Assembly: GCF_004010195.1 (NCBI RefSeq)
Contig: NC_057755.1
Coordinates: 5,687,474-5,751,473, forward strand
Reading direction: 5' to 3'
From: Chiloscyllium plagiosum
Taxonomy: Eukaryota
Length of the DNA: 64,000 nucleotides
Position numbers and translations under genes: made by a program. Below, piece by piece: positions 1 to 64,000 of the stretch; positions within the stretch are counted from its first letter, which is position 1, and the number at the start of each line of letters is the position of its first letter. The notes under the pieces are model-generated. The model saw only the letters and a program-made list of their open reading frames with translations, searched no databases and had not been told where the DNA came from.

Positions 1-3000
1 AGAGGTCGCCTGGAGAGCTTGTTTATTTCAGGAGTTTGTGAAGCGGCTTGCACGTGGATTACTCTGAAATAATTGTTTATGTGCGGAGCTTGTAGTGAGG
101 CCTGCACATGGAAATCTCTGGAGAGTGACTTCAAACACAGAGCTTGCGAAGTGGCCTACACATGGATGTATTTGGAGGAATTGTTTATGTACGGAGCTTA
201 TGGAGATGCCTACACATGAATGGCTCTGGAGAGATTGTTTGCATACAGAGCTTATGAAAATGCCTACACGTGGACGGCTCTGGAGAGTTTGTTTACATAA
301 AAGGTTTGTGGAGAAGCGGCCAAATGTATGGCTCTGGAGAGATTGCTTATCTATGGAGCTTGTGGAGAGGCCTATATGTGGATGGCTCTTGAGAGATTAT
401 TTATACAAGTATCTTGTTGAGAAGGGGCCAAGTGGGCGTCTCTCGATCAAATGTTTATGTACGGAGCATGTGGAAAGGAGAAAACGTGGATGGTTCTGGG
501 GAGATTGTTTATATATTGAGTTTGTGGAGAGACCTAAACATGTACGTCTTTGATGAGACTGTTTATATATGAAGCTTTTTGACAAGTTTGTACGTGCACG
601 GCTCTAGAGAGATTGCTTATGTGCAGAGTTTGTAGAAAGTCCTGCACGTGGATCACTCTGAATGGATTATTGAAATGTGGAGGTTGTGGACAGGCCTACA
701 CGTGGATGGCTCTGGGAGAGATTGTATTTTAACGGAGCTTGTGTTGAGGTCTATACATTGACAGCACTGGTGAGACTGTTTGTATGCAGAGGCTTGTGGT
801 GGGGCCTGCAAATGGGCAGCACAGGCGAGATTGGTTATACACAAAGCATTTGGAGAAGCCTACACGTTGTCTGCTCTGGATAGATTGTTTGTATACAGTG
901 CTTGTGGAGAGGCCTACACATGGACGGCTCTGGAGAGATTGGTTATATCCGGAACTTATGGTGAGACCTCCACATTTATGGTTCTGGAGAGACTGTATAA
1001 ATGCAGAGCTTATGGAAAGGCCCAAATGTATGCAGATTGAATGTATGCAGAGCTTGTGGAGAGGCCAATAAGTGGATGCTTCTGGAGAGTCTGTTTCGGG
1101 ACGAACTTTGTGGATAGCCCTATGCATAGTAGGGCCCAGAGAGATTGTTTACGTTTGGAGGTTGTGGAAAGGCCTACCCGTGGATGGATCTGGAGAGATT
1201 GTTTATGTACGGAGATTGTGGGGAAGCCTACGCATGGAGAGATTGCTTATATCCGGAACTTACGGTGAGACCTTCACATTTATGGTTCTGGAGAGACTGT
1301 ATAAATGCAGACTTATGGAAAGGCCCAAATGCCGACAGCGCTGGAGAGATTGTTTATATATGGAGCTTGTAAAGAGGCCTGCACGTGAATGGCTTTTGAG
1401 AGACTGCTCATATACGGAGTTTGTATATACGGAGAGGCCTACAAATGGACGGCTCTGGAGAAGTTGTTTAACTGTGGAGCTTGTGGAGACGTGTATACAT
1501 GAATGGATCTGGAGAGATTATTTATGTATGGAACTTTTGGAGAGTCCGGCATGTGGATCGCTCTGACTGGATTGTTTATATGTGGAGGTTGTGGTGAGGT
1601 CTACACGTGGACGGCCTGGAGAGATTGATTACATGCGGAGCTTATGGACAGGCCTAGACATGTACTTATGTCGACATTAATTATATACGGAGCATTTGAT
1701 GAGACCTATACGTGGATGGCTCTGGAGAGTTTGTTTATATATGGAGCCTGTGGAGAGGCCGACACCTGGACAGCTTTGGAAGATTGTTTATATATGGAGC
1801 TTGTGAAGAGGCCTACACGTAGACAGCCTGGAGACATTGTTTGTATACGGAGCTTGTGGAGAGACCTACACATGGACAGCCTGGAGACATTGTTTGCACA
1901 TGGACTTGTGGACAGGCCTATATGTGGACAGCCTGGAGAGATTGTTTACAACCGTAGCTTGTGAAAAGGCCTATATGTGGATTGCTCTGGAGTGTTTGTT
2001 TATGTACGGAGCTTCTGGAGACGCCGACACCTGGACGGCTCTGGAGAGACTGATTATATACGGAGATTGTTGAGAGGCCTACACATGGACGGCTCTGGAA
2101 AGATTGCTTGTAAACTGAGTTTGTGGAGAGGCCTACATCTGGACGACTCTGGAGAGATGGTTTATATACGCAGATTGCTGAGAGGCCGAAACGTGGACGG
2201 CGGCTCTAGAGTGATTGAGCATATACAGAACTTGTGCAGAATTGTTCACGTGGGTGGCTCTGGGGACATTGTATGTATATGGAGCTTGTGGAGGGGTCTA
2301 TACGTTGATGGCTCTGGAGAGACTGTTTGTATACGGAGCCTGTCAATGAGGCATATAGATAGATGCATCTGGAGAGATTGTTTATATACAGAGCTTCTGG
2401 AGAGTCCTACACATGTACGGCTCCGGAGAGGTCGTTTATCGATGGAGATTGTGGACAGACATAGACGTAGTCCACTGGAGAGAATGACTATAAATGGAGC
2501 TTGTGGTGAGGACTACACGTAGGCGCATCATGAGTGATTGTTTGTATACAGTGCTTTGAAGATGTCTACACATGGACGGGTCTGGAGGGTTTGTTTCCCT
2601 ATGGAGATTGTGGAGAGACCTAGACCTGGACGTCTGGACAGATTGATTATATACTGAGTTTGCAGAGAGGATGACACGTGGACACCTCTGGAATGAATGT
2701 GTATGTACAGAACTTGTGCAGAAGCGTTCACATGGATGGCTCTGGCGATATTGTATATATACGGAGCTTGTGTAGAGGCCTACATGTGGATGGCTCTGGA
2801 GAGATTGTTTATAGGTACGGATCTTGTGGAGGGGCCTATACATGGATGGCTCAGGAGAGATTGTTTATGTACAGAGCTTGTGGATTGGCCTACACGTTGA
2901 TGGATCAGGACAGATTGTTTATATGCAGAGCTTGAGGACAGGCCGACATGTGAATGGCTCTGGAGAGATTCTTTGATTCTGGACAGTGTGAAGAGGGTTA

Positions 3001-3070
3001 TACGTGGACGACGCTGGAGAGATTGTTAAGATTCGGAGCTTATGCAGAGGTCTACATGTGGATGGCTCTG
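1..3070. repeat. Diverged tandem array, 54-bp unit (consensus ~GGCTCTGGAGAGATTGTTTATGTACGGAGCTTGTGGAGAGGCCTACACGTGGAT), runs off the left edge
   Basis: GGCTCTGGAGAGATTG recurs at 54-bp spacing. The ORF track shows 18-aa periodic peptides (WLWRDCLYTELVERPTRG). Confidence 0.95.
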
Positions 3071-3479
3071 AAAACATTATTTTAAATTCAGAAACCGAAA
3101 GCTGAATGCTGGATTATTTGTGGATTTTTTAAACCATTTTTCAGATTAGACCTTGCTTAATTTTTGATATTAATATTACTTTTCTTGTTTTTTGCTTGCT
3201 CTGTATTAATTCTGTGGTTTAGGAAAGGTGGTTTATGTTTAGATATAGCGTACTATTGAGGGCTTCTTCATTTTTGACTTAATATAGTTGACACAGAGTG
3301 TGATGACGAGCAGATTTAGAGATGTGATTACACAGCAGGCTCAGTCCATTGGATGATTGACTATTAGGAAAGGGAAATGGGAAGTTCAGATGCTCCTGCA
3401 TCTATTCCTCTGTCCGTTCTGTTTCAGGTGCTGTTGAAAGAGATAGTGTCTCAGAGGTAAGTAGAAGTAGTGGCTAGAT

Positions 3480-6165
3480 GTTGGGCATTAAGAATGAATC
3501 TGATGTTCAATGGGTTTTTCAAGATTTAAAAGAATAATTGTTATCATGGGCTCTGCTGTCAGGGGCACAGGCAGGAGCTTATGCAGCAGTGAGTGCGAAT
3601 CTAGGAGAATGTGTTGCTTTTCTGCTGCCAGGGTGAAGGAGTTCTCAAAACATGTGAAGCAGATAGTCAAAGGGGAGAGAGGGAAGCTGGACGTTATTGC
3701 ATACATTGGGAGAAATTGCATATTCAGGGAATGGGTTAAAATTTTGCAGAATGAGTCTAAGAGGTAAGGTAGAAGGTTAAAATGCAGAACATAACCAATA
3801 ATAATCTCCGGTTTACTTCTGAAGTCAAGTTCTAATGAGGGAAGGAATAAAAGGAGAGGACAGATAAATTACTGGCTGAACAGCTGGTGCAATGTGCAGG
3901 GATTACATTTCTTGAATCATCTGGGATATTGTTTGGGTCAGAATAGATCTGTTCAAAAAGGTGTGTTTTGCCTGAACTGGAAAGGGACAGATGTCCTGAT
4001 GGGGAGAACAAATTGTTCTTTTTTGAGAGCCTGTAAAATGTTACAGAAGGGGGCGCGGCTTCCAAAATAACAGTGAAAATAGAAATAAATTTGAGGATTG
4101 GTCTGAATCAGAAAAGGGCAAGATAATTAGGGAAAAACAGACAGGAGCAAGACAGAGAACCAAATTATTCTGACAAATTAAACAGGGTTTCCTTCAATGC
4201 AAGAGGTCTTACAGATCTGGCTGATGAACTCAGGGCATGTATGAAACATGGGCATGGGCTGTTGTAGTTATTACGGAAAGCTGGTTAAGGGCAGGACAAG
4301 ACAGGCTGCCCAATGTTACGGGTTTTAGATGTTAATGGAAGGAGAGTAAGATTGGCTAGACAGGAGGGTAAGTGGTATTTTTGATTCAGGAAAACATTCC
4401 TACTGTACTTAACGTAGCTATTACTGAGGGTCCATTTGGTGAAAATATATGCTTTGAAATTAGAAATAAGAAAGGGATGGTTTCTTCATGAGATTGGACT
4501 ATCGGCATCCCCAAAAGTCAGAAGGAAATTCAGAAACAAATATTTCGAGCTCTCAAATATATGTAAGAATAATAAGATTGTAAGAGTAGGGGATTTTAAT
4601 TTCCCAAACATTGACTGGGACTGCCATAGTGTTAAAGGTTCAGGTCATGATGAATTTCCGAAATTTATTCAAGAAATTTTTCTTTACCAATTCATTAATT
4701 TTCCAACTGGAGTCTGAGCAAAACTTGAACCGCATAGAATCCCCACAGTGTGGAAACAGGTCATTCTGCCTAACAAGTCCACAATAAACATTGGAAGAGG
4801 ATTCCACCTGGACCAATGCCACTATCCTATATTCCCCATGTCTAGCACACCTCACCTAGAGATCCCTAGATGCTATGGTGTAATGGCCAACCAACCTAAC
4901 TTGCACATTTTTGGACTGTGAAAGAAAACCAGAGCATCTGGATGAAACTCAAAGAGACACAGGGAGCATCTGCAAACTCAACGGTGTCCATCGCTGCAGG
5001 GTCTCTCCTACATTGAGGCAACAGTGTGAATCACTGAGCCACTACGGCAGCTTTCAGGAAATAAAGCAAGGCAAATGACTGAAGTGTTAGTAGGGGAACA
5101 CTTTAGCACGAGCGATCATCATCCTATCAGTTTAAAAACAGTTCTGGAAATGGGTCAGTCTTCCGCAAAAGTTAGAGATCGTACTTGGAATACGTCACAT
5201 TTTAAGGGTGTAAAAAGTGAGCTTTGAAACGTTGATTGGAATAAACTGTTGTCAAATGGGACCCCTTCACTTGTGCGATAATGAGAGTTCAGAAGTATAA
5301 TATTGTTGCTGGGGTGACAGGCAAAGCTGGTAAGATTAGGAAGCAATGGATGAATACAGTTATTTAAGTTCTTGTCAAGAATAAAAAGGAATCATCTATT
5401 AGCTACAGACAATTCGGATCAACTGAATCTCTCGACGAGTTTAAAGAGTTTAGCGGTACTCTTAAGAAGGACTCAGGAAGGCAAAGACGGGATGAAATAC
5501 TATTGCCAGATAAGGGTAAAGATAATTTTTAAAAATAAAGACTACAAATCCATTAAGAGCAAGAGATCAAATTGAGAGAGAAAATGCCCCTCTTATAATC
5601 AGTGAGGTTTAATTTGCATTGAACTTGAGGTGATGGGACGGATATTAAATGAATATATTGTGTCAGTTGTGGCTGTTGAGAAAGAAATGGGTATTAAACA
5701 TCTCAGGGAAATAAACATTGAAGTTTTGATAACAGTTTACATGATGGAAGAAGACGTGCAAGAGGTCTGAGAAAATATAAAAGTAGGACCTGATCAAGAC
5801 TATCCCAGATCATTTTAGGAATTTAGGGAGGAAATTGAGAGGCCCCTAATAAAAATGCTTGTATTATCTACAAACACGAGCAAAGTACCGAAGGACTGGA
5901 GGGTGAAGAAGGTTAAAAGGGAGCTGAGGTGTAGCTTTCTCAGAGTTAGTGCGTGTATGGAATGAGCTGCCAGAGGAATTGGTGGAGGCTGGTACAATTA
6001 CAGCATTTAAAAGGCATCTGGATGGGTATATGAATAAAAAAGGGTTTCGTGGGATATGGGCCAAATGCTGGCAAATGGCATCAGATTAAATCAGGATATC
6101 TGGTTGGTGTGGATAAGTTGGTTCTCTGGGCCTGTTTCCATGGCGTACAACTCTGTGTCTCTCGA
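3480..6165 (+). mobile_element. Decayed CR1 LINE: ORF1 SGNH-esterase-like remnant, ORF2 endonuclease, RT largely deleted near 5905, 3' end
   Basis: 3510-3767 resembles CR1 ORF1 esterase (GSAVRGT..MCC..ARV..V..IGRN). FNARGL..ADELRA at ~4190 and VGDFNFPNIDW at ~4590 mark the endonuclease. After PKDWRV the sequence jumps directly to the WNELP 3' region. Confidence 0.85.
4733..5050 (-). mobile_element. tRNA-derived SINE (HE1-like) inserted into the CR1 endonuclease
   Basis: CR1-type tail (catagaatccccacagtgtggaaacagg) and body similar to the SINE at 50337-50643. CR1 sequence resumes at 5051. Confidence 0.8.
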
Positions 6166-6394
6166 AACGTAATTAAAAAGACACTTATCATATCAACTTA
6201 CATCGATTTGGTGTTGACCCCTTGAAGGTGATATTAGGTCATTTGGCAATAACTTTTTCCAGGAGGTAAGTTTTAAAGAGCCTCTTAATTCGAAGAAGGA
6301 GCTGGGTAATCGGATGGACTGAAAGAGGGAGTCCAGTTGTGTACACAGCTCAGTATTGTTCCCACTGTCAGAGTTCGTGTTGAATCTGGCTTTC

Positions 6395-7490
6395 TTCCCT
6401 GCCATTTCACTTTGGCCGTGCATGATTTGGATGTGAACATAGGAGTCGACAGTGTGGCGCTGGAAAAGCACAGTAGGTCAGTTAGAATCCGAGGAGCTGG
6501 AGATTCGATATTTCAGGCAAAAGCGCTCTATCAGGAATTTGCCTGAACTTAGGAGTTGTAGTTAGCAAGTTTGCAGATGACGCCAAAATAAGAAGTGTAG
6601 TGGACAGCAAAGAAAGTTACCTCAGAGTACAAGTGGATCTTAATCAGATGGCCCAATGGGCTGTGGAGTGGAGTTCAATTTCAATAAATGTAAGGTGCTG
6701 CATTTTAGAAAGGCAAATTAGAGAAAGTCTTAATGGTAAGGTCCGAGGGAATCTTGCTGAACACAGAGACCTTATAGTGCAAGTTCACTATTGCTTGAAA
6801 GTGAAGTCGCAGGTAGATAGAATAGTAAAGAAGGTTTTTGGTATGCTTTAATTTAGTGGTCAGAGTTTTGAGTACAGGAGTTGGGAGGCCATGTTGCGGC
6901 TGTACATGACATTGGTTAGGCCACTGTTGAAATATGGCGTGCAATTCTGGTCTCCTTCCTATCGGAAGGTTGTTGTGAAACTTGAAAGCGTTCAGAAAAG
7001 ATTTTCAAGGTTGTTGTCATGATTGTAGGATTTGAGCTACAGGGAGAGGCTGAACAGGCTGGGGCTGTTTTCCCTGGAGCATCAGAGGCTGAGGGGTAAC
7101 CTTATCGAGGTTTATACAATCATGAAGAGCATAGATAGGATAAATAGACAAAGTCTTTTCCTCGGGGTGCGGAAGTCCAGAACTAGAGGGCATATGTTTA
7201 GAACGGGAGGAAAAAAATTATAAGGGACCTCCGGGGTAACCTTTTCATGCAAAGGGCGGTACGTGTATGGAATGAGCTGTCAGAGGAAGTGGTGGAGGCT
7301 AGTACAATTACAACATTTAAAACACATCTTGATTTGACGATATATGAATAGAAAGGGTTTAGAGGGATATGGGCCAAGAGCTGGCAAATGGGACTAGATT
7401 ATGTTATGATAACTGGTCGACATGGATGGATTGGACGAAATGGTCTTTTTCCGTGGTGTTCATCTCTTTGGCTCTATGAATATATGACTT
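6395..7490 (+). mobile_element. 5'-truncated CR1 LINE (RT C-terminal half and 3' UTR)
   Basis: DLDVNIG..SKFADD, then MSYRERLNRLGLFSLE and WNELS, ending in a ctatga-type tail. Confidence 0.9.
6446..6543 (-). mobile_element. Penelope-like 3' terminal fragment with decayed hammerhead motif, inserted in CR1
   Basis: Homologous to 30236-30331. Flanked by the near-duplicate tgaacataggag/tgaacttaggag. Confidence 0.7.
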
Positions 7491-8080
7491 ATTTCTATGC
7501 AATCCGTCATTTCTTTGACTATCACATAAGCTGGTAATAATACAGCACAGCAGAATATTTCACACTTGCATAAATTGATACCAGTCCAAAAAAAAAACAA
7601 ATAAATCTATGAGTGACTTTGAAACATTTTGCATCGACGAGTGAGAATGTAAACTTAAAATTTTGGAGGACAACATGCATGTGTAGGTGACAGTGGTCAG
7701 TGGATGGTCAGGAAATGGAATTTGTTGAAAAAACAAACCAGGAATTTGGAAGAAATTTGGACAAAGTAAATGTGTGGAGTTGGCGCTGGAATACAAGGTC
7801 CAGAGTTAACAATGGAATGATTGACCGTTTCCCTGATGATGAGCTGTGAGGCAGGGGTATTCGTTTAGGAGCTGGTTTACAGAGAGAAAAAAATCACCTT
7901 GGTGATGATACAGATTGAACTGACAAAAATGCATTTGTAATCAAAAGATGGAGTTCAAACTTCTCGTGTTTTTACTTTGGTGAAAATGTGTGGATCAGAG
8001 AATTCCATAAGGAAGAGTGAACAGGAGCCTAACATTATTGTTCACCCTGCAGTGAATGATGGTCCTTTCCTCCAGGAATT

Positions 8081-8086
8081 TTTATT
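8081..8086 (-). promoter_or_regulatory. Candidate polyadenylation signal (AATAAA) of the intact GPCR gene
   Basis: TTTATT on the + strand, about 280 nt downstream of the stop codon. Confidence 0.35.
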
Positions 8087-8362
8087 GTATCCGGGTCACT
8101 TGCTGTGAACTGCTTGCTCAGAATGAGTTGTTTTTGGCCCCTAATTCCTCTTTTGGTTATGTTTTTGTTCAGCTTTCTACTGACTGTTGTTCCTTGCTAA
8201 CAACACTCTGCACTGGCTTTACTCCCGCCGTCTCTTTCATGTTGTTCCACTGCCCATTTGAAAAGGAGTGATATCATGTTGCTGCTCCTCCTTCTCCATT
8301 TGGGCCATTCCTCAAGTGGACTCCTCATTCCATTGTCTACTACAGCTAATGTTGGCTCTCAG

Positions 8363-9243
8363 TTACATGGATTTATTCACCAATTGAATTATTTTTATAA
8401 CTGGATATTTCACTGCATACTTTAACTGATCTCTGAAATCTTTCTGTGTCACCACATAAATAACTGCATTGGTGCAGCAACTGAGGTTCCGCAGCATATA
8501 TGCAACTTGTTCAAAGAGATCAAAATCATCCACGTATTTACCGATACCATATATGTATATGATATACACCAACCAGAGCAATATGAAGCTGACAGACATA
8601 GCAAACAGTAAAGTCACAGATTTCTTTCTGCACTTTATCTCTGGGTCATTCTCTGTTTTTTTATGACCTCTCAGTCCCTTACGTGCCTTATTGGCCTCGA
8701 AGATGTGTCTGACTGTCAGAATATTAAGAAAGAGAATCGAAATGAATGGAAGAAGAATTCTTAAAAATGATTCAATATATCTATAACTCACCCACAAAGG
8801 GTCATTGAAGTAACTTTTTCTGGTGTAACAGTACAATGGAACATTGTTGATAATCCTTCCAGGTCGAAGTCGAAAATATTTCGGAATGTTCTTTACAGAA
8901 AAGAAAATGCAGATTGTTGCCAGAACGCTCTTTGCAGTTTTCACTGTGCAATACTGAGATTTCATCTGATGAAAACAAATGGCGACAAATCGATCAAAAG
9001 AAAAAGCAACAGTGAACCAGACAGAACAATCAATTGTGACGTCAATCAGGACCCAGATAACATTACAAACAGGAGTGATGTCCAGGAAACACCGTGGATA
9101 ATAATAGTATCTAAATCGATGAAGTATGACATCAAAAATAATAAACAGTAGATCAGATACAGCCATTGCGACCAGATAGCTAGTGGTGCATGTTGAAAGA
9201 CCACACTTGTCCCCAGATAAGAATACAATCACCACTAGACTAA
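8363..9243 (-). CDS. GPR139/GPR142-like class A GPCR, exon 2 (end of TM1 to C-terminus)
   Basis: Open frame containing MAVSDLL (TM2), CSVWFTVAFSFDRFVAIC (TM3, DRF), LPFISILFLN (TM5), FILLWL (TM6) and CCTNAVIY (TM7). Acceptor ctttctttctcttacag precedes 9243 (phase 1). Confidence 0.93.
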
Positions 9244-10244
9244 CTGTAAGAGAAAGAAAGATAAAAAAGACATAAAGTTACTGATGAAATAATCTCTGTG
9301 CCTGATGGTTTTAGCACAACGATGTTTGCATGTCATATCGCCCAAAACATTACAGTTATCACTGTCAAATGAATTATGTTCACTTTTAAAAACATGTAGG
9401 AAATTACATGAGGATCAAATGACTCCTAGAAACTTGATTATGTACTCAATATTTTTGGAGTAATCAGAAATTAGTTTCTTTTGCTTTACAGATTACTCTG
9501 ACTGCTTGAGTTGCTCATGAAACAACAACCATCCAAATAAATCCATCCGGGATCAATGAAAAAGAGGAAACACCAAACACGGACATCGAGTACAAAATTC
9601 CTGCACACGGTGGTGGAGTCTCCACAGCTCAGATTTCTTCCAGAATTGCACGTCCACATTGTGTAATTATGGTGCAGGGCAGTGAATCCTTCCAGTGTCC
9701 AGGAATGGATGCACTCTCCAAAGCGAATGAAGAAATGATAAGGCATTGAACCGGTACTCCTCCCTGCTTCCCCACTTTTACAGGATCGAACATAATGACA
9801 ATCTGAAATATGGAAATTTTCAGCAGGGAATCCAACCATCATGACCCAGTTTGGATACACACTCCAAGCAGAAGAATGCTAATATTGTATTTGGTACGGA
9901 CTCCCCCCACAATGTAAAATATTGCACAGCACAGTCTCCACTCAAATAAAATCTGAATTGATGCAGCTTTGATCATTGCAAATTTCCGGTTTGGAAATCA
10001 TGTGAAGAAGCAAAGTTTCCTGCCTGATTTCCAGGCTCCTGCAGTTCTCCTTGTGAACAGAAATCCTCCTCCCAGATTTGGAGCAGAAGCTCCGGCTGGG
10101 AATCTCCAGAGTGTAAGCAGCATTCTCCATGGAGGTCACCAGAATTGTGCCCTAGCTTGTTCTGAGAGACCAATACATTGCACCATTGCTTGGTATCAGA
10201 GACTGCTTTTGTGGATTCAGTCCAATGCTGAACATTCAGGGGGA

Positions 10245-10410
10245 TGATAGGAGAAAATGAGGACTGCAAATGCAGGAGATCAGAGTCGAGAGTGTGGTGG
10301 TAGAAAAACACAGCATTCCTGATGAAGGGCTTATGCCCAAAATATCGATTCTCCTTTTCCTCAGATGCTGCCTGACCTGCTGTGCTTTTCCAGCATCACA
10401 CTGTCGACTA
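10245..10410 (+). mobile_element. Penelope-like terminal fragment with inverted arms and CpG-decayed hammerhead motif
   Basis: Arms agtcgagagtgtggtggtagaaaaacacagca / tgctgtgcttttccagcatcacactgtcgact surround CTGATGA-A-GGGC-TTAT-GCCC-AAAATATC. Confidence 0.8.
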
Positions 10411-10429
10411 AATGTCTACTTTGGCTGAC

Positions 10430-10690
10430 AATGAAATTTGAGGTCAATAAAAATGTGGACTTAACAGTCTAATTGTAACCATTAAACTGTTGTTAACTGT
10501 TATGAAAAAAGCCACTTCCCTTGACAAAAGTCCCTTAGAGAAGGTAATCTTTCGTCCTAACATGGCCTGACCTACAAGTGACTCCAAACGCATGACAATC
10601 TGGTGACTCCTACACGCCCTCTGAGCAATTTCAGTATGGGGGGGTGGCCGAGGCAGTGACACCCACATCCATTGAATGAACAAAAGAAAA
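10430..10690 (+). mobile_element. Old SINE fragment with an L2/CR1-type tail, in the GPCR intron
   Basis: Ends ...gacacccacatccattgaatgaacaaaagaaaa, matching the inverted LINE tail at ~34185-34215. Confidence 0.55.
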
Positions 10691-11134
10691 TGGAGATCCC
10701 CCATACATACCTAACTTCCTAGAATAGACAACTTTTTACAGCATCCCATTGAAATGAATATCCCAACTCTAAGTTGCTTGTCACAAATATGCATCGCCCA
10801 AAACTGACCCACGTTTGAAGATAAGAGATCCTTCACTTGATTCATAACAGTTTTCTGCAGTAGGGAACGCCAACACATAGACCTGTTCCCAGCACAGACA
10901 ACTGAGGCAAAAAGGGCTGTCTTTTGACTTTGATACTCACGAGAGTTCGGAAATTCCTTGCGATAATGGACGCCATGAATTCAGTAAGACCTCAACACCA
11001 AGCATCCAAACTTTCACTTTGAATGTTTCTCCTGTTCTGTGTGTACAGGAAAATCCCGTCGACACTAACCCCCTTTGGGTTCACAGGTGTCTTCTTGCAG
11101 AGACGGTAACAGTGATCATTTCTAAATGTAAGCT

Positions 11135-12070
11135 TTAGTCAGGCCAATATTGATTGCCCAGCTCTAGTCGCCATTTTGATGCTACTGGAAGTCTGCCTTT
11201 TTGAATATCTGTAACGCCTGCGGTGCAGTAAATTCCACGGTGTTTTCAGAGGGGAGTTGCAGAAATATTACCCAGCAACGGTGATGATACAAACATATAC
11301 TGTATTTTGAAGTCGGAATGAAATTTATTTTGAGAGGGAACTTGCATTTGGCAGTGTTTCTGTTCACCTGAACCCCTTGATCATGGGCCATGAGTTTATG
11401 AGGTGTTGTTGAAAGAGAGTTGGGGTGTTCCTAGTTTGCATCTTGTAGGTGGTATCCATTTCTGGTCATGCATTGGTGAAGAGTGTGAGTACTGAATGTG
11501 GTGATTGTTTGTTTGTACTGCACAATGAGGAGCTCCGTGAATGTTGCACTCAGCTAGATTCATGGAGAGCATTCCATCCCATCTCTGAGCTCTGCTTTCT
11601 GGGTGGAGGGCATGGATTGGAGAGGGAGGCAGGCAGCGTATTGCTACAGGAATCAGGTTGTCTGACATGCAGCAGTTTTATGGCCAGACTGGTTCATTCT
11701 CTTGTCAATGGTTGGCTCAGGTCATGCAGTCAGTCATGGTAATGTCGTAGTAAGCCAATGGGAGATTGGTCGGGATGGTCGTTACCTGGTGCTTTCAAAT
11801 GTGAATGTTACTTTCAAATTGTCAGTCCAAGTTTGATGTAACCTCACTGTATATGGACACAGATGTCTTCATTATCTAAGGAGTTGTAAATGGTGCTGAA
11901 CATTGCAGCACCATGCGCTAACCTCTTCACCTCAGAAATAATGACAGAGGGAAGGTTAGAGATGAGGCATTTTTTTTATTCTGGTGTCTGGGACAACATT
12001 CTGAAGAATTCCTGCAGATATGTAAGATGACTGCGGTGATTGACCTCCATCAGTCATAACTGTCTTCCCC
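11135..12070 (-). mobile_element. Decayed L2/CR1-like LINE 3' portion, in the GPCR intron
   Basis: Similar to 34185-34730 and to the reverse complement of 45500-46550. Confidence 0.6.
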
Positions 12071-14514
12071 TGTATTCAGGATTGAACCAAAACAAGCTGG
12101 CTTCTCATTGTGTTCAATTATTTGAGGGTTCGCTATTGTGGATATGTGTTCATAACTTACCTGTTTAAGAGCTAAATATTTCTTTTCCGTCATTAAAATA
12201 TACCTATAAAAGTAGGCAAATATAATTGACGAGCAGATAATACATGTTTCTGTAAATGTAAGACAATTCTGAGTTTGTTACACTTTAGAGTGAACATGTG
12301 GCTGTGCTGGAATGTCAGATGTGATGGAACAAAACTGTACAATGTGTCATTGAGATTGGACACCCGTCAGAGTCAGCCTGTTTGTCATTATCATACAAAA
12401 AAAACAGAAAAGGTCATAGTTCTGGAAATGGCTTTGTGAACTCTGTTAGTGACATAGTGTGTTCAAATGATGAGTAAAACCGAATCAGGTCAAGGTTTCT
12501 TTCACAGTTTCTATACTTAATATACAACGTTCTGTATTCTGTACTGTTAATTCTCTGCAATGTTCTTCAACGCAATTTATTAACCATAGTCATAATATTG
12601 CAGGTACTAGTCAATTACTTGATGAATCAATGTACTAATATATATATTTTCTTTATGTTTCTATATTGCTTTAAAACTTATTGTAGCACATCCCTCATCA
12701 AATCCTCTTCCTCACGAGGAGAACAAGGATCATAAAGCAGCAATCACTGTAAAATTTACTGTGGATAGATGATGGATCATAGATTCAAAAATTATTGATC
12801 TAATCAGATTCAGAGTGGAATAGTGGCAATCAGTCTAGCTCGATATCCACAGTCATTAACATCGAGCTAATGAATGAGAGCAGTCATGTCCTACAGTTTG
12901 TTCTAACTTTGCTGAAAGATTAATCACTCCCAAAAATATTATTAAAGGAAACATTATTTGCCTATGGGACAATTAATTGAATTCATGCCGTTGTTCTGTT
13001 ATTTTCATTTTTGCAAGAAGTCACACCTATTATCCCCAATCGAACACTTTACTTTGTAAACTTAGTACGAAATATATTCAACCAAAGATTTTCCCATTTG
13101 TAATCCATCGTATTACCAAACTCCATCAGTGAAGAGATCAGAAATGAGAACTGTCATATTGAAGAAGCATCGCTTTGTTTCAGTCAAGTTATGTTCCTAG
13201 TTACAACTGCATTCAAATCTTCCCTTTCATTCAGTTCCCCACGAGTTAAATTCTATCCTCAGACATACTCCTTCTTGTTCAATATCACGGTGGTGAATTG
13301 TTTCCTTCTTGTTGGTAACTCATACTCAGTGTTATTGTATTTTGCTAGAAGCTCCCAATAACACTTGGAGGCTCGGCTCGTTGTTCTCCTTTGGCTAAGA
13401 ACCCAGACCCAGTTAGAATTTTACAGAAAGCTGCTCACTGCATCACATTGCCATGGGAATCGGAAGTTGCATTCAGGTTATTGACCCACATTCAGTACAG
13501 CTCTCCACTGAAAGATATTTTCAATAATATTTACAATTGAGGTCATGGATATTCCCCCATTCTGCGACACACTTACAGCAATGCTGCGTTTACAGAAACT
13601 CGAGAAAAGCAACAACACGGGGTCAGAAGTTCATATCTGAGCAGTTACCCACACTCAATGACGCATTCTCCCAGCACTACGAGGCAACAGTAATAACAGG
13701 TTATTCCCTATTCAGTACAATTCCACGATCAGTAACAGCTTCATTCAGAGTTACTCCAGGAGATCGAGATTAACAGTACGAAGCATTCTAATCAATCACT
13801 GGATAATGTAGAGTGTGTATGAACTAGAAATAAAGATTTTCTTTTCTCAGTTGAAGAATTACACTACAGAGTTAGTTTGGAAATGTTAACTACGTGCATT
13901 TCTCTCAATATTTGGAACTCATATTAACCTGATCATCTGCCCTCACAAAATCATTCCTCCACACATCCACTGACTAAGAAAAGCACATAGGATCATCAAG
14001 GTCATTTGCCTTTCGCTTATCACTCCATAATGATCGGCCCAACACACCCATTGCCCACCTGTTGTATGTGGGCTTCCATTTGGAGCGAGCTGCCTGAGCA
14101 AGACCCACCAACACAATCCCTTCGCATCAAGGAATGGGAAACACCAGGTATCACTAAGAGCTGGGTTGTTATAAAACCCATCTGAACAATAGCAGGTTTT
14201 GAATTCCCACAGAGAGAGTGTGGTCTTGGTAACCACTTTCTTGACCAGCCAGGGCCCGTGCTCAGACAAACCCCATCAGTGTGGCGCCAGAGCAAACCCA
14301 TTCTGCACAGTACAGAGAAACAGGCAACACTGCACATTACTGAGAAGCCTCGTCATCAAACAACTATTTTCTTTAAACTCAGTAAATGAGGGCACTATAA
14401 ACTGACATCGAGATTTACCTTACTGAATGGAAAGAAAATAATTATCAGTCATAGAGCGGAAATTAGTGATTTAATGCAGAGATTTATGGAAATTTAAATT
14501 GTAACAAGACTCAC

Positions 14515-14581
14515 CAGGAACTCCAACACTAGCAAGGACAGTGTAATATAATTTCGCGACCATTTGCCTTGGCAGATGCAT
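14515..14581 (-). CDS. GPR139/GPR142-like GPCR, exon 1 (MHLPRQMVAKLYYTVLASVGVP + G)
   Basis: 67 coding nt followed by donor GTGAGT. Joins exon 2 in frame (G|TT = Val) to give 948 nt, i.e. 315 aa plus stop. Same length and phase as the exon at 31790-31856. Confidence 0.88.
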
Positions 14582-15224
14582 TGTGTTGTTTGTGAAACAA
14601 TCTCCCCGTTCCTGCTGCTGACAATCTGTAAGAATTGGAGAATTCTCTCGGAGTTGGAGCTGACCCAGTTCCAGAGACTTTATTTCATATTGTGTGATAT
14701 CTCCACTGGGAATCTGTGATTTTTTAAAATATAATTTTGAACAAAGAGATTACGACAACAGGTTTATTTTAACGATATGATATCATGGAGATTTAGTCTG
14801 TATTTGAACTCCCCAAAGACTGGATTAATCTGATCCTATTTAGGTGACAAATATTACTTGCAACTCGTCTTCAAAAAGCAATGATTGAAATAATATTTCA
14901 CTCACCACCAGTCCCATTAATACCTTTTGATATTCTTTTCATTGATGACGTTCATTTTGCTGAGGCTATACAGTTATTCCATATCTCATGTTGCAGAGCT
15001 CCTTGAGAGCTTTTCTACTGTACACTGTTAACCCTCTTCTTTCCTTGTTTATTCAGTTTTACAACACAGTTGAGAAATTCTGTCTGTGAGTGAGCATGGT
15101 AATACAGAACCTGAAGCTGATACTGACCACAAGAACAGTTGGAACATACACTGCGAAATATTTCTTTAAAACAGATCGGAACAAACTAGGAAGTGATCCG
15201 AACGTTCTTTTCAGAATTACAGAG

Positions 15225-15575
15225 TGATAGAATCCCATAGAACAGAAGAGGCCTTTTGGCCCGTCATGCTAAAACTACACTCAATCTACATCATTCCCTC
15301 TGCCCAGCACTGGGCCCCGAGCCTTGAATGTTATGACATTTCAAGTACATATCCAAGTTCGCTTTAAAGGTTTCTTGCCTGAGGTACCCTCCTAATCACT
15401 GCATTGCAGGCCGCGAACATCCTATAGGTAAGAAGGTATTTCCTCCTGTCCCCCTAAACCTCCTGCCTTTCAAATCAAAATCATGCCATCCTATTATCGC
15501 CCTCTCGACGAAGGGGAAACAACTGTTTTCTGTTCACCCTGTCCACGCCCTTCATAGCCTTATATACATCGATCT
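15225..15575 (-). mobile_element. CR1 3' fragment
   Basis: gatagaatc tail, gaggccttttggccc hairpin and decayed ORF2 C-terminus. Confidence 0.65.
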
Positions 15576-15582
15576 CTGTTCT

Positions 15583-17115
15583 AGAATCATAGAGTCATAG
15601 AGATGTACAACACGGATACAGACCCTTCGGTCCAACCTGTCCATGCCGACCAGTTGTCCCAACCCAAACAATCCAACCTGCCAGCAGGCAGCCCATATCC
15701 CATTTCACAACATCTTTCCGATAGGAAGGAGACCAGAATTACACGCAATATTTCAACAGTGGCCTAACCAATTTCCTGTACAGCCGCAGTATGACCTCCC
15801 AACTCCTGTACTCAACACTATAAATGAAAGCAGTCTAAACGCCTTCTTCACTATCCTATCTATCTGCGACTCCACTTTCAAGGAGCACTGAACTTGCACT
15901 CCAAGGTCTCTTTGTTCAGCAACACTCCATAGGACCTTACCAATAAGTGAAAAAGTCCTGCTAAGATTTGCTTTCCCAAAATGCAGCACCTCACATTTAT
16001 CTGAATTAAACTCCATCTGCCACTTTTCAGCCCATTGGCCCATTTGGTCCAGATCCTGTTGTAATCTGAGCTATCCCTCTTCGCTGTCCACTTCACCTCC
16101 AATTTTGATGTCATCTGCAAACTTACTAACTGTACCTCTTATGCTCGCATCCAAATCATTTATGCAAATGACAAAAATTAGAAGGCCCAACACCGATCCT
16201 TGTGGCACTCCACTGATCACAGGCCTCTAGTCTGAAAAACAACCCTTCATCACCAAACTCTGTCTTCTCCTTTTGAGCCAGTTCTGTATCCAAATGGCTC
16301 GTTCTCCCTGTATTCCATGAGATCTAACCTTGCTAATCAGTCTCCCATGGGGAACCTTGTCGAACGCCTTACTGAAGTCCATATAGATCACATCTACTGC
16401 TCTGCCCTCATCAATCTTCTTTGTTACTACTTCAAAAAACTCAATCAAATTTGTGAGACATGATTTCCCACGCACAAAGCCATGTTTACTATCGTGAATC
16501 AGTCCTTGCCTTTCCAAATACATGTGCAACCTTTCCCTCAGGATTGCCTCCAACAACTTGCCCACCACCGAGGTCAGGCTCACCGCTCCATAGTTCCCTG
16601 GCTTGATTTTACCGCCGTTCTTAAACAGTGGCACCACGTTTTCCAACCTCCAGTCTTCCGGCACCTCACCTGTGACTATCGATGATACAAATATCTCAGC
16701 AAGAGGCCCAGCAATCACTTCTCTAGCTTCCCACAGAGCTCTGGACTTCACCTGATCAGGTCTTGGGGATGTATCCACCTTTAACCGTTCCACCACATTC
16801 AGCATTTACTCCTCTGTAATCTGGACATTTTGCAAGATGTCACTATCTATTTCACTACAGTCTCTCTCTTCCATATCCTTTTCCACAGTAAATACTGATG
16901 CAAAATATTCATTTCGTATCTCCCCCATTTTCTGTAACTCTACGCAAAGGCCGCCTTGCTGATCTTTGAAAGGGGCTCTTCTCTCCCTAGTTACCCTTTT
17001 ATCCTTAATATATTTGTAAAAACGCTTTGAATTATCCTTAATTATCTTTGCCAAAGCTATCTCTTGTCCCCGTTTTGCCGTCCTGATTTCCCTCTTCAGT
17101 ATACTCCTACTTTGT
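15583..17115 (-). mobile_element. CR1 LINE, RT domain and 3' end, with a deletion near 15710
   Basis: ORF 16227-16805 (VPEDWR..NVVPLFK, HGFVRGKSCLTNLIEFFE, YMDFSKAFDKVPH), then PQGSVLGL and KFADD. Tail is (catagagt) repeats. Confidence 0.95.
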
Positions 17116-17119
17116 ACTG

Positions 17120-18380
17120 CAAACCCAGCTTATCCAGCCTCCCTCTTCACAGTTAAATTGCTATAGCCCAGACAACATTCTACTGAAACACCTTTGCACA
17201 CCTGCAATGTACTCCCATCCTCCCTATGCTACCGTGACCAGATCCACGCACAATACTCCAACTGCGGCCGAACCAAAACCCTGCTCAGCTGCAACAGGAT
17301 CTCCCAACTCCTATAATCTATGCCTCCCCTATATGCCTTCTTAATGCCCCTATCAAACCATCCTGCTGCCCTCAGGGATGTGTTGACAAACACCTCAAGA
17401 TGGTTCAGGTCCTTTGATGTTCCCAGTGTGCTACCATTCATTGCGTACTACCTTGTCTTTTAACTTCTACCAAAGTCATGAGCTCACATTTATTAGGATT
17501 AAATTCCATCTGCCACTGCTCTGCCCATCTCACCAATCTGACCAATCTGAGTATTCCTGTCCGCAACCTAAGACGATTTTTCTCACTGCCAATCACCCAG
17601 GCGATATTGGTATCATCTGCAAATTTACTTATCATCCTTAACCACCTTTCCTGCTCCCGCCCCCCAACACACACACACACACACACACACATCAATATCA
17701 TTTATGATTATTATAACCAATAAGGGACCCAACACGGATCCCTTTGGTCCACCACAGGACACCAGTTTCCACTTACACAGCCTTCTACCAACACGACCTG
17801 CCTCCTCGAATTGCAGCAATTTTGGAGCCAAGCAGCTAATTTAGTCTGAAAATGTGTTGCTTATGCCCGAAGGGCTTATGCCCGAAACGTCGGTTCTCCT
17901 GTTCCCTGGATGCTGCCTGACCTGCTGCGCTTTTCAGCAACACATTTTCAGCTCTGATCTCCAGCATCTGCAGAACTCACTTTCTCCTCCAGCTAATTTA
18001 GTCTGTAAGACATGTGGTTTTATGTTAGTTATCAATCTGCCATGTGAGGCCTTGTCAAAGTCTGTGCTAAATCTGTACAAACCAGATCAATTCCCTATCC
18101 TCGTCCACAAACCTGGACACCTCCTGTTAAAACTCCACCAGATTTGTGAGGCATTAACCCCTCCCCCACTGACAGAGCCGTGCTGATTTTGCATGGCCAA
18201 GCCATGCCTCTCAAAAAGAGATTCATTCTCTCCTTCGGCACTTCCTCCAATAGTTTTCCAGGCAATAATGTGACAATCTGTAATTCCTCTCTATCTCTAA
18301 CACCGTCGTGAAAAGTGGAAAAACATCAGCTAACCTCCAGCCCTCTGGAATTTCCCCAGTGACCAGAAAGGAATTAAAGG
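17120..18380 (-). mobile_element. Older decayed CR1 RT fragment containing a (CA)n tract and a Penelope-like insert
   Basis: PKGSVLGPLL, ISKFADDT, WQMEFNPNKC and RPQLEYC in short minus-strand ORFs. Confidence 0.85.
17849..17989 (+). mobile_element. Penelope-like 3' terminal fragment with a 16-bp flanking direct repeat
   Basis: cagctaatttagtctg at 17833-17848 and 17990-18005. Contains GGGCTTATGCCCGAAACGTC and a short 5' inverted copy. Confidence 0.85.
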
Positions 18381-18479
18381 TTTGGGAAAGAGTCCTCTCT
18401 CGTCTCCTTGGTTACAATTCCTGCAGACCTTGGGGTTTGGTCTATTTAAACTCACTAAACCTACAATACATGCTCGCAT

Positions 18480-20838
18480 AATCCCAAAATCTGCTCAAGA
18501 GAGATCGATCTGAGACGGGTCCAGCTGAGAACAGAAGTGAGTCAAACAGTCAGGGTAGGCAGGGACAAGGTAGGACTAATAAATTAAACTGTATTAATTT
18601 CAATACAAGGGGCCGAACAGGGAAGGCAGATGAACTTAGGGCATGGTTAGGAACATGGAACTGGGATATAATAGCAATTACGGAAAGATGGCTCAGGGAT
18701 GGGCAGGACTGGCAGCTTAATGCTCCAGGATACAAATACTACTGGAAGGGCTGAAAGGGAGGCAAGAGAGGAGGGGAAGTGGCATTTTTGATAAGGGATA
18801 GCATTACAGCTGAGCTGAGGGAGGATATTCCCGGAAATACATCCAGAGAAGTTATTTGGGTGGAACTGAGAAATAAGAAAGGGATGATCACCTTATTGGG
18901 ATTGTATTATAGACCCCCCCAATAGTCAGAAGGAAGTTGAGAAACAAACTTGTAAGGAGATCTCAGCTATCTGTAAGAATAATAGGGTAGTTATAGTTAG
19001 GGATTTTAACTTTGCAAACATCGACTGGGACTGCCATAGTGTTAAATGTTTAGCTGGAGAGGAATTTCTTAAATATGTACAAGACAATTTTCTGATTCAG
19101 TATGTGGATGTGCCTGTTAGAGAAGGTGCAGAACTTGACCGACTCTTGGAAAATAAGGCAGGGCAGGTGACTGAGGTGTCAGTGGGGGAGCACTTTGGGG
19201 CCAGCGACCATAATTCTATTCGTTTTAAAATTGTGATGGAAAAGGATAGACCAGATCTAAAAGTTGAAGTTCTAAATTGGAGAAAGGCCAATTTTGACGG
19301 TATTAGGCAAGAACTTTCGAGAGCTGATTGGAGGCAGACGTTCGCAGGCAAATGGACGGCTGGAAAGGGGGAATTCTTCAGAAATGAGATAACAGGAATC
19401 CAGAGAATGTATCTTCCTGTCACGGTGAAAGGAATGGTTGGTAGTTATAGGGAATGCTGGATGACTAAAGAAGTTGAGGGTTTGATTGAGAAAAAGAAGA
19501 CAGCATATGTCAGATGTAGACAGGATAGATCGAGTGAATCCTTAGAAAAATATAAAGAAAGTAGGAGTATACTTAAGAGAGAAATCGGGAGGGCAAAACG
19601 GGAACACGAGATAGCTTTGGCAAATACAATTAAGAAGATTCCAAGGGTTTTTACAAATATATTTAGGACAAAATGGTAACTAGGGAAAAAATAGGCCCCC
19701 TCAAAGATCAGCAAGGCGGCCTTTGCGTGAAGTCACAGAAAATGGGGGAGATACTAAATGAATATTTGGCACCAGTATTTACTGTGGAAAAGGGTATGGA
19801 AGATATAGACTGGAGGGAAATAGAGGGTGACATCTTGCAAAATGTCCAGATTACAGAGGGGGAAGTGCTGGATGTCTTGAAATGGATAAAAGTGGATAAA
19901 TCCCCAGGGCCTGATCAGTTAATCAGTTTGCAGATGACACTAAAATTTTTGGTGTAGTAGACATCGAAGAGGGTTACCTCAGATTTCAACAGGATCTGGA
20001 GCAGATTGGCCAATGGGCTGAGATGTGGCAGATGAAGTTTAATTCAGATAAATGCGAGATGCTGCATTTATGGAAAGCAAATCATAGCAGGACTTATATA
20101 CTTAATGGTAAGGCCCTAGACAGTGTTGCTGAACAAAGAGACCTTGGAGTGTAGGATCAGAGCTCCTTGAAAGTGGAGTTGCGGGGAGATAGGATAATGA
20201 AGAAGGCGTTTGGTATAACTTCTTCTATTGCTTAGAGTGTTGGGTACAGGAGTTGGGAAGTCATGTTGCGGCCGTACCGGACATTGGTTAGACCACTGTT
20301 GGAATAGTGCATGCAATTCTGGTCTCCTTCCTATCGGAAAGACGTTGTGAAACTTGAAAGGGTTCAGAAAAGATTTTCAAGTATTTTGCCAGGGTTGGAG
20401 CATTTGAGCTACAGGGAGAGGGTGAATAAGCTGGGGTTATTTTCCCTGGAGCGTCGGAGGCTGAAGAGTGACCTTATAGAGTTCATAAAATTATGTGGAG
20501 CATTGATAGGATAAATAAACTAAGTCTTTTCCTTGTGGTTGGGTAGTCCAGATCTAGAGGGCATAGGTTGAGTGTGAGAGGGGAAAGATATAAAAGAGAC
20601 ATAAGCGGCAACTTTTTCACATGTATGGAATGAGCTGCCAGAAGATGTGTTTGTGGCTGGTACAATTGCAACATTTAAGAGGCATTTGGATGTGTATATG
20701 AATGGGTACGTTTGGAGGGATATGGGCTGGGTGTTGGCAGGTGGGACTAGATTGGGTTGGGATATCTGGTCGGAATGGACAGGTTTGACCGAAGGGTCTG
20801 TTCCCATGCTGTACATCTTTATGACTCTATGACTCTAT
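18480..20838 (+). mobile_element. CR1 LINE ORF2 (endonuclease, linker, ~620-bp RT deletion at ~19918, 3' end)
   Basis: GKADELRAW, WDIIAITE, YRPP, DFNF.NIDW and SDHNSIRF. DKSPGPDQ is joined directly to FADD. Tail is atgactctatgactctat. Confidence 0.93.
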
Positions 20839-20839
20839 A

Positions 20840-21165
20840 ACACACTCCGGGCTATCTGTTATTCTGTATATAAACCACACTGAAATCTTCGATTAGATTC
20901 CAGGCTGTAACTCATTTCCAGGCTATCTGTTATTCTGTATATAAACCACCGTGAACCCGTGAATTACATTCCAGGTTGTAACTCACTCCGGGCTATCTGT
21001 TATTCTACACATAATCGATACGAATCCTCTTGATAATATTCCAATCTGTAACTGACTTCCATTTTAAGGGACTCTGTACATTAGCCACCGCAATCGTTTG
21101 ATTATATTCCAGTCTGTATCACACTCCTGGTATCTGTTAGTCTGTATATTAACCATCCAATCCAA
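20840..21165. repeat. Short ~70-bp tandem array (~4.5 copies), unrelated to the adjacent large array
   Basis: ggctatctgttattct at 20850, 20921 and 20991, with further decayed copies. Confidence 0.85.
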
Positions 21166-21173
21166 CCCCTGTT

Positions 21174-21302
21174 AAAATTGCCCATAGTGTTCAGGGATGT
21201 GTCGGTGAGATGCATTAGTCAGGGGTCAATGTGAGGAAATGAGTCTGGGTGGGTTATTCTTCTGAAGATCAGTGTACATTTCTCTGACTTTATGATTCTA
21301 TG
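21174..21302 (+). mobile_element. SINE 3' fragment (HE1-like)
   Basis: aaattgcccatagtg...tctgggtggg...gattctatg resembles the reverse complement of the SINE at 50337-50643. Confidence 0.6.
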
Positions 21303-24300
21303 ACAGGGACAGAACGGGTTAGATCCAGAATAAAGCTCCCTCTACACTGTCCGCCATCAAAAACTCCCAGGACAAGGACAGCACGGGGTTAGATACAGAG
21401 TAAAGCTCCCTCGACACTGACACCTATCAAAGCCTCCCAGGACAGGGACAGCGCGGGGTTAGATACAGAGTAAAGCTCCCTCTACACTGTACCCATCAAA
21501 GCCTCCCAGGACAGGGACAGCACGGGATTGGATACAAAGGAAAGCTCCCTCTACACTATCCACCCATCAAGCATTCCCAGAGGAGGGACAGCACAGGGTT
21601 ACGTATAGACAAAACCTCTCTCTACGCTGTCACTCCATCAAACACTCCCAGGACAGAGACTACACCGGCTTAGATACAGATTAAGTCTCACTCTACACTG
21701 ACCCCCATCAAACACTCCGAGGACAGAGACAGCACGGGATTAGAGGTAGAGTAAAGCATCCTCTCCACTGTCCCCTGTGGATCTTAAACTGCAAACCATT
21801 AATCATTCTCCTGGGAGCACAGTGCCAGTGCCCCCTCTCATAACAGGGACAGCACGGGGATAGATACAGAATAAAGCTCCTTCAACACTGTCCCCCAATC
21901 AAATAGCTCCAGGACACGGACAGCAAAGGGTTAGATGCAGGGTAAAGCTTCCTCTACACTGTCACCCCATCAAAAAGATACAGCACTGGGACCGCATGGG
22001 GTTAGATACAGAGTAAAGTTCCCTCTACACTGTCCCTCCATCAAACAGTACCAGGAAGGGAACAGCACGGGGTTAGATACAACGTAAACTTCCCTCTACA
22101 CTGTCCCCCATCAAACTCTCCCAAGACAGGGATAGCAAGGGGTGAGATACAGAGTATAGATCCCTCTACACTGTCCCACCATCAAACACTCCCAGGACAG
22201 GGAAAGGGCGGGGTTAGATACAGAGTAACGTTCGGTCTACACTATACACCCCCCCCCCCACCAAACACTCCCAGGACAGGGACAGCACAGCGTTAGATAC
22301 AGATTAAAGCTCCCTCCACACTGTCCCCCTATCACACACTCTCAGGCCAACGGCAGCACGGTGTTAGATGCAGAGTAAAACTCTCTCTACACTGTACCCC
22401 GTCAAACACTCCCACAACACGGACAGCACGCCGTTAGATACAAAGTAAAGCTGCCTCGACATTGTCTCCCCACCAAACACGCCCTGGACAGGGGCAGTAC
22501 GAAGTTAGATACAGAGAAAAGCTCCCTCTACACTGTGCCCCTATCACACACTCCCAGGACAAGGAGCGCAATGGTCTAGAGATAGAGTAAAGCTCCATCT
22601 ACACTGTCCCCCATAAAACACTCGCAGGACAGGGATAGCAAGGGATTAGAGACAGAGAAAATCTACATCTACATGTTCCCCTATCAAGCACGCCCAGGAT
22701 AGGGACAGCAAGGGACCACAGAGAATAAAGCTGCCTCTATAATATCCCCCAACAAACCCTGTAAGCACAGAAACTGCACGGCGTTATATACACAGTAAAT
22801 CTCCCTCGACACAGTCCCCATCACATACTCCCAGGACAACACGGGGATAGAGAGAGCAAAGCTCCACCTGCACTGCCTCCATCAAACCATTACAGGACAG
22901 CGAAAGCACAGGGTTAGATACAGGGTAAAGCTGCCTCTACGCTGACTCACCCATCAAACAGTCCCAGGACAGGGACAGCACGGGGTTAGATACAGAGTAA
23001 AGTTCCCTCTACACTGTCTCATCACATACTCCCAGGACAGGAACAGCATGGGATTAGACACAAAGTAAAACCCCCTCTGCAGTGCCCCCCATCAAACCCT
23101 TACAGGACAGCGACAGCACAGGGTTAGACACAAAGTAAAGATCCCTCTAACCTGTCCCATCCACCAAACAGACCCAGGACAGGGACAGCATAATTTTAGA
23201 TTAACAGTAAAATGCTCTCTACACTGTTCCCCCATCAAACACTCCCAGGACAGGGACAGTACGGGGTTAGATACAGAGTAAAGCTTCCTCTACACAGTCC
23301 CCTCTTCAAGCTCTCCCAGGGCAGGGATAGCATGGGATTAGATACAGAGTAACGCTCCCTCTACACTTTCTCCCCATCAAAAACACACAGGACAGGGACA
23401 GCACGGGGTTAGATACAGAGTACAGCTGGCACAACACTGTCCCCCATCAAACACTCCCAGGATAGGGACAGCAAAGGGCTAGATACAGACTACAGCTCCC
23501 TCTACACTGTGCCCCTATCAAACACTCCCAAGACCGGGACAGTACGGGGCAGATACAAAGTAATGGTGCCTCTACACTGTCCCCCATCAAACACTCCCAG
23601 GACAGGGACAGCAAGGAGTTAGATACAGAGTAAAGCTCCCTCTACACTGTGCCCCTATCCAACACTCCCACGACCTGGACAACACGGGGTTGGATGCAGA
23701 GTAAACCTCACTATAAACTGTCCACCTATCAAATACTCCCAGGGCAGGGACAGCACGGGGTTAGATGCAAAGTAAAAGCTCCCTCTATTGTCCCCCAACA
23801 AACACTCCCCAGGACAGGGACAGCAATGGGTTAGATACAGAGTAAAGCTCCCTCTGCACTCTCTCCCCAACAAACTATCCCATCACAGAGACTGCAATGT
23901 GTTAGATACAGAAAAAGGTTCCCTCTACACAGTTCCCATCACACACTCCCAGGACAGGTACAACACGGAGTTAGACACAGAGTAAAGCCTCTTCTACACT
24001 CTCCCCAGCACACACTTCCAGGACAGGGACAACACGGGGTTAGACACAGATTAAAGCTTCCTCTACACTGTCCCCTCTTCATACACTCCCAGGACAGGGA
24101 CAGCATTGGGTTAGATACAGAGTAAAGCTCACTCTCCACTGCCTCCCTCTCAAACCCTCCCAACAGAGACTGCATGGCGATAGATACAGAGCAAAGCTCC
24201 CTCCACACATTCCGCCTCACACACTCTCAGGTCAGGGACAGTACGGGGTTTGATACAAAGTAAAGCTGCCTCTACACACTCCCCCCACCAAACACGCCCT

Positions 24301-27300
24301 GGACTGGGGCTGCACGGAGTTAGATACAGAGAAAAGCTCCATCTGAGCTGTTCCCCTCATCAAACACTCCCTGGACAGGGACAGCACGGGGTTAGATAAG
24401 ATTAAAGCTCCCTTTACACTGTCCCCCCATTAAACACTCCCAGGATATGGGCAGCTCGGGGTTAGATACATAGTAAAGCTTGCACTACTCTGTTCCCCCA
24501 TCAAACACTCCCAGGACAGGGGCAGTACGGGGTGACATGCACAGTAAATCTCCCTCTACACTGTCCTCCCATCAAACACTCCCAGGACAGAGACAGCGCG
24601 GGGTTAAATACAGAGTAAAGCTCCCTCCACACTGTGGCCTTATCAAATACTCTCAGAACAGCGACTGCTCGGGGTTAGAAACAGAGTAAAGTTTCCACGA
24701 CACTGTCGCCCCATCAAATACACCCAGGACACGGACAGCATCGTTTTAGATACAGAGAAAAGCTGCCTCTACAGTGTCCCCACCATCAAGCCCTCCCAGA
24801 ACAGAGACTGCATGGCGATAGATACAGAGCAAAGCTCCCTCCACACATTCCGCCTCACACGCTCTCAGGTCAGGGACAGTACGGGGTTTGATACAAAGTA
24901 AAGCTGCCTCTACACACTCCCCCCACCAAACACGCCCTGGACTGGGGCTGCACGGAGTTAGATACAGAGAAAAGCTCCATCTGAGCTGTTCCCCTCATCA
25001 AACACTCCCTGGACAGGGACAGCACGGGGTTAGATAAGATTAAAGCTCCCTTTACACTGTCCCCCCATTAAACACTCCCAGAAACTGGGCAGCTCGGTGT
25101 TAGATACATAGTAAAGCTTGCACTACTCTGTTCCCCCATCAAACACTCCCAGGACAGGGACAGTACGGGGTGACATGCACAGTAAATCTCCCTCTACACT
25201 GTCCTCCCATCAAACACTCCCAGGACAGAGACAGCGCGGTGTTAAATACAGAGTAAAGCTCCCTCAACACTGTGGCCTTATCAAATACTCTCAGCACAGC
25301 GACAGCTCGGGGTTCGAAACAGAGTAAAGTTTCCACGACACTGTCGCCCCATCACATACACCCAGGACACGGACAGCATCGTGTTAGATACAGAGAAAAG
25401 CTGCCTCTACAGTGTCCCCACCATCAAGCCCTCCCAGCACAGAGACTGCATGGCGATAGATACAGAGCAAAGCTCCCTCCACACATTCCGCCTCACACAC
25501 TCTCAGGTCAGGCACAGTACGGGGTTTGATACAAAGTAAAGCTGCCTCTACACACTCCCCCCACCAAACACGCCCTGGACTGGGGCTGCACGGAGTTAGA
25601 TACAGAGAAAAGCTCTCTCGACACAGTCCCCATCACACACTCCCGGGACAGGGACAACACGGGGTTAGATACACAGTAAAGCACCCTCTACGCAGTCCCT
25701 CCACCATACACTCCGAGGACAGGGTCATCAAGGTTCTAGAGACAGAGAAAAGCTACCTCTAAATGTTCCCCCATCAGGTGCGCCCAGGATAGGTACAGCA
25801 AGGGGCTAGACAGAGAGTATATCTACCTCTACAATGTCCCCCCAACAGACCCTCCAAGCACAGAGACTGCACGGGTTTAGATAGAGAGTAAAGCTTCCTC
25901 TACACAGACCCCTTCACGTACTCCCAGGACAGGGACAACCCGGGATTCGGCACAGAGCAAAGCTCTCTCTGCACTTCCACCCAACAAACCCTTACAGGAC
26001 AGCGACAGCACAGGGTTAGATACAGTGTAAAGCTCCCTCTACGCTGTCCCACCCATCAAACAGTCCCAGGACAGGGACAGCACGGGGTTAGATACAGAGT
26101 AAATCTCCATCTACACTGTCCCTATCACACACTCCCAGGACAGGGACAGCATGAGGTTAGACACTGAGTAAAGCTCCCTCTGCACTGCCCCCCATCAAAA
26201 CCCTACAGGACAGCGACAGCACAGGGTTAGGTACAGAGTAAAGATCCCTCTACGCAGTCCCACCCATCAAAATGTCCCAGGACAGGTACAGCAAGGGCTT
26301 AGATACAGAGTAAAGCTCCCTCTCTCCTGTCTCCCCAACAAAACATCCCAGCACAGAAACTGCACAGCGTTAGATACAGAGTAAAGCTCCCTCTACACAG
26401 TCCCCATCACACACTCCCAGGACAGGGACAACACCGGGTTAGAGACAGAGTAAAGCCTCTTCTACATTCTCCCCAGCACACACTTCCAGGACAGGGACAA
26501 CACGGGGTTAGACATAGAGTAAAGCTCCTTCTACGCTGTCCCCTCTTCAAACACTCCCAGGACAGGGACAGCATTGGGTTAGATACAGAGTAAAGCTCAC
26601 TCTCCACTGCCTCCCTCTCAAACCCTCCCAACACAGAGACTGCACGGCGATAGATACAGAGCAAAGCTCCCTCCACACCGTCCCCATCACACTCTCCCAG
26701 GTCAGGCACAGTCCGGGGTTTGATACAAAGTAAAGCTGCCTCTGCACTGTACCCCATCAAACACGCCCTGGACTGGGGCAGCACGGAGTTAGATACAAAG
26801 AAAAGCTCCCTCTGTACTGTCTCCCCATCAAACACTCCCTGGACAGGGACAGCACGGGGTTAGCTAAGATTAAATCTCCCTCTACACTTTTCCCCCATCA
26901 AACACTCCCAGGACAGAGACAGCGCTGGGTTAGATACAGAGTAAAGCTCCCTCCACACTGTGGCCCTATCAAACACACCCAGCACTGGGACTGCACGGGG
27001 TTAGAAACAGAATAAAGCTCTCACTACACTGTCGCCCCGTCAACCATTCCCAGGACATGGACAGCATTGTCTTAGATATAGAGTAATGTGCTCTCTACAC
27101 TGTCCCCCATCAAACAATCCCAGGACAGGGACAGAACGGGGCTAGATACAGAGTAAAACCCACTCTACACTTTCTTCCCATCAAAAACACACAGGACAGG
27201 GAGAGCACGAGGTTAGATATAGAGTAAAGCTCCATCTACATTGTCGCCCCATTAAACACTCCCAGGACAGGGACAGTATGGGGGAAGATACAGAGTAATG

Positions 27301-29714
27301 CTCCCTCTACACTGTCCTCCCATCAAACCCTCCCAACACAGTGACTGCATTGCGTTAGATACAGAGTAAAGCTGCCTCTACACTGTCTTCCCATCAGCTA
27401 CACCCAGAACCGGGACAACATTGTGTTAGATACAGAGTAATGCTCCCTCTACACTGTCCCCCCATCAAACAAGCCCAGTACCGTGACAGCACGGGGTTCG
27501 ATACAGAGTAAAGCTGCCTCCACGCTGTCGCCCCAACAAGCACTCCCAGGACAGGGACAGTACGGGTTTAGATACAGAGTAATGCTCCCTGCACAATGTC
27601 ACCCTATAAAACACTCCCAGGACAGGGACAGCACGGGGTTAGATCCGGTTTAAGGCTCCTCTACACTGTCCCGCCATCAAACACTCCCAGGACAGGGACA
27701 GCCAGGGGTTAGGTACAGAGTAAATCTCCCACTACACTGTTCCCATTACATACTCCCAGGATAGGGACAACACGGGGTTAGACACAGAGCAAAGCTCCCT
27801 CTGCACTGTCCCCCATCAAACGCTTGCTGGATACGAACAGCACAGGGTTAGATGCAGAGTAAAGATCACTTTACTCTGTCGCCTCATCAAAACCTCCCAT
27901 GACAGGGACAACATGGGGTTAGATACAGAGTAAAGCTCCCTATACACTGTGCCCCAATCAAACATTTCCAGGACAGGGACAGCACGGGGTTAGATGTAGA
28001 GTAAAACTCACTCTACACTGTGCCACGATCCAACACTCCCAGGACCGGAACAGCACGGTATTAGGTAAAGCGTAAAGCCTCCTCTACATTGTCCCGCCAT
28101 CAAACACTCCCCAGGACAGGGACAGCAATGTGTTAGATGCAGAGTAAATCTCCCTTTACACAGCCTCCCCATCAAACCCTTCCCACTCAGAGAATGCACG
28201 GCGTTAGATACTGAGGAAAGCTCCTACGACACTGTGCCCCTATCAAACACTCCCAGGGTAGGGACAGCACAGGGATAGATACAGAGTAAAGATCCCTCTA
28301 CATTGTCACCCCATCAAACACTCCCCAGGACAGGGACAGCAATTGGTTAGATACAGAGTAAAGCTACCTCTACAAAGTCTCCCCATCAAACCCTCACAAC
28401 ACAGAGACTGTACGGCATTAGATACAGAGTAAAGGTGCCTCTATACAGTCCTCATCACACACTCTCTGGACAGGCACAGCATGTGGTTAGATACAGTGTA
28501 AAGTTCCTCTACATTGTTCCCCCCCATAAAACACGCCCAGGGCAGTGACAGCACGGGGTTAGCTACAGAATAAAGCTGCCTCTACACTGTCACCACAACG
28601 AACACTCCCAGGACAGGGACAGTACGGGGTTAGCTGAAGAGTAATGCTCCCTCTACAATGTCCCTCCATCAAACACTCCCAGGACAGGGACAGTACGGGG
28701 TTCGATACAGAGTTAAGCTCCCTCTACACTGTGGCCCTATAAAACACTCCCAGGAGAGAGACAGCACGGGGTTAGATACAGAGTAAAGCATCCTCTACAC
28801 TGTCCCGCCATCAAACACTCCCAGGACAGGGACAGCACGGGTTTAAATACAGAGTAAAGCTCTCTCTACACTGTCCCCAATCAAACACTCCCAGGGCAGG
28901 GACAGCATGGGGTTAGATACAGAGTAAAGATCCCTCTACACTGTTCCCTCATCAAATACTCCCAGGACCGGGACAGCATGGGGTTAGATACAGAGTAAAG
29001 CCTCCTCGACACTTTCTCCCCATCAAAAACACACAGGACAGGGACAGCACGGGCTTCGATACAGAATAAAGTTCCCTCTGCACTGTCGCTCCATCAAACA
29101 CTCCCCGGACAGGGACAGTACGGTGGTAGGTACAGAGTAATGCCCCAGCTACATTGTCTCCCCATCAAACACCCCAGGACAGGAACAGCACGGGGATAGA
29201 TACACAGTAAAGCTCCTTCTACACTGTGGCCCTATCAAACACTCCCAGGAGAGGGACAGCACGGTGTTAGCTACAGACTAAAGCTCCCTCTACATTGTCT
29301 CCCCGAATTCAAACACTCCCGAGGAAAGGGACAGGACGGGGTTAGATACAGAGTAAAGCCTCCTCTACACTGTCCCCATCAAACACTCCCAGGACAAGGA
29401 CAGCACGGGGTTAGATGCAGAGTAAAACCACCTCTACACTGTGACCCTATCAAACACTCCCAGGATAGGGACAGAACTGGGTTGGTGCAGAGTAAACCTC
29501 CCTCTGCATTGTCCCCCCATCAAAAACTCACCAGGACAGGGACAGCAATGGGTTGATACATAGAAAAGCTCCCTCTACACTGTCTCCCCATTACACCCTC
29601 CAATCACAGAGACTGCACGGCGTTAAATGTAGAGTAAATCTACCTCTGCACAATCCCCATCACACTCTCTCAGGACAGGGACAACATTGGGTTAGATAAA
29701 AAGGAAAGCACCCT
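21302..29714. repeat. Satellite array, ~69-71-bp unit (GGACAGGGACAGCACGGGGTTAGATACAGAGTAAAGCTCCCTCTACACTGTCCCCATCAAACACTCCCA), ~120 copies
   Basis: Direct periodicity over 8.4 kb, with higher-order blocks. Confidence 0.97.
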
Positions 29715-30331
29715 CTTCCACTTCCCGCTCCTCCGCCCTTGAGCCCCGCCCGTCCAACCAACACCAGGACAGAACCCCACTGGTCCTCACCTATCACCCC
29801 ACCAACCTCCATATACAGCGTATTATCCGCCGTCATCTCCCCTCCCCTATCAGCGTTACGAAACGACCACTCCCTCCGTGACTCCCTCGTCAGGTCCACA
29901 CCCCCCACCAACACAACCTCCACTCCCGGCACCTTCCCCTGCACCATAGCAACATGACGGTTGGAGGAAGAACGCCTCATCTTCCGCCTCGGAATCCTCC
30001 AACCGTAAGGGATTAACTCAGATTTCTCCAGTTTCCTCATTTCCCCTCCCCCCACCTTGTCTCAGTCAAATCCCTCGAACTCAGCACCGACTTCCTAACC
30101 TGCAATCTTCCTCCCGACCTCTCCGCCCCCACTTCTACTCTGGCCTATCACCCTCATCTAGACCTCCTTCCACCTATCGCATTCCCAACGCCCCTCCTCC
30201 TTACCTTTTATCTTAGCCTGGTGGATACACTTTCTTCATTCCTGAAGAAGGGCTCATGCCCGAAACGTCGATTCTCCTGCTCCTTGGGTGCTGCCTGACA
30301 TGCTGTGCTTTTCCAGCAACACATTTTCAGT
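29715..30331 (+). mobile_element. Penelope-like retroelement, internally deleted 3' portion
   Basis: Peptides RTPLVLTYHPTNLHIQRIIRRH, DHSLRDSLVRS..PGTFPC and RLEEERLIFRLGILQP*GIN match the linker and GIY-YIG C-terminus of Penelope ORFs. A pyrimidine-rich 3' region with a hammerhead motif follows. Confidence 0.85.
30238..30273 (+). ncRNA. Minimal type I hammerhead ribozyme motif, intact core
   Basis: CTGAAGA (30242-48), A, stem II GGGC/GCCC with TCAT loop, GAAA (30262-65), CG, TC. Weak stem I attc/gatt. Confidence 0.75.
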
Positions 30332-30631
30332 TCAGAGAAACCTGGAACACTTCTGTCAACAACTCTGCCATTTGTTCCTGTTACTGTCTCAAACTAGGCT
30401 GAATCCCATTTGGGTCTGGTGCCTTCTTTAGCTGAGTTTCTGCCTGCCTTTTTATTACTGCTTATTTATCTCCCATTATACTGCTCAGATGCTGAACACG
30501 AAGTCAGTAAAGACAGATTGAAAATATACTTTTAGTAACTCTGCCATATCTTTAGCTTCAGTGAGAAAATTTCGCTGTTTGGACCCCATTCTATTCTTCA
30601 AAGAGCTTTTATAATTAACCCACTAATATAT

Positions 30632-31107
30632 TGTTTTAAAAAATTCTCAAGGTCAAGGACCAGGCTCGCAGGAAAGTAGTCTGACACAGAACAAACAGCC
30701 AAGAGGCGAGTCTGCTAGAATATAGTTTTATTCCCCGCAGTGTCCCCACAACCAGTCTCGTACTTACAACGGGTCTGGCTTATACTCACTCTACATGTTA
30801 CCAAAACTGGGAGCCGTCAGTTCTCGTAGAGCGGTTGCCAACAACCCACGCTCGGCGGTTAAACGTAACCCCGGAGCAGACTCTACCGAACTGGAGACTT
30901 CTCCAGCTGATATACCCTTTTCCAGATATAAACATTCATGTGAACAGCAGAGCAAGGCTAAAAAACACATTCCATTCTGGTTACATACAGATAAGAAGAT
31001 TCACACGGGAAGGTGTATAACAAGATTCACACGGGACCAAGCGACACCTTCCATTTTCGGTTAGATTCACACATGTATTGGGACACAATTTTAACCCTTT
31101 CACCACA
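30632..31107 (-). mobile_element. Solo LTR (476 bp)
   Basis: TG...CA ends flanked by TATAT on both sides (30627-31, 31108-12). On the minus strand: three agattcacac repeats, TATA-like sequence at ~30910-30933, then AATAAA at ~30727-32. CpG-rich relative to flanks. Confidence 0.75.
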
Positions 31108-31789
31108 TATATGCTTAAAACTGAAAGCTAATGAATCATCATTTTCTGAAGAATTTATCTCAAGTTCAGTGATGGATCCGGATGGTCAGTGACAACAAAA
31201 GGGAGATCTTTGGTGTATCTGGATCTTCCCTCAGGAAAGGCAGTATGTTCGCCTCACTTTGTCCTTCCTGTGACTCCAGATACTGAGAAATTGGGCATGA
31301 GGAGTAAGTACTGATCTCGGCAGCAATGCCCACATTCAATGTGTGAGAAGATTCACATTTCAAACAATGAGCGAAATGTTCTTGTTTACAGCCGACAGCT
31401 CCAACCGTAAGTACAGAAGGACAGCTCTGAGATATATTTTCACACTTGGAATGAACTGTCTTGATGCAGCATTGGTTGAAACAATTTGTGATCTCGGCAT
31501 GGGCCTCATAGTGTTTGAGTGGACAGCATTATTTCCGGTGGTTTCCAGATACTTATTACGATACTGAGCAGCAATGCTCCTTCATAATTTAGATTAAAAT
31601 CGCTAAGGTAATTAGTTTGCTCTTAGGCAGAAGTTTCAAAACAATAACGAAGTTGAGCAATTCTGCAATTTGATCTCCCCAAGGAGCTTCCATACAGTAC
31701 AAGGCAACGTCTCTGGGAATTCAGCAGCTCAGAGTTTCAACAAGGAACTTGTCAGTTACCTGAAGGGACAGGTAACATCGCACTGAAAA

Positions 31790-34140
31790 ATGCATCGGCC
31801 TATTGATCAAGTGGAGAATGTGTTGGACACCATCCATGCTACGATTGGCATCCCTGGTAAGGCTTTATGACAACTGAACTTTAAAATCTGCTGCTGAACA
31901 GCTGTCTATCTTTAACGATTGAACAATAGCATGTTCAGCTCACTGAGTGGTCAGCTTTAACCAGTCACCGGAAACTCGAGAGTAATTCACCAATCAGCAA
32001 TCTAGGTACAATTCCCCACTGACAGAGGCTCCCAACTTCACTCTTACCACAGCATTCTCTGATCTCAATGCTTCTTCATCAACCAGTTTGAAGGTATGAG
32101 GAGAGATCGGTTCTGAAATAGGGTCACTGGACCCGAAACGTTAACCCTGCTTTCTCTCGCACAGCTGCTGCCAGACCTGTTGAGCAATTGTGTATTCGAT
32201 ATGAAAAGGAGGTCAAGTTTCATTCGAATTTTAAGGATAAAAGTGATTTCAGCAAAGTCCGACAAGATGTTCGACAAATCAATGAGAAAGATTGACTATT
32301 TCCACTGGTTGAAATGAGCGTTCTTCTCGAAAAGAGAGCATCTTCTGAGGATGAGACCCAGAGCGTTCAGAAAGGATTTTGGGAACATATCTACTCACAA
32401 ATGGTGGGAGTGGATAAGAACGCTCTTCCATAAATGGGAGTGGATGCTGGATCAGTTGAGGGATATGCACCACTTTTTTACTTACATAGCTTCAGATAAC
32501 TACCATCTCTCCTCCTTACCGTCTCAGTTCAGCACTTCCAAATCCTGACAGATGCCATTCTGATTCCTCCATGTTGAGACATTTAACATGAACCGATGTG
32601 TAAATTTGCTGTGCAAATATTTGCAGTCCAGACACTCTCACATTGTCACTAAGGAAGCCCTGCGCACTCTGCTATGCTACACCTGAGTAACAAAAATGTA
32701 TTTTTTAGAAATCTTATGCAACGTCTGACGACCTGCTTCAGGTCTGTTGTGGCCCCAATCAGAATTTGGTTCAGTGCTAAGAGCAGGGGATAACCTTATC
32801 CAAGCAGAATGGGGGATGTTGGTTTATCAACAGTCCAATCTGCAGTCCAGTTACCATTCCAAAGTTGAGCTGGGAACGACGGTTCTAAGTGGGGGGACGG
32901 GCTTCCACGCTTGTCGGAAGAGCTGAGAACTGTAAGAATCTATTACACTCATTGAAATAGTGATTTTGCCAAAAAAATAAATTTACAGACTTGTTTCTGC
33001 TCTCATACGCGGACTGCAAATTCTATCTCTCTCTGAACTCCACCATGTCTGCAGTTATTGCACTGCAGGAAAATGTGGTTGAGTGTGAATGTCTTAATCT
33101 TCAAAGTCACTCAAGTACAACCATTTCCACTCACGTAGTCCACTGTTTTGTTGGTAAAATCTTATTGTTATTCTCTGCAAGAGGCAGGGGGAGTTTCTGA
33201 TCATTAATCCACTGCGTCTTGTCCCATTTGGCTTCCACAGTTAATTTCCTGGCAATTGCTGTACTTGCCTGGGGAAAATGCGGTGTTTTTCCTTGCACTA
33301 CTCGATACCTGGTGTTTTTGGCTGCTGCGGATCTGATAGTCATTATCACTGAGATTGTACTGAAGAGTTTACGCTATTATTAATACCCACGGTCTTTCCT
33401 GGACATCAATCCTGTATGCAGTGCTACTGGGGTCGTCTCTCATGCAGCCAGGGACTGCTCTGCCTGGTTCACCGCCACTTTCTCTTTTGACCGATTTGTG
33501 AACATTTGTTTTCAGAAGCTGAAAGTAAAATACTGCTCTGTGAAAACTGCGACAGTGTTTCTTGCAACGACGTGCACCCTGTTCTGTTTGAAAAATATAC
33601 CCTTCTATTTTCAATATGAGCCTCGGAATATAATCAATAATGTTCCATTCTATTTCAGTACGAAGTCAAGCTATTTTACTGAGATTTGTGGGGTGGCATT
33701 AGATTGGCTTGATACAACTGTAACCCCTTTATTGCCATTCGCTTTAATTCTGTTTCTCAATTCTCTGACAGTCAGACATATTATAGTGACCAGCCGAGTC
33801 CGGAAGAGACTGAAGTGTGAGAGCAAAGGAGAGAATCGCAGAGACTCAGAGATGGAGAGCAGAAGGAAATCTATGATTTTGCTCTTCATCATATCTGGGA
33901 GCTTCATCCTCCTGTGGTTAATCGCTGTTGTAGATTTCTAGTATTATGCTATTCAAGGAATACATCCTGATAGTTATTCGCCTTTCTCAATCACTTAATC
34001 AAATTTGCAGAACCTGAATTGTTGCACAAACGCATTAGTTTATGCAGCAACATTGCCTAGGTTCAGAGTGAAGATCATCAACGCGGGAAAATACCTGTTT
34101 ACACGACTTTCTTGTTTTACAAAGAAAAAAAAACTCCACA
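31790..34140 (+). pseudogene. GPR139/GPR142-like GPCR pseudogene (exon 1 31790-31856, exon 2 from 33241)
   Basis: Exon 1 MHRPIDQVENVLDTIHATIGIP followed by GTAAGG, acceptor ttccacag at 33240. Exon 2 has AAADL, FSFDRFV, PFALILFLN, EMESRRKS and CCTNALVY in one frame, with stops at 33381, 33939 and 33996. Confidence 0.9.
32105..32195 (+). mobile_element. Penelope-like terminal fragment (second family) with hammerhead motif
   Basis: ggtt-CTGAAAT-A-GGGTC-ACTG-GACCC-GAAA-CG-TT-aacc, followed by gctgccagacctgttgag. Confidence 0.7.
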
Positions 34141-34184
34141 CTGATGACCACAGGAGGATTCCATTGTTTTCAAACCATGGTACT

Positions 34185-34730
34185 TTTTTATTCACTCATG
34201 GGATATTGGCATCACTGACGGAGTCATCGTTTACTGCCTGTCACCTGTTTCCCCTTGAGAACGTGGTGGTGAGCTGCCTTCTTGAATTGCTGCAGTCTGT
34301 TTGCTTTGAGTTGATTCATAAGGCCCTTAGGGAGTGGTTTCCAGAATTCTGACCCAGCAACGATGAAGGAACGGTGATGTATTTTCAGGTGAAGAGGGTG
34401 ATTGGCTTGGAGAGAAATTAGCAAGGGGTAATGTTCTCATGTGTCTGTTGCCCTTGTCCTTCTAAATGGAAGTGTTCATGAGTTTGGAAATTTCAATCTT
34501 AAGATCTTTGTTGAATTTCTGTGATACACCTTGTAAATGGTACACGCTGCTGCTAAAGAGCATCAGTGGTGAAGAGAGTGGATGCGTGTGGATGTGGTGC
34601 CTATCAAGTGCCAGCTCTCTTGACTATTTGTTGGTGCAGAACCCAGTAAGTCAAGTGGGGAGTGCTCCATTACATCCTGACAGACTATAGGAGCAGGACG
34701 AGAGTTGAGCTGGCAACAGATTGATTCCCT
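34185..34730 (-). mobile_element. L2/CR1-like LINE 3' end, immediately after the pseudogene
   Basis: Minus ORF fragment SEFWKPLP...LQQFKKAAHHHVLKG. Tail reads tttttattcactcatgggat on the + strand. Confidence 0.7.
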
Positions 34731-35164
34731 ATTGTCACACAATCCAAAGTAACTGTTTCGGAAAGGGAATTTTCTGCTGGGTGACAGCTTGTAACTTTAT
34801 GCAAGTCTCCATCAAAATCAAATTCTTTGGAGGGTTCTGATGAAATTAAATGGATTAGTTAATCAGCAAATAGTCCAATTCAACGGACCCAATGCTAATT
34901 TCACAATCAGCCAATTACAAGCTGGTTCGATGTGATGAATTGTGGTGGACAATCACATAACATTTTCAGAACTTACCTACCAAGTAAAAGATTGCAAATG
35001 ACTGCACTTCCTATTTTTCAACATCAAACATGACAATTGCAATGGACTGCTACTCCAGTGCAGTCTAATAAGAAACTTCCTGTCATGGGGAGCAGAGCTA
35101 AAATAGTGCAACGAAACTCTCTTGTGTTGAAAGTGATACAACACTACCCTCTGCTGGTAACGTG

Positions 35165-36155
35165 ACAATGGCAGCCAGTGACAAGACGTGTTTTGCAAGG
35201 CTCAATGTTAGGACCTCATCTTTCTGTTTTATACATTAGTGGTCTAGATGAAGAAGTTGAGGGCATTCTGTCCATGTTTGCAGATGATACAAAGATAAGG
35301 GAATGGATAGGTAGTATTGAGGAGGTGGAGAGAATTTGTACAAGTTAGGAGAGTAGGCACAGAAGTGGCAGAAGAAGTACAACGTGGGAAAGTATGAGGT
35401 CATACACTTTTGTAGGAAGAATAGAAGAAATCCTAACTGGGGAGAAAATTCAGAAGGTTGAAGCACAAAGAGGTTGGGGAGATCTATTCGAGGATTCTCT
35501 CAAGGTAAACTTGTAGGTTGAGACAGTAGTCAGGAACCCAAACGCAATAAAGGCATTTATTTTGAGAGGATTTGAATATGAAAGCAGCGATATACGCTTG
35601 AGGCTCCATAAAACTTGTCAGATCACGTTTAGAATTCTATGCTAAGGTTTGGGCCCCAAATCTCAGGTAGCTTGTACTGGCCCTGGAGCGTGTTCCGAGT
35701 AAGTTCATGAGAATTTGAGGAATGTTTAATGACTCTGGAACTATACTCAATAGAGTTTAGAAGGATGAGGGAGGGAGTGTAGAGCTAATTGAAACTTACA
35801 GAATAATGCATGTTGTAGACGTTGGGAAAATAACTCCACTGGTAGGCGACGCGAGGGACCGAGGTCATATCCTCATAAGGAAGAGAAGACGTTTGCAAAC
35901 GGATGCAAGCAGAAGCTTCGTCATCCAGAGAGTCGTGAATCTATAGAATTCACTGCCACAGAAGGCTATGAAGGTCAGGTGTTTGAGTGTATTTAACACT
36001 GAAATAGATCGGTTCTCGATTGTCAAGGGGATCAATGGTAACGTGGAAAGCATGAGAAAAAAGGGTTGAGAAATGTTTCAGCTATGATTGATTGACGGAG
36101 CAGATTCGATGGGCTGAATGGCCAAATTTCTGCTCCTATGTCTATGGTCTTATGG
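35165..36155 (+). mobile_element. Decayed CR1 3' half
   Basis: QGSMLGP, MFADDTKI and QRVVNL. Tail is cctatgtctatggtcttatgg. Confidence 0.85.
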
Positions 36156-36254
36156 CTGGAGGAGGATGAGATCTCTCAAGGATTCAGTCACAGAAATAGT
36201 GGGTGGGCGGCTGCACACCCACCCATACAAACTGACAGTATCATTAAATCTGAC

Positions 36255-36411
36255 AGATGGATAGACAAATAGACAGACAAACACGCACGCATGCATGCAC
36301 ACACACATACACACACAGACATACACACAAACAGACACACACATACACATACCCACACAAAAGTACACCCAGACAGGCACACACACATGCACACACAAAC
36401 ACACACAAACC
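36255..36411. repeat. Imperfect (CA)n microsatellite
   Basis: Seen directly. Confidence 0.9.
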
Positions 36412-39290
36412 AGGGCCTGCTTTCAGTGACTACAGATTTGGAACATGACAACACTCATTGAAGGCAATTGGTGAATGTGACAGCATTCTTCTTCACACTG
36501 TGAGTTGCTGTGGTCTGGAACGCACTTGCTGAAAGGGAAATGGAAACTAATGCAATAGGACCTTATCAAGAGAAATTAGGTCAATATATGAAACCTCTAC
36601 AGGATTAAACGTGTGGGACAAATTCAACAACATATCAACAAGCTCAAAGATGGGCAAATGTGCCCCTCCTGAACTCTACGTGTGTGAAGTTACTGTACAG
36701 TATCATATTAATATCAGCCAATCACTTGCAGAAACTATCTGGCATCGAAAACCATATCAGGGAGGTGTTTAGACACGATTTGAGGCACTGAAGAATGGCC
36801 CCTGATAAATAAAGGGGCATTTTCAGAAATCCAATCCTCCTGGTCAGCGTTACATCTTATGCTCACTTTGACAACATGAAGTGGTCGTCGGGGATCAGTG
36901 CTGAGAGAGATTAGCTTTGATCCCTGTGATTAAGATAGTCATCTGGCCAATTTGCTTTTGAACCTCTTCCGTCTCTGTGCAATGATCTTGGATCCTGCAA
37001 TCCCAAGTACATCACTTCAGTAGAAGAGGAACCTTTAGACTAAAATGGAATATGCTCAGCTGGCTACATTTTTTGGAGAGAATAAAGGATATCCCAATCC
37101 ACAGAGCCACCTTGGCTTCAAGAGGGAGCTGCTGTTTCCACCTTCAATTCTGAACGGCAAATTGGTCATTCCAGGATCTTCCAGCGGCGATATTCAACGT
37201 GGACTTCGGAAACGCAAATGGAATTTCATGGCTAAAAATATTAATGTGAAGATTGTTTCTAGTTTTACCTCAAGGATGTAGCTTTCGACAGCTTGAAAAG
37301 CAGCAAGAACCTTCCCTCCCATCCCTTCACCTCCCGACTCACCAGAGCACCTCCCCCAAATTGCCCAAACTCTCCCAGCACCAAGCACCAACTCTTACTG
37401 CGGTCAAATCACTCTGTCTTCAGAACAGGCCTCGCATGCACTGCCACCAAACTGGCAGAAGCCCGTACCCTTCACAGAATGATTCCGAACTCCTACCCTC
37501 TAATCAGAAACCTTACACCTACACACATTTTAGGTTACAGAAGTGATGCAGCTTGCAAGACGTAATAGAGACATGGATATTTGTAGCAGCTGAAAGAACA
37601 CAGAGACGAAGAAACACAAGGACAGAGAAGGTTGCAGGAGCCTCGAACAGTTCAACAGATACGGAAAATTGTAGTTCCTGCAGGAGGTGGGTTCAAGGGG
37701 CTGCAAAGGTTACAGATACAGAAATAGTTGTTGGAGTCTGAGGTGACAGGCTTGAGATGTCAAAGGGTTGAGATTACAGATATAGGGGCTGGAGGAGGTT
37801 AAAGAGGTGGAGAGTGCGTGTCGCGTCTAGATGAGATTATAGAGATCTGGAGGGATATCAAGTCTGGAGGAGGTTACAGAGAAAGGGAGGATGTAGGGAA
37901 TCGAGAGGTGACAGAGATACGGAGAGGGTTTTTCACAGACTTAGAAACTTGCACCAATTAAACAAAAACGGAGACATTAAGTTCAGAAATTCAATCAAAG
38001 GTCATAGGAGAATTCCAGCCCCTGAACTGAATAAAAAGGCATATAAATCATTTCAATATACCTTCTCATCTTGGGAAAGTGAAAATAAAACAAGACAAAA
38101 TGAAATCGGTGGATCCACAGGTAAGTGACACCTGATGGAATCAATCAGGTTCACGAGGATGATCCCCATATAAACAAAGGTTAAACAGTGTGAGACACTA
38201 CTCATCGGCGTTGAGAAGAAAGAGAGGTAATCTCGTTGAAACGTACAGTATTCTTATAAGATCAGGCAGGGTAAAGGATGAAAGGATATTTAAAGGGGGA
38301 ACAAGTTAAGTCTTAGAAGAGAGGAAATTTCTTCTCTGACGGGAGAGAATCTTTGTAATTCCCTGCTACAGAGAAGTCTGTGTGCGTGTGTTGGAGCAGA
38401 GACCTAGTGTCTATTTAAGGCTGAGATAGGCAATTTCTTGATTGGTCCGGTACTCGAGGGTTATGGGCAAATTGGATGTGAGGAACACTGGATCAATCAT
38501 GATTCTACTGAATGGTGGAACAGACTCAAGGAACTGAATATTCTATATTGTTCAAATTTCTTATGCCCTCAAAGGGAGTAGTAGCAGTTGACATGAGTCG
38601 AGGACCACCACCTTTCAGGACCAATTGATCGGACACTACTTGAGACAGTTAGAAACCAGCATCATCCAGGCTAATTAGAATGTAATAACAGCATTGATCT
38701 GACAATAGCTCATGTCTTGGAAATGCCAAGCAGCAGCTTTCATTGACCAAAGTGCGTGCACCAAGTTTGAAACTGAACTTGATATCGCCTGCTTTCCAGC
38801 CAGAAACACAAGGATATCACGGTATTGGAGTGGGTCCAGAGATCAAGTGTCAACTGCTTGTCCCAAGCCAAATTGAATTCCAAAGTTGAAGTATGCCTTT
38901 CAATTCAGAGCCTTGCTTTATGACGCATTACTTTCTAACTTCAGCAATGCTTCCTAAATTACTTCACCATGCTGTTTCCTGGTTAAAGTCTCAAACAAAA
39001 CAAACAGATCGAACATGTGTTTAAGTGCTAACATCAAATTTGAGACTTGGGAAGAGCAGAGAAGGGTGAGGACACATTTAATAGAGTTATTGGAAATCAG
39101 AAAATAGTTAACAGAGTAAATGGGAAGGGCCTGCTTTCAGTGACTACAGATTTGGAACATGACAACACTCATTGAAGGCAATTGGTGAATGTGACAGCAT
39201 TCTTCTTCACACTGTGAGTTGCTGTGGTCTGGAACGCACTTGCTGAAAGGGAAATGGAAACTAATGCAATGGGACCTTATCAAGAGAAAT
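36412..39290 (+). repeat. Segment bounded by 165-bp near-identical direct repeats (36412-36576 and 39126-39290)
   Basis: Copies match by eye except gcaatAgg vs gcaatGgg. Confidence 0.9.
38130..38570 (+). mobile_element. Decayed CR1 3' fragment
   Basis: RRKRGNLVETY-like peptide and gatcaatcatgat..gaatggtggaacagactc 3' UTR. Confidence 0.7.
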
Positions 39291-39679
39291 GTGGGACCTT
39301 CCCCATATCCTTTATTTCTACAACTCTATTCCTGGTCAGAAGTGCAAACCTAGTCTCTCTCGCTTTCTCATAACCAATCCTCACTCATAAGAGGTAGGCG
39401 TCTCTCTGAACCCTGCTTCCTTTCTCTTCTTCTTCCCCACCCCATGAATTGTCACTGTCTCCTCTCGCCAGCAGTTTCCCCTTCACCCAATCACTGCCCC
39501 ATCGTCCTCATCCAATCCAATGCTCGAGTGCAGTCCCCAACACTGACTTTTGCCCTTCTGCCACCGGAGCACTGCTCTACTGTCACGTCCTTCCTCTTCC
39601 AGGTACAAATCCAATCCCTTTGCTGAGTCCTGTATGACTTTCTAAGTAACGTTTCTGACTCACCCCTTCTTTTCATCAG

Positions 39680-41322
39680 AATTCACATTGGAACAGGGCA
39701 ATGTTAGTGAGAATACGAAGATAAAGGTGACAAGATTAGGTGGGATTGAGGTTGGCAAAGAGGAGGTTTTAGCAATTCTTGATGATCTGAAAATCGATAA
39801 GATCCCGGGGACGGATGAGATTTATCCTAAGACTCACTGAGAAGCTAGGGGGGAGATTGGTGAGCATTTGGCTTCTATCGCTATGTCATCATTTCTGACA
39901 TGAGTAGTGTCAGAAGACTGGAGGATATGAAATGTTGTTCCCTTGATTAAGAATGAGAGTTGGGGCAACACTGGAAATTATACGCCAGTGAGCCTTACTT
40001 CGGTTGTGGGTAATGTGTTGGAAAAGGTTATAAGAGACAGGATTCATAATCATCTGGAAAGGAATAAGTTGATTCAGGATAGTCAACACAGTTTTGTGAA
40101 GGGTGGGTTGCGCCTCCCTAACCTCATTGAGTTCTTTGAGAAGGTGACAAAACAGTTGGATGAAAGTAAGGCGGTTGATGTGGTGTATATGGACTTCAAT
40201 CAGGCGTTTGATAAGGTTCAAAGCTGTAGGCTATTGTATAAAATGAACAGTTTTGGGAATTAAGATGATTTAGCGGTTTGGATCAGAACTTGGCTAGCTG
40301 AAAGAAGACAGAGCATCGTAGTTGATAGGAAATTTTCAGTAACAAGTGGTGTATTGCAAGGATCTCTATTGGGGCTATTGCTATTTATCATTTTTATAAA
40401 TGATCTGGAGATGGTCGTATAAGGATGGATTAGTAAAATTACAGATGGCACTGAGGTACGCACAGTTGTGGATTGTGCCGAAAGATGCAGTGGGCTATTG
40501 TTTGATAAAAATAAAATGCAGAGATGTGCTCGGAAGTGGCAAATAGAGTTTTAATGCAGAAAAATGTGAAGTCGTTTACTTCAGAAGAAGAAACAAGAAT
40601 GCAGTGCACTGGGCTAATGGTAAAAGTATTGGCAGTGTAGATGAAAAAAGAGATCTCGGTGTCCATCTGAATAAATCTTTGAAAGTTGCCACCCAAATTT
40701 ATAGGGTTGTTAAGACGGAATATGGTGTGTTGGCCTTTATTAGTACGGGATTGAGACTTGGAGCCACCAGATCATGCTTCAGCTGTATAAGTCACTGGTA
40801 AGGCGGCACCTGGTGTGTTGCGTGCAGTTCTGGTCACTGCATTATAGGAAAGACATGGAAGGGCTCAGTGGAAATTTAATAGGATGTTGCCTGGTATGAA
40901 AGGAAGGTGTTTCGAGGAAAGACTGAGAGAACTGTAGCTGTTTTTATTGGAGAGAAGAAGTTTGAGAGGTGATTTAACCGAGACATATACGATAATCAGA
41001 AGGTTAGATAGGGTGGACACTGGGAGCCTTTTCGTCAGACTGTGATCGCTAGCACGATGAGACAACACTTTAAATTGAGGGGTTACAGATTGAGGACAGA
41101 CAACATGGGAAGTTCCTTTAGTCAGAGAATAGTAAGGGCGAGGAACGGCCTGCCTGTCACCGTAGTAGACTTGCCGACGTTAATGGCATTTAACTCGGCA
41201 TGGGACATACATATGGATAATAATGGAACAGTGTCGCTTAAAAGGGTCATCAGATTAATTTTGCAAGTCGGCGCAACATTGAGGATAAAAGGCCTGTTTC
41301 TCGCTGTAACGTTGTATGTTCT
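39680..41322 (+). mobile_element. CR1 LINE RT and 3' end, decayed
   Basis: NYTPVSLTSVVG, LIEFFEKVTK, VYMDFNQAFDKV and QGSLLGLLLF. Confidence 0.92.
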
Positions 41323-41469
41323 CCCCACATCTGACCTGCACCCCATCGCTGGGACTGTCTCTCACTCTTAAATCTGACATCTTCCTAGATTTCTTCCCAG
41401 ATGGAGCAACTATCTCTCTCTTTTCCCTGCATTGAATACTGGCTCTTTCTATCTTTAACCTTCAGCCCC

Positions 41470-41485
41470 CCTCTATCTTTCTCTC

Positions 41486-41517
<32 letters not shown>
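41470..41517. repeat. (CT)n microsatellite
   Basis: Seen directly. Confidence 0.9.
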
Positions 41518-42939
41518 GAGTTCCAGAGCACTGATTCTACTTTGCACCACTGACGTTCTCTCCCTCACTCTCCCTTTCTTTCAAGTATCTGCTTTCTGTT
41601 CTTCTCTCGCACTCTCTAAATCTTACTGCTGCCGAACATGCACAACTGAAGAGCTACTCACAAAGTAAAAGCTTGAGGTTAGTGGTTCCATCAAGTTGAG
41701 CATGAAAAAGTAACCGCCTGTACCGACAATAGCTGCGATACAGCTGACGATGTGCATCTCTATTATTGCTTGTTTCTGCAAGAAGCTTAAATAGGTTATT
41801 TTGCAATCAGCTAATTATCAAACCCCTTTTTCAATTAGGATGTCCTCTCAGTTCTGAAGGAACTACTAACTTCACCTCTCCCCTTCCATCATGTCTTCCT
41901 GAAATCGTTGACCAAATCGGTGTCTCTTCTCCAGCTCTCTGGCCCCAAAGAACAGTGAAAGTATAGAAGGAGATCATTTCACCCACATGCAGGTCCAGCC
42001 TCAATGAAGGAGTGACTCAACTAGCGCTCTTCTCTCGTCAACGTCCTATTATCCTGTACATTCTTCCTTTGCAGACAACTTCCTGTTGAGTTCTCAACTG
42101 AAGCTGTTACCACCAAACTCGTGCGCACCTAATTCCGAATTCTAACATTCACAGTATCAAAAAAAACTCTGTTGCTGTAGTTTCTTCTGTCAATTGAATT
42201 CGATTTTCTTCTGATTCCTGATCGGTTTATTTTTTTATTTGTTCCATCCAATTCCCTCATGCTTTCAAACACACTGAAACCTTCTCATTTCGAAGAAAGC
42301 CAATCCACTCCAATTTGTCTGCAATATTGAAGATCCTCAGATCTGGAACTATTTTTGTAACTTTTTCTGCAATCTCTCGGAGAAGTGTGGTGTCCAATAC
42401 ACCAGCTGTGACCCCAGTTTTTTACACAAGTTGATCACATTGCCCTGGCCGAAGAATAAGCAGTAACTGCTCTATACTGCTTGTTGTCACTCAGATAATT
42501 TTGGATCCATTTTTCTGCGATTTCTTTATCGAGGGAACTCTTAGCTGAACACAACTGTCCAGACTTTACCAAATGCCTTTTGTAATTTCCCCAGTTAATT
42601 ATTCTTGCCCTGGATTGTTCCATATACTTGACCAAAGTAAACAAAACATTTAGGTGGAATGTCCACCGTTCCTCAATGTTCTCCACCGAACACACTTCAT
42701 TCACAAGAATCATCGACCTTATGGTTGGCATCCATTTTAACACCCCCGATGACATATCCAGCCTTGACCTCCTCAACTGTCAGATGGAAACCCTTCTTCG
42801 GGGGGTGGGGTGTGTGTGGGGCGGGGGGTGTTTAGGCGAGCCCAAAAGTTTTATTCCGCCTGAGAAGCATACAGACCAATGGACCCAATATCGATGTCAC
42901 CAACTTCAAAACCCCTGCGCCTCAATCTTATCCCATGTC

Positions 42940-43232
42940 TAATTCCACCCCTCCCCCTTGCCTCCCTGATCTGATCTAACCTGTCCATCTTCCTACTCAC
43001 ATATCTGCTCAACCATTCTCACTGACCAATCACTAAAACCTCTACCTTTCCCCCATCCTCATTACCCCTTCCCTCTACATACTTTTGGGTTCCCCTCCAC
43101 CACATACCCAATCCTGGTGAAGGGTTTCCACCTGAAACATTGACTTTGCTACTCATCGGATGCTGTCTGACCTGTTTTGCTTTTCCAGTTCAACATCTAT
43201 TAACTATGATTTCTGCATCTGCAGTCTTTCCT
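42940..43232 (+). mobile_element. Old Penelope-like 3' fragment with degenerate hammerhead motif
   Basis: C-rich tract, then ctggtgaagggtttccacctgaaacatt and gatgctgtctgacctg..ttttccag..gcatctgcagtc. Confidence 0.65.
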
Positions 43233-43571
43233 GTCACCAATGTGCCGTGTTTCTTTGACTGGAATGGTGCTGACTCTGAAAATTGCCCTGAACACCTTCT
43301 AGGAACTCTGTTGAACAACTGTCCCAGTCGAAATCACATGATTAAAATTCATAATATTACTCGACAATTCTTATATCTTTCTATACTGTCCTTGTAAAGT
43401 GATAGTGGTTGAGAGATAACAACGAGCAATATATCTGCACACTTTGTGTTCCCAGAAAACTAATCCAAACCTTCAATCCTCTGGATATCTCTTTCTTGGA
43501 CTGCAATATTTTCTTTAATAATCAAGAATTTCCTCCACCCTTCTTTTCTGAAAATCTCGTGTCCATAAATA

Positions 43572-43760
43572 GTTAAAAATTACACAACACCAGGTTACAG
43601 TCCAACAGGTTTGTTTCGAAGCACTAAGGTTGACAACCACCTGATTAAGGAGCAGCGCTCTGAAAGCTAGTGCTTCCAAATAAAACTGTTGGACTATAAC
43701 CTGGTGTTACATGATTTTTAACTTAACCACCCAGGTCCAACACTGGTACCTCCAAGTCAT
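43572..43760 (+). mobile_element. Penelope-like terminal fragment (third family) forming a ~55-bp-arm hairpin around a hammerhead motif
   Basis: Arms at 43572-43626 and 43668-43722. Core cac-CTGATTA-A-GGAGC-AGC-GCTCT-GAAA-GC-TA-gtg. Confidence 0.75.
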
Positions 43761-43929
43761 GACAAATAGTGATGTTTGTCCAGGTTTCAGTTATACCTAT
43801 AATATTATATTTCAATGTGCATACAACTCATCTGTTTTATTTACCTCTATCCACACATTCAGGTATACCCTCAGATATATTACACTTAGATTTAAATATA
43901 TATATACAGCATGAACTATTTGGATATTT

Positions 43930-45065
43930 GTTCTTTGGACAAGTCTCCATCTACTCCTTCATCCAAGTCTCAGCTTTACAGCTAATCTTTCTATACCCTG
44001 TTCTCTTATCTAGTCTTCTGATTTTCTTTTGGAAGATACTGAACTTTCAAACTAACTATCTGTCCTTGGCATTGAATGGAATTGTTGCACATGAATCTCC
44101 CATGCTGAGGGCTGACCAATGATCTGGCAAAGCCACAAGCTCTTCCTGCGTGAAGGACAAGATCATAGATAACATGACATATTAACTGTTGACAGGCTTT
44201 CATTGTACATCGACATTCTTTCTTAATATTTTTCTAGGGTCCCATATACCAAAGCGAACTTTGTTCAAATGTTCCCAAACTCATCCAGGGAGAAAGATGA
44301 TCCTGTTTTAGTTGAGGTCCAATCTTCAGTTTATGGTCCCGTGCCAGAAATCAAAGGCATTCCTCTCCGCTGCATTATCTTTCCAGCCACGAATTAATCT
44401 ACCTTCCACACCTACTTCTGCATTCACGTATGCATTATACTGCCAATAAAATGGAGATCATGATTATTATTGGGTCAGTTTATACCAGAAATTCCCACCT
44501 GGAAGACTTGAGAAGGGGATCCACCAATATCTCTTCAGGACAAACTGTGACCAGGTCTTGCAACACGACCCCAAGGAGTAAAAACATTAACAATGCTTAC
44601 GAGGTGGATATTTGTTGCGTTTATAGTGTCCTCCACTAGTGAACCTGCTATGATATACTGTGGGATAGAAGTACCCTGCATAAGAAACATTGGTGGTAAA
44701 ACAATAATTGCAAACTGTGTATCAAAACACTTTGCAGCATACTCTGCTTGCATAAATGCATATGTAAAGGATTAAAATATATGTGTAGAGCACTAAGCAA
44801 CAACAATTTCGTTCTTTGTGTAAGTCTCCGCCCATTCCATCCTCCTTATCTTAGCTTTTCATCGAAATTTTCTCTACCCTTTTCTCTCATCTACTCATCT
44901 GAGTTTCCTTTGGAAAACTCTAAACTTTCAATGTAACTATCTGACTTTGACTTCCAATAGAATTGTCACATATAAATCTCGCAATACCCACATGCTAAAG
45001 GCTGATCAATGATCTGCCGAAGCCATACGCACTACCTGCCAGACGGACAAGCTCACAGATGACAA
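43930..45065 (+). repeat. Diverged ~245-bp direct repeat pair (43930-44175 and 44810-45065)
   Basis: Collinear anchors ttctttg..aagtctcc, aactttcaa..taactatctg, ggctga(c/t)caatgatctg and ggacaag. Confidence 0.75.
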
Positions 45066-45499
45066 CGGATCACCATCATTTGCAAATGCCCAACAAAGTG
45101 ACACACCATCCTGACTTGGAGCTATATGGCAGTTTACTCATTGTCTGTGGACAAATATCCTGGAACTCCCGTCTTAACAGAACTGTGGGCATACCTGGAC
45201 CCAAAGGCCGTTAGCAGTATAAAATTGCAGTTCGTGAGCACTTTCCCAACAGCAGTTAGGAACGGATAATACATACTGTTTTAGGCAGCTACCTCCATAT
45301 CTTTTGAATAAACATATTAAGAAAATAACTTTGATCGCTATCAGTGGTAAACAAGTTCCACATCTCACCACTATGAGTGAACAAAATTCTTCAGAAGTCC
45401 CGAAGGAATTATTTGGATATTTTCTTATCCATGCCTTCTCTGGTTTCAAACTGCACCAACATTTTGGGGCTCGGTTTGGGTTCCACTAAACTGCCAATC

Positions 45500-46550
45500 T
45501 CATTAGAAAAATGCACAGCTCTTCAAGTGAAGTGAGAGTGACTGCCCTTGACATAAAAGCTCCACTTGACCAGATTACGCATTAAGAAACCTTAACGGGA
45601 ATCGTTGGAAAGCTCACGTTTCTTTGGAGCTGTACCTGTTATGAAGAAAGAAGATTTTTGAAGGTCAATCATCTCAGTTGCAGGAATTCCTCCGGGTCTT
45701 GTCTCAGGTCCTATGATTGTCAAATGCATTATCAATGACCTACCCTCCAGCATAAGGTCAGAAGTGTCAATGCTCGCTGATGACTGTACAATGTTCAGCA
45801 CTATTTGTGACTGCATTTCTAACCAATAAAATATGGACAGCAGCCAGGTTTGGGCTGATCAGTGGCAAGCAACATGCATACTACAAAAAGGTCATCTCCA
45901 ACAAGCAATTCTAAGAATAGCACTTTCATATTAAATGGCATTCTATGACTGAATACCTCCCTATAAACAAACTGAGTATTTCTTCAGACCAGAAACTGAA
46001 CTGGCCTACCATAGCTTCAAAAGCAAGTCAGGGGGGATAGGAATTGTCTGTTGAGTACTCACATCTTGTCTCTCCAAAATCCTAAGCATTATCCAGAAAG
46101 CACAAGTCAGGAATCTGATAGAGTTCTCTCCAACAGGCCTGGGTGGGTGCAATTCACACAAAACTCAATAAGTTCAACATCATCCTGGACAATCAATCCA
46201 TTTTATTGGTACGCCGCCCATTACATTGAAAATTCACTCCCTCACCACTGACACTCAATGGCCGTAACATCAAGGGACATTCAATAGCTGTCATTTCTAC
46301 CACAGAGGAGCACTAAGGTAGCAAAAGTATAGGAATACCACAACTTACAAGATTTACCTCCAGGTCACGCATTATCCTGACACTGAATTGCATCTACATT
46401 CCTTCACTAACCAGCTGAACATTCTGGAATTCCCTTTATATTAAGCACCCCAGTGACTGCGGTTCACCACTAACTTCTTTGGAGCAATTCAGGACAGGAA
46501 ATAAGTGCCAGCCTTAGCCAGAAGCTGATTTTGCAAGAATGAAGGAAAAA
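45500..46550 (+). mobile_element. Decayed L2/CR1-like LINE RT and 3' end
   Basis: ALDIKA, GIPPGLVSGP and INDLPSSIRSEVSMLADDCTMFSTI. Confidence 0.75.
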
Positions 46551-47439
46551 GATGGTGTCTGCATAATGTCAGCTACGAACATCTTTGTGGATTTTAAAAA
46601 TCAGTTGTAAAGGTATCAAATGCTTAAAATATTCTGTAAGTCCGCCTGCATATTTGCCCTCGTCAACACCATGAGAACTTCATGCCTTCCATTAAGTTAT
46701 GTGCACAGAGAAAAAGGTGTTCCAATTTGTTTAAGGGCTCCCAATAGTTGTTCGAGAATTGGCATTTGAAGACTGAGATGAAGTGACATTCCCTCACTCA
46801 GAGGGCTGTGAATCTTGGAAGTTTTTCATCCTGGAGATTTAGGCATGTTCAATTATTGCGTTTGTTCAAAGGCTGAGCTCCTCCGATTCTGAGAGAACGA
46901 ACGGAGTCAAGGGTTATGAAATATGGGTGAAATAGTAGAAGATGCAGTGACCTGCAGTGATCATACTGAATACTCATACTGAATACTCTTATTTTAGCTC
47001 TTAGGAATTTCCTTGATCTTTTGAGTGATTTGTCAATATTGATAAGGAAATGAACACACCAAAACTCTGGTGCATCAGGGAATTCCGATTACAACAGCAA
47101 AAATATAACGTTTCAGTGAAATTTAGGGGAACACTGAACAGCACCTGAGTGATGTCAAAAGTTATCTCGGTGATCTGCAAGAGAAGGAGGGCTCATCTGT
47201 AATTCCACACCAGAATGCTAAGTTATTCAAATCAGAGGGAGGCAATAGTACAGGTTTAGCAACAAAACTTCCCGAGTGAGATAGATGGAGATTATCAGAA
47301 AGGATTTGGATGTTAGAGGAAAAACATTATTTAGAGTTCATGAAAGGTGAAAACATGAGACTATGACAGAGAGGAGGTGAGAAACCATTCAGGATTTGTA
47401 TGTGACAAGGAAGTATCAGGCAAGATTTGTTCGACTTCC

Positions 47440-48415
47440 TCACGATATCAGGCTGTTTCTAATGGAGTACATAAAGGTTCAGTGCTAAATTTGCAATATG
47501 GACTAATTATAATATTTTCAAATTTGCTGACAACATCAAACTGAGTTGAGGTAAGAGAAGACAACGGGGGAAAAGGGAGCAAGATGTTTGGAAGTTGCAA
47601 AGAAGCTTCAAGAGGAGTTCGACAAGCTAAGTAAATGGGTTGGAACATGACATATGGAATATGATGTAATAGAGGTAGATTATTCATTTTGATTGAAAAA
47701 AACTGTATTTCTTATATAATGGTCGCTTGGGAAATGTCAGTTTCGAAAGGAATCTGGGTGGCTTTCTTGATAAATCATTAAGCAGCAGCATGTAGGTGCA
47801 GAAGGTTATTAAAAACGAAAACTGTATGCTAGCATTCATTTTGAAAGAATCTGAGCACAGAAGAATACAACCTTAAGGTCTAGAACCTTAATGAGACCTC
47901 ACATTGAGGACTGTGTGTAGGGAATACCTGCCAGGGAGAGAGAAAAATGTAGGTTCACCAGATTAATCCCTGGGATGGCGGGATGCTTACATGGGAAGAA
48001 TTGGAAATTGAGCCTTCGTCTGTAGAATTTTAAACAACGAGAAGTGATCTCATTGTAACTTACAAATTCTTCCAGGGAGTGAGGGATGAATATAGATAGA
48101 AACTCTTCAATGTGTGGTACCTGTGGAATCAGGATCCATAATCTCAAAGGGAAGGGGGAGGCCAGTAAAGACTGAGATGAAGAGAAATTTCTTCCTGAGA
48201 TAATGGTGAATCTTTACAATTCTCTTCCAGAGAATTCACAGAGAACTGTGAAAGCTCAATCATTGACAATGTTGAGATAGAACTGATTTGATTTCTGGTG
48301 TGTAATGTCATAAGAAATGTGGAGAAATTGTGGGAAAATGACATTAAGGAGATGGTTAGTCATGATCTGCATTGTTGAGACAGACTCAATAGCCTCCGCC
48401 TGAACTTACATTTCA
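47440..48415 (+). mobile_element. Heavily decayed CR1 3' half
   Basis: SKFADNIKL, RPHIEDCV and RFTRLIPGM. Confidence 0.75.
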
Positions 48416-48661
48416 ATGACGGATCGAGAGAAAAAAAATCATTCCGCTTTTGTTGTGGGAAGATTGAAATATCAGGCAGGACTTTGAAGTGATCGGAGTG
48501 CATCAGACTGAACGGTATCAGAAAGAGAGAGAGATATGAAACAAGTTTCATCCGTGAGAGAGGGCAATACAGGCCAGCTTTGTGACTGAGAATATCTGAC
48601 ACAGATTGAGAGAGAAACTGAACCATCAGAACTTGGTGTGCTGGATAAGACATTATGATGC

Positions 48662-48830
48662 ATCTCAGTTAGCTCCGTTTGCTGGACAGCTCGTTTGGGA
48701 TACAGAGTAACTGCAAACAGGTCACAGTTCTGCACGATCTGAGGCTACAGAAAAGGACCTTTCTTCCCAACCTCTCCCGTCACCTGAACCTCAAATGGAA
48801 GAGCAGACGGAGAGTCTGATAAGACCTTTT
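48662..48830 (+). mobile_element. Old tRNA-derived SINE fragment
   Basis: tagctccgtttg A-box-like head and decayed body. Family recognised only loosely. Confidence 0.4.
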
Positions 48831-50329
48831 ACCTTTAATAGACAGGGATTGTGTGTGAGAGAAAGAAATATCAGAATGCATGAGAAAGTGGAAAAAATCG
48901 AACCCTGGTCTGTGTGTGAGGGAGGAATATCAGACAAGGTTCACGTGTGAGAGAGAGCAATATCTTACAAGGTTCATGCGTGTTGGGGAGGAATATCAGA
49001 CAAGGTTCATGTATGAGACTGGAATGTCAGACAATGTGTGAGACAGACATAACAGTCAGGGTTTATGCATAAGAGAGATGAATATTAGACAGGGTTTATG
49101 TGTGAGAGTGAGGAATATCAAGCAGGGATAATGTGTGAGAGAAGAAATATTAGACAGAATTAATGTTTGAGAGAGACAGGAGTATCAGTCAGTGTTTATG
49201 TGTGAGAAACACGAATGTTAGTCCGGGTTTATGTGTGAGAGAAGGAATATCAGTCATGGTTTATCTGAGAGAATTAGGAATATTACACAGCGTTCATTTG
49301 TGAGAGACAGGAATATCAGAAAGTATTTATGTGTGCGAGTGAAGAATATTAGTCAGGATTTATGAGAAGAGAGATAGGAATACCAGACTGGTTTTACGTG
49401 TGAGAAGGAGGAATACAGTCATGGTTTTTCTGTGAGAGAGGGTAATATCAGTCAGGTTTATGTGTGAGAGAGAGAGAAATACCAGTCAGTTGTTTTGCGT
49501 GAGAGAGAGGAATATCAGTTAGATTTATGTGTGCGAGACAGGAATATTGCACAGGATTTATGCCTGAGAAATTGGATTGAGACAGGGTTAATGTTACAGA
49601 GTTAGGAATATCAGTCAGGGTTTATGTGTGAGAGACAGGAATATCGGACAGGGTTTATGTGTGAGTGAAGAAATATTAGACAGGAGTAATGTTTGAGAGA
49701 GACAGAATTATCGGTCAGTGTTTATGTGTGAGAAACAGGAATATCAGTCCGGGTTTATGTGTGAGAGAAATGATATCCGTCAGGCTTTATGCGTGAAAGT
49801 TAGGAATATTAGGTAGGAGACATGTTACAGAGGTAGGAATATCAGTCAGTGTTCATGTGTGAGAGACAGGGATATCCGGCAGGGTTTATGTGTGTGAGAG
49901 AGGAATAGCAGTCAGGGATTAAGTTTGAGAGAAAAATAACGGACAGGGTTTCTGTGAGCGGGTCAGTAATGGCAGTATGATTTTATGTGTGAGAATTAGG
50001 AATATTAGACAGTGTTCATGTGTGAGAGACAGGAATATCCAAGAGTGTTTACGTGTGTGAGAGAAGGATACTGGTCAGGGTTTATTTGTGAGGGACAGGA
50101 ATACCAGACTGGTTTTATGTAAGAGAGAGGAATATCAGTCAAGGTTTATGTACGCGAGACAGGAACATCAGCCGATCATTATGTGTGAGAGACAGGAATA
50201 TCAGTTATAGTTTATGTGTGAAAGGGAGGAATATCAGTCAGGGTTTATGTGTGAGAGCGAGGAATATGAGACAGGGTTAATATGTGAGAGAGAAGAATTT
50301 CATCAGGGTTTATGTGTGTGAGACAGGAA

Positions 50330-50643
50330 TGATTAGATCATATTACTTACAGTGTGGAAACAGGCCCGTTGGCCCGACGAGTCCACACCGACCCTACAAA
50401 GAGCAATCCACCCAGACCCATTCCCCCACCCTCACCCCACACTACGAGCAAATTAGCATGGCCAATTCACCTAACCAGCACATTTTTTTTGGACTGTGGG
50501 AGGATTTCGGAGAACCCAGAGGAAACACACACAGACACGGGGAGAATGTGCAAACTCCACGCAGACAGTTGCCTGAGGCAGGAATTGAACACGGATCTCT
50601 TGCGCTCTGAGGCAGCAGTGCTAACCACTGTGCCACCATGCCG
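50330..50643 (-). mobile_element. Full-length tRNA-derived SINE (HE1-like)
   Basis: Minus-strand head cggcatggTGGCACAGTGGttagcac...GTTCAATTCc (Pol III A and B boxes) and CR1-type tail gggcctgtttccacactgtaagt. Confidence 0.88.
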
Positions 50644-52186
50644 TATAATCTGGGGAATTACAGCTAGAACCCACTCAGCAGTGAGGGTCACTCAAACAGG
50701 AATGTAGGTTATTATCTGTAGACCCTGTAAAGATCGAGGGCTCTCTCACTCCCCCACACAAATAGGATCCAATTAAAGCTGGGGCTGAGGAGTCAGTAAT
50801 TGTGACAGTAACAGATTGAGAGAAGCTGGAAATAGTAAGACTGACAGTATCCTAGACTAATTCACAGAAGCTGGATAACTCAATCCATCTCACTACTGAT
50901 TATACTTCCCGAATTAAATCTGCCATGTATTAGTACCCTATAGTAGGGAATCCCGCCTCTATATTTAATGGATTGAAAGCACAACAGGATATAGTCTCAG
51001 CCCTTGCTATTGTGTATGTGTTATGGTCCATACCTGTGGACCTAGAATGACAGAATAAGCTGGTGTTTACTATCTGAGGTAAACAGACACAATCCATGTG
51101 CGAGAGACAGCAATATCAATGAGGGTCCATATTTGTGAAAGAGGAATATTTATCAGGACTTGAGTGTGAGAGAGGAATATCGTCAGATTTTATGTCTGAG
51201 AGACAGGAATATCAGGCAGCATTAATGTGTGAGAGAGAGGAATGACAGTCAGGGTTTGTATGTGACAGGGTGGAATATCCAGCAGGCTTTATGTCTGAGG
51301 GAGATGAATATCTGTCAGGGTACACGTGCGAGAGACATGAGTAATAGACAGTGTTCCTGTGTGTGAGTGAGGAATATCTGTTGAGTTATTATGTGAGACA
51401 CAGGAGTATCTGACACGGTTTATTTGTTAGAGACAGGAATAAGAGTCGGGGTTTATGTTTCAGAGATGAATATCGGCCAGGATTTGTGTGTGAGAGACAA
51501 GAATATCAGTCAGTATTTATGTGTGAGAGGCAGAAATATCAGTCCGAGTTTATGGGTGAGAGAAGGAATATCACACAGGGTTTATGCGGGAGAGAGAGGA
51601 ATCGCAGTCAGATATTTCATGTGAGAGTTAGGAATATTAGACATAGGTCATGTGCGAGATACACGAATATCAGAGAGAGCTAATTGATGTGAGAAAAGAA
51701 TATTAGTCAGGGTTTGTGTGCGAGGGACTGGAACTCTAGACAGGGTTTGTATGAGAGAGACAGGAATATCAGTCAGGGTTTATGTTTCAGAGAGACGAAT
51801 ATCAGTCAGATTTTGTGTGAGAGAAAGGAATAACAGACAGGGTTTATGTGTGAGAGAGAGAAATATCAGTCAGGGTTTATGTGTGAGTCAGAGGAAATTC
51901 AGACAGTGTTTATATATGAGAGACAGGTTTATTAGTCAGGGTTTGCGTGTGAGAGACGGGAACATCAGTCAGGTTCTATAGGTGAGAGAGAGTAATGTCC
52001 GTCAGGGTGTATATGTGAGAGAGAGGAATACGAGACAGGGTTTTTGTCTATTAAAAAGGCGTAACAGTGAGGGATTAAGAGTGAGGGGGAGGAATATCAG
52101 TCAGGGTTTATGTTTCAGAGAGAGGAACATTAGTCAGATTTTGTGTGAGAGAAAGGAATAACAGACAGGGTTTATGTGTGAGAGAG

Positions 52187-52463
52187 NNNNNNNNNNNNNN
52201 NNNNNNNNNNNNNNNNNNNNNNNNNNNNNNNNNNNNNNNNNNNNNNNNNNNNNNNNNNNNNNNNNNNNNNNNNNNNNNNNNNNNNNNNNNNNNNNNNNNN
52301 NNNNNNNNNNNNNNNNNNNNNNNNNNNNNNNNNNNNNNNNNNNNNNNNNNNNNNNNNNNNNNNNNNNNNNNNNNNNNNNNNNNNNNNNNNNNNNNNNNNN
52401 NNNNNNNNNNNNNNNNNNNNNNNNNNNNNNNNNNNNNNNNNNNNNNNNNNNNNNNNNNNNNNN
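52187..52463. other. Assembly gap (277 N)
   Basis: Run of n. Confidence 1.
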
Positions 52464-52837
52464 GGCCTTTTCTCGTTGGAATGGCGAAGGATGAGGGGTG
52501 ACTTGATAGAGGTTTATAAGATGATCAGAGGAATAGGTAGAGTAGACAGTCAGAAACTTTTTCCCCGGGCACAACCGAGTGTTACAAGGGGACATAAATT
52601 TACGGTGAAGGGTGGAAGGTATAGGGGAGATGTCAGGGGTGGGTTCTTTACCCAGAGAGTGGTGGGGGCATGGAATGCGCTGCCCGTGGGAGTGGTAGAG
52701 TCAGAATCATTGGCGACCTTTAAGCGGCATTTGGATAGGTACATGGATGGGTACTTAATCTAGGTTAGAGGTTCGGCACAACATCGTGGGCCGAAGGGCC
52801 TGTTCTGTGCTGTATTGTTCTATGTTCTATGTTCTAT
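52464..52837 (+). mobile_element. Young CR1 3' end inserted in the 33-bp array
   Basis: Open ORF2 C-terminus RRMRGDLIEVYK..FFTQRVVGAWNALP..FKRHLD. Tail is (tgttcta)n. Confidence 0.93.
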
Positions 52838-55462
52838 AAGATAGGGTTTATCTACGAGAGACAGGAATATCAGTCAGGGTTTACGTGTCAGTGAGAAGAA
52901 TATCAGTCTGGGCTTATGTGAGAGAGACAGGAATATCAGACACGGTTTATGTGTGACAGACAGGAATATCACACAGGGCTTCTGTGTGAAAGACAGGAAT
53001 ATCAATCAGGGTTTATGTGAGATAAGAATATTAGTCAGGGTTTATGTGTGAGAGATTGGAATACAAGACAGGGTTTATCTATGAGGGACAGGAATATCAG
53101 TCTGGGCTTATGTGAGAGAGACAGGAATATCAGACACAGTTTATGTGTGACAGAGAGGAATATCATACAAGGTTTATGTGTGAGAGACAGGAATACAAGT
53201 CAGGGTTTATGCTTGGTTAACAGGAATATCAGTCAAGTTTTATGTGTGACAGATAGGAATGTTAGTCAGAGTTTATGTGTGAGAGATCAAATACAGATAA
53301 GAGTATGTGTGTGAGAGCGGAATGTCAGACAGGTTTATTTGTGAGAGGAACTTCAGTCAGGGTTTATGTGTGAGAAACAGGAATATTAGTTAGGTTTTAT
53401 GTTTCCGATAGAGGAAATCAATCAGAATTTCTGTGTGAGATATAGGAATTTCAGGTAGGGTTTATGTGTGTGAGAGAGAGGCATATCAGGCAGTGTTTAT
53501 GTGTGAGAGACAGGAATGTTAGTCAGGGTTTATGTATGAGAGATCGAATGCAGTTAATGGTTTGTGTGTGGGAGAGGAATATCAGTCAGGATTTAGTATG
53601 AGAGTAAGGAATATTAGACAGAGTTCATGTGTGAGGGAAAGGAATATCAGACAGGGTTTATGTATGAGATAGAGGAATAGTAGTCAGGATTTACGTGCGA
53701 GACAGGATTATTCGAAAGTGTTCATGTGTGGGAGAGAGGAACATTACACAAGGTTCATGTATGACAGAGCGAAATATCAGTCAGGGATTATGTTTGAGAG
53801 AGAGGAATATCAGCCAGGGCATATTTGTGAGAGAAGTAATATCAATCAGGCTTTATGTGTGAGAGAGAGGTATATCAGACAAAGGTCATGTGTAAGAGAA
53901 CGGAATATCTGTCAAAGTTTATGTGTGAGGGAGAGGAATATCAGTCAGGGTTTATGTGTGAGAGAAATATCAGATGGGTGTATGTGTGAGAGAGGAATAT
54001 CAGTCAGGTTTTATGTGCGAGAGAGAGCAATATCAGACTGGAGTTTTGTGAGAGGAAAATCTCAGTTCGGGTTTTTGTGTGAGAGGAATATTAGACAGAC
54101 TTCATGGATGAGAGAGAGGAATATCAGTTAGGGTTTATGTCTGAAAGAGAGGAATATCAGAGAGTTCATGTGTGAGAGAGAGGAATATCAGACTATGTTC
54201 ATTTGTGTGTGAGAGAGGAATATCAGTCCGCATTTATGTGTGATGGACAGAAAAATCAGAGAGGAGTGATGTGTGAGAGACAGAAATATCAGACAGGGTT
54301 TATATGTGAGAGAGCAGAATATCAGAAATGCGCCATGTATGAGAGACAGGAATATCAATCGGGGTTTATGTGTGAAAGAGAGGAATATCAGACAGAATTT
54401 ATATGAAGAATTATATTAAAAAGTGAACAAACATTGAAGTTTGACTCAATCCAACAAACCACAAAGACATTTCTTAATTGAATAAGAGAATTATTTGCAC
54501 ATATATATTTATAATCTATAATAACGGCATTTTGTAATTGGGTGTGCAGTGCAGTGTTCTTGATTGTTGAATACCTTTGGAATCTCTTGCATTTTTAACT
54601 TGCAATGTTTGCCCAAATGATATGATTTATGACAACTTAATTAATTTACATTCTCAAGAAATGAATTTAACATTTTACAAACCCAGAAATGGATTGCAGA
54701 GGATAGGTTTTTAATTGATTCGCAACGATTTTCCAACGAAATAATGTAAGGGCGGACTTCTATCGAATCAGGGCACTGTATCCAGCGTTGATTCACAAGT
54801 CACTGAAATCATGTTTCCTCGTGCAGTGCAGTCGCCTGAACAATCCTGAGGGAAGAAAGGACTGACAGATGGACTGAGTATCAGAATAGGGAGAGGAGGT
54901 TGCGATGAATGTGAAGAAATGCTTTCTGCACAATTGTTATAATGGAGATGGAGATGGATGATGTACAGACAAAGCTGGCGATGGGAAGGAATGATCTGAG
55001 TGCTGGACGTGTTATTCATTGGTTGTATTGGATGATGGCTGCCTTGTATCAGTTCAAACATAGGATTGTAAGAAGTGCTCAAGAACATCCGTTCGAAATA
55101 AACCATTGCAGAGTCAGGGGACATCGTCACTGCAAATGCACTTAAATGTTTATTATCAATTAATTGCTGAAGTTTTTCAGAAATTGTGACCCTTCTTTTC
55201 CATCTATTAATGACACATTTATTTGAAGCACGTCTGAAAAGGTGCAAAATGAACTAATGCAAGAGTGAACATTTCCAATGTTTATCGTCCTGACCAGTAC
55301 GAGATTTCCCCAATATATTTTCAGACCAGTAATGCTTATGCGCAATGCCACCACAACTTGTCCGTTCACTTATCAGATGGTCAAATGTGAACCTGGTATT
55401 TACTGATTGGAAACACTGTGACATAGCTCAGCGCACTTGCAAGTTTACAAGTAATTCATTCA

Positions 55463-55760
55463 TTATGTAAGTTTTGAAACCAGAGATGTCAACGCGTTCT
55501 TCATTGTCTCTCTGAACCTAGACCGAGTTGCTGCATAAATAAATGGGTTTGAGCAACAACATACATTCAGCAACATTAATCCAAAATCTTGAAATGCCAT
55601 TTCAGACTCTGCGTAAAATGTTCCTTTAAAGGTGTGACGAAAGAAATGTATGATAAACATCAACCACAGTAGTATAAATCTACGGGATAGTGAAAAGTAA
55701 AATGACAGACTTCCTCCTGCTTTCCATCTCTGGTTCGCTGTGCTTCTCTCCATTGCTGCG
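55463..55760 (-). pseudogene. GPR139/GPR142-like GPCR fragment (ICL3-TM6-TM7-C-terminus), frameshifted
   Basis: GEKHSEPEMESRRKSVILLFTI in one frame, shifting near 55685 to FILLWLMF...CCCSNPFIYAATRSRFRE. No recognisable TM1-5 adjacent. Confidence 0.85.
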
Positions 55761-57874
55761 AACTGCTGTCCTGCTGATGATTACTTTTCCTATTGCTGAT
55801 GGAATCTTATGTCTCATGAAAAAGTATTAGCCATGAGAAAAGGGATCGTTCAAATTCTCATTGAATGTTCCTGTATGTGCAAATGCCTAAATGCATCATC
55901 CTGTATTTTTGGTTCAATACTGCAAAAGATGAAACATTCATAATAGCAAATGGGTCTTTCAATGACAATTACCCTGCTGTAAATTAAGAAGTAAGGGACG
56001 TGCTATTGTTTATTACGTCGTCAGTTGTTCCTGCATTGTAATATGGTCAACAGATCAAGACTCTTGTTCCACTTTATACACTGTCCTTATCCTGAAATAA
56101 TCACCAACCATTCAGCATAATATTGCCTTTTGACGTCCGCATCATTTTCAAATTCGGACCTTTCCCAAAACTCCTCCACAAGATATTGCTGCAGATAAAG
56201 GTCCTGTAACTCCAGTTGTACTTATATGTATTCAGACAAAGAATGGCAGGTTTTATGAAATAGAGACAGAAATTGTTGGAGATACTCTGCAGGTCTGTCA
56301 GCATGTGCGGGGTACTCACTCGAGTTTAGAAGAATAGTGCCGACTATTCACTCGATCCATGCTTCATCAATTTATATACTTCTATCAGCGCTCTCAATAG
56401 CCTCTACTAATCTGGTAAACAGTCCAGTTTTGTTCAATCTCTCCTTAAAGCTCAGACACATTAATCCAGACAATCATATTTTTCACTCTGCACAAGGCCA
56501 GCTTTGTTCACCAGAACTGTACACAATATACAAAATGCGATTCAATTAAAGTTTTATACAGCTGCAACACGACTTGGCAACTTTAATATTCAATACTCCG
56601 ATTTGTGGAGCAAGCATAAGGACATTCTAATTATTACAGCAAGGAAACTAGCCTGCTTTTGAAATGAAGGAGACGTATCTGCAGATAGTCTGACAGTGGG
56701 CCTTAATATAAAAGAGAAATGTGGTTAATACCTGTGAAACTTGACGCCCTTTTGAAATCATTCAATAAATGTTTCAGAGAGAAAGGAATCTCAAGACCAG
56801 TTTCCAGTCGTGAGAATATCATTGTAAATTGAAGGTGTTTTCTGTGAAAGATCTAACGCGTGATATAACGATACTAGCGAGTCCAGGTATCAATGGAGAA
56901 AGAGCACGAGTTATCTAACAACTCCCTCGAGCTGTTCAGGGAGAGCTGGGCACCGCAGGTAGTGGAGTGCTTTATTTCTCCATCTAACTCTAATTTGATT
57001 TAATCCCTACCCTTCCCTTTGGTTTTTTTTTATCATACAGCCATGGCCTTTAATGAAGCATTAGCCACCCTCGTGTTTCCATTGTTCCTGGCGGTAGAAA
57101 TTGAATAAAGATTTATACACTTGTTGTGTTTAACTATGTCTCACACCTGCACATGCACGACATGAGTGCCAGGGAAGATACAAACACTACCGCAGTAAGG
57201 CATTAGTGTCGGGATGAAAAAAGAAAGAGAAAAAAAGGGAAGAAAAACAAAAAAAGAAGAGCAGAAGATTTAGAGTCGCCTCAGTTCAGGGGACAGACTC
57301 TGAACTGGCTGGCGCTACAGAAAGTGTGTTCCTGATACTGTTTGTTTCCCCTCTTTTTTGGAGGAGGGTGCTTCTTTATCTTTCCCATTGTTTAGGAAGA
57401 CCTTTTGTTCGTTTTCTTTGTTGTTTTTTCTGTTTTTTTTTCTTGAAGGAAAAGAAATAACGATACTGGTTCGATGGAATCCACGTGTAGACCTGAAGTA
57501 ACCAGGTGCAGCATTTATGGAAACAGTTATGTTTTCTCATTTGGATCTGTGACTCCAGCCTTTGCGTTGATGATGGTTAAGGATGAATTTGATTGTCCAA
57601 TAAAGTTAATTACAGCAAAACAGTTCCAATTACATTAAACTTTTAAGTGGTTGAATATTTTACAATTATTTCTATTTGATTGTGCGCATTTTGGCCATTT
57701 ACCTGAACAAGTAGCAAACGTTAGCTACAACTGAAGCATTGCACTTTGGTTAGGAGAGTTAGCGCAGGCTTCAGGGCAACGTTGCCAAACAAAGCGAGAT
57801 TAGGATATAGATTCACCGTTACATAAGGTTGGATTCACAGATTGACAGGTAGTGAAAATGGCATTTAGTACCCT

Positions 57875-57998
57875 TGTGGAGAAAGTGAGGTCTGCAGATG
57901 CTGGAGATCAGAACTGGAAATGTGTTGCTGGAAAAGCGCAGCAGGTCAGGCAGCATCCAGGGAATAGGAGAGTCGACGTTTCGGGCATAAGCCCTTCT
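57875..57998 (-). mobile_element. Penelope-like terminal fragment truncated inside the hammerhead core
   Basis: Reverse complement reads gaagggcttatgcccgaaacgtcgactctcc..., very similar to 17868-17989. Confidence 0.8.
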
Positions 57999-58004
57999 AG
58001 TATC

Positions 58005-58586
58005 CATTGAGGTCATGCTGCGTCTGTACAGGACATTCGTTGGACCACTTCTGAAATATTGCATTCAGTTCTGTTCTCCTTTCAATAGCACAGATGTGTT
58101 TAAGCCTGTAAAGCTTCCAAAACAATTTTAGGGACGTTATCATTGTTGGAATGATTGAGCTGTCGGACGGGACTGAGTAAGCTGCGGCTATTTTCCCTGT
58201 AATATCGGAGATTAAGATTGAAAATATCATGATGAAAATTGATGAAGATAATTGCCAAAGTCTTTTTCCCATGGGAGGGGGAGTCCAACATCACAGAGCT
58301 TGTTTTAATGTGATGGGGAAACGATAAAGAACGGAACGAAGAGCAAGCTTTTCATGGAGAGGCTGGTGCGTATATGCAATGAGCTGCCTTTGGAAATGGT
58401 GTAGGCTTGTACAATTCCAATGTTTCAAAGGAATCTGGAGAATGCATGAATGGGAACGATTTAGATGGATGTCGGTTGAATGCTTCCAAATGCGACAAGA
58501 TGAAATTAGGCTATTTGGTCAGCATGGACGGGTAGGACTGAAGGGATTTTTGTTTCTATCGTGTGTGTAACTATGTGATTCTATGA
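58005..58586 (+). mobile_element. Decayed CR1 3' fragment
   Basis: LYRTFVGPLLKYCIQF and NELP. Tail is gtgattctatg. Confidence 0.8.
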
Positions 58587-58679
58587 AACTCTTTTGAAAA
58601 AGACATGAATTAATGTGGTAATTTTCCGAAATTATTGAAATTTCGCAGTTAGATTTCTATATGAAACCAGTCAGAACAA

Positions 58680-59555
58680 CCATCACATTTGTTCAGAAGT
58701 TGCTGAATTAGCCCATGGATGCATTTGTTGCAAAGCTCGGGTCAGGTTACGGCTGCTTGTGAAACACACACCCTCGGTGCAACTTGAAGATTTCGCTCTT
58801 GGCCTCATGTTTTTCTACTATTCATTTTCACCATCTACTTCTTGATTCCCAGTGCATTGAAATGAAGAGTCGAGACTGTTCATTTATATGGATCTGTGAA
58901 AATCAGCAACCTGCATGAAAAATACACTATAGGTCAGTGAAAGCCATGAAAAAATCTACTATTTATTTTAATCAACTGCAAAAAGAAACCATACAAAAAG
59001 AAATATGCAAAAGAATAGAATAGAAATGTTGACTAAAATGTGAGCTATTTCACATTGAACCACCTTCAAAACCTCCAGTGAGAAAACAAACATTATTAAA
59101 AATGTAAATAGATGGAGAATCACAAAAAGACAGCTGCACTCCAGACAACTGTTCACAACAGTGAACATGCATCTACCGGAATAAATGTTCCAAACGTCTT
59201 CCTCAGAATGTTTATGATATCCTTTCTAACACTGCACAGCAATACACAAAAGGCAGTAAATCATTGCCAGAAAAAAAATGAGCCTCAGGCAGTGCCTCAT
59301 GAAAATCTGAAGAGGTAGAATGAAATTGTAAAGACAAATCATCTCATATGATCCAACAACTGACTGCTTGTTATACAGTTGTGATCAAGCCGTAACATTA
59401 TTAACTGCAATGTAACATGTACAGATCTTCGATTATTATTTTCACTTACCAAGTAGGCCAACCACAGCAAGGATCATGTAGTCCACATTTTTTAAAGATT
59501 GTACATTTGAAAAGTCATTTCTACGTTAATATATCTCGCTTTGTACCGTCATTAA
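58680..59555 (-). pseudogene. Possible highly decayed GPR139-like relic; exon-1-like part 59450-59555 is the best supported
   Basis: NVDYMILAVVGLL followed by G|GTAAGT mimics the family exon 1, with an in-frame stop upstream. Downstream similarity is weak (CLECSCLF; LCNKCIHGLIQ). Confidence 0.4.
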
Positions 59556-60139
59556 GCCCTTCATATTTTATTCTGTGGTGATAAAACCACAGGACAATTT
59601 ATTTATACCTTGTCAAATTTCCTTGGCTATATTGTAGTAACAACAGTTTCTGGCAACTGGTGAGCCTCAGGCTGTTTACGCTCACAAAATTTGAAATATT
59701 ACCTCGCTTTTGTTTTGCAGTTGAGGTAGGTGGTGTCAACGTCATGTTTTCCAATGAAAGCAAAAGTAAATAATTTAGGACACTGTGTGCATTCCATTTA
59801 TCTGAAATGACACCTGACACAGAGACACGACTGCAAAACTCTGACAAAGTGAAAAAATGCATTGAAATTACAGAAGAACTGTGTTGTCTACTCCAGCACC
59901 AACGACGTTAATACATTTCTGTTTGATTCAGCTATGCCCTTCATTGACATTCAATTGATGGTTTGTGATAGTGTGAGTGTTCTCCTTCAAAAAAATTATT
60001 TCATTTTCGTACTAATTCGGAGACAAATAAATATGACAAATGGGACATGCTGTTAATGATTGGAAGAACGTTCACAACCATCAGCGAAAACCACACTACT
60101 GAAGTTATAAAGGAAGCGACTTGAAAACTGAAGCAGGTT

Positions 60140-61182
60140 TGTGCCATGTTCTGTACCCTGCAGAACGACAGCAATGAGCTGTCAGGGCTTGTACACTGTA
60201 GAACGATGGCAATGAGCGGCCACGTCTTGTACACTGTAGAACGATGACAATGAGCTGTCAGGAAGTGTACCCTGCAGAATGAAGGCAAAGCGCTATCAGG
60301 GTTTGTATACTGCAGGACAATGGGAATGATCTGCAAGGGCGAGTGCACGGCATAACGATAGCAGTGAGCTGCCATGGTTCATTGCATACTGCAGAACGTT
60401 GCCACTGACCTGGCATGGTTGTACACTCTAAACGATGGTAATGAGCTGCCATGGTTTGTACACTGTAAACGGTGGCAATGACCAGCCAGGGTTTGTACAC
60501 TGTAAACGATTGCAATGAGCTGCCATGGCTTGTACACTGCAAACGATGGCAATGACCTGCCAGGGTTTGTACACTGTAAGCGATAGCAATGACTTGCCAT
60601 GGTTTGTACACTGTAAACGATGGGAATGAGTCGCCATGGCTTTTGCACTGTAGAACGATGGGAATGAGCTGCCAGGTCTTAGACACTGTAGAACAATGGT
60701 AATGATCTAACAGGATTTGTACCCTGCAGAACGAGAGCAAAGGGCTATAAGCGTTTGTACATTGAAGGACGATTGGAGTGAGCTGCCAGAGCTAGTACAT
60801 TGCAAAACTATGACAATGAGCTGCCAGACTTTATTACATGCTACAGAAAGATGGCAAAGACATGCCATGGTTTGTACACTGTGGGACGATGGTAATGAGC
60901 TGCTTGGGTTTGTACCCGGCTGAAGGATGGGAATGACCTGCCAGGGTTTGAACACTATAGAACGATGGTAATGAGCTGCCAGGGCCTGTACATTGTGCAA
61001 AGATGACAATGAGCTGCCAGGGTTTGAAGACAATAGAACGATAGTACCATGCAGAACGATAGTAATGAGTTTGCCTAAGGTTTGTACACTGTAGAACGAT
61101 GAGAATGAGCTGCCAGGGTTTATACCCTGTAGAACGATTGAAAAGAGCTGCCAGGACTTGTACACTGTAGAACGATGGCAAT
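60140..61182. repeat. Tandem array, 38-bp unit (GGGTTTGTACACTGTAGAACGATGGCAATGAGCTGCCA), with a 37-bp sub-array at ~60415-60625
   Basis: Direct periodicity. Confidence 0.93.
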
Positions 61183-61199
61183 TCAGGATGGTTAAAAAT

Positions 61200-62155
61200 A
61201 TTTTTAAGGATTGCAAACGTATTTCCTTTCATTGAGCTCACTGTTATTGTTATGTTCCTGAGACCACTTAATGTAACTCACATTAACTCTTATGTTACCT
61301 CCTCCCATCATTATGTTTATCTCATGTTCACACAGAAACTCTAACGGCGTGCGAAAGACAGTGAGACTGACTGATTGCCAGTTGCATTTCATGCAGAATA
61401 GCTCAACTGCACTTTTGCCGACTCTGTAATTTAATTCAATGATCTGTATTGACCTTTGCTTGTGCATTATCAGTTGTAGCTGGCTAGTTCTTGGAATTGA
61501 CTTGAATTTAATTTATTTCAACTCAGTAAAAAATTATGCAATTAGTTGAACCCCCTGCTGTATAGTACTTCATAAAAAGAAAGTTAAAGATGCCCAATTG
61601 AACATAAAGACACACTGGAAAAATGAAATTTCATAATAATAATATATTATTTTGTGACATTTAATGAAATGCACACAGAACTATTATATCCTGATGGATA
61701 TTCACAAAGTACAAGAAAAGTGTGATAATGTCTCCTATCCCATTGTGGTACGGGCTTTATTGAACCCTACAAATATATTCACCAGAATGCTGTACTCAGT
61801 AATTCAATGTCAGTTGTTGTATATTTCAGCACAATCACACATTGCACTAAAGAAGTTAAATCAATGTTGGAAATTCTGTGCGTAACAAAAAGCGTTTTAT
61901 TATCATCTAAGAGGAGGAACAAAAGTTCGGAGACAAAACAAGACATTTGATCAAGCACGTGACCGGCTGAAGTGAACACCACGTAACATTATCAGACATG
62001 GTTTCAACATTTAAACTTTTGAAATATTTAGGGCAAGGGCAGACCACAGACAGTAAGGATCATGTAGTACAATCTCTGGACGTTCTACACACGATAAGTC
62101 CTTCCTGAATTAATAATCTGCTCCTTCATTGTGCAAGTGATCATTTCGTTTTCAG
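61200..62155 (-). pseudogene. Possible highly decayed GPR139-like relic
   Basis: One frame with stops reads NVQRLYYMILTVCGLP (TM1), VSELLFLLLD (cf. VSDLLFIIFD), IDLT..VL..TTD (cf. LDIT..VL..TID). Later ELNYRVGKSAVELFCM (cf. EIKCRKKSVTLLFAM). Confidence 0.4.
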
Positions 62156-62899
62156 TACTGCGCTGATCAACTCGTAGAGCCACTGACTGACACCTTGGTG
62201 AGATTGTATTTCTGATATTGTATTGCTGATTGTAAAGCTGCCACCGGCTGCTGTGAATAATCGGTTCAATTAATAAAGCCACTTAATTCACAGAATCACA
62301 AAATTGTTACAAATTTTAATGAGGTAATTCGGCCCACTTTGCTTAATAATGCAAATAACAATAGAACATTATGAGAGCAGTCTTCAAACTCCCACAATGA
62401 TAGCCTACGAGGGAAATATAAGCAACAGCGAAGATGACAATGTAACTGAATTGACAGGAAAGGAAATGATTGCGTTTTCCATGTTTTTATACTGTACTTA
62501 TTTACTTCATTTCAAAAATGTACTTCATCAATAAAAAAATCTTTATATGCACGCATAATCACTAAATACGTTTAGCTCTGTACAGTAGCAAATGAAAACT
62601 GGGCAAACATTGAAGGTGGACTCAATCCAACTAAACAAACCAAAGGTATTCCTTACTTGTGCAAGATGACATTTGCATTTTTTGTATATTCCACGTTAAC
62701 TGCATTTTCTAATTAGTTTTAGTGAAATATTCTTGGTTGTTCAATGGTCTTGGACTTTCATGCATTTCTATCTTGCAACGGTTGACGAAGATGATAGGAA
62801 TTATAACAGCTTTTAAAATTTCCATTCTCATGAAGTGACTTCAACATTTCTTCCAAGCCCAGATATGGGTCAAAGAAGGTATATCTTTAACTGATTCAA

Positions 62900-64000
62900 A
62901 GAAAAGAACACAGAAAAGTTACAGCCCAGGAAAAGGCCTTTCAGCCCTTCAAGCCTGAGCCGATCCAAATGTACTGTCTTAACCTGTCAGTCAATTCCTA
63001 AGCATTTGTAAACCTCTGCACCCATCTACTCATGTATCTGTCCAGCGGCATCTTAAATGAATCTACCGTGCCTGCCATTACCACCTTTGCTGGCAATGCA
63101 TTCCAAACGCCCACCACCCTCTGTGTGAAGTACTTGCGTCGTGTATCCCCCTTAATCTTTCCACCTCTCATCTTGAAAGCATGACCTCTCGTTATTGAAT
63201 CCTTCTCCTTGGGCAAAAGCTTGTCTCTGTCCACCCTGTCTATGCCCTTCATGATTTTATAAACCTCAATCACGTCTCCCCCCCAATCTACTTTTTTCTA
63301 GTGAAAATAAACCTAACCTACTCAATTTCTCTTCATAGCTAGCACCTTCCATACCAGGCAACATCCTCGTAAACCTTCTCTGCGCTCTCTCCAAAGCGTC
63401 CACATCCTTTTGGTAATGTGACGACCAGAAATGAATACAAAATTCTAAATTGCCGCCGAACCAATGTCTTGTGCAATCTTAACATGACTTGCCAGCTCTT
63501 ATACTCAATACCCCGTCCAATGAAGGCAAGCGATATGCCTTCTTGACCACTCTATCCATCTGTGCGGCAACCTTCAGGATACAATGGACCTGCACTCCCA
63601 GATGTTTCTACCCATCAACTTTTCCCAAGGCTCTTCCGTTCATTGTACAATTCGCGCTAGAATTAGACTTGCCTAAATGCATCACCTCACACTTGTGTTG
63701 ATTGAAAGCCATCTGCAACTTTTCCGCCCAACTCTCAAGTCTATCTATATCCTCCTGTATTCTCTGACAGTCCCTTATGTTTTCTGCTACTCCACCAATC
63801 TTTGTGTCACCTGCAAAACTTGCTGATAATACGAACAGTGCCCTCTTCTAGATCATTTATATATATTGCAAATAACAGTGGCCCCAATGCTGAACCCTGT
63901 GGAACATCACTGGTCACCTTTCTCCATATCTAGAAACTCCCTTCAACTACTACTCTCTGTCTCCTGTTGCTCAACCAGTTCTTTATCCACCTAGCCAGAA
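62900..64000 (-). mobile_element. CR1 LINE 3' half, runs off the right edge
   Basis: [21 protein letters not shown] and IEVYKIMKGIDRV..FTQRVVGVWNALP. Confidence 0.93.

Follow-up and report, generated by a model that had tools for sequence, protein, structure and literature searches.

The window analysed here, a stretch of 64,000 nucleotides from Chiloscyllium plagiosum, appears, with about even confidence on our part, to be a piece of a birth-and-death cluster of elasmobranch-expanded two-exon class A GPCRs that arose from a low-copy GPR139-related paralogue and form a likely chemosensory repertoire. The family likely represents an extensive and so far unstudied array of chemical sensors and not a multiplication of the amino-acid receptor GPR139, since its members keep the inner signalling face while the predicted ligand pocket varies widely.

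The window contains an intact gene (gene A), a full-length pseudogene (gene B), a 3' fragment (fragment C) and two promoter/exon-1 relics, located as follows.

14582..14880, minus strand: gene A upstream flank, homologous to the flanks of gene B and the relics, with a degenerate TATA-like element from 14689
14581-14515, minus strand: gene A exon 1, 67 nt, from the ATG to mid-TM1, with a GT donor
9244..14514, minus strand: gene A intron, phase 1, 5,271 nt, GT..AG
9243-8363, minus strand: gene A exon 2, rest of TM1 to the stop, intact, its AG acceptor preceded by a pyrimidine tract
31480..31789, plus strand: gene B upstream flank, TATA position degenerate (31698)
31790-31856, plus strand: gene B exon 1, 67 nt, with a GT donor
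33241..34133, plus strand: gene B exon 2, pseudogene, in-frame stops at 33381, 33939 and 33996, without internal frameshift
55780-55463, minus strand: fragment C, ICL3-TM6-TM7-C-terminus, one frameshift, HMM E 1e-19
59444..59830, minus strand: relic 1 (59 kb), upstream flank and exon-1 remnant, with a GTAAGT donor in register
61990..62420, minus strand: relic 2 (62 kb), upstream flank and exon-1 remnant at ~62102-62036

The preliminary description of this DNA had counted five members. Its parts were all recovered, but the count was not: relic 1 and fragment C lie on the same strand, in gene order and 3.7 kb apart, and are therefore probably a single decayed gene, so that the window probably holds about four copies. 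Only one of these is intact. No additional exon-2 remnants were found in the window by DNA or HMM profile search.

The window is dense in satellite arrays and in LINE/SINE fragments. A 71-bp array ends 2.1 kb before gene B and a 38-bp array begins 0.6 kb ahead of relic 1; no array lies within 6 kb upstream of gene A, and a search for arrays of period 26 was negative.

Gene A is a two-exon gene of 948 nt on the minus strand, coding for 315 amino acids and a stop. The protein matched Pfam 7tm_1 above cut-off (E 5e-20). Its AlphaFold model has seven helices (pLDDT 70.5) and was aligned with peptide GPCRs by Foldseek/VIA over 264 residues (TM ~0.7, Z ~21, rmsd 3.4). The class A landmarks are present (D53, D106-R107, P188, W246, N281, Y285, and C82/C161 as the TM3-ECL2 cysteines). 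The 7tm_1 match, the modelled helices and these motifs identify the predicted product as a class A (rhodopsin-like) GPCR. From its first residue on, the joined protein can be aligned with its closest relative, zebra shark P0001 (74% identity); identity to the other 119 listed relatives is 54-61%. Its place within the clade and its phase-1 intron after codon 21-22 assign it, on sequence grounds, to the elasmobranch 'probable GPR139' family.

Genes A and B do share a phase-1 intron (1,384 nt in B), as had been described. Their first exons, however, which had been called identical, match at 41 of 67 nt and have only length and phase in common. This shared structure is the family norm: of 67 N-termini counted, 48 show the end of exon 1 at codon 21-22. 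The clear divergence reported between the two proteins was borne out (145 of 315 aligned residues identical, 46%). Gene B has no stop at the usual end of the family, its frame continuing to 34350-34352. The overall dN/dS of 0.31, computed for this pair alone and including the drift of B after it became a pseudogene, shows long purifying selection. The upstream flanks of A and B aligned with a local score of 78, against 41 for the best of 100 shuffles.

Fragment C lacks the 5' two-thirds of exon 2. The flank of relic 1 carries an intact TATA element (TATAAATA, from 59607), and its exon-1 remnant (59518-59450, 69 nt) is frameshifted and contains a stop. Relic 2 has neither an ATG nor a donor, and no exon 2 belonging to it was found in the window. 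The two relics aligned with each other with a local score of 129 (best shuffle 53). In a scan with a 12-residue exon-1 matrix, built on 61 distinct family peptides, the four highest scores in the window fell to gene A (26.2), relic 2 (19.2), gene B (17.4) and relic 1 (15.7); when the window was shuffled 10 times, the highest score per shuffle ranged from 4.2 to 15.4. A DNA profile of A and B recovered both relics (E 0.0011 and 0.019), and a profile of the relics recovered B (E 2e-7) but did not list A. Three further exon-1-like sites, at 47078, 45239 and 29846, were rejected: their scores (12.6-13.4) fell within the shuffle range, and they had no in-register GT donor and no DNA-profile match.

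A search for relatives of gene A gave 600 matches among 1,316 candidates scored. The 120 listed matches all came from 12 species of sharks, skates and rays, and most were named 'probable GPR139'. Horn shark contributed 64 of the 120, and by hand count 34 of these 64 lie on one 74.5-Mb contig. Among more distant representatives, 19 of the 20 looked up bear elasmobranch names. Other automatic labels among the members include sex peptide, capa, vasopressin V2, GPR15 and C5a receptor-like. The elasmobranch RefSeq/UniRef models named 'probable G-protein coupled receptor 139', automatic labels without any description, are by sequence matching the same set to which gene A belongs. Intact members were found in sharks, skates and rays. 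The predicted genes make up a large family that occurs in clusters and has gained and lost members: the lineage-wide expansion proposed earlier is upheld by the many elasmobranch paralogues, by the pseudogenes and by the A-B dN/dS. Likewise, the statement that the function is not characterised agrees with our literature search, in which no description of this elasmobranch receptor family was found.

Relationships were examined in a tree of 38 rows, from which GPR139 and GPR142 proper were absent. The shark family was monophyletic (95/87) and sister to a set of amphibian receptors, here called subtype II (100/99). A separate conserved gene, subtype I, is present in sharks too (P0299, P0340). 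Against solved structures, the family profile matched human GPR139 best (55.9 bits, E 3e-14; next 34.6), and the same receptor was the best solved match of member P0005. Outside elasmobranchs, the profile scored 174.5 bits for amphibian, 164.0 for coelacanth, 149.4 for teleost and 105-115 for amphioxus receptors, and three unnamed outgroup receptors (96-98 bits) also stood above human GPR139. For gene A alone, phmmer did not list GPR139 at E 0.001; nor was GPR139 among the best 50 rows of Foldseek or VIA, so that structure comparison leaves the subfamily unseparated. Bamboo shark has its own GPR139 and GPR142 in a separate orthogroup (PMC13689627, supplement file 6, row 4265); the accessible supplements of that paper contain GPR139/GPR142 proper only, and LOC122548289 is not among their entries. 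The description 'GPR139/GPR142-like' thus holds only in a loose sense, as far as the best solved match goes, but amphibian, fish, amphioxus and outgroup receptors score higher and the true GPR139 and GPR142 are separate genes. The family members are not GPR139/GPR142 orthologues, and descent from a low-copy GPR139-related paralogue is proposed as part of the favoured reading.

Like the family, human GPR139 (PDB 7vug/9m42) and GPR142 are class A receptors with a short N-terminus, a similar TM1 start and a similar TM3 motif. Unlike GPR139, which is single-copy and conserved, the family is multi-copy and variable in the pocket; by alignment it also has a longer ECL2 and an ICL3 motif that GPR139 does not have. 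Amphibian subtype II (XP_069092602.1 of Pleurodeles waltl, with frogs, newts and a caecilian), which gave the best non-elasmobranch profile score, shares with the shark family an ICL3/TM6 stretch of the type DPE-M-x-x-RR-x-S. It differs in having about one gene per species among the rows listed and a nearly invariant, GPR139-like pocket, and is ~30% identical to gene A. Coelacanth subtype I (XP_005988539.1) resembles the family in its 164 bits with the family profile and in having GPR139 as its best solved match; it differs in being conserved and low-copy, and its shark orthologues are separate from the expanded family. GPR210A and GPR210B have been described as extra GPR139/142 subtypes in coelacanth and fishes, and the accessible text makes no mention of sharks (PMC6504862). 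Subtype I is a candidate GPR210-type member.

The earlier suggestion of amino-acid sensing was examined at the GPR139 site. Activation of GPR139 needs F109, H187, W241 and N271, and in the authors' model R244 contacts the polar part (PMC5430874). At F109/H187/W241/R244/N271 gene A has D90, E180, W246, Y249 and Y271, and hence retains only W6.48 of the four residues needed for Trp/Phe activation. Among 164 family rows, F is kept in 18, H in 14, W6.48 in 162, R in 2 and N in 2, and no row keeps more than three of the five. Amphibian subtype II has F, W and N, with K in place of R, in 20 of 20 rows. With the residues that bind Trp/Phe replaced, the idea of amino-acid sensing finds no support as far as the GPR139 pocket is concerned. 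The amphibian sister group, the separate GPR139 and GPR142 of bamboo shark and the single activation residue left in gene A indicate that the 'GPR139' label overstates the kinship.

Variability was compared between the family (164 rows), subtype I (83 rows) and subtype II (20 rows), with 25 predicted pocket positions that were counted from motif anchors on the alignment and not from a ligand-bound structure. In the family, entropy was 1.93 bits for the extracellular helix halves against 0.63 for the intracellular halves (p 4e-15), and 2.13 for the pocket. The corresponding values were 0.90, 0.65 and 0.64 for subtype I, at a comparable mean identity (0.60, against 0.61 for the family), and 0.24, 0.38 and 0.03 for subtype II. 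Among pairs of 60-70% overall identity, pocket identity was 0.42 in the family (527 pairs), 0.79 in subtype I (591) and 0.95 in subtype II (15), a contrast favoured by the pairing, as the family pairs are paralogues and those of the low-copy relatives orthologues; intracellular identity in the same pairs was 0.82, 0.78 and 0.72. Five-residue pocket signatures numbered 134 in the 164 family rows, 10 in the 83 of subtype I and 1 in the 20 of subtype II. The family keeps the class A activation motifs (D2.50, DR3.50, P5.50, W6.48, N7.49, Y7.53) along with the intracellular halves, and position 3.37 is D/E in 151 and 5x43 in 117 of the 164 rows. Hence, a hypervariable predicted ligand pocket is combined with a conserved G-protein face, and this pattern adds support for a sensory repertoire. 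It may be noted that within the family the excess variability of the pocket over the remaining extracellular-half positions fell short of significance (p 0.057), and pocket variability alone does not separate selection from relaxed constraint.

If the family is sensory, its members would differ in the outside chemical that their remodelled pockets bind, and all would signal via a shared G-protein pathway, presumably through the same G protein; for GPR139, coupling to Gq is described (PMC6367278). The pocket variation would reflect selection for new ligands, which may be odorants, pheromones, prey or water-borne cues, and the expressing cells would lie in olfactory or other sensory epithelia.

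The known chemoreceptor families (OR, TAAR/TARL, V1R/ORA, T2R, V2R) are clustered, rich in pseudogenes, expanded in particular lineages, compact in their genes and variable in the pocket, and the family resembles them in all these respects. It differs in that homology points to a GPR139-related branch and in having one phase-1 coding intron. No Pfam family of OR, TAAR, V1R, T2R or V2R was matched at E 0.01 by the three window proteins, gene A giving 7tm_1 only, and none of these receptors was among the named matches of gene A or the family. On the usual account, sharks and rays smell almost entirely through a few dozen V2Rs. We suggest, tentatively and with the balance somewhat against it, that they may have a fifth, independent olfactory receptor family of hundreds of genes, derived from a GPR139-related paralogue that remained low-copy in amphibians, with each sensory cell expressing a single member from a TATA promoter that the genes share, as a counterpart of the bony-vertebrate OR expansion. 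In a catshark brain-and-olfactory library, no GPCR was among the 50 most specific genes (PMC11979771). This negative is weak because V2Rs, treated there as the main olfactory family, are missing from the same list.

Formyl peptide receptors and MRGPRs detect varied microbial and parasite molecules in mammals. By analogy, the family might be an immune or mucosal surveillance repertoire of leukocytes or barrier epithelia, which we think unlikely: host-pathogen turnover would also be expected to give a variable pocket, a constant inner face, clusters and pseudogenes, although the ancestry lies among GPR139/neuropeptide-type and not chemoattractant receptors. The strings 'GPR139' and 'receptor 139' were absent from 4 supplementary files of a single-cell atlas of cartilaginous and bony fish immune cells (PMC11372145), a weak negative since the atlas may name its genes otherwise. 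A little less probable still is that the family expanded mainly as a side effect of duplication in regions rich in repeats, the majority of its copies being redundant or ligand-independent, with a drifting pocket and selection only on folding and G-protein contact. The single intact copy of about four, the repeats of the window and the stops in a close copy of gene A agree with this, as does the A-B dN/dS, a value high for a GPCR, though one that includes the later drift of B. Against drift, the gene A lineage is still open in two carpet shark families (gene A and P0001), intact members persist in sharks and in skates and rays, separated for >270 My (PMC11979771), and at equal divergence the intracellular face is conserved as well as or better than in the low-copy relatives.

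That the family consists of amplified GPR139/GPR142-type aromatic amino-acid sensors, tuned variants for one ligand class, seems very improbable. The solved-structure matches and the near-universal W6.48 would fit, and the ligands of the wider receptor group are aromatic amino acids or peptides with such a residue at their end (PMC8557429), but the replaced site residues, the missing phmmer match of gene A and the separate GPR139 and GPR142 of bamboo shark all speak against it. We give hardly any credence to a reproductive function or one in signalling by internal peptides (sperm, oviduct or pheromone-peptide receptors), which would echo the protostome sex-peptide/FMRFamide receptors of the same supergroup. 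Neighbours are automatically named 'sex peptide receptor-like' and 'FMRFamide receptor-like', and the acidic 3.37 and 5x43 could bind basic peptides or amines; such names, however, are similarity labels, and an endogenous ligand would be expected to fix the pocket, as in subtypes I and II.

In surveys, cartilaginous fishes come out as comparatively poor in GPCRs and olfactory receptors (PMC8455134; PMC11979771, section 13), and an extensive class A family whose pocket is diversified has stood unexamined beneath an automatic label. A sensory role would revise the account of shark chemical detection and mean that a vertebrate chemoreceptor repertoire had arisen independently once more; an immune role would make these genes a new surveillance receptor family. 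The window is one ordinary piece of the family, and the added value lies in the sister group, the amphibian receptor with its GPR139-like pocket being a natural reference for deorphanisation.

Gene A itself may be weakly constrained, as it departs from five columns at least 90% conserved in the family, including N1.50 to S (S24), and has a degenerate TATA element, and as the copy nearest to it in DNA run X1 contains two nonsense changes. Four of the five departures are shared with P0001, I185 for P being the exception. Between these two proteins pocket identity was 0.54 and intracellular identity 0.85. In a single-cell run (X7, 2% read, tissue unrecorded), depth was 0.16-0.32 over four gene A exon-2 bins, with no splice junction, and a second run (X8) gave no reads on gene A. 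Summed contig depth over the exon-2 bins in DNA runs, which is not a copy number, was 772-5,480, against 13-17 for single contigs in X1, and fits the presence of many paralogues.

Three coding stretches were found in the window by TBLASTN and the family HMM, within 64 kb of repeat-rich vertebrate DNA (GC 0.43). Homologues mark the DNA as elasmobranch, and a 74% match with a zebra shark protein suggests a carpet shark. The intact gene, the full-length pseudogene and the fragment of the preliminary description were thus all recovered, and they are listed below with the two relics.

Loci of the receptor family in the window
Exon 1 14581-14515, phase-1 GT-AG intron of 5,271 nt, exon 2 9243-8363, minus strand: gene A, intact receptor gene, 315 aa, unbroken
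Exon 1 31790-31856, phase-1 intron of 1,384 nt, exon 2 from 33241, plus strand: gene B, full-length pseudogene
55780-55463, minus strand: fragment C, 3' remnant from ICL3 through the stop, one frameshift
About 59.4-59.8 kb, minus strand (as fragment C): relic 1, upstream flank and exon-1 remnant
About 62.0-62.4 kb: relic 2, upstream flank and exon-1 remnant

Exon 2 of gene B carries stops at codons 70, 256 and 275, and 145 of 315 aligned residues match gene A. The first exons of the two genes, described earlier as identical, are equal in length and phase but agree at only 41 of 67 nt. Homology in fragment C starts at about nt 578 of the 900 of exon 2. As relic 1 lies on the same strand 3.7 kb upstream, with TATAAATA intact and the donor of its frameshifted 69-nt exon in register, relic 1 and fragment C are probably one gene. 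Both proposed relics are exon-1 and flank remnants linked to the family, but one of them is probably the 5' part of fragment C.

When the relics were compared with the exon-1 region of gene A alone, they scored 31 and 30, showing no excess over the shuffle mean of 31. Relic 1 against relic 2 scored 129 (best shuffle, 53). With an exon-1 matrix from 61 family peptides, the relics had the second and fourth highest scores of the window (19.2 and 15.7; shuffled-window maxima, 4.2-15.4). Leave-out DNA profiles also tied them to genes A and B (E 0.0011, 0.019 and 2e-7).

Gene A has an open frame, canonical splice sites and class A motifs, a polyA-like signal 276 nt past its stop, and a 74% relative in another carpet shark family; of the five conserved columns from which gene A departs, this relative departs likewise in four. 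Against function stand S in place of N1.50, I185 at a position where P is the family residue, and a degenerate TATA position. In DNA run X1, intron pieces of 342 and 403 bases each carried one difference from the window, and an exon-2 contig (8515-8972) carried 15 in 458; two of its nine testable differences are nonsense (Y249, Y254). At the same exon-2 sites, run X5 had the letters of the window. The X1 contig could come from a null allele or a very similar paralogue (perhaps a pseudogene), or be the outcome of gene conversion. Both nonsense changes belong to a tight cluster of TM6 substitutions at 8549-8597; this is the sole X1 contig over 8549-8564, and the intron pieces of X1 match at 99.7%.

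A protein search with exon 2 returned 600 proteins among 1,316 candidates. The 120 of these that were listed showed 54-73% identity, came from 12 species (sharks, a skate and a ray) and were nearly all labelled 'probable/putative GPR139'; the horn shark contributed 64, with 34 on one contig and 30 across 17 others. The family profile, built from 83 of the search's sequences, matched 132 representatives at E 1e-30 and 590 at 1e-10, among 1.84 billion. Elasmobranch names were found on 19 of the 20 family-like representatives checked, the remaining one showing no species. The family genes have been catalogued through automatic annotation.

The best full-length matches of the profile outside elasmobranchs were from a salamander (174.5 bits), coelacanth (164.0) and a teleost (149.4), followed by amphioxus (105-115), anchovy (97.4) and three unnamed proteins (96-98). 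Human GPR139 reached 55.9 bits, the top among 83 solved sequences matched (next, 34.6). A search using the distant matches found 189 proteins. Among the 120 listed, two low-copy GPR139-related receptors separate, mostly with one row per species: subtype I, 48-66% identical to coelacanth, in sharks, ray-finned fishes, amphibians and reptiles; and subtype II, 25-30% identical to coelacanth, in amphibians only. Subtypes were assigned by identity per row, and 12 rows were verified in the tree. Extra coelacanth/fish subtypes are named GPR210A/B in PMC6504862, and an orthogroup table in PMC13689627 lists GPR139 and GPR142 of the whitespotted bamboo shark separately.

An IQ-TREE of 38 rows, taken without GPR139 and GPR142 proper, comprised 19 of 164 family rows, 5 of 20 subtype II, 7 of 83 subtype I, one anchovy, three amphioxus and three outgroup rows. 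The family formed a single group (95/87), sister to subtype II (100/99); proteins P0200, P0261 and P0263 had long branches. Gene A grouped with the zebra shark protein P0001 (100/100), within a wider set (99/96) of genes from horn shark, catshark and bamboo shark. Gene B fell outside this set; the two genes therefore did not arise as a recent tandem pair. Two subtype I proteins, P0340 (zebra shark) and P0407 (frog), carry annotations as isoforms of 'transmembrane protein 183A'. This points to a conserved place of the subtype I gene beside or within TMEM183A, with the receptor masked by that annotation.

In PMC5430874, the residues shown to matter for activation of GPR139 are F109, H187, W241 and N271; R244 is a modelled polar contact whose mutants were not expressed. 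Pocket sites were placed by counting from motif anchors, guided by alignments to GPR139; as a check, the low-copy relatives gave R/K at 6.51 and D at 7x35. The full-length filter passed 273 of 359 rows (family, 164/227; subtype I, 83/102; subtype II, 20/20). At the GPR139 Trp/Phe sites gene A has D90, E180, W246, Y249 and Y271, and the F, H, W, R and N of GPR139 are retained in 18, 14, 162, 2 and 2 of 164 family rows. In subtype II these sites read F, Q, W, K and N in 20/20; subtype I has Y/F, Q and R in 83/83, with W6.48 absent.

By entropy and matched-divergence comparison, in which family paralogues were set against orthologues of the low-copy relatives, the family varied strongly in the extracellular halves of the helices and the predicted pocket. 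Its intracellular halves were conserved at least as well as those of the relatives at equal overall identity. The family sample is skewed toward relatives of gene A; 45 distant representatives gave the same pattern (2.36 vs 0.98 bits). Within the family, the excess variability of the pocket over the remaining extracellular-half positions was not significant (p 0.057). The amphibian orphan receptor P0228 and its relatives have an invariant GPR139-like pocket (F3.33, W6.48, K6.51 and N7x38 in 20/20), with S at 1.50 and N at 2.50; judged from sequence, this is in itself a candidate receptor for aromatic amino acids or peptides.

With this gene anatomy, phylogeny and variability pattern, the likeliest reading, to which we give about even chances, is a chemosensory repertoire, with its ligands, cell type and G protein presumed accordingly. 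The two-exon cassette would duplicate together with its promoter, the pocket would diverge toward new external ligands while the G-protein face stays constant, and copies would often be lost. Multiplied receptors with variable extracellular halves might also serve immune or mucosal surveillance, which we consider unlikely. Drift under relaxed constraint ranks slightly lower in our estimate. Sensing of Trp/Phe by the family appears improbable, its rows mostly keeping the Trp and few of the other four residues. Least probable of all, and very much so, is a reproductive or peptide signalling role for these many-copy genes.

In the searched literature, outside which most subscription papers lie, the expansion was not described; the available parts of PMC11979771 and PMC12208981 contain no mention of GPR139 and of shark, respectively. 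The chemosensory candidate family thus seems to be an undescribed expansion derived from an uncharacterised paralogue. Lineage-specific GPCR expansions as such are already a known kind.

The window also holds 54-, 71-, 33- and 38-bp satellites, and LINE and SINE fragments. The 71-bp satellite (21302-29716; 8.4 kb, about 120 copies, 73% matches) ends 2.1 kb upstream of gene B, and a short 70/71-bp array of akin length lies at 20838-21155. The 54-bp satellite (10-3070) has a higher period of 162 bp, and its unit resembles two diverged 27-bp halves. The 33-bp satellite (48911-54402) forms three blocks with strong strand skew, broken by the 277-N gap and, near 52495-52760, by a 3' fragment of a LINE. 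The 38-bp satellite (60152-61177) lies between relics 2 and 1, at the expected site of the relic 2 intron/exon 2. Either a tandem-duplication unit or an old repeat may explain a 300-bp stretch that recurs at 72% identity, 3' of fragment C (54419-54721) and 5' of relic 2 (62595-62897). Direct repeats were seen at 36412-36576 and 39126-39290 (165 bp, 99%) and at 43889-44174 and 44770-45064 (290 bp, 72%), and a MITE-like self-complementary stretch of 150 bp at 43571-43723.
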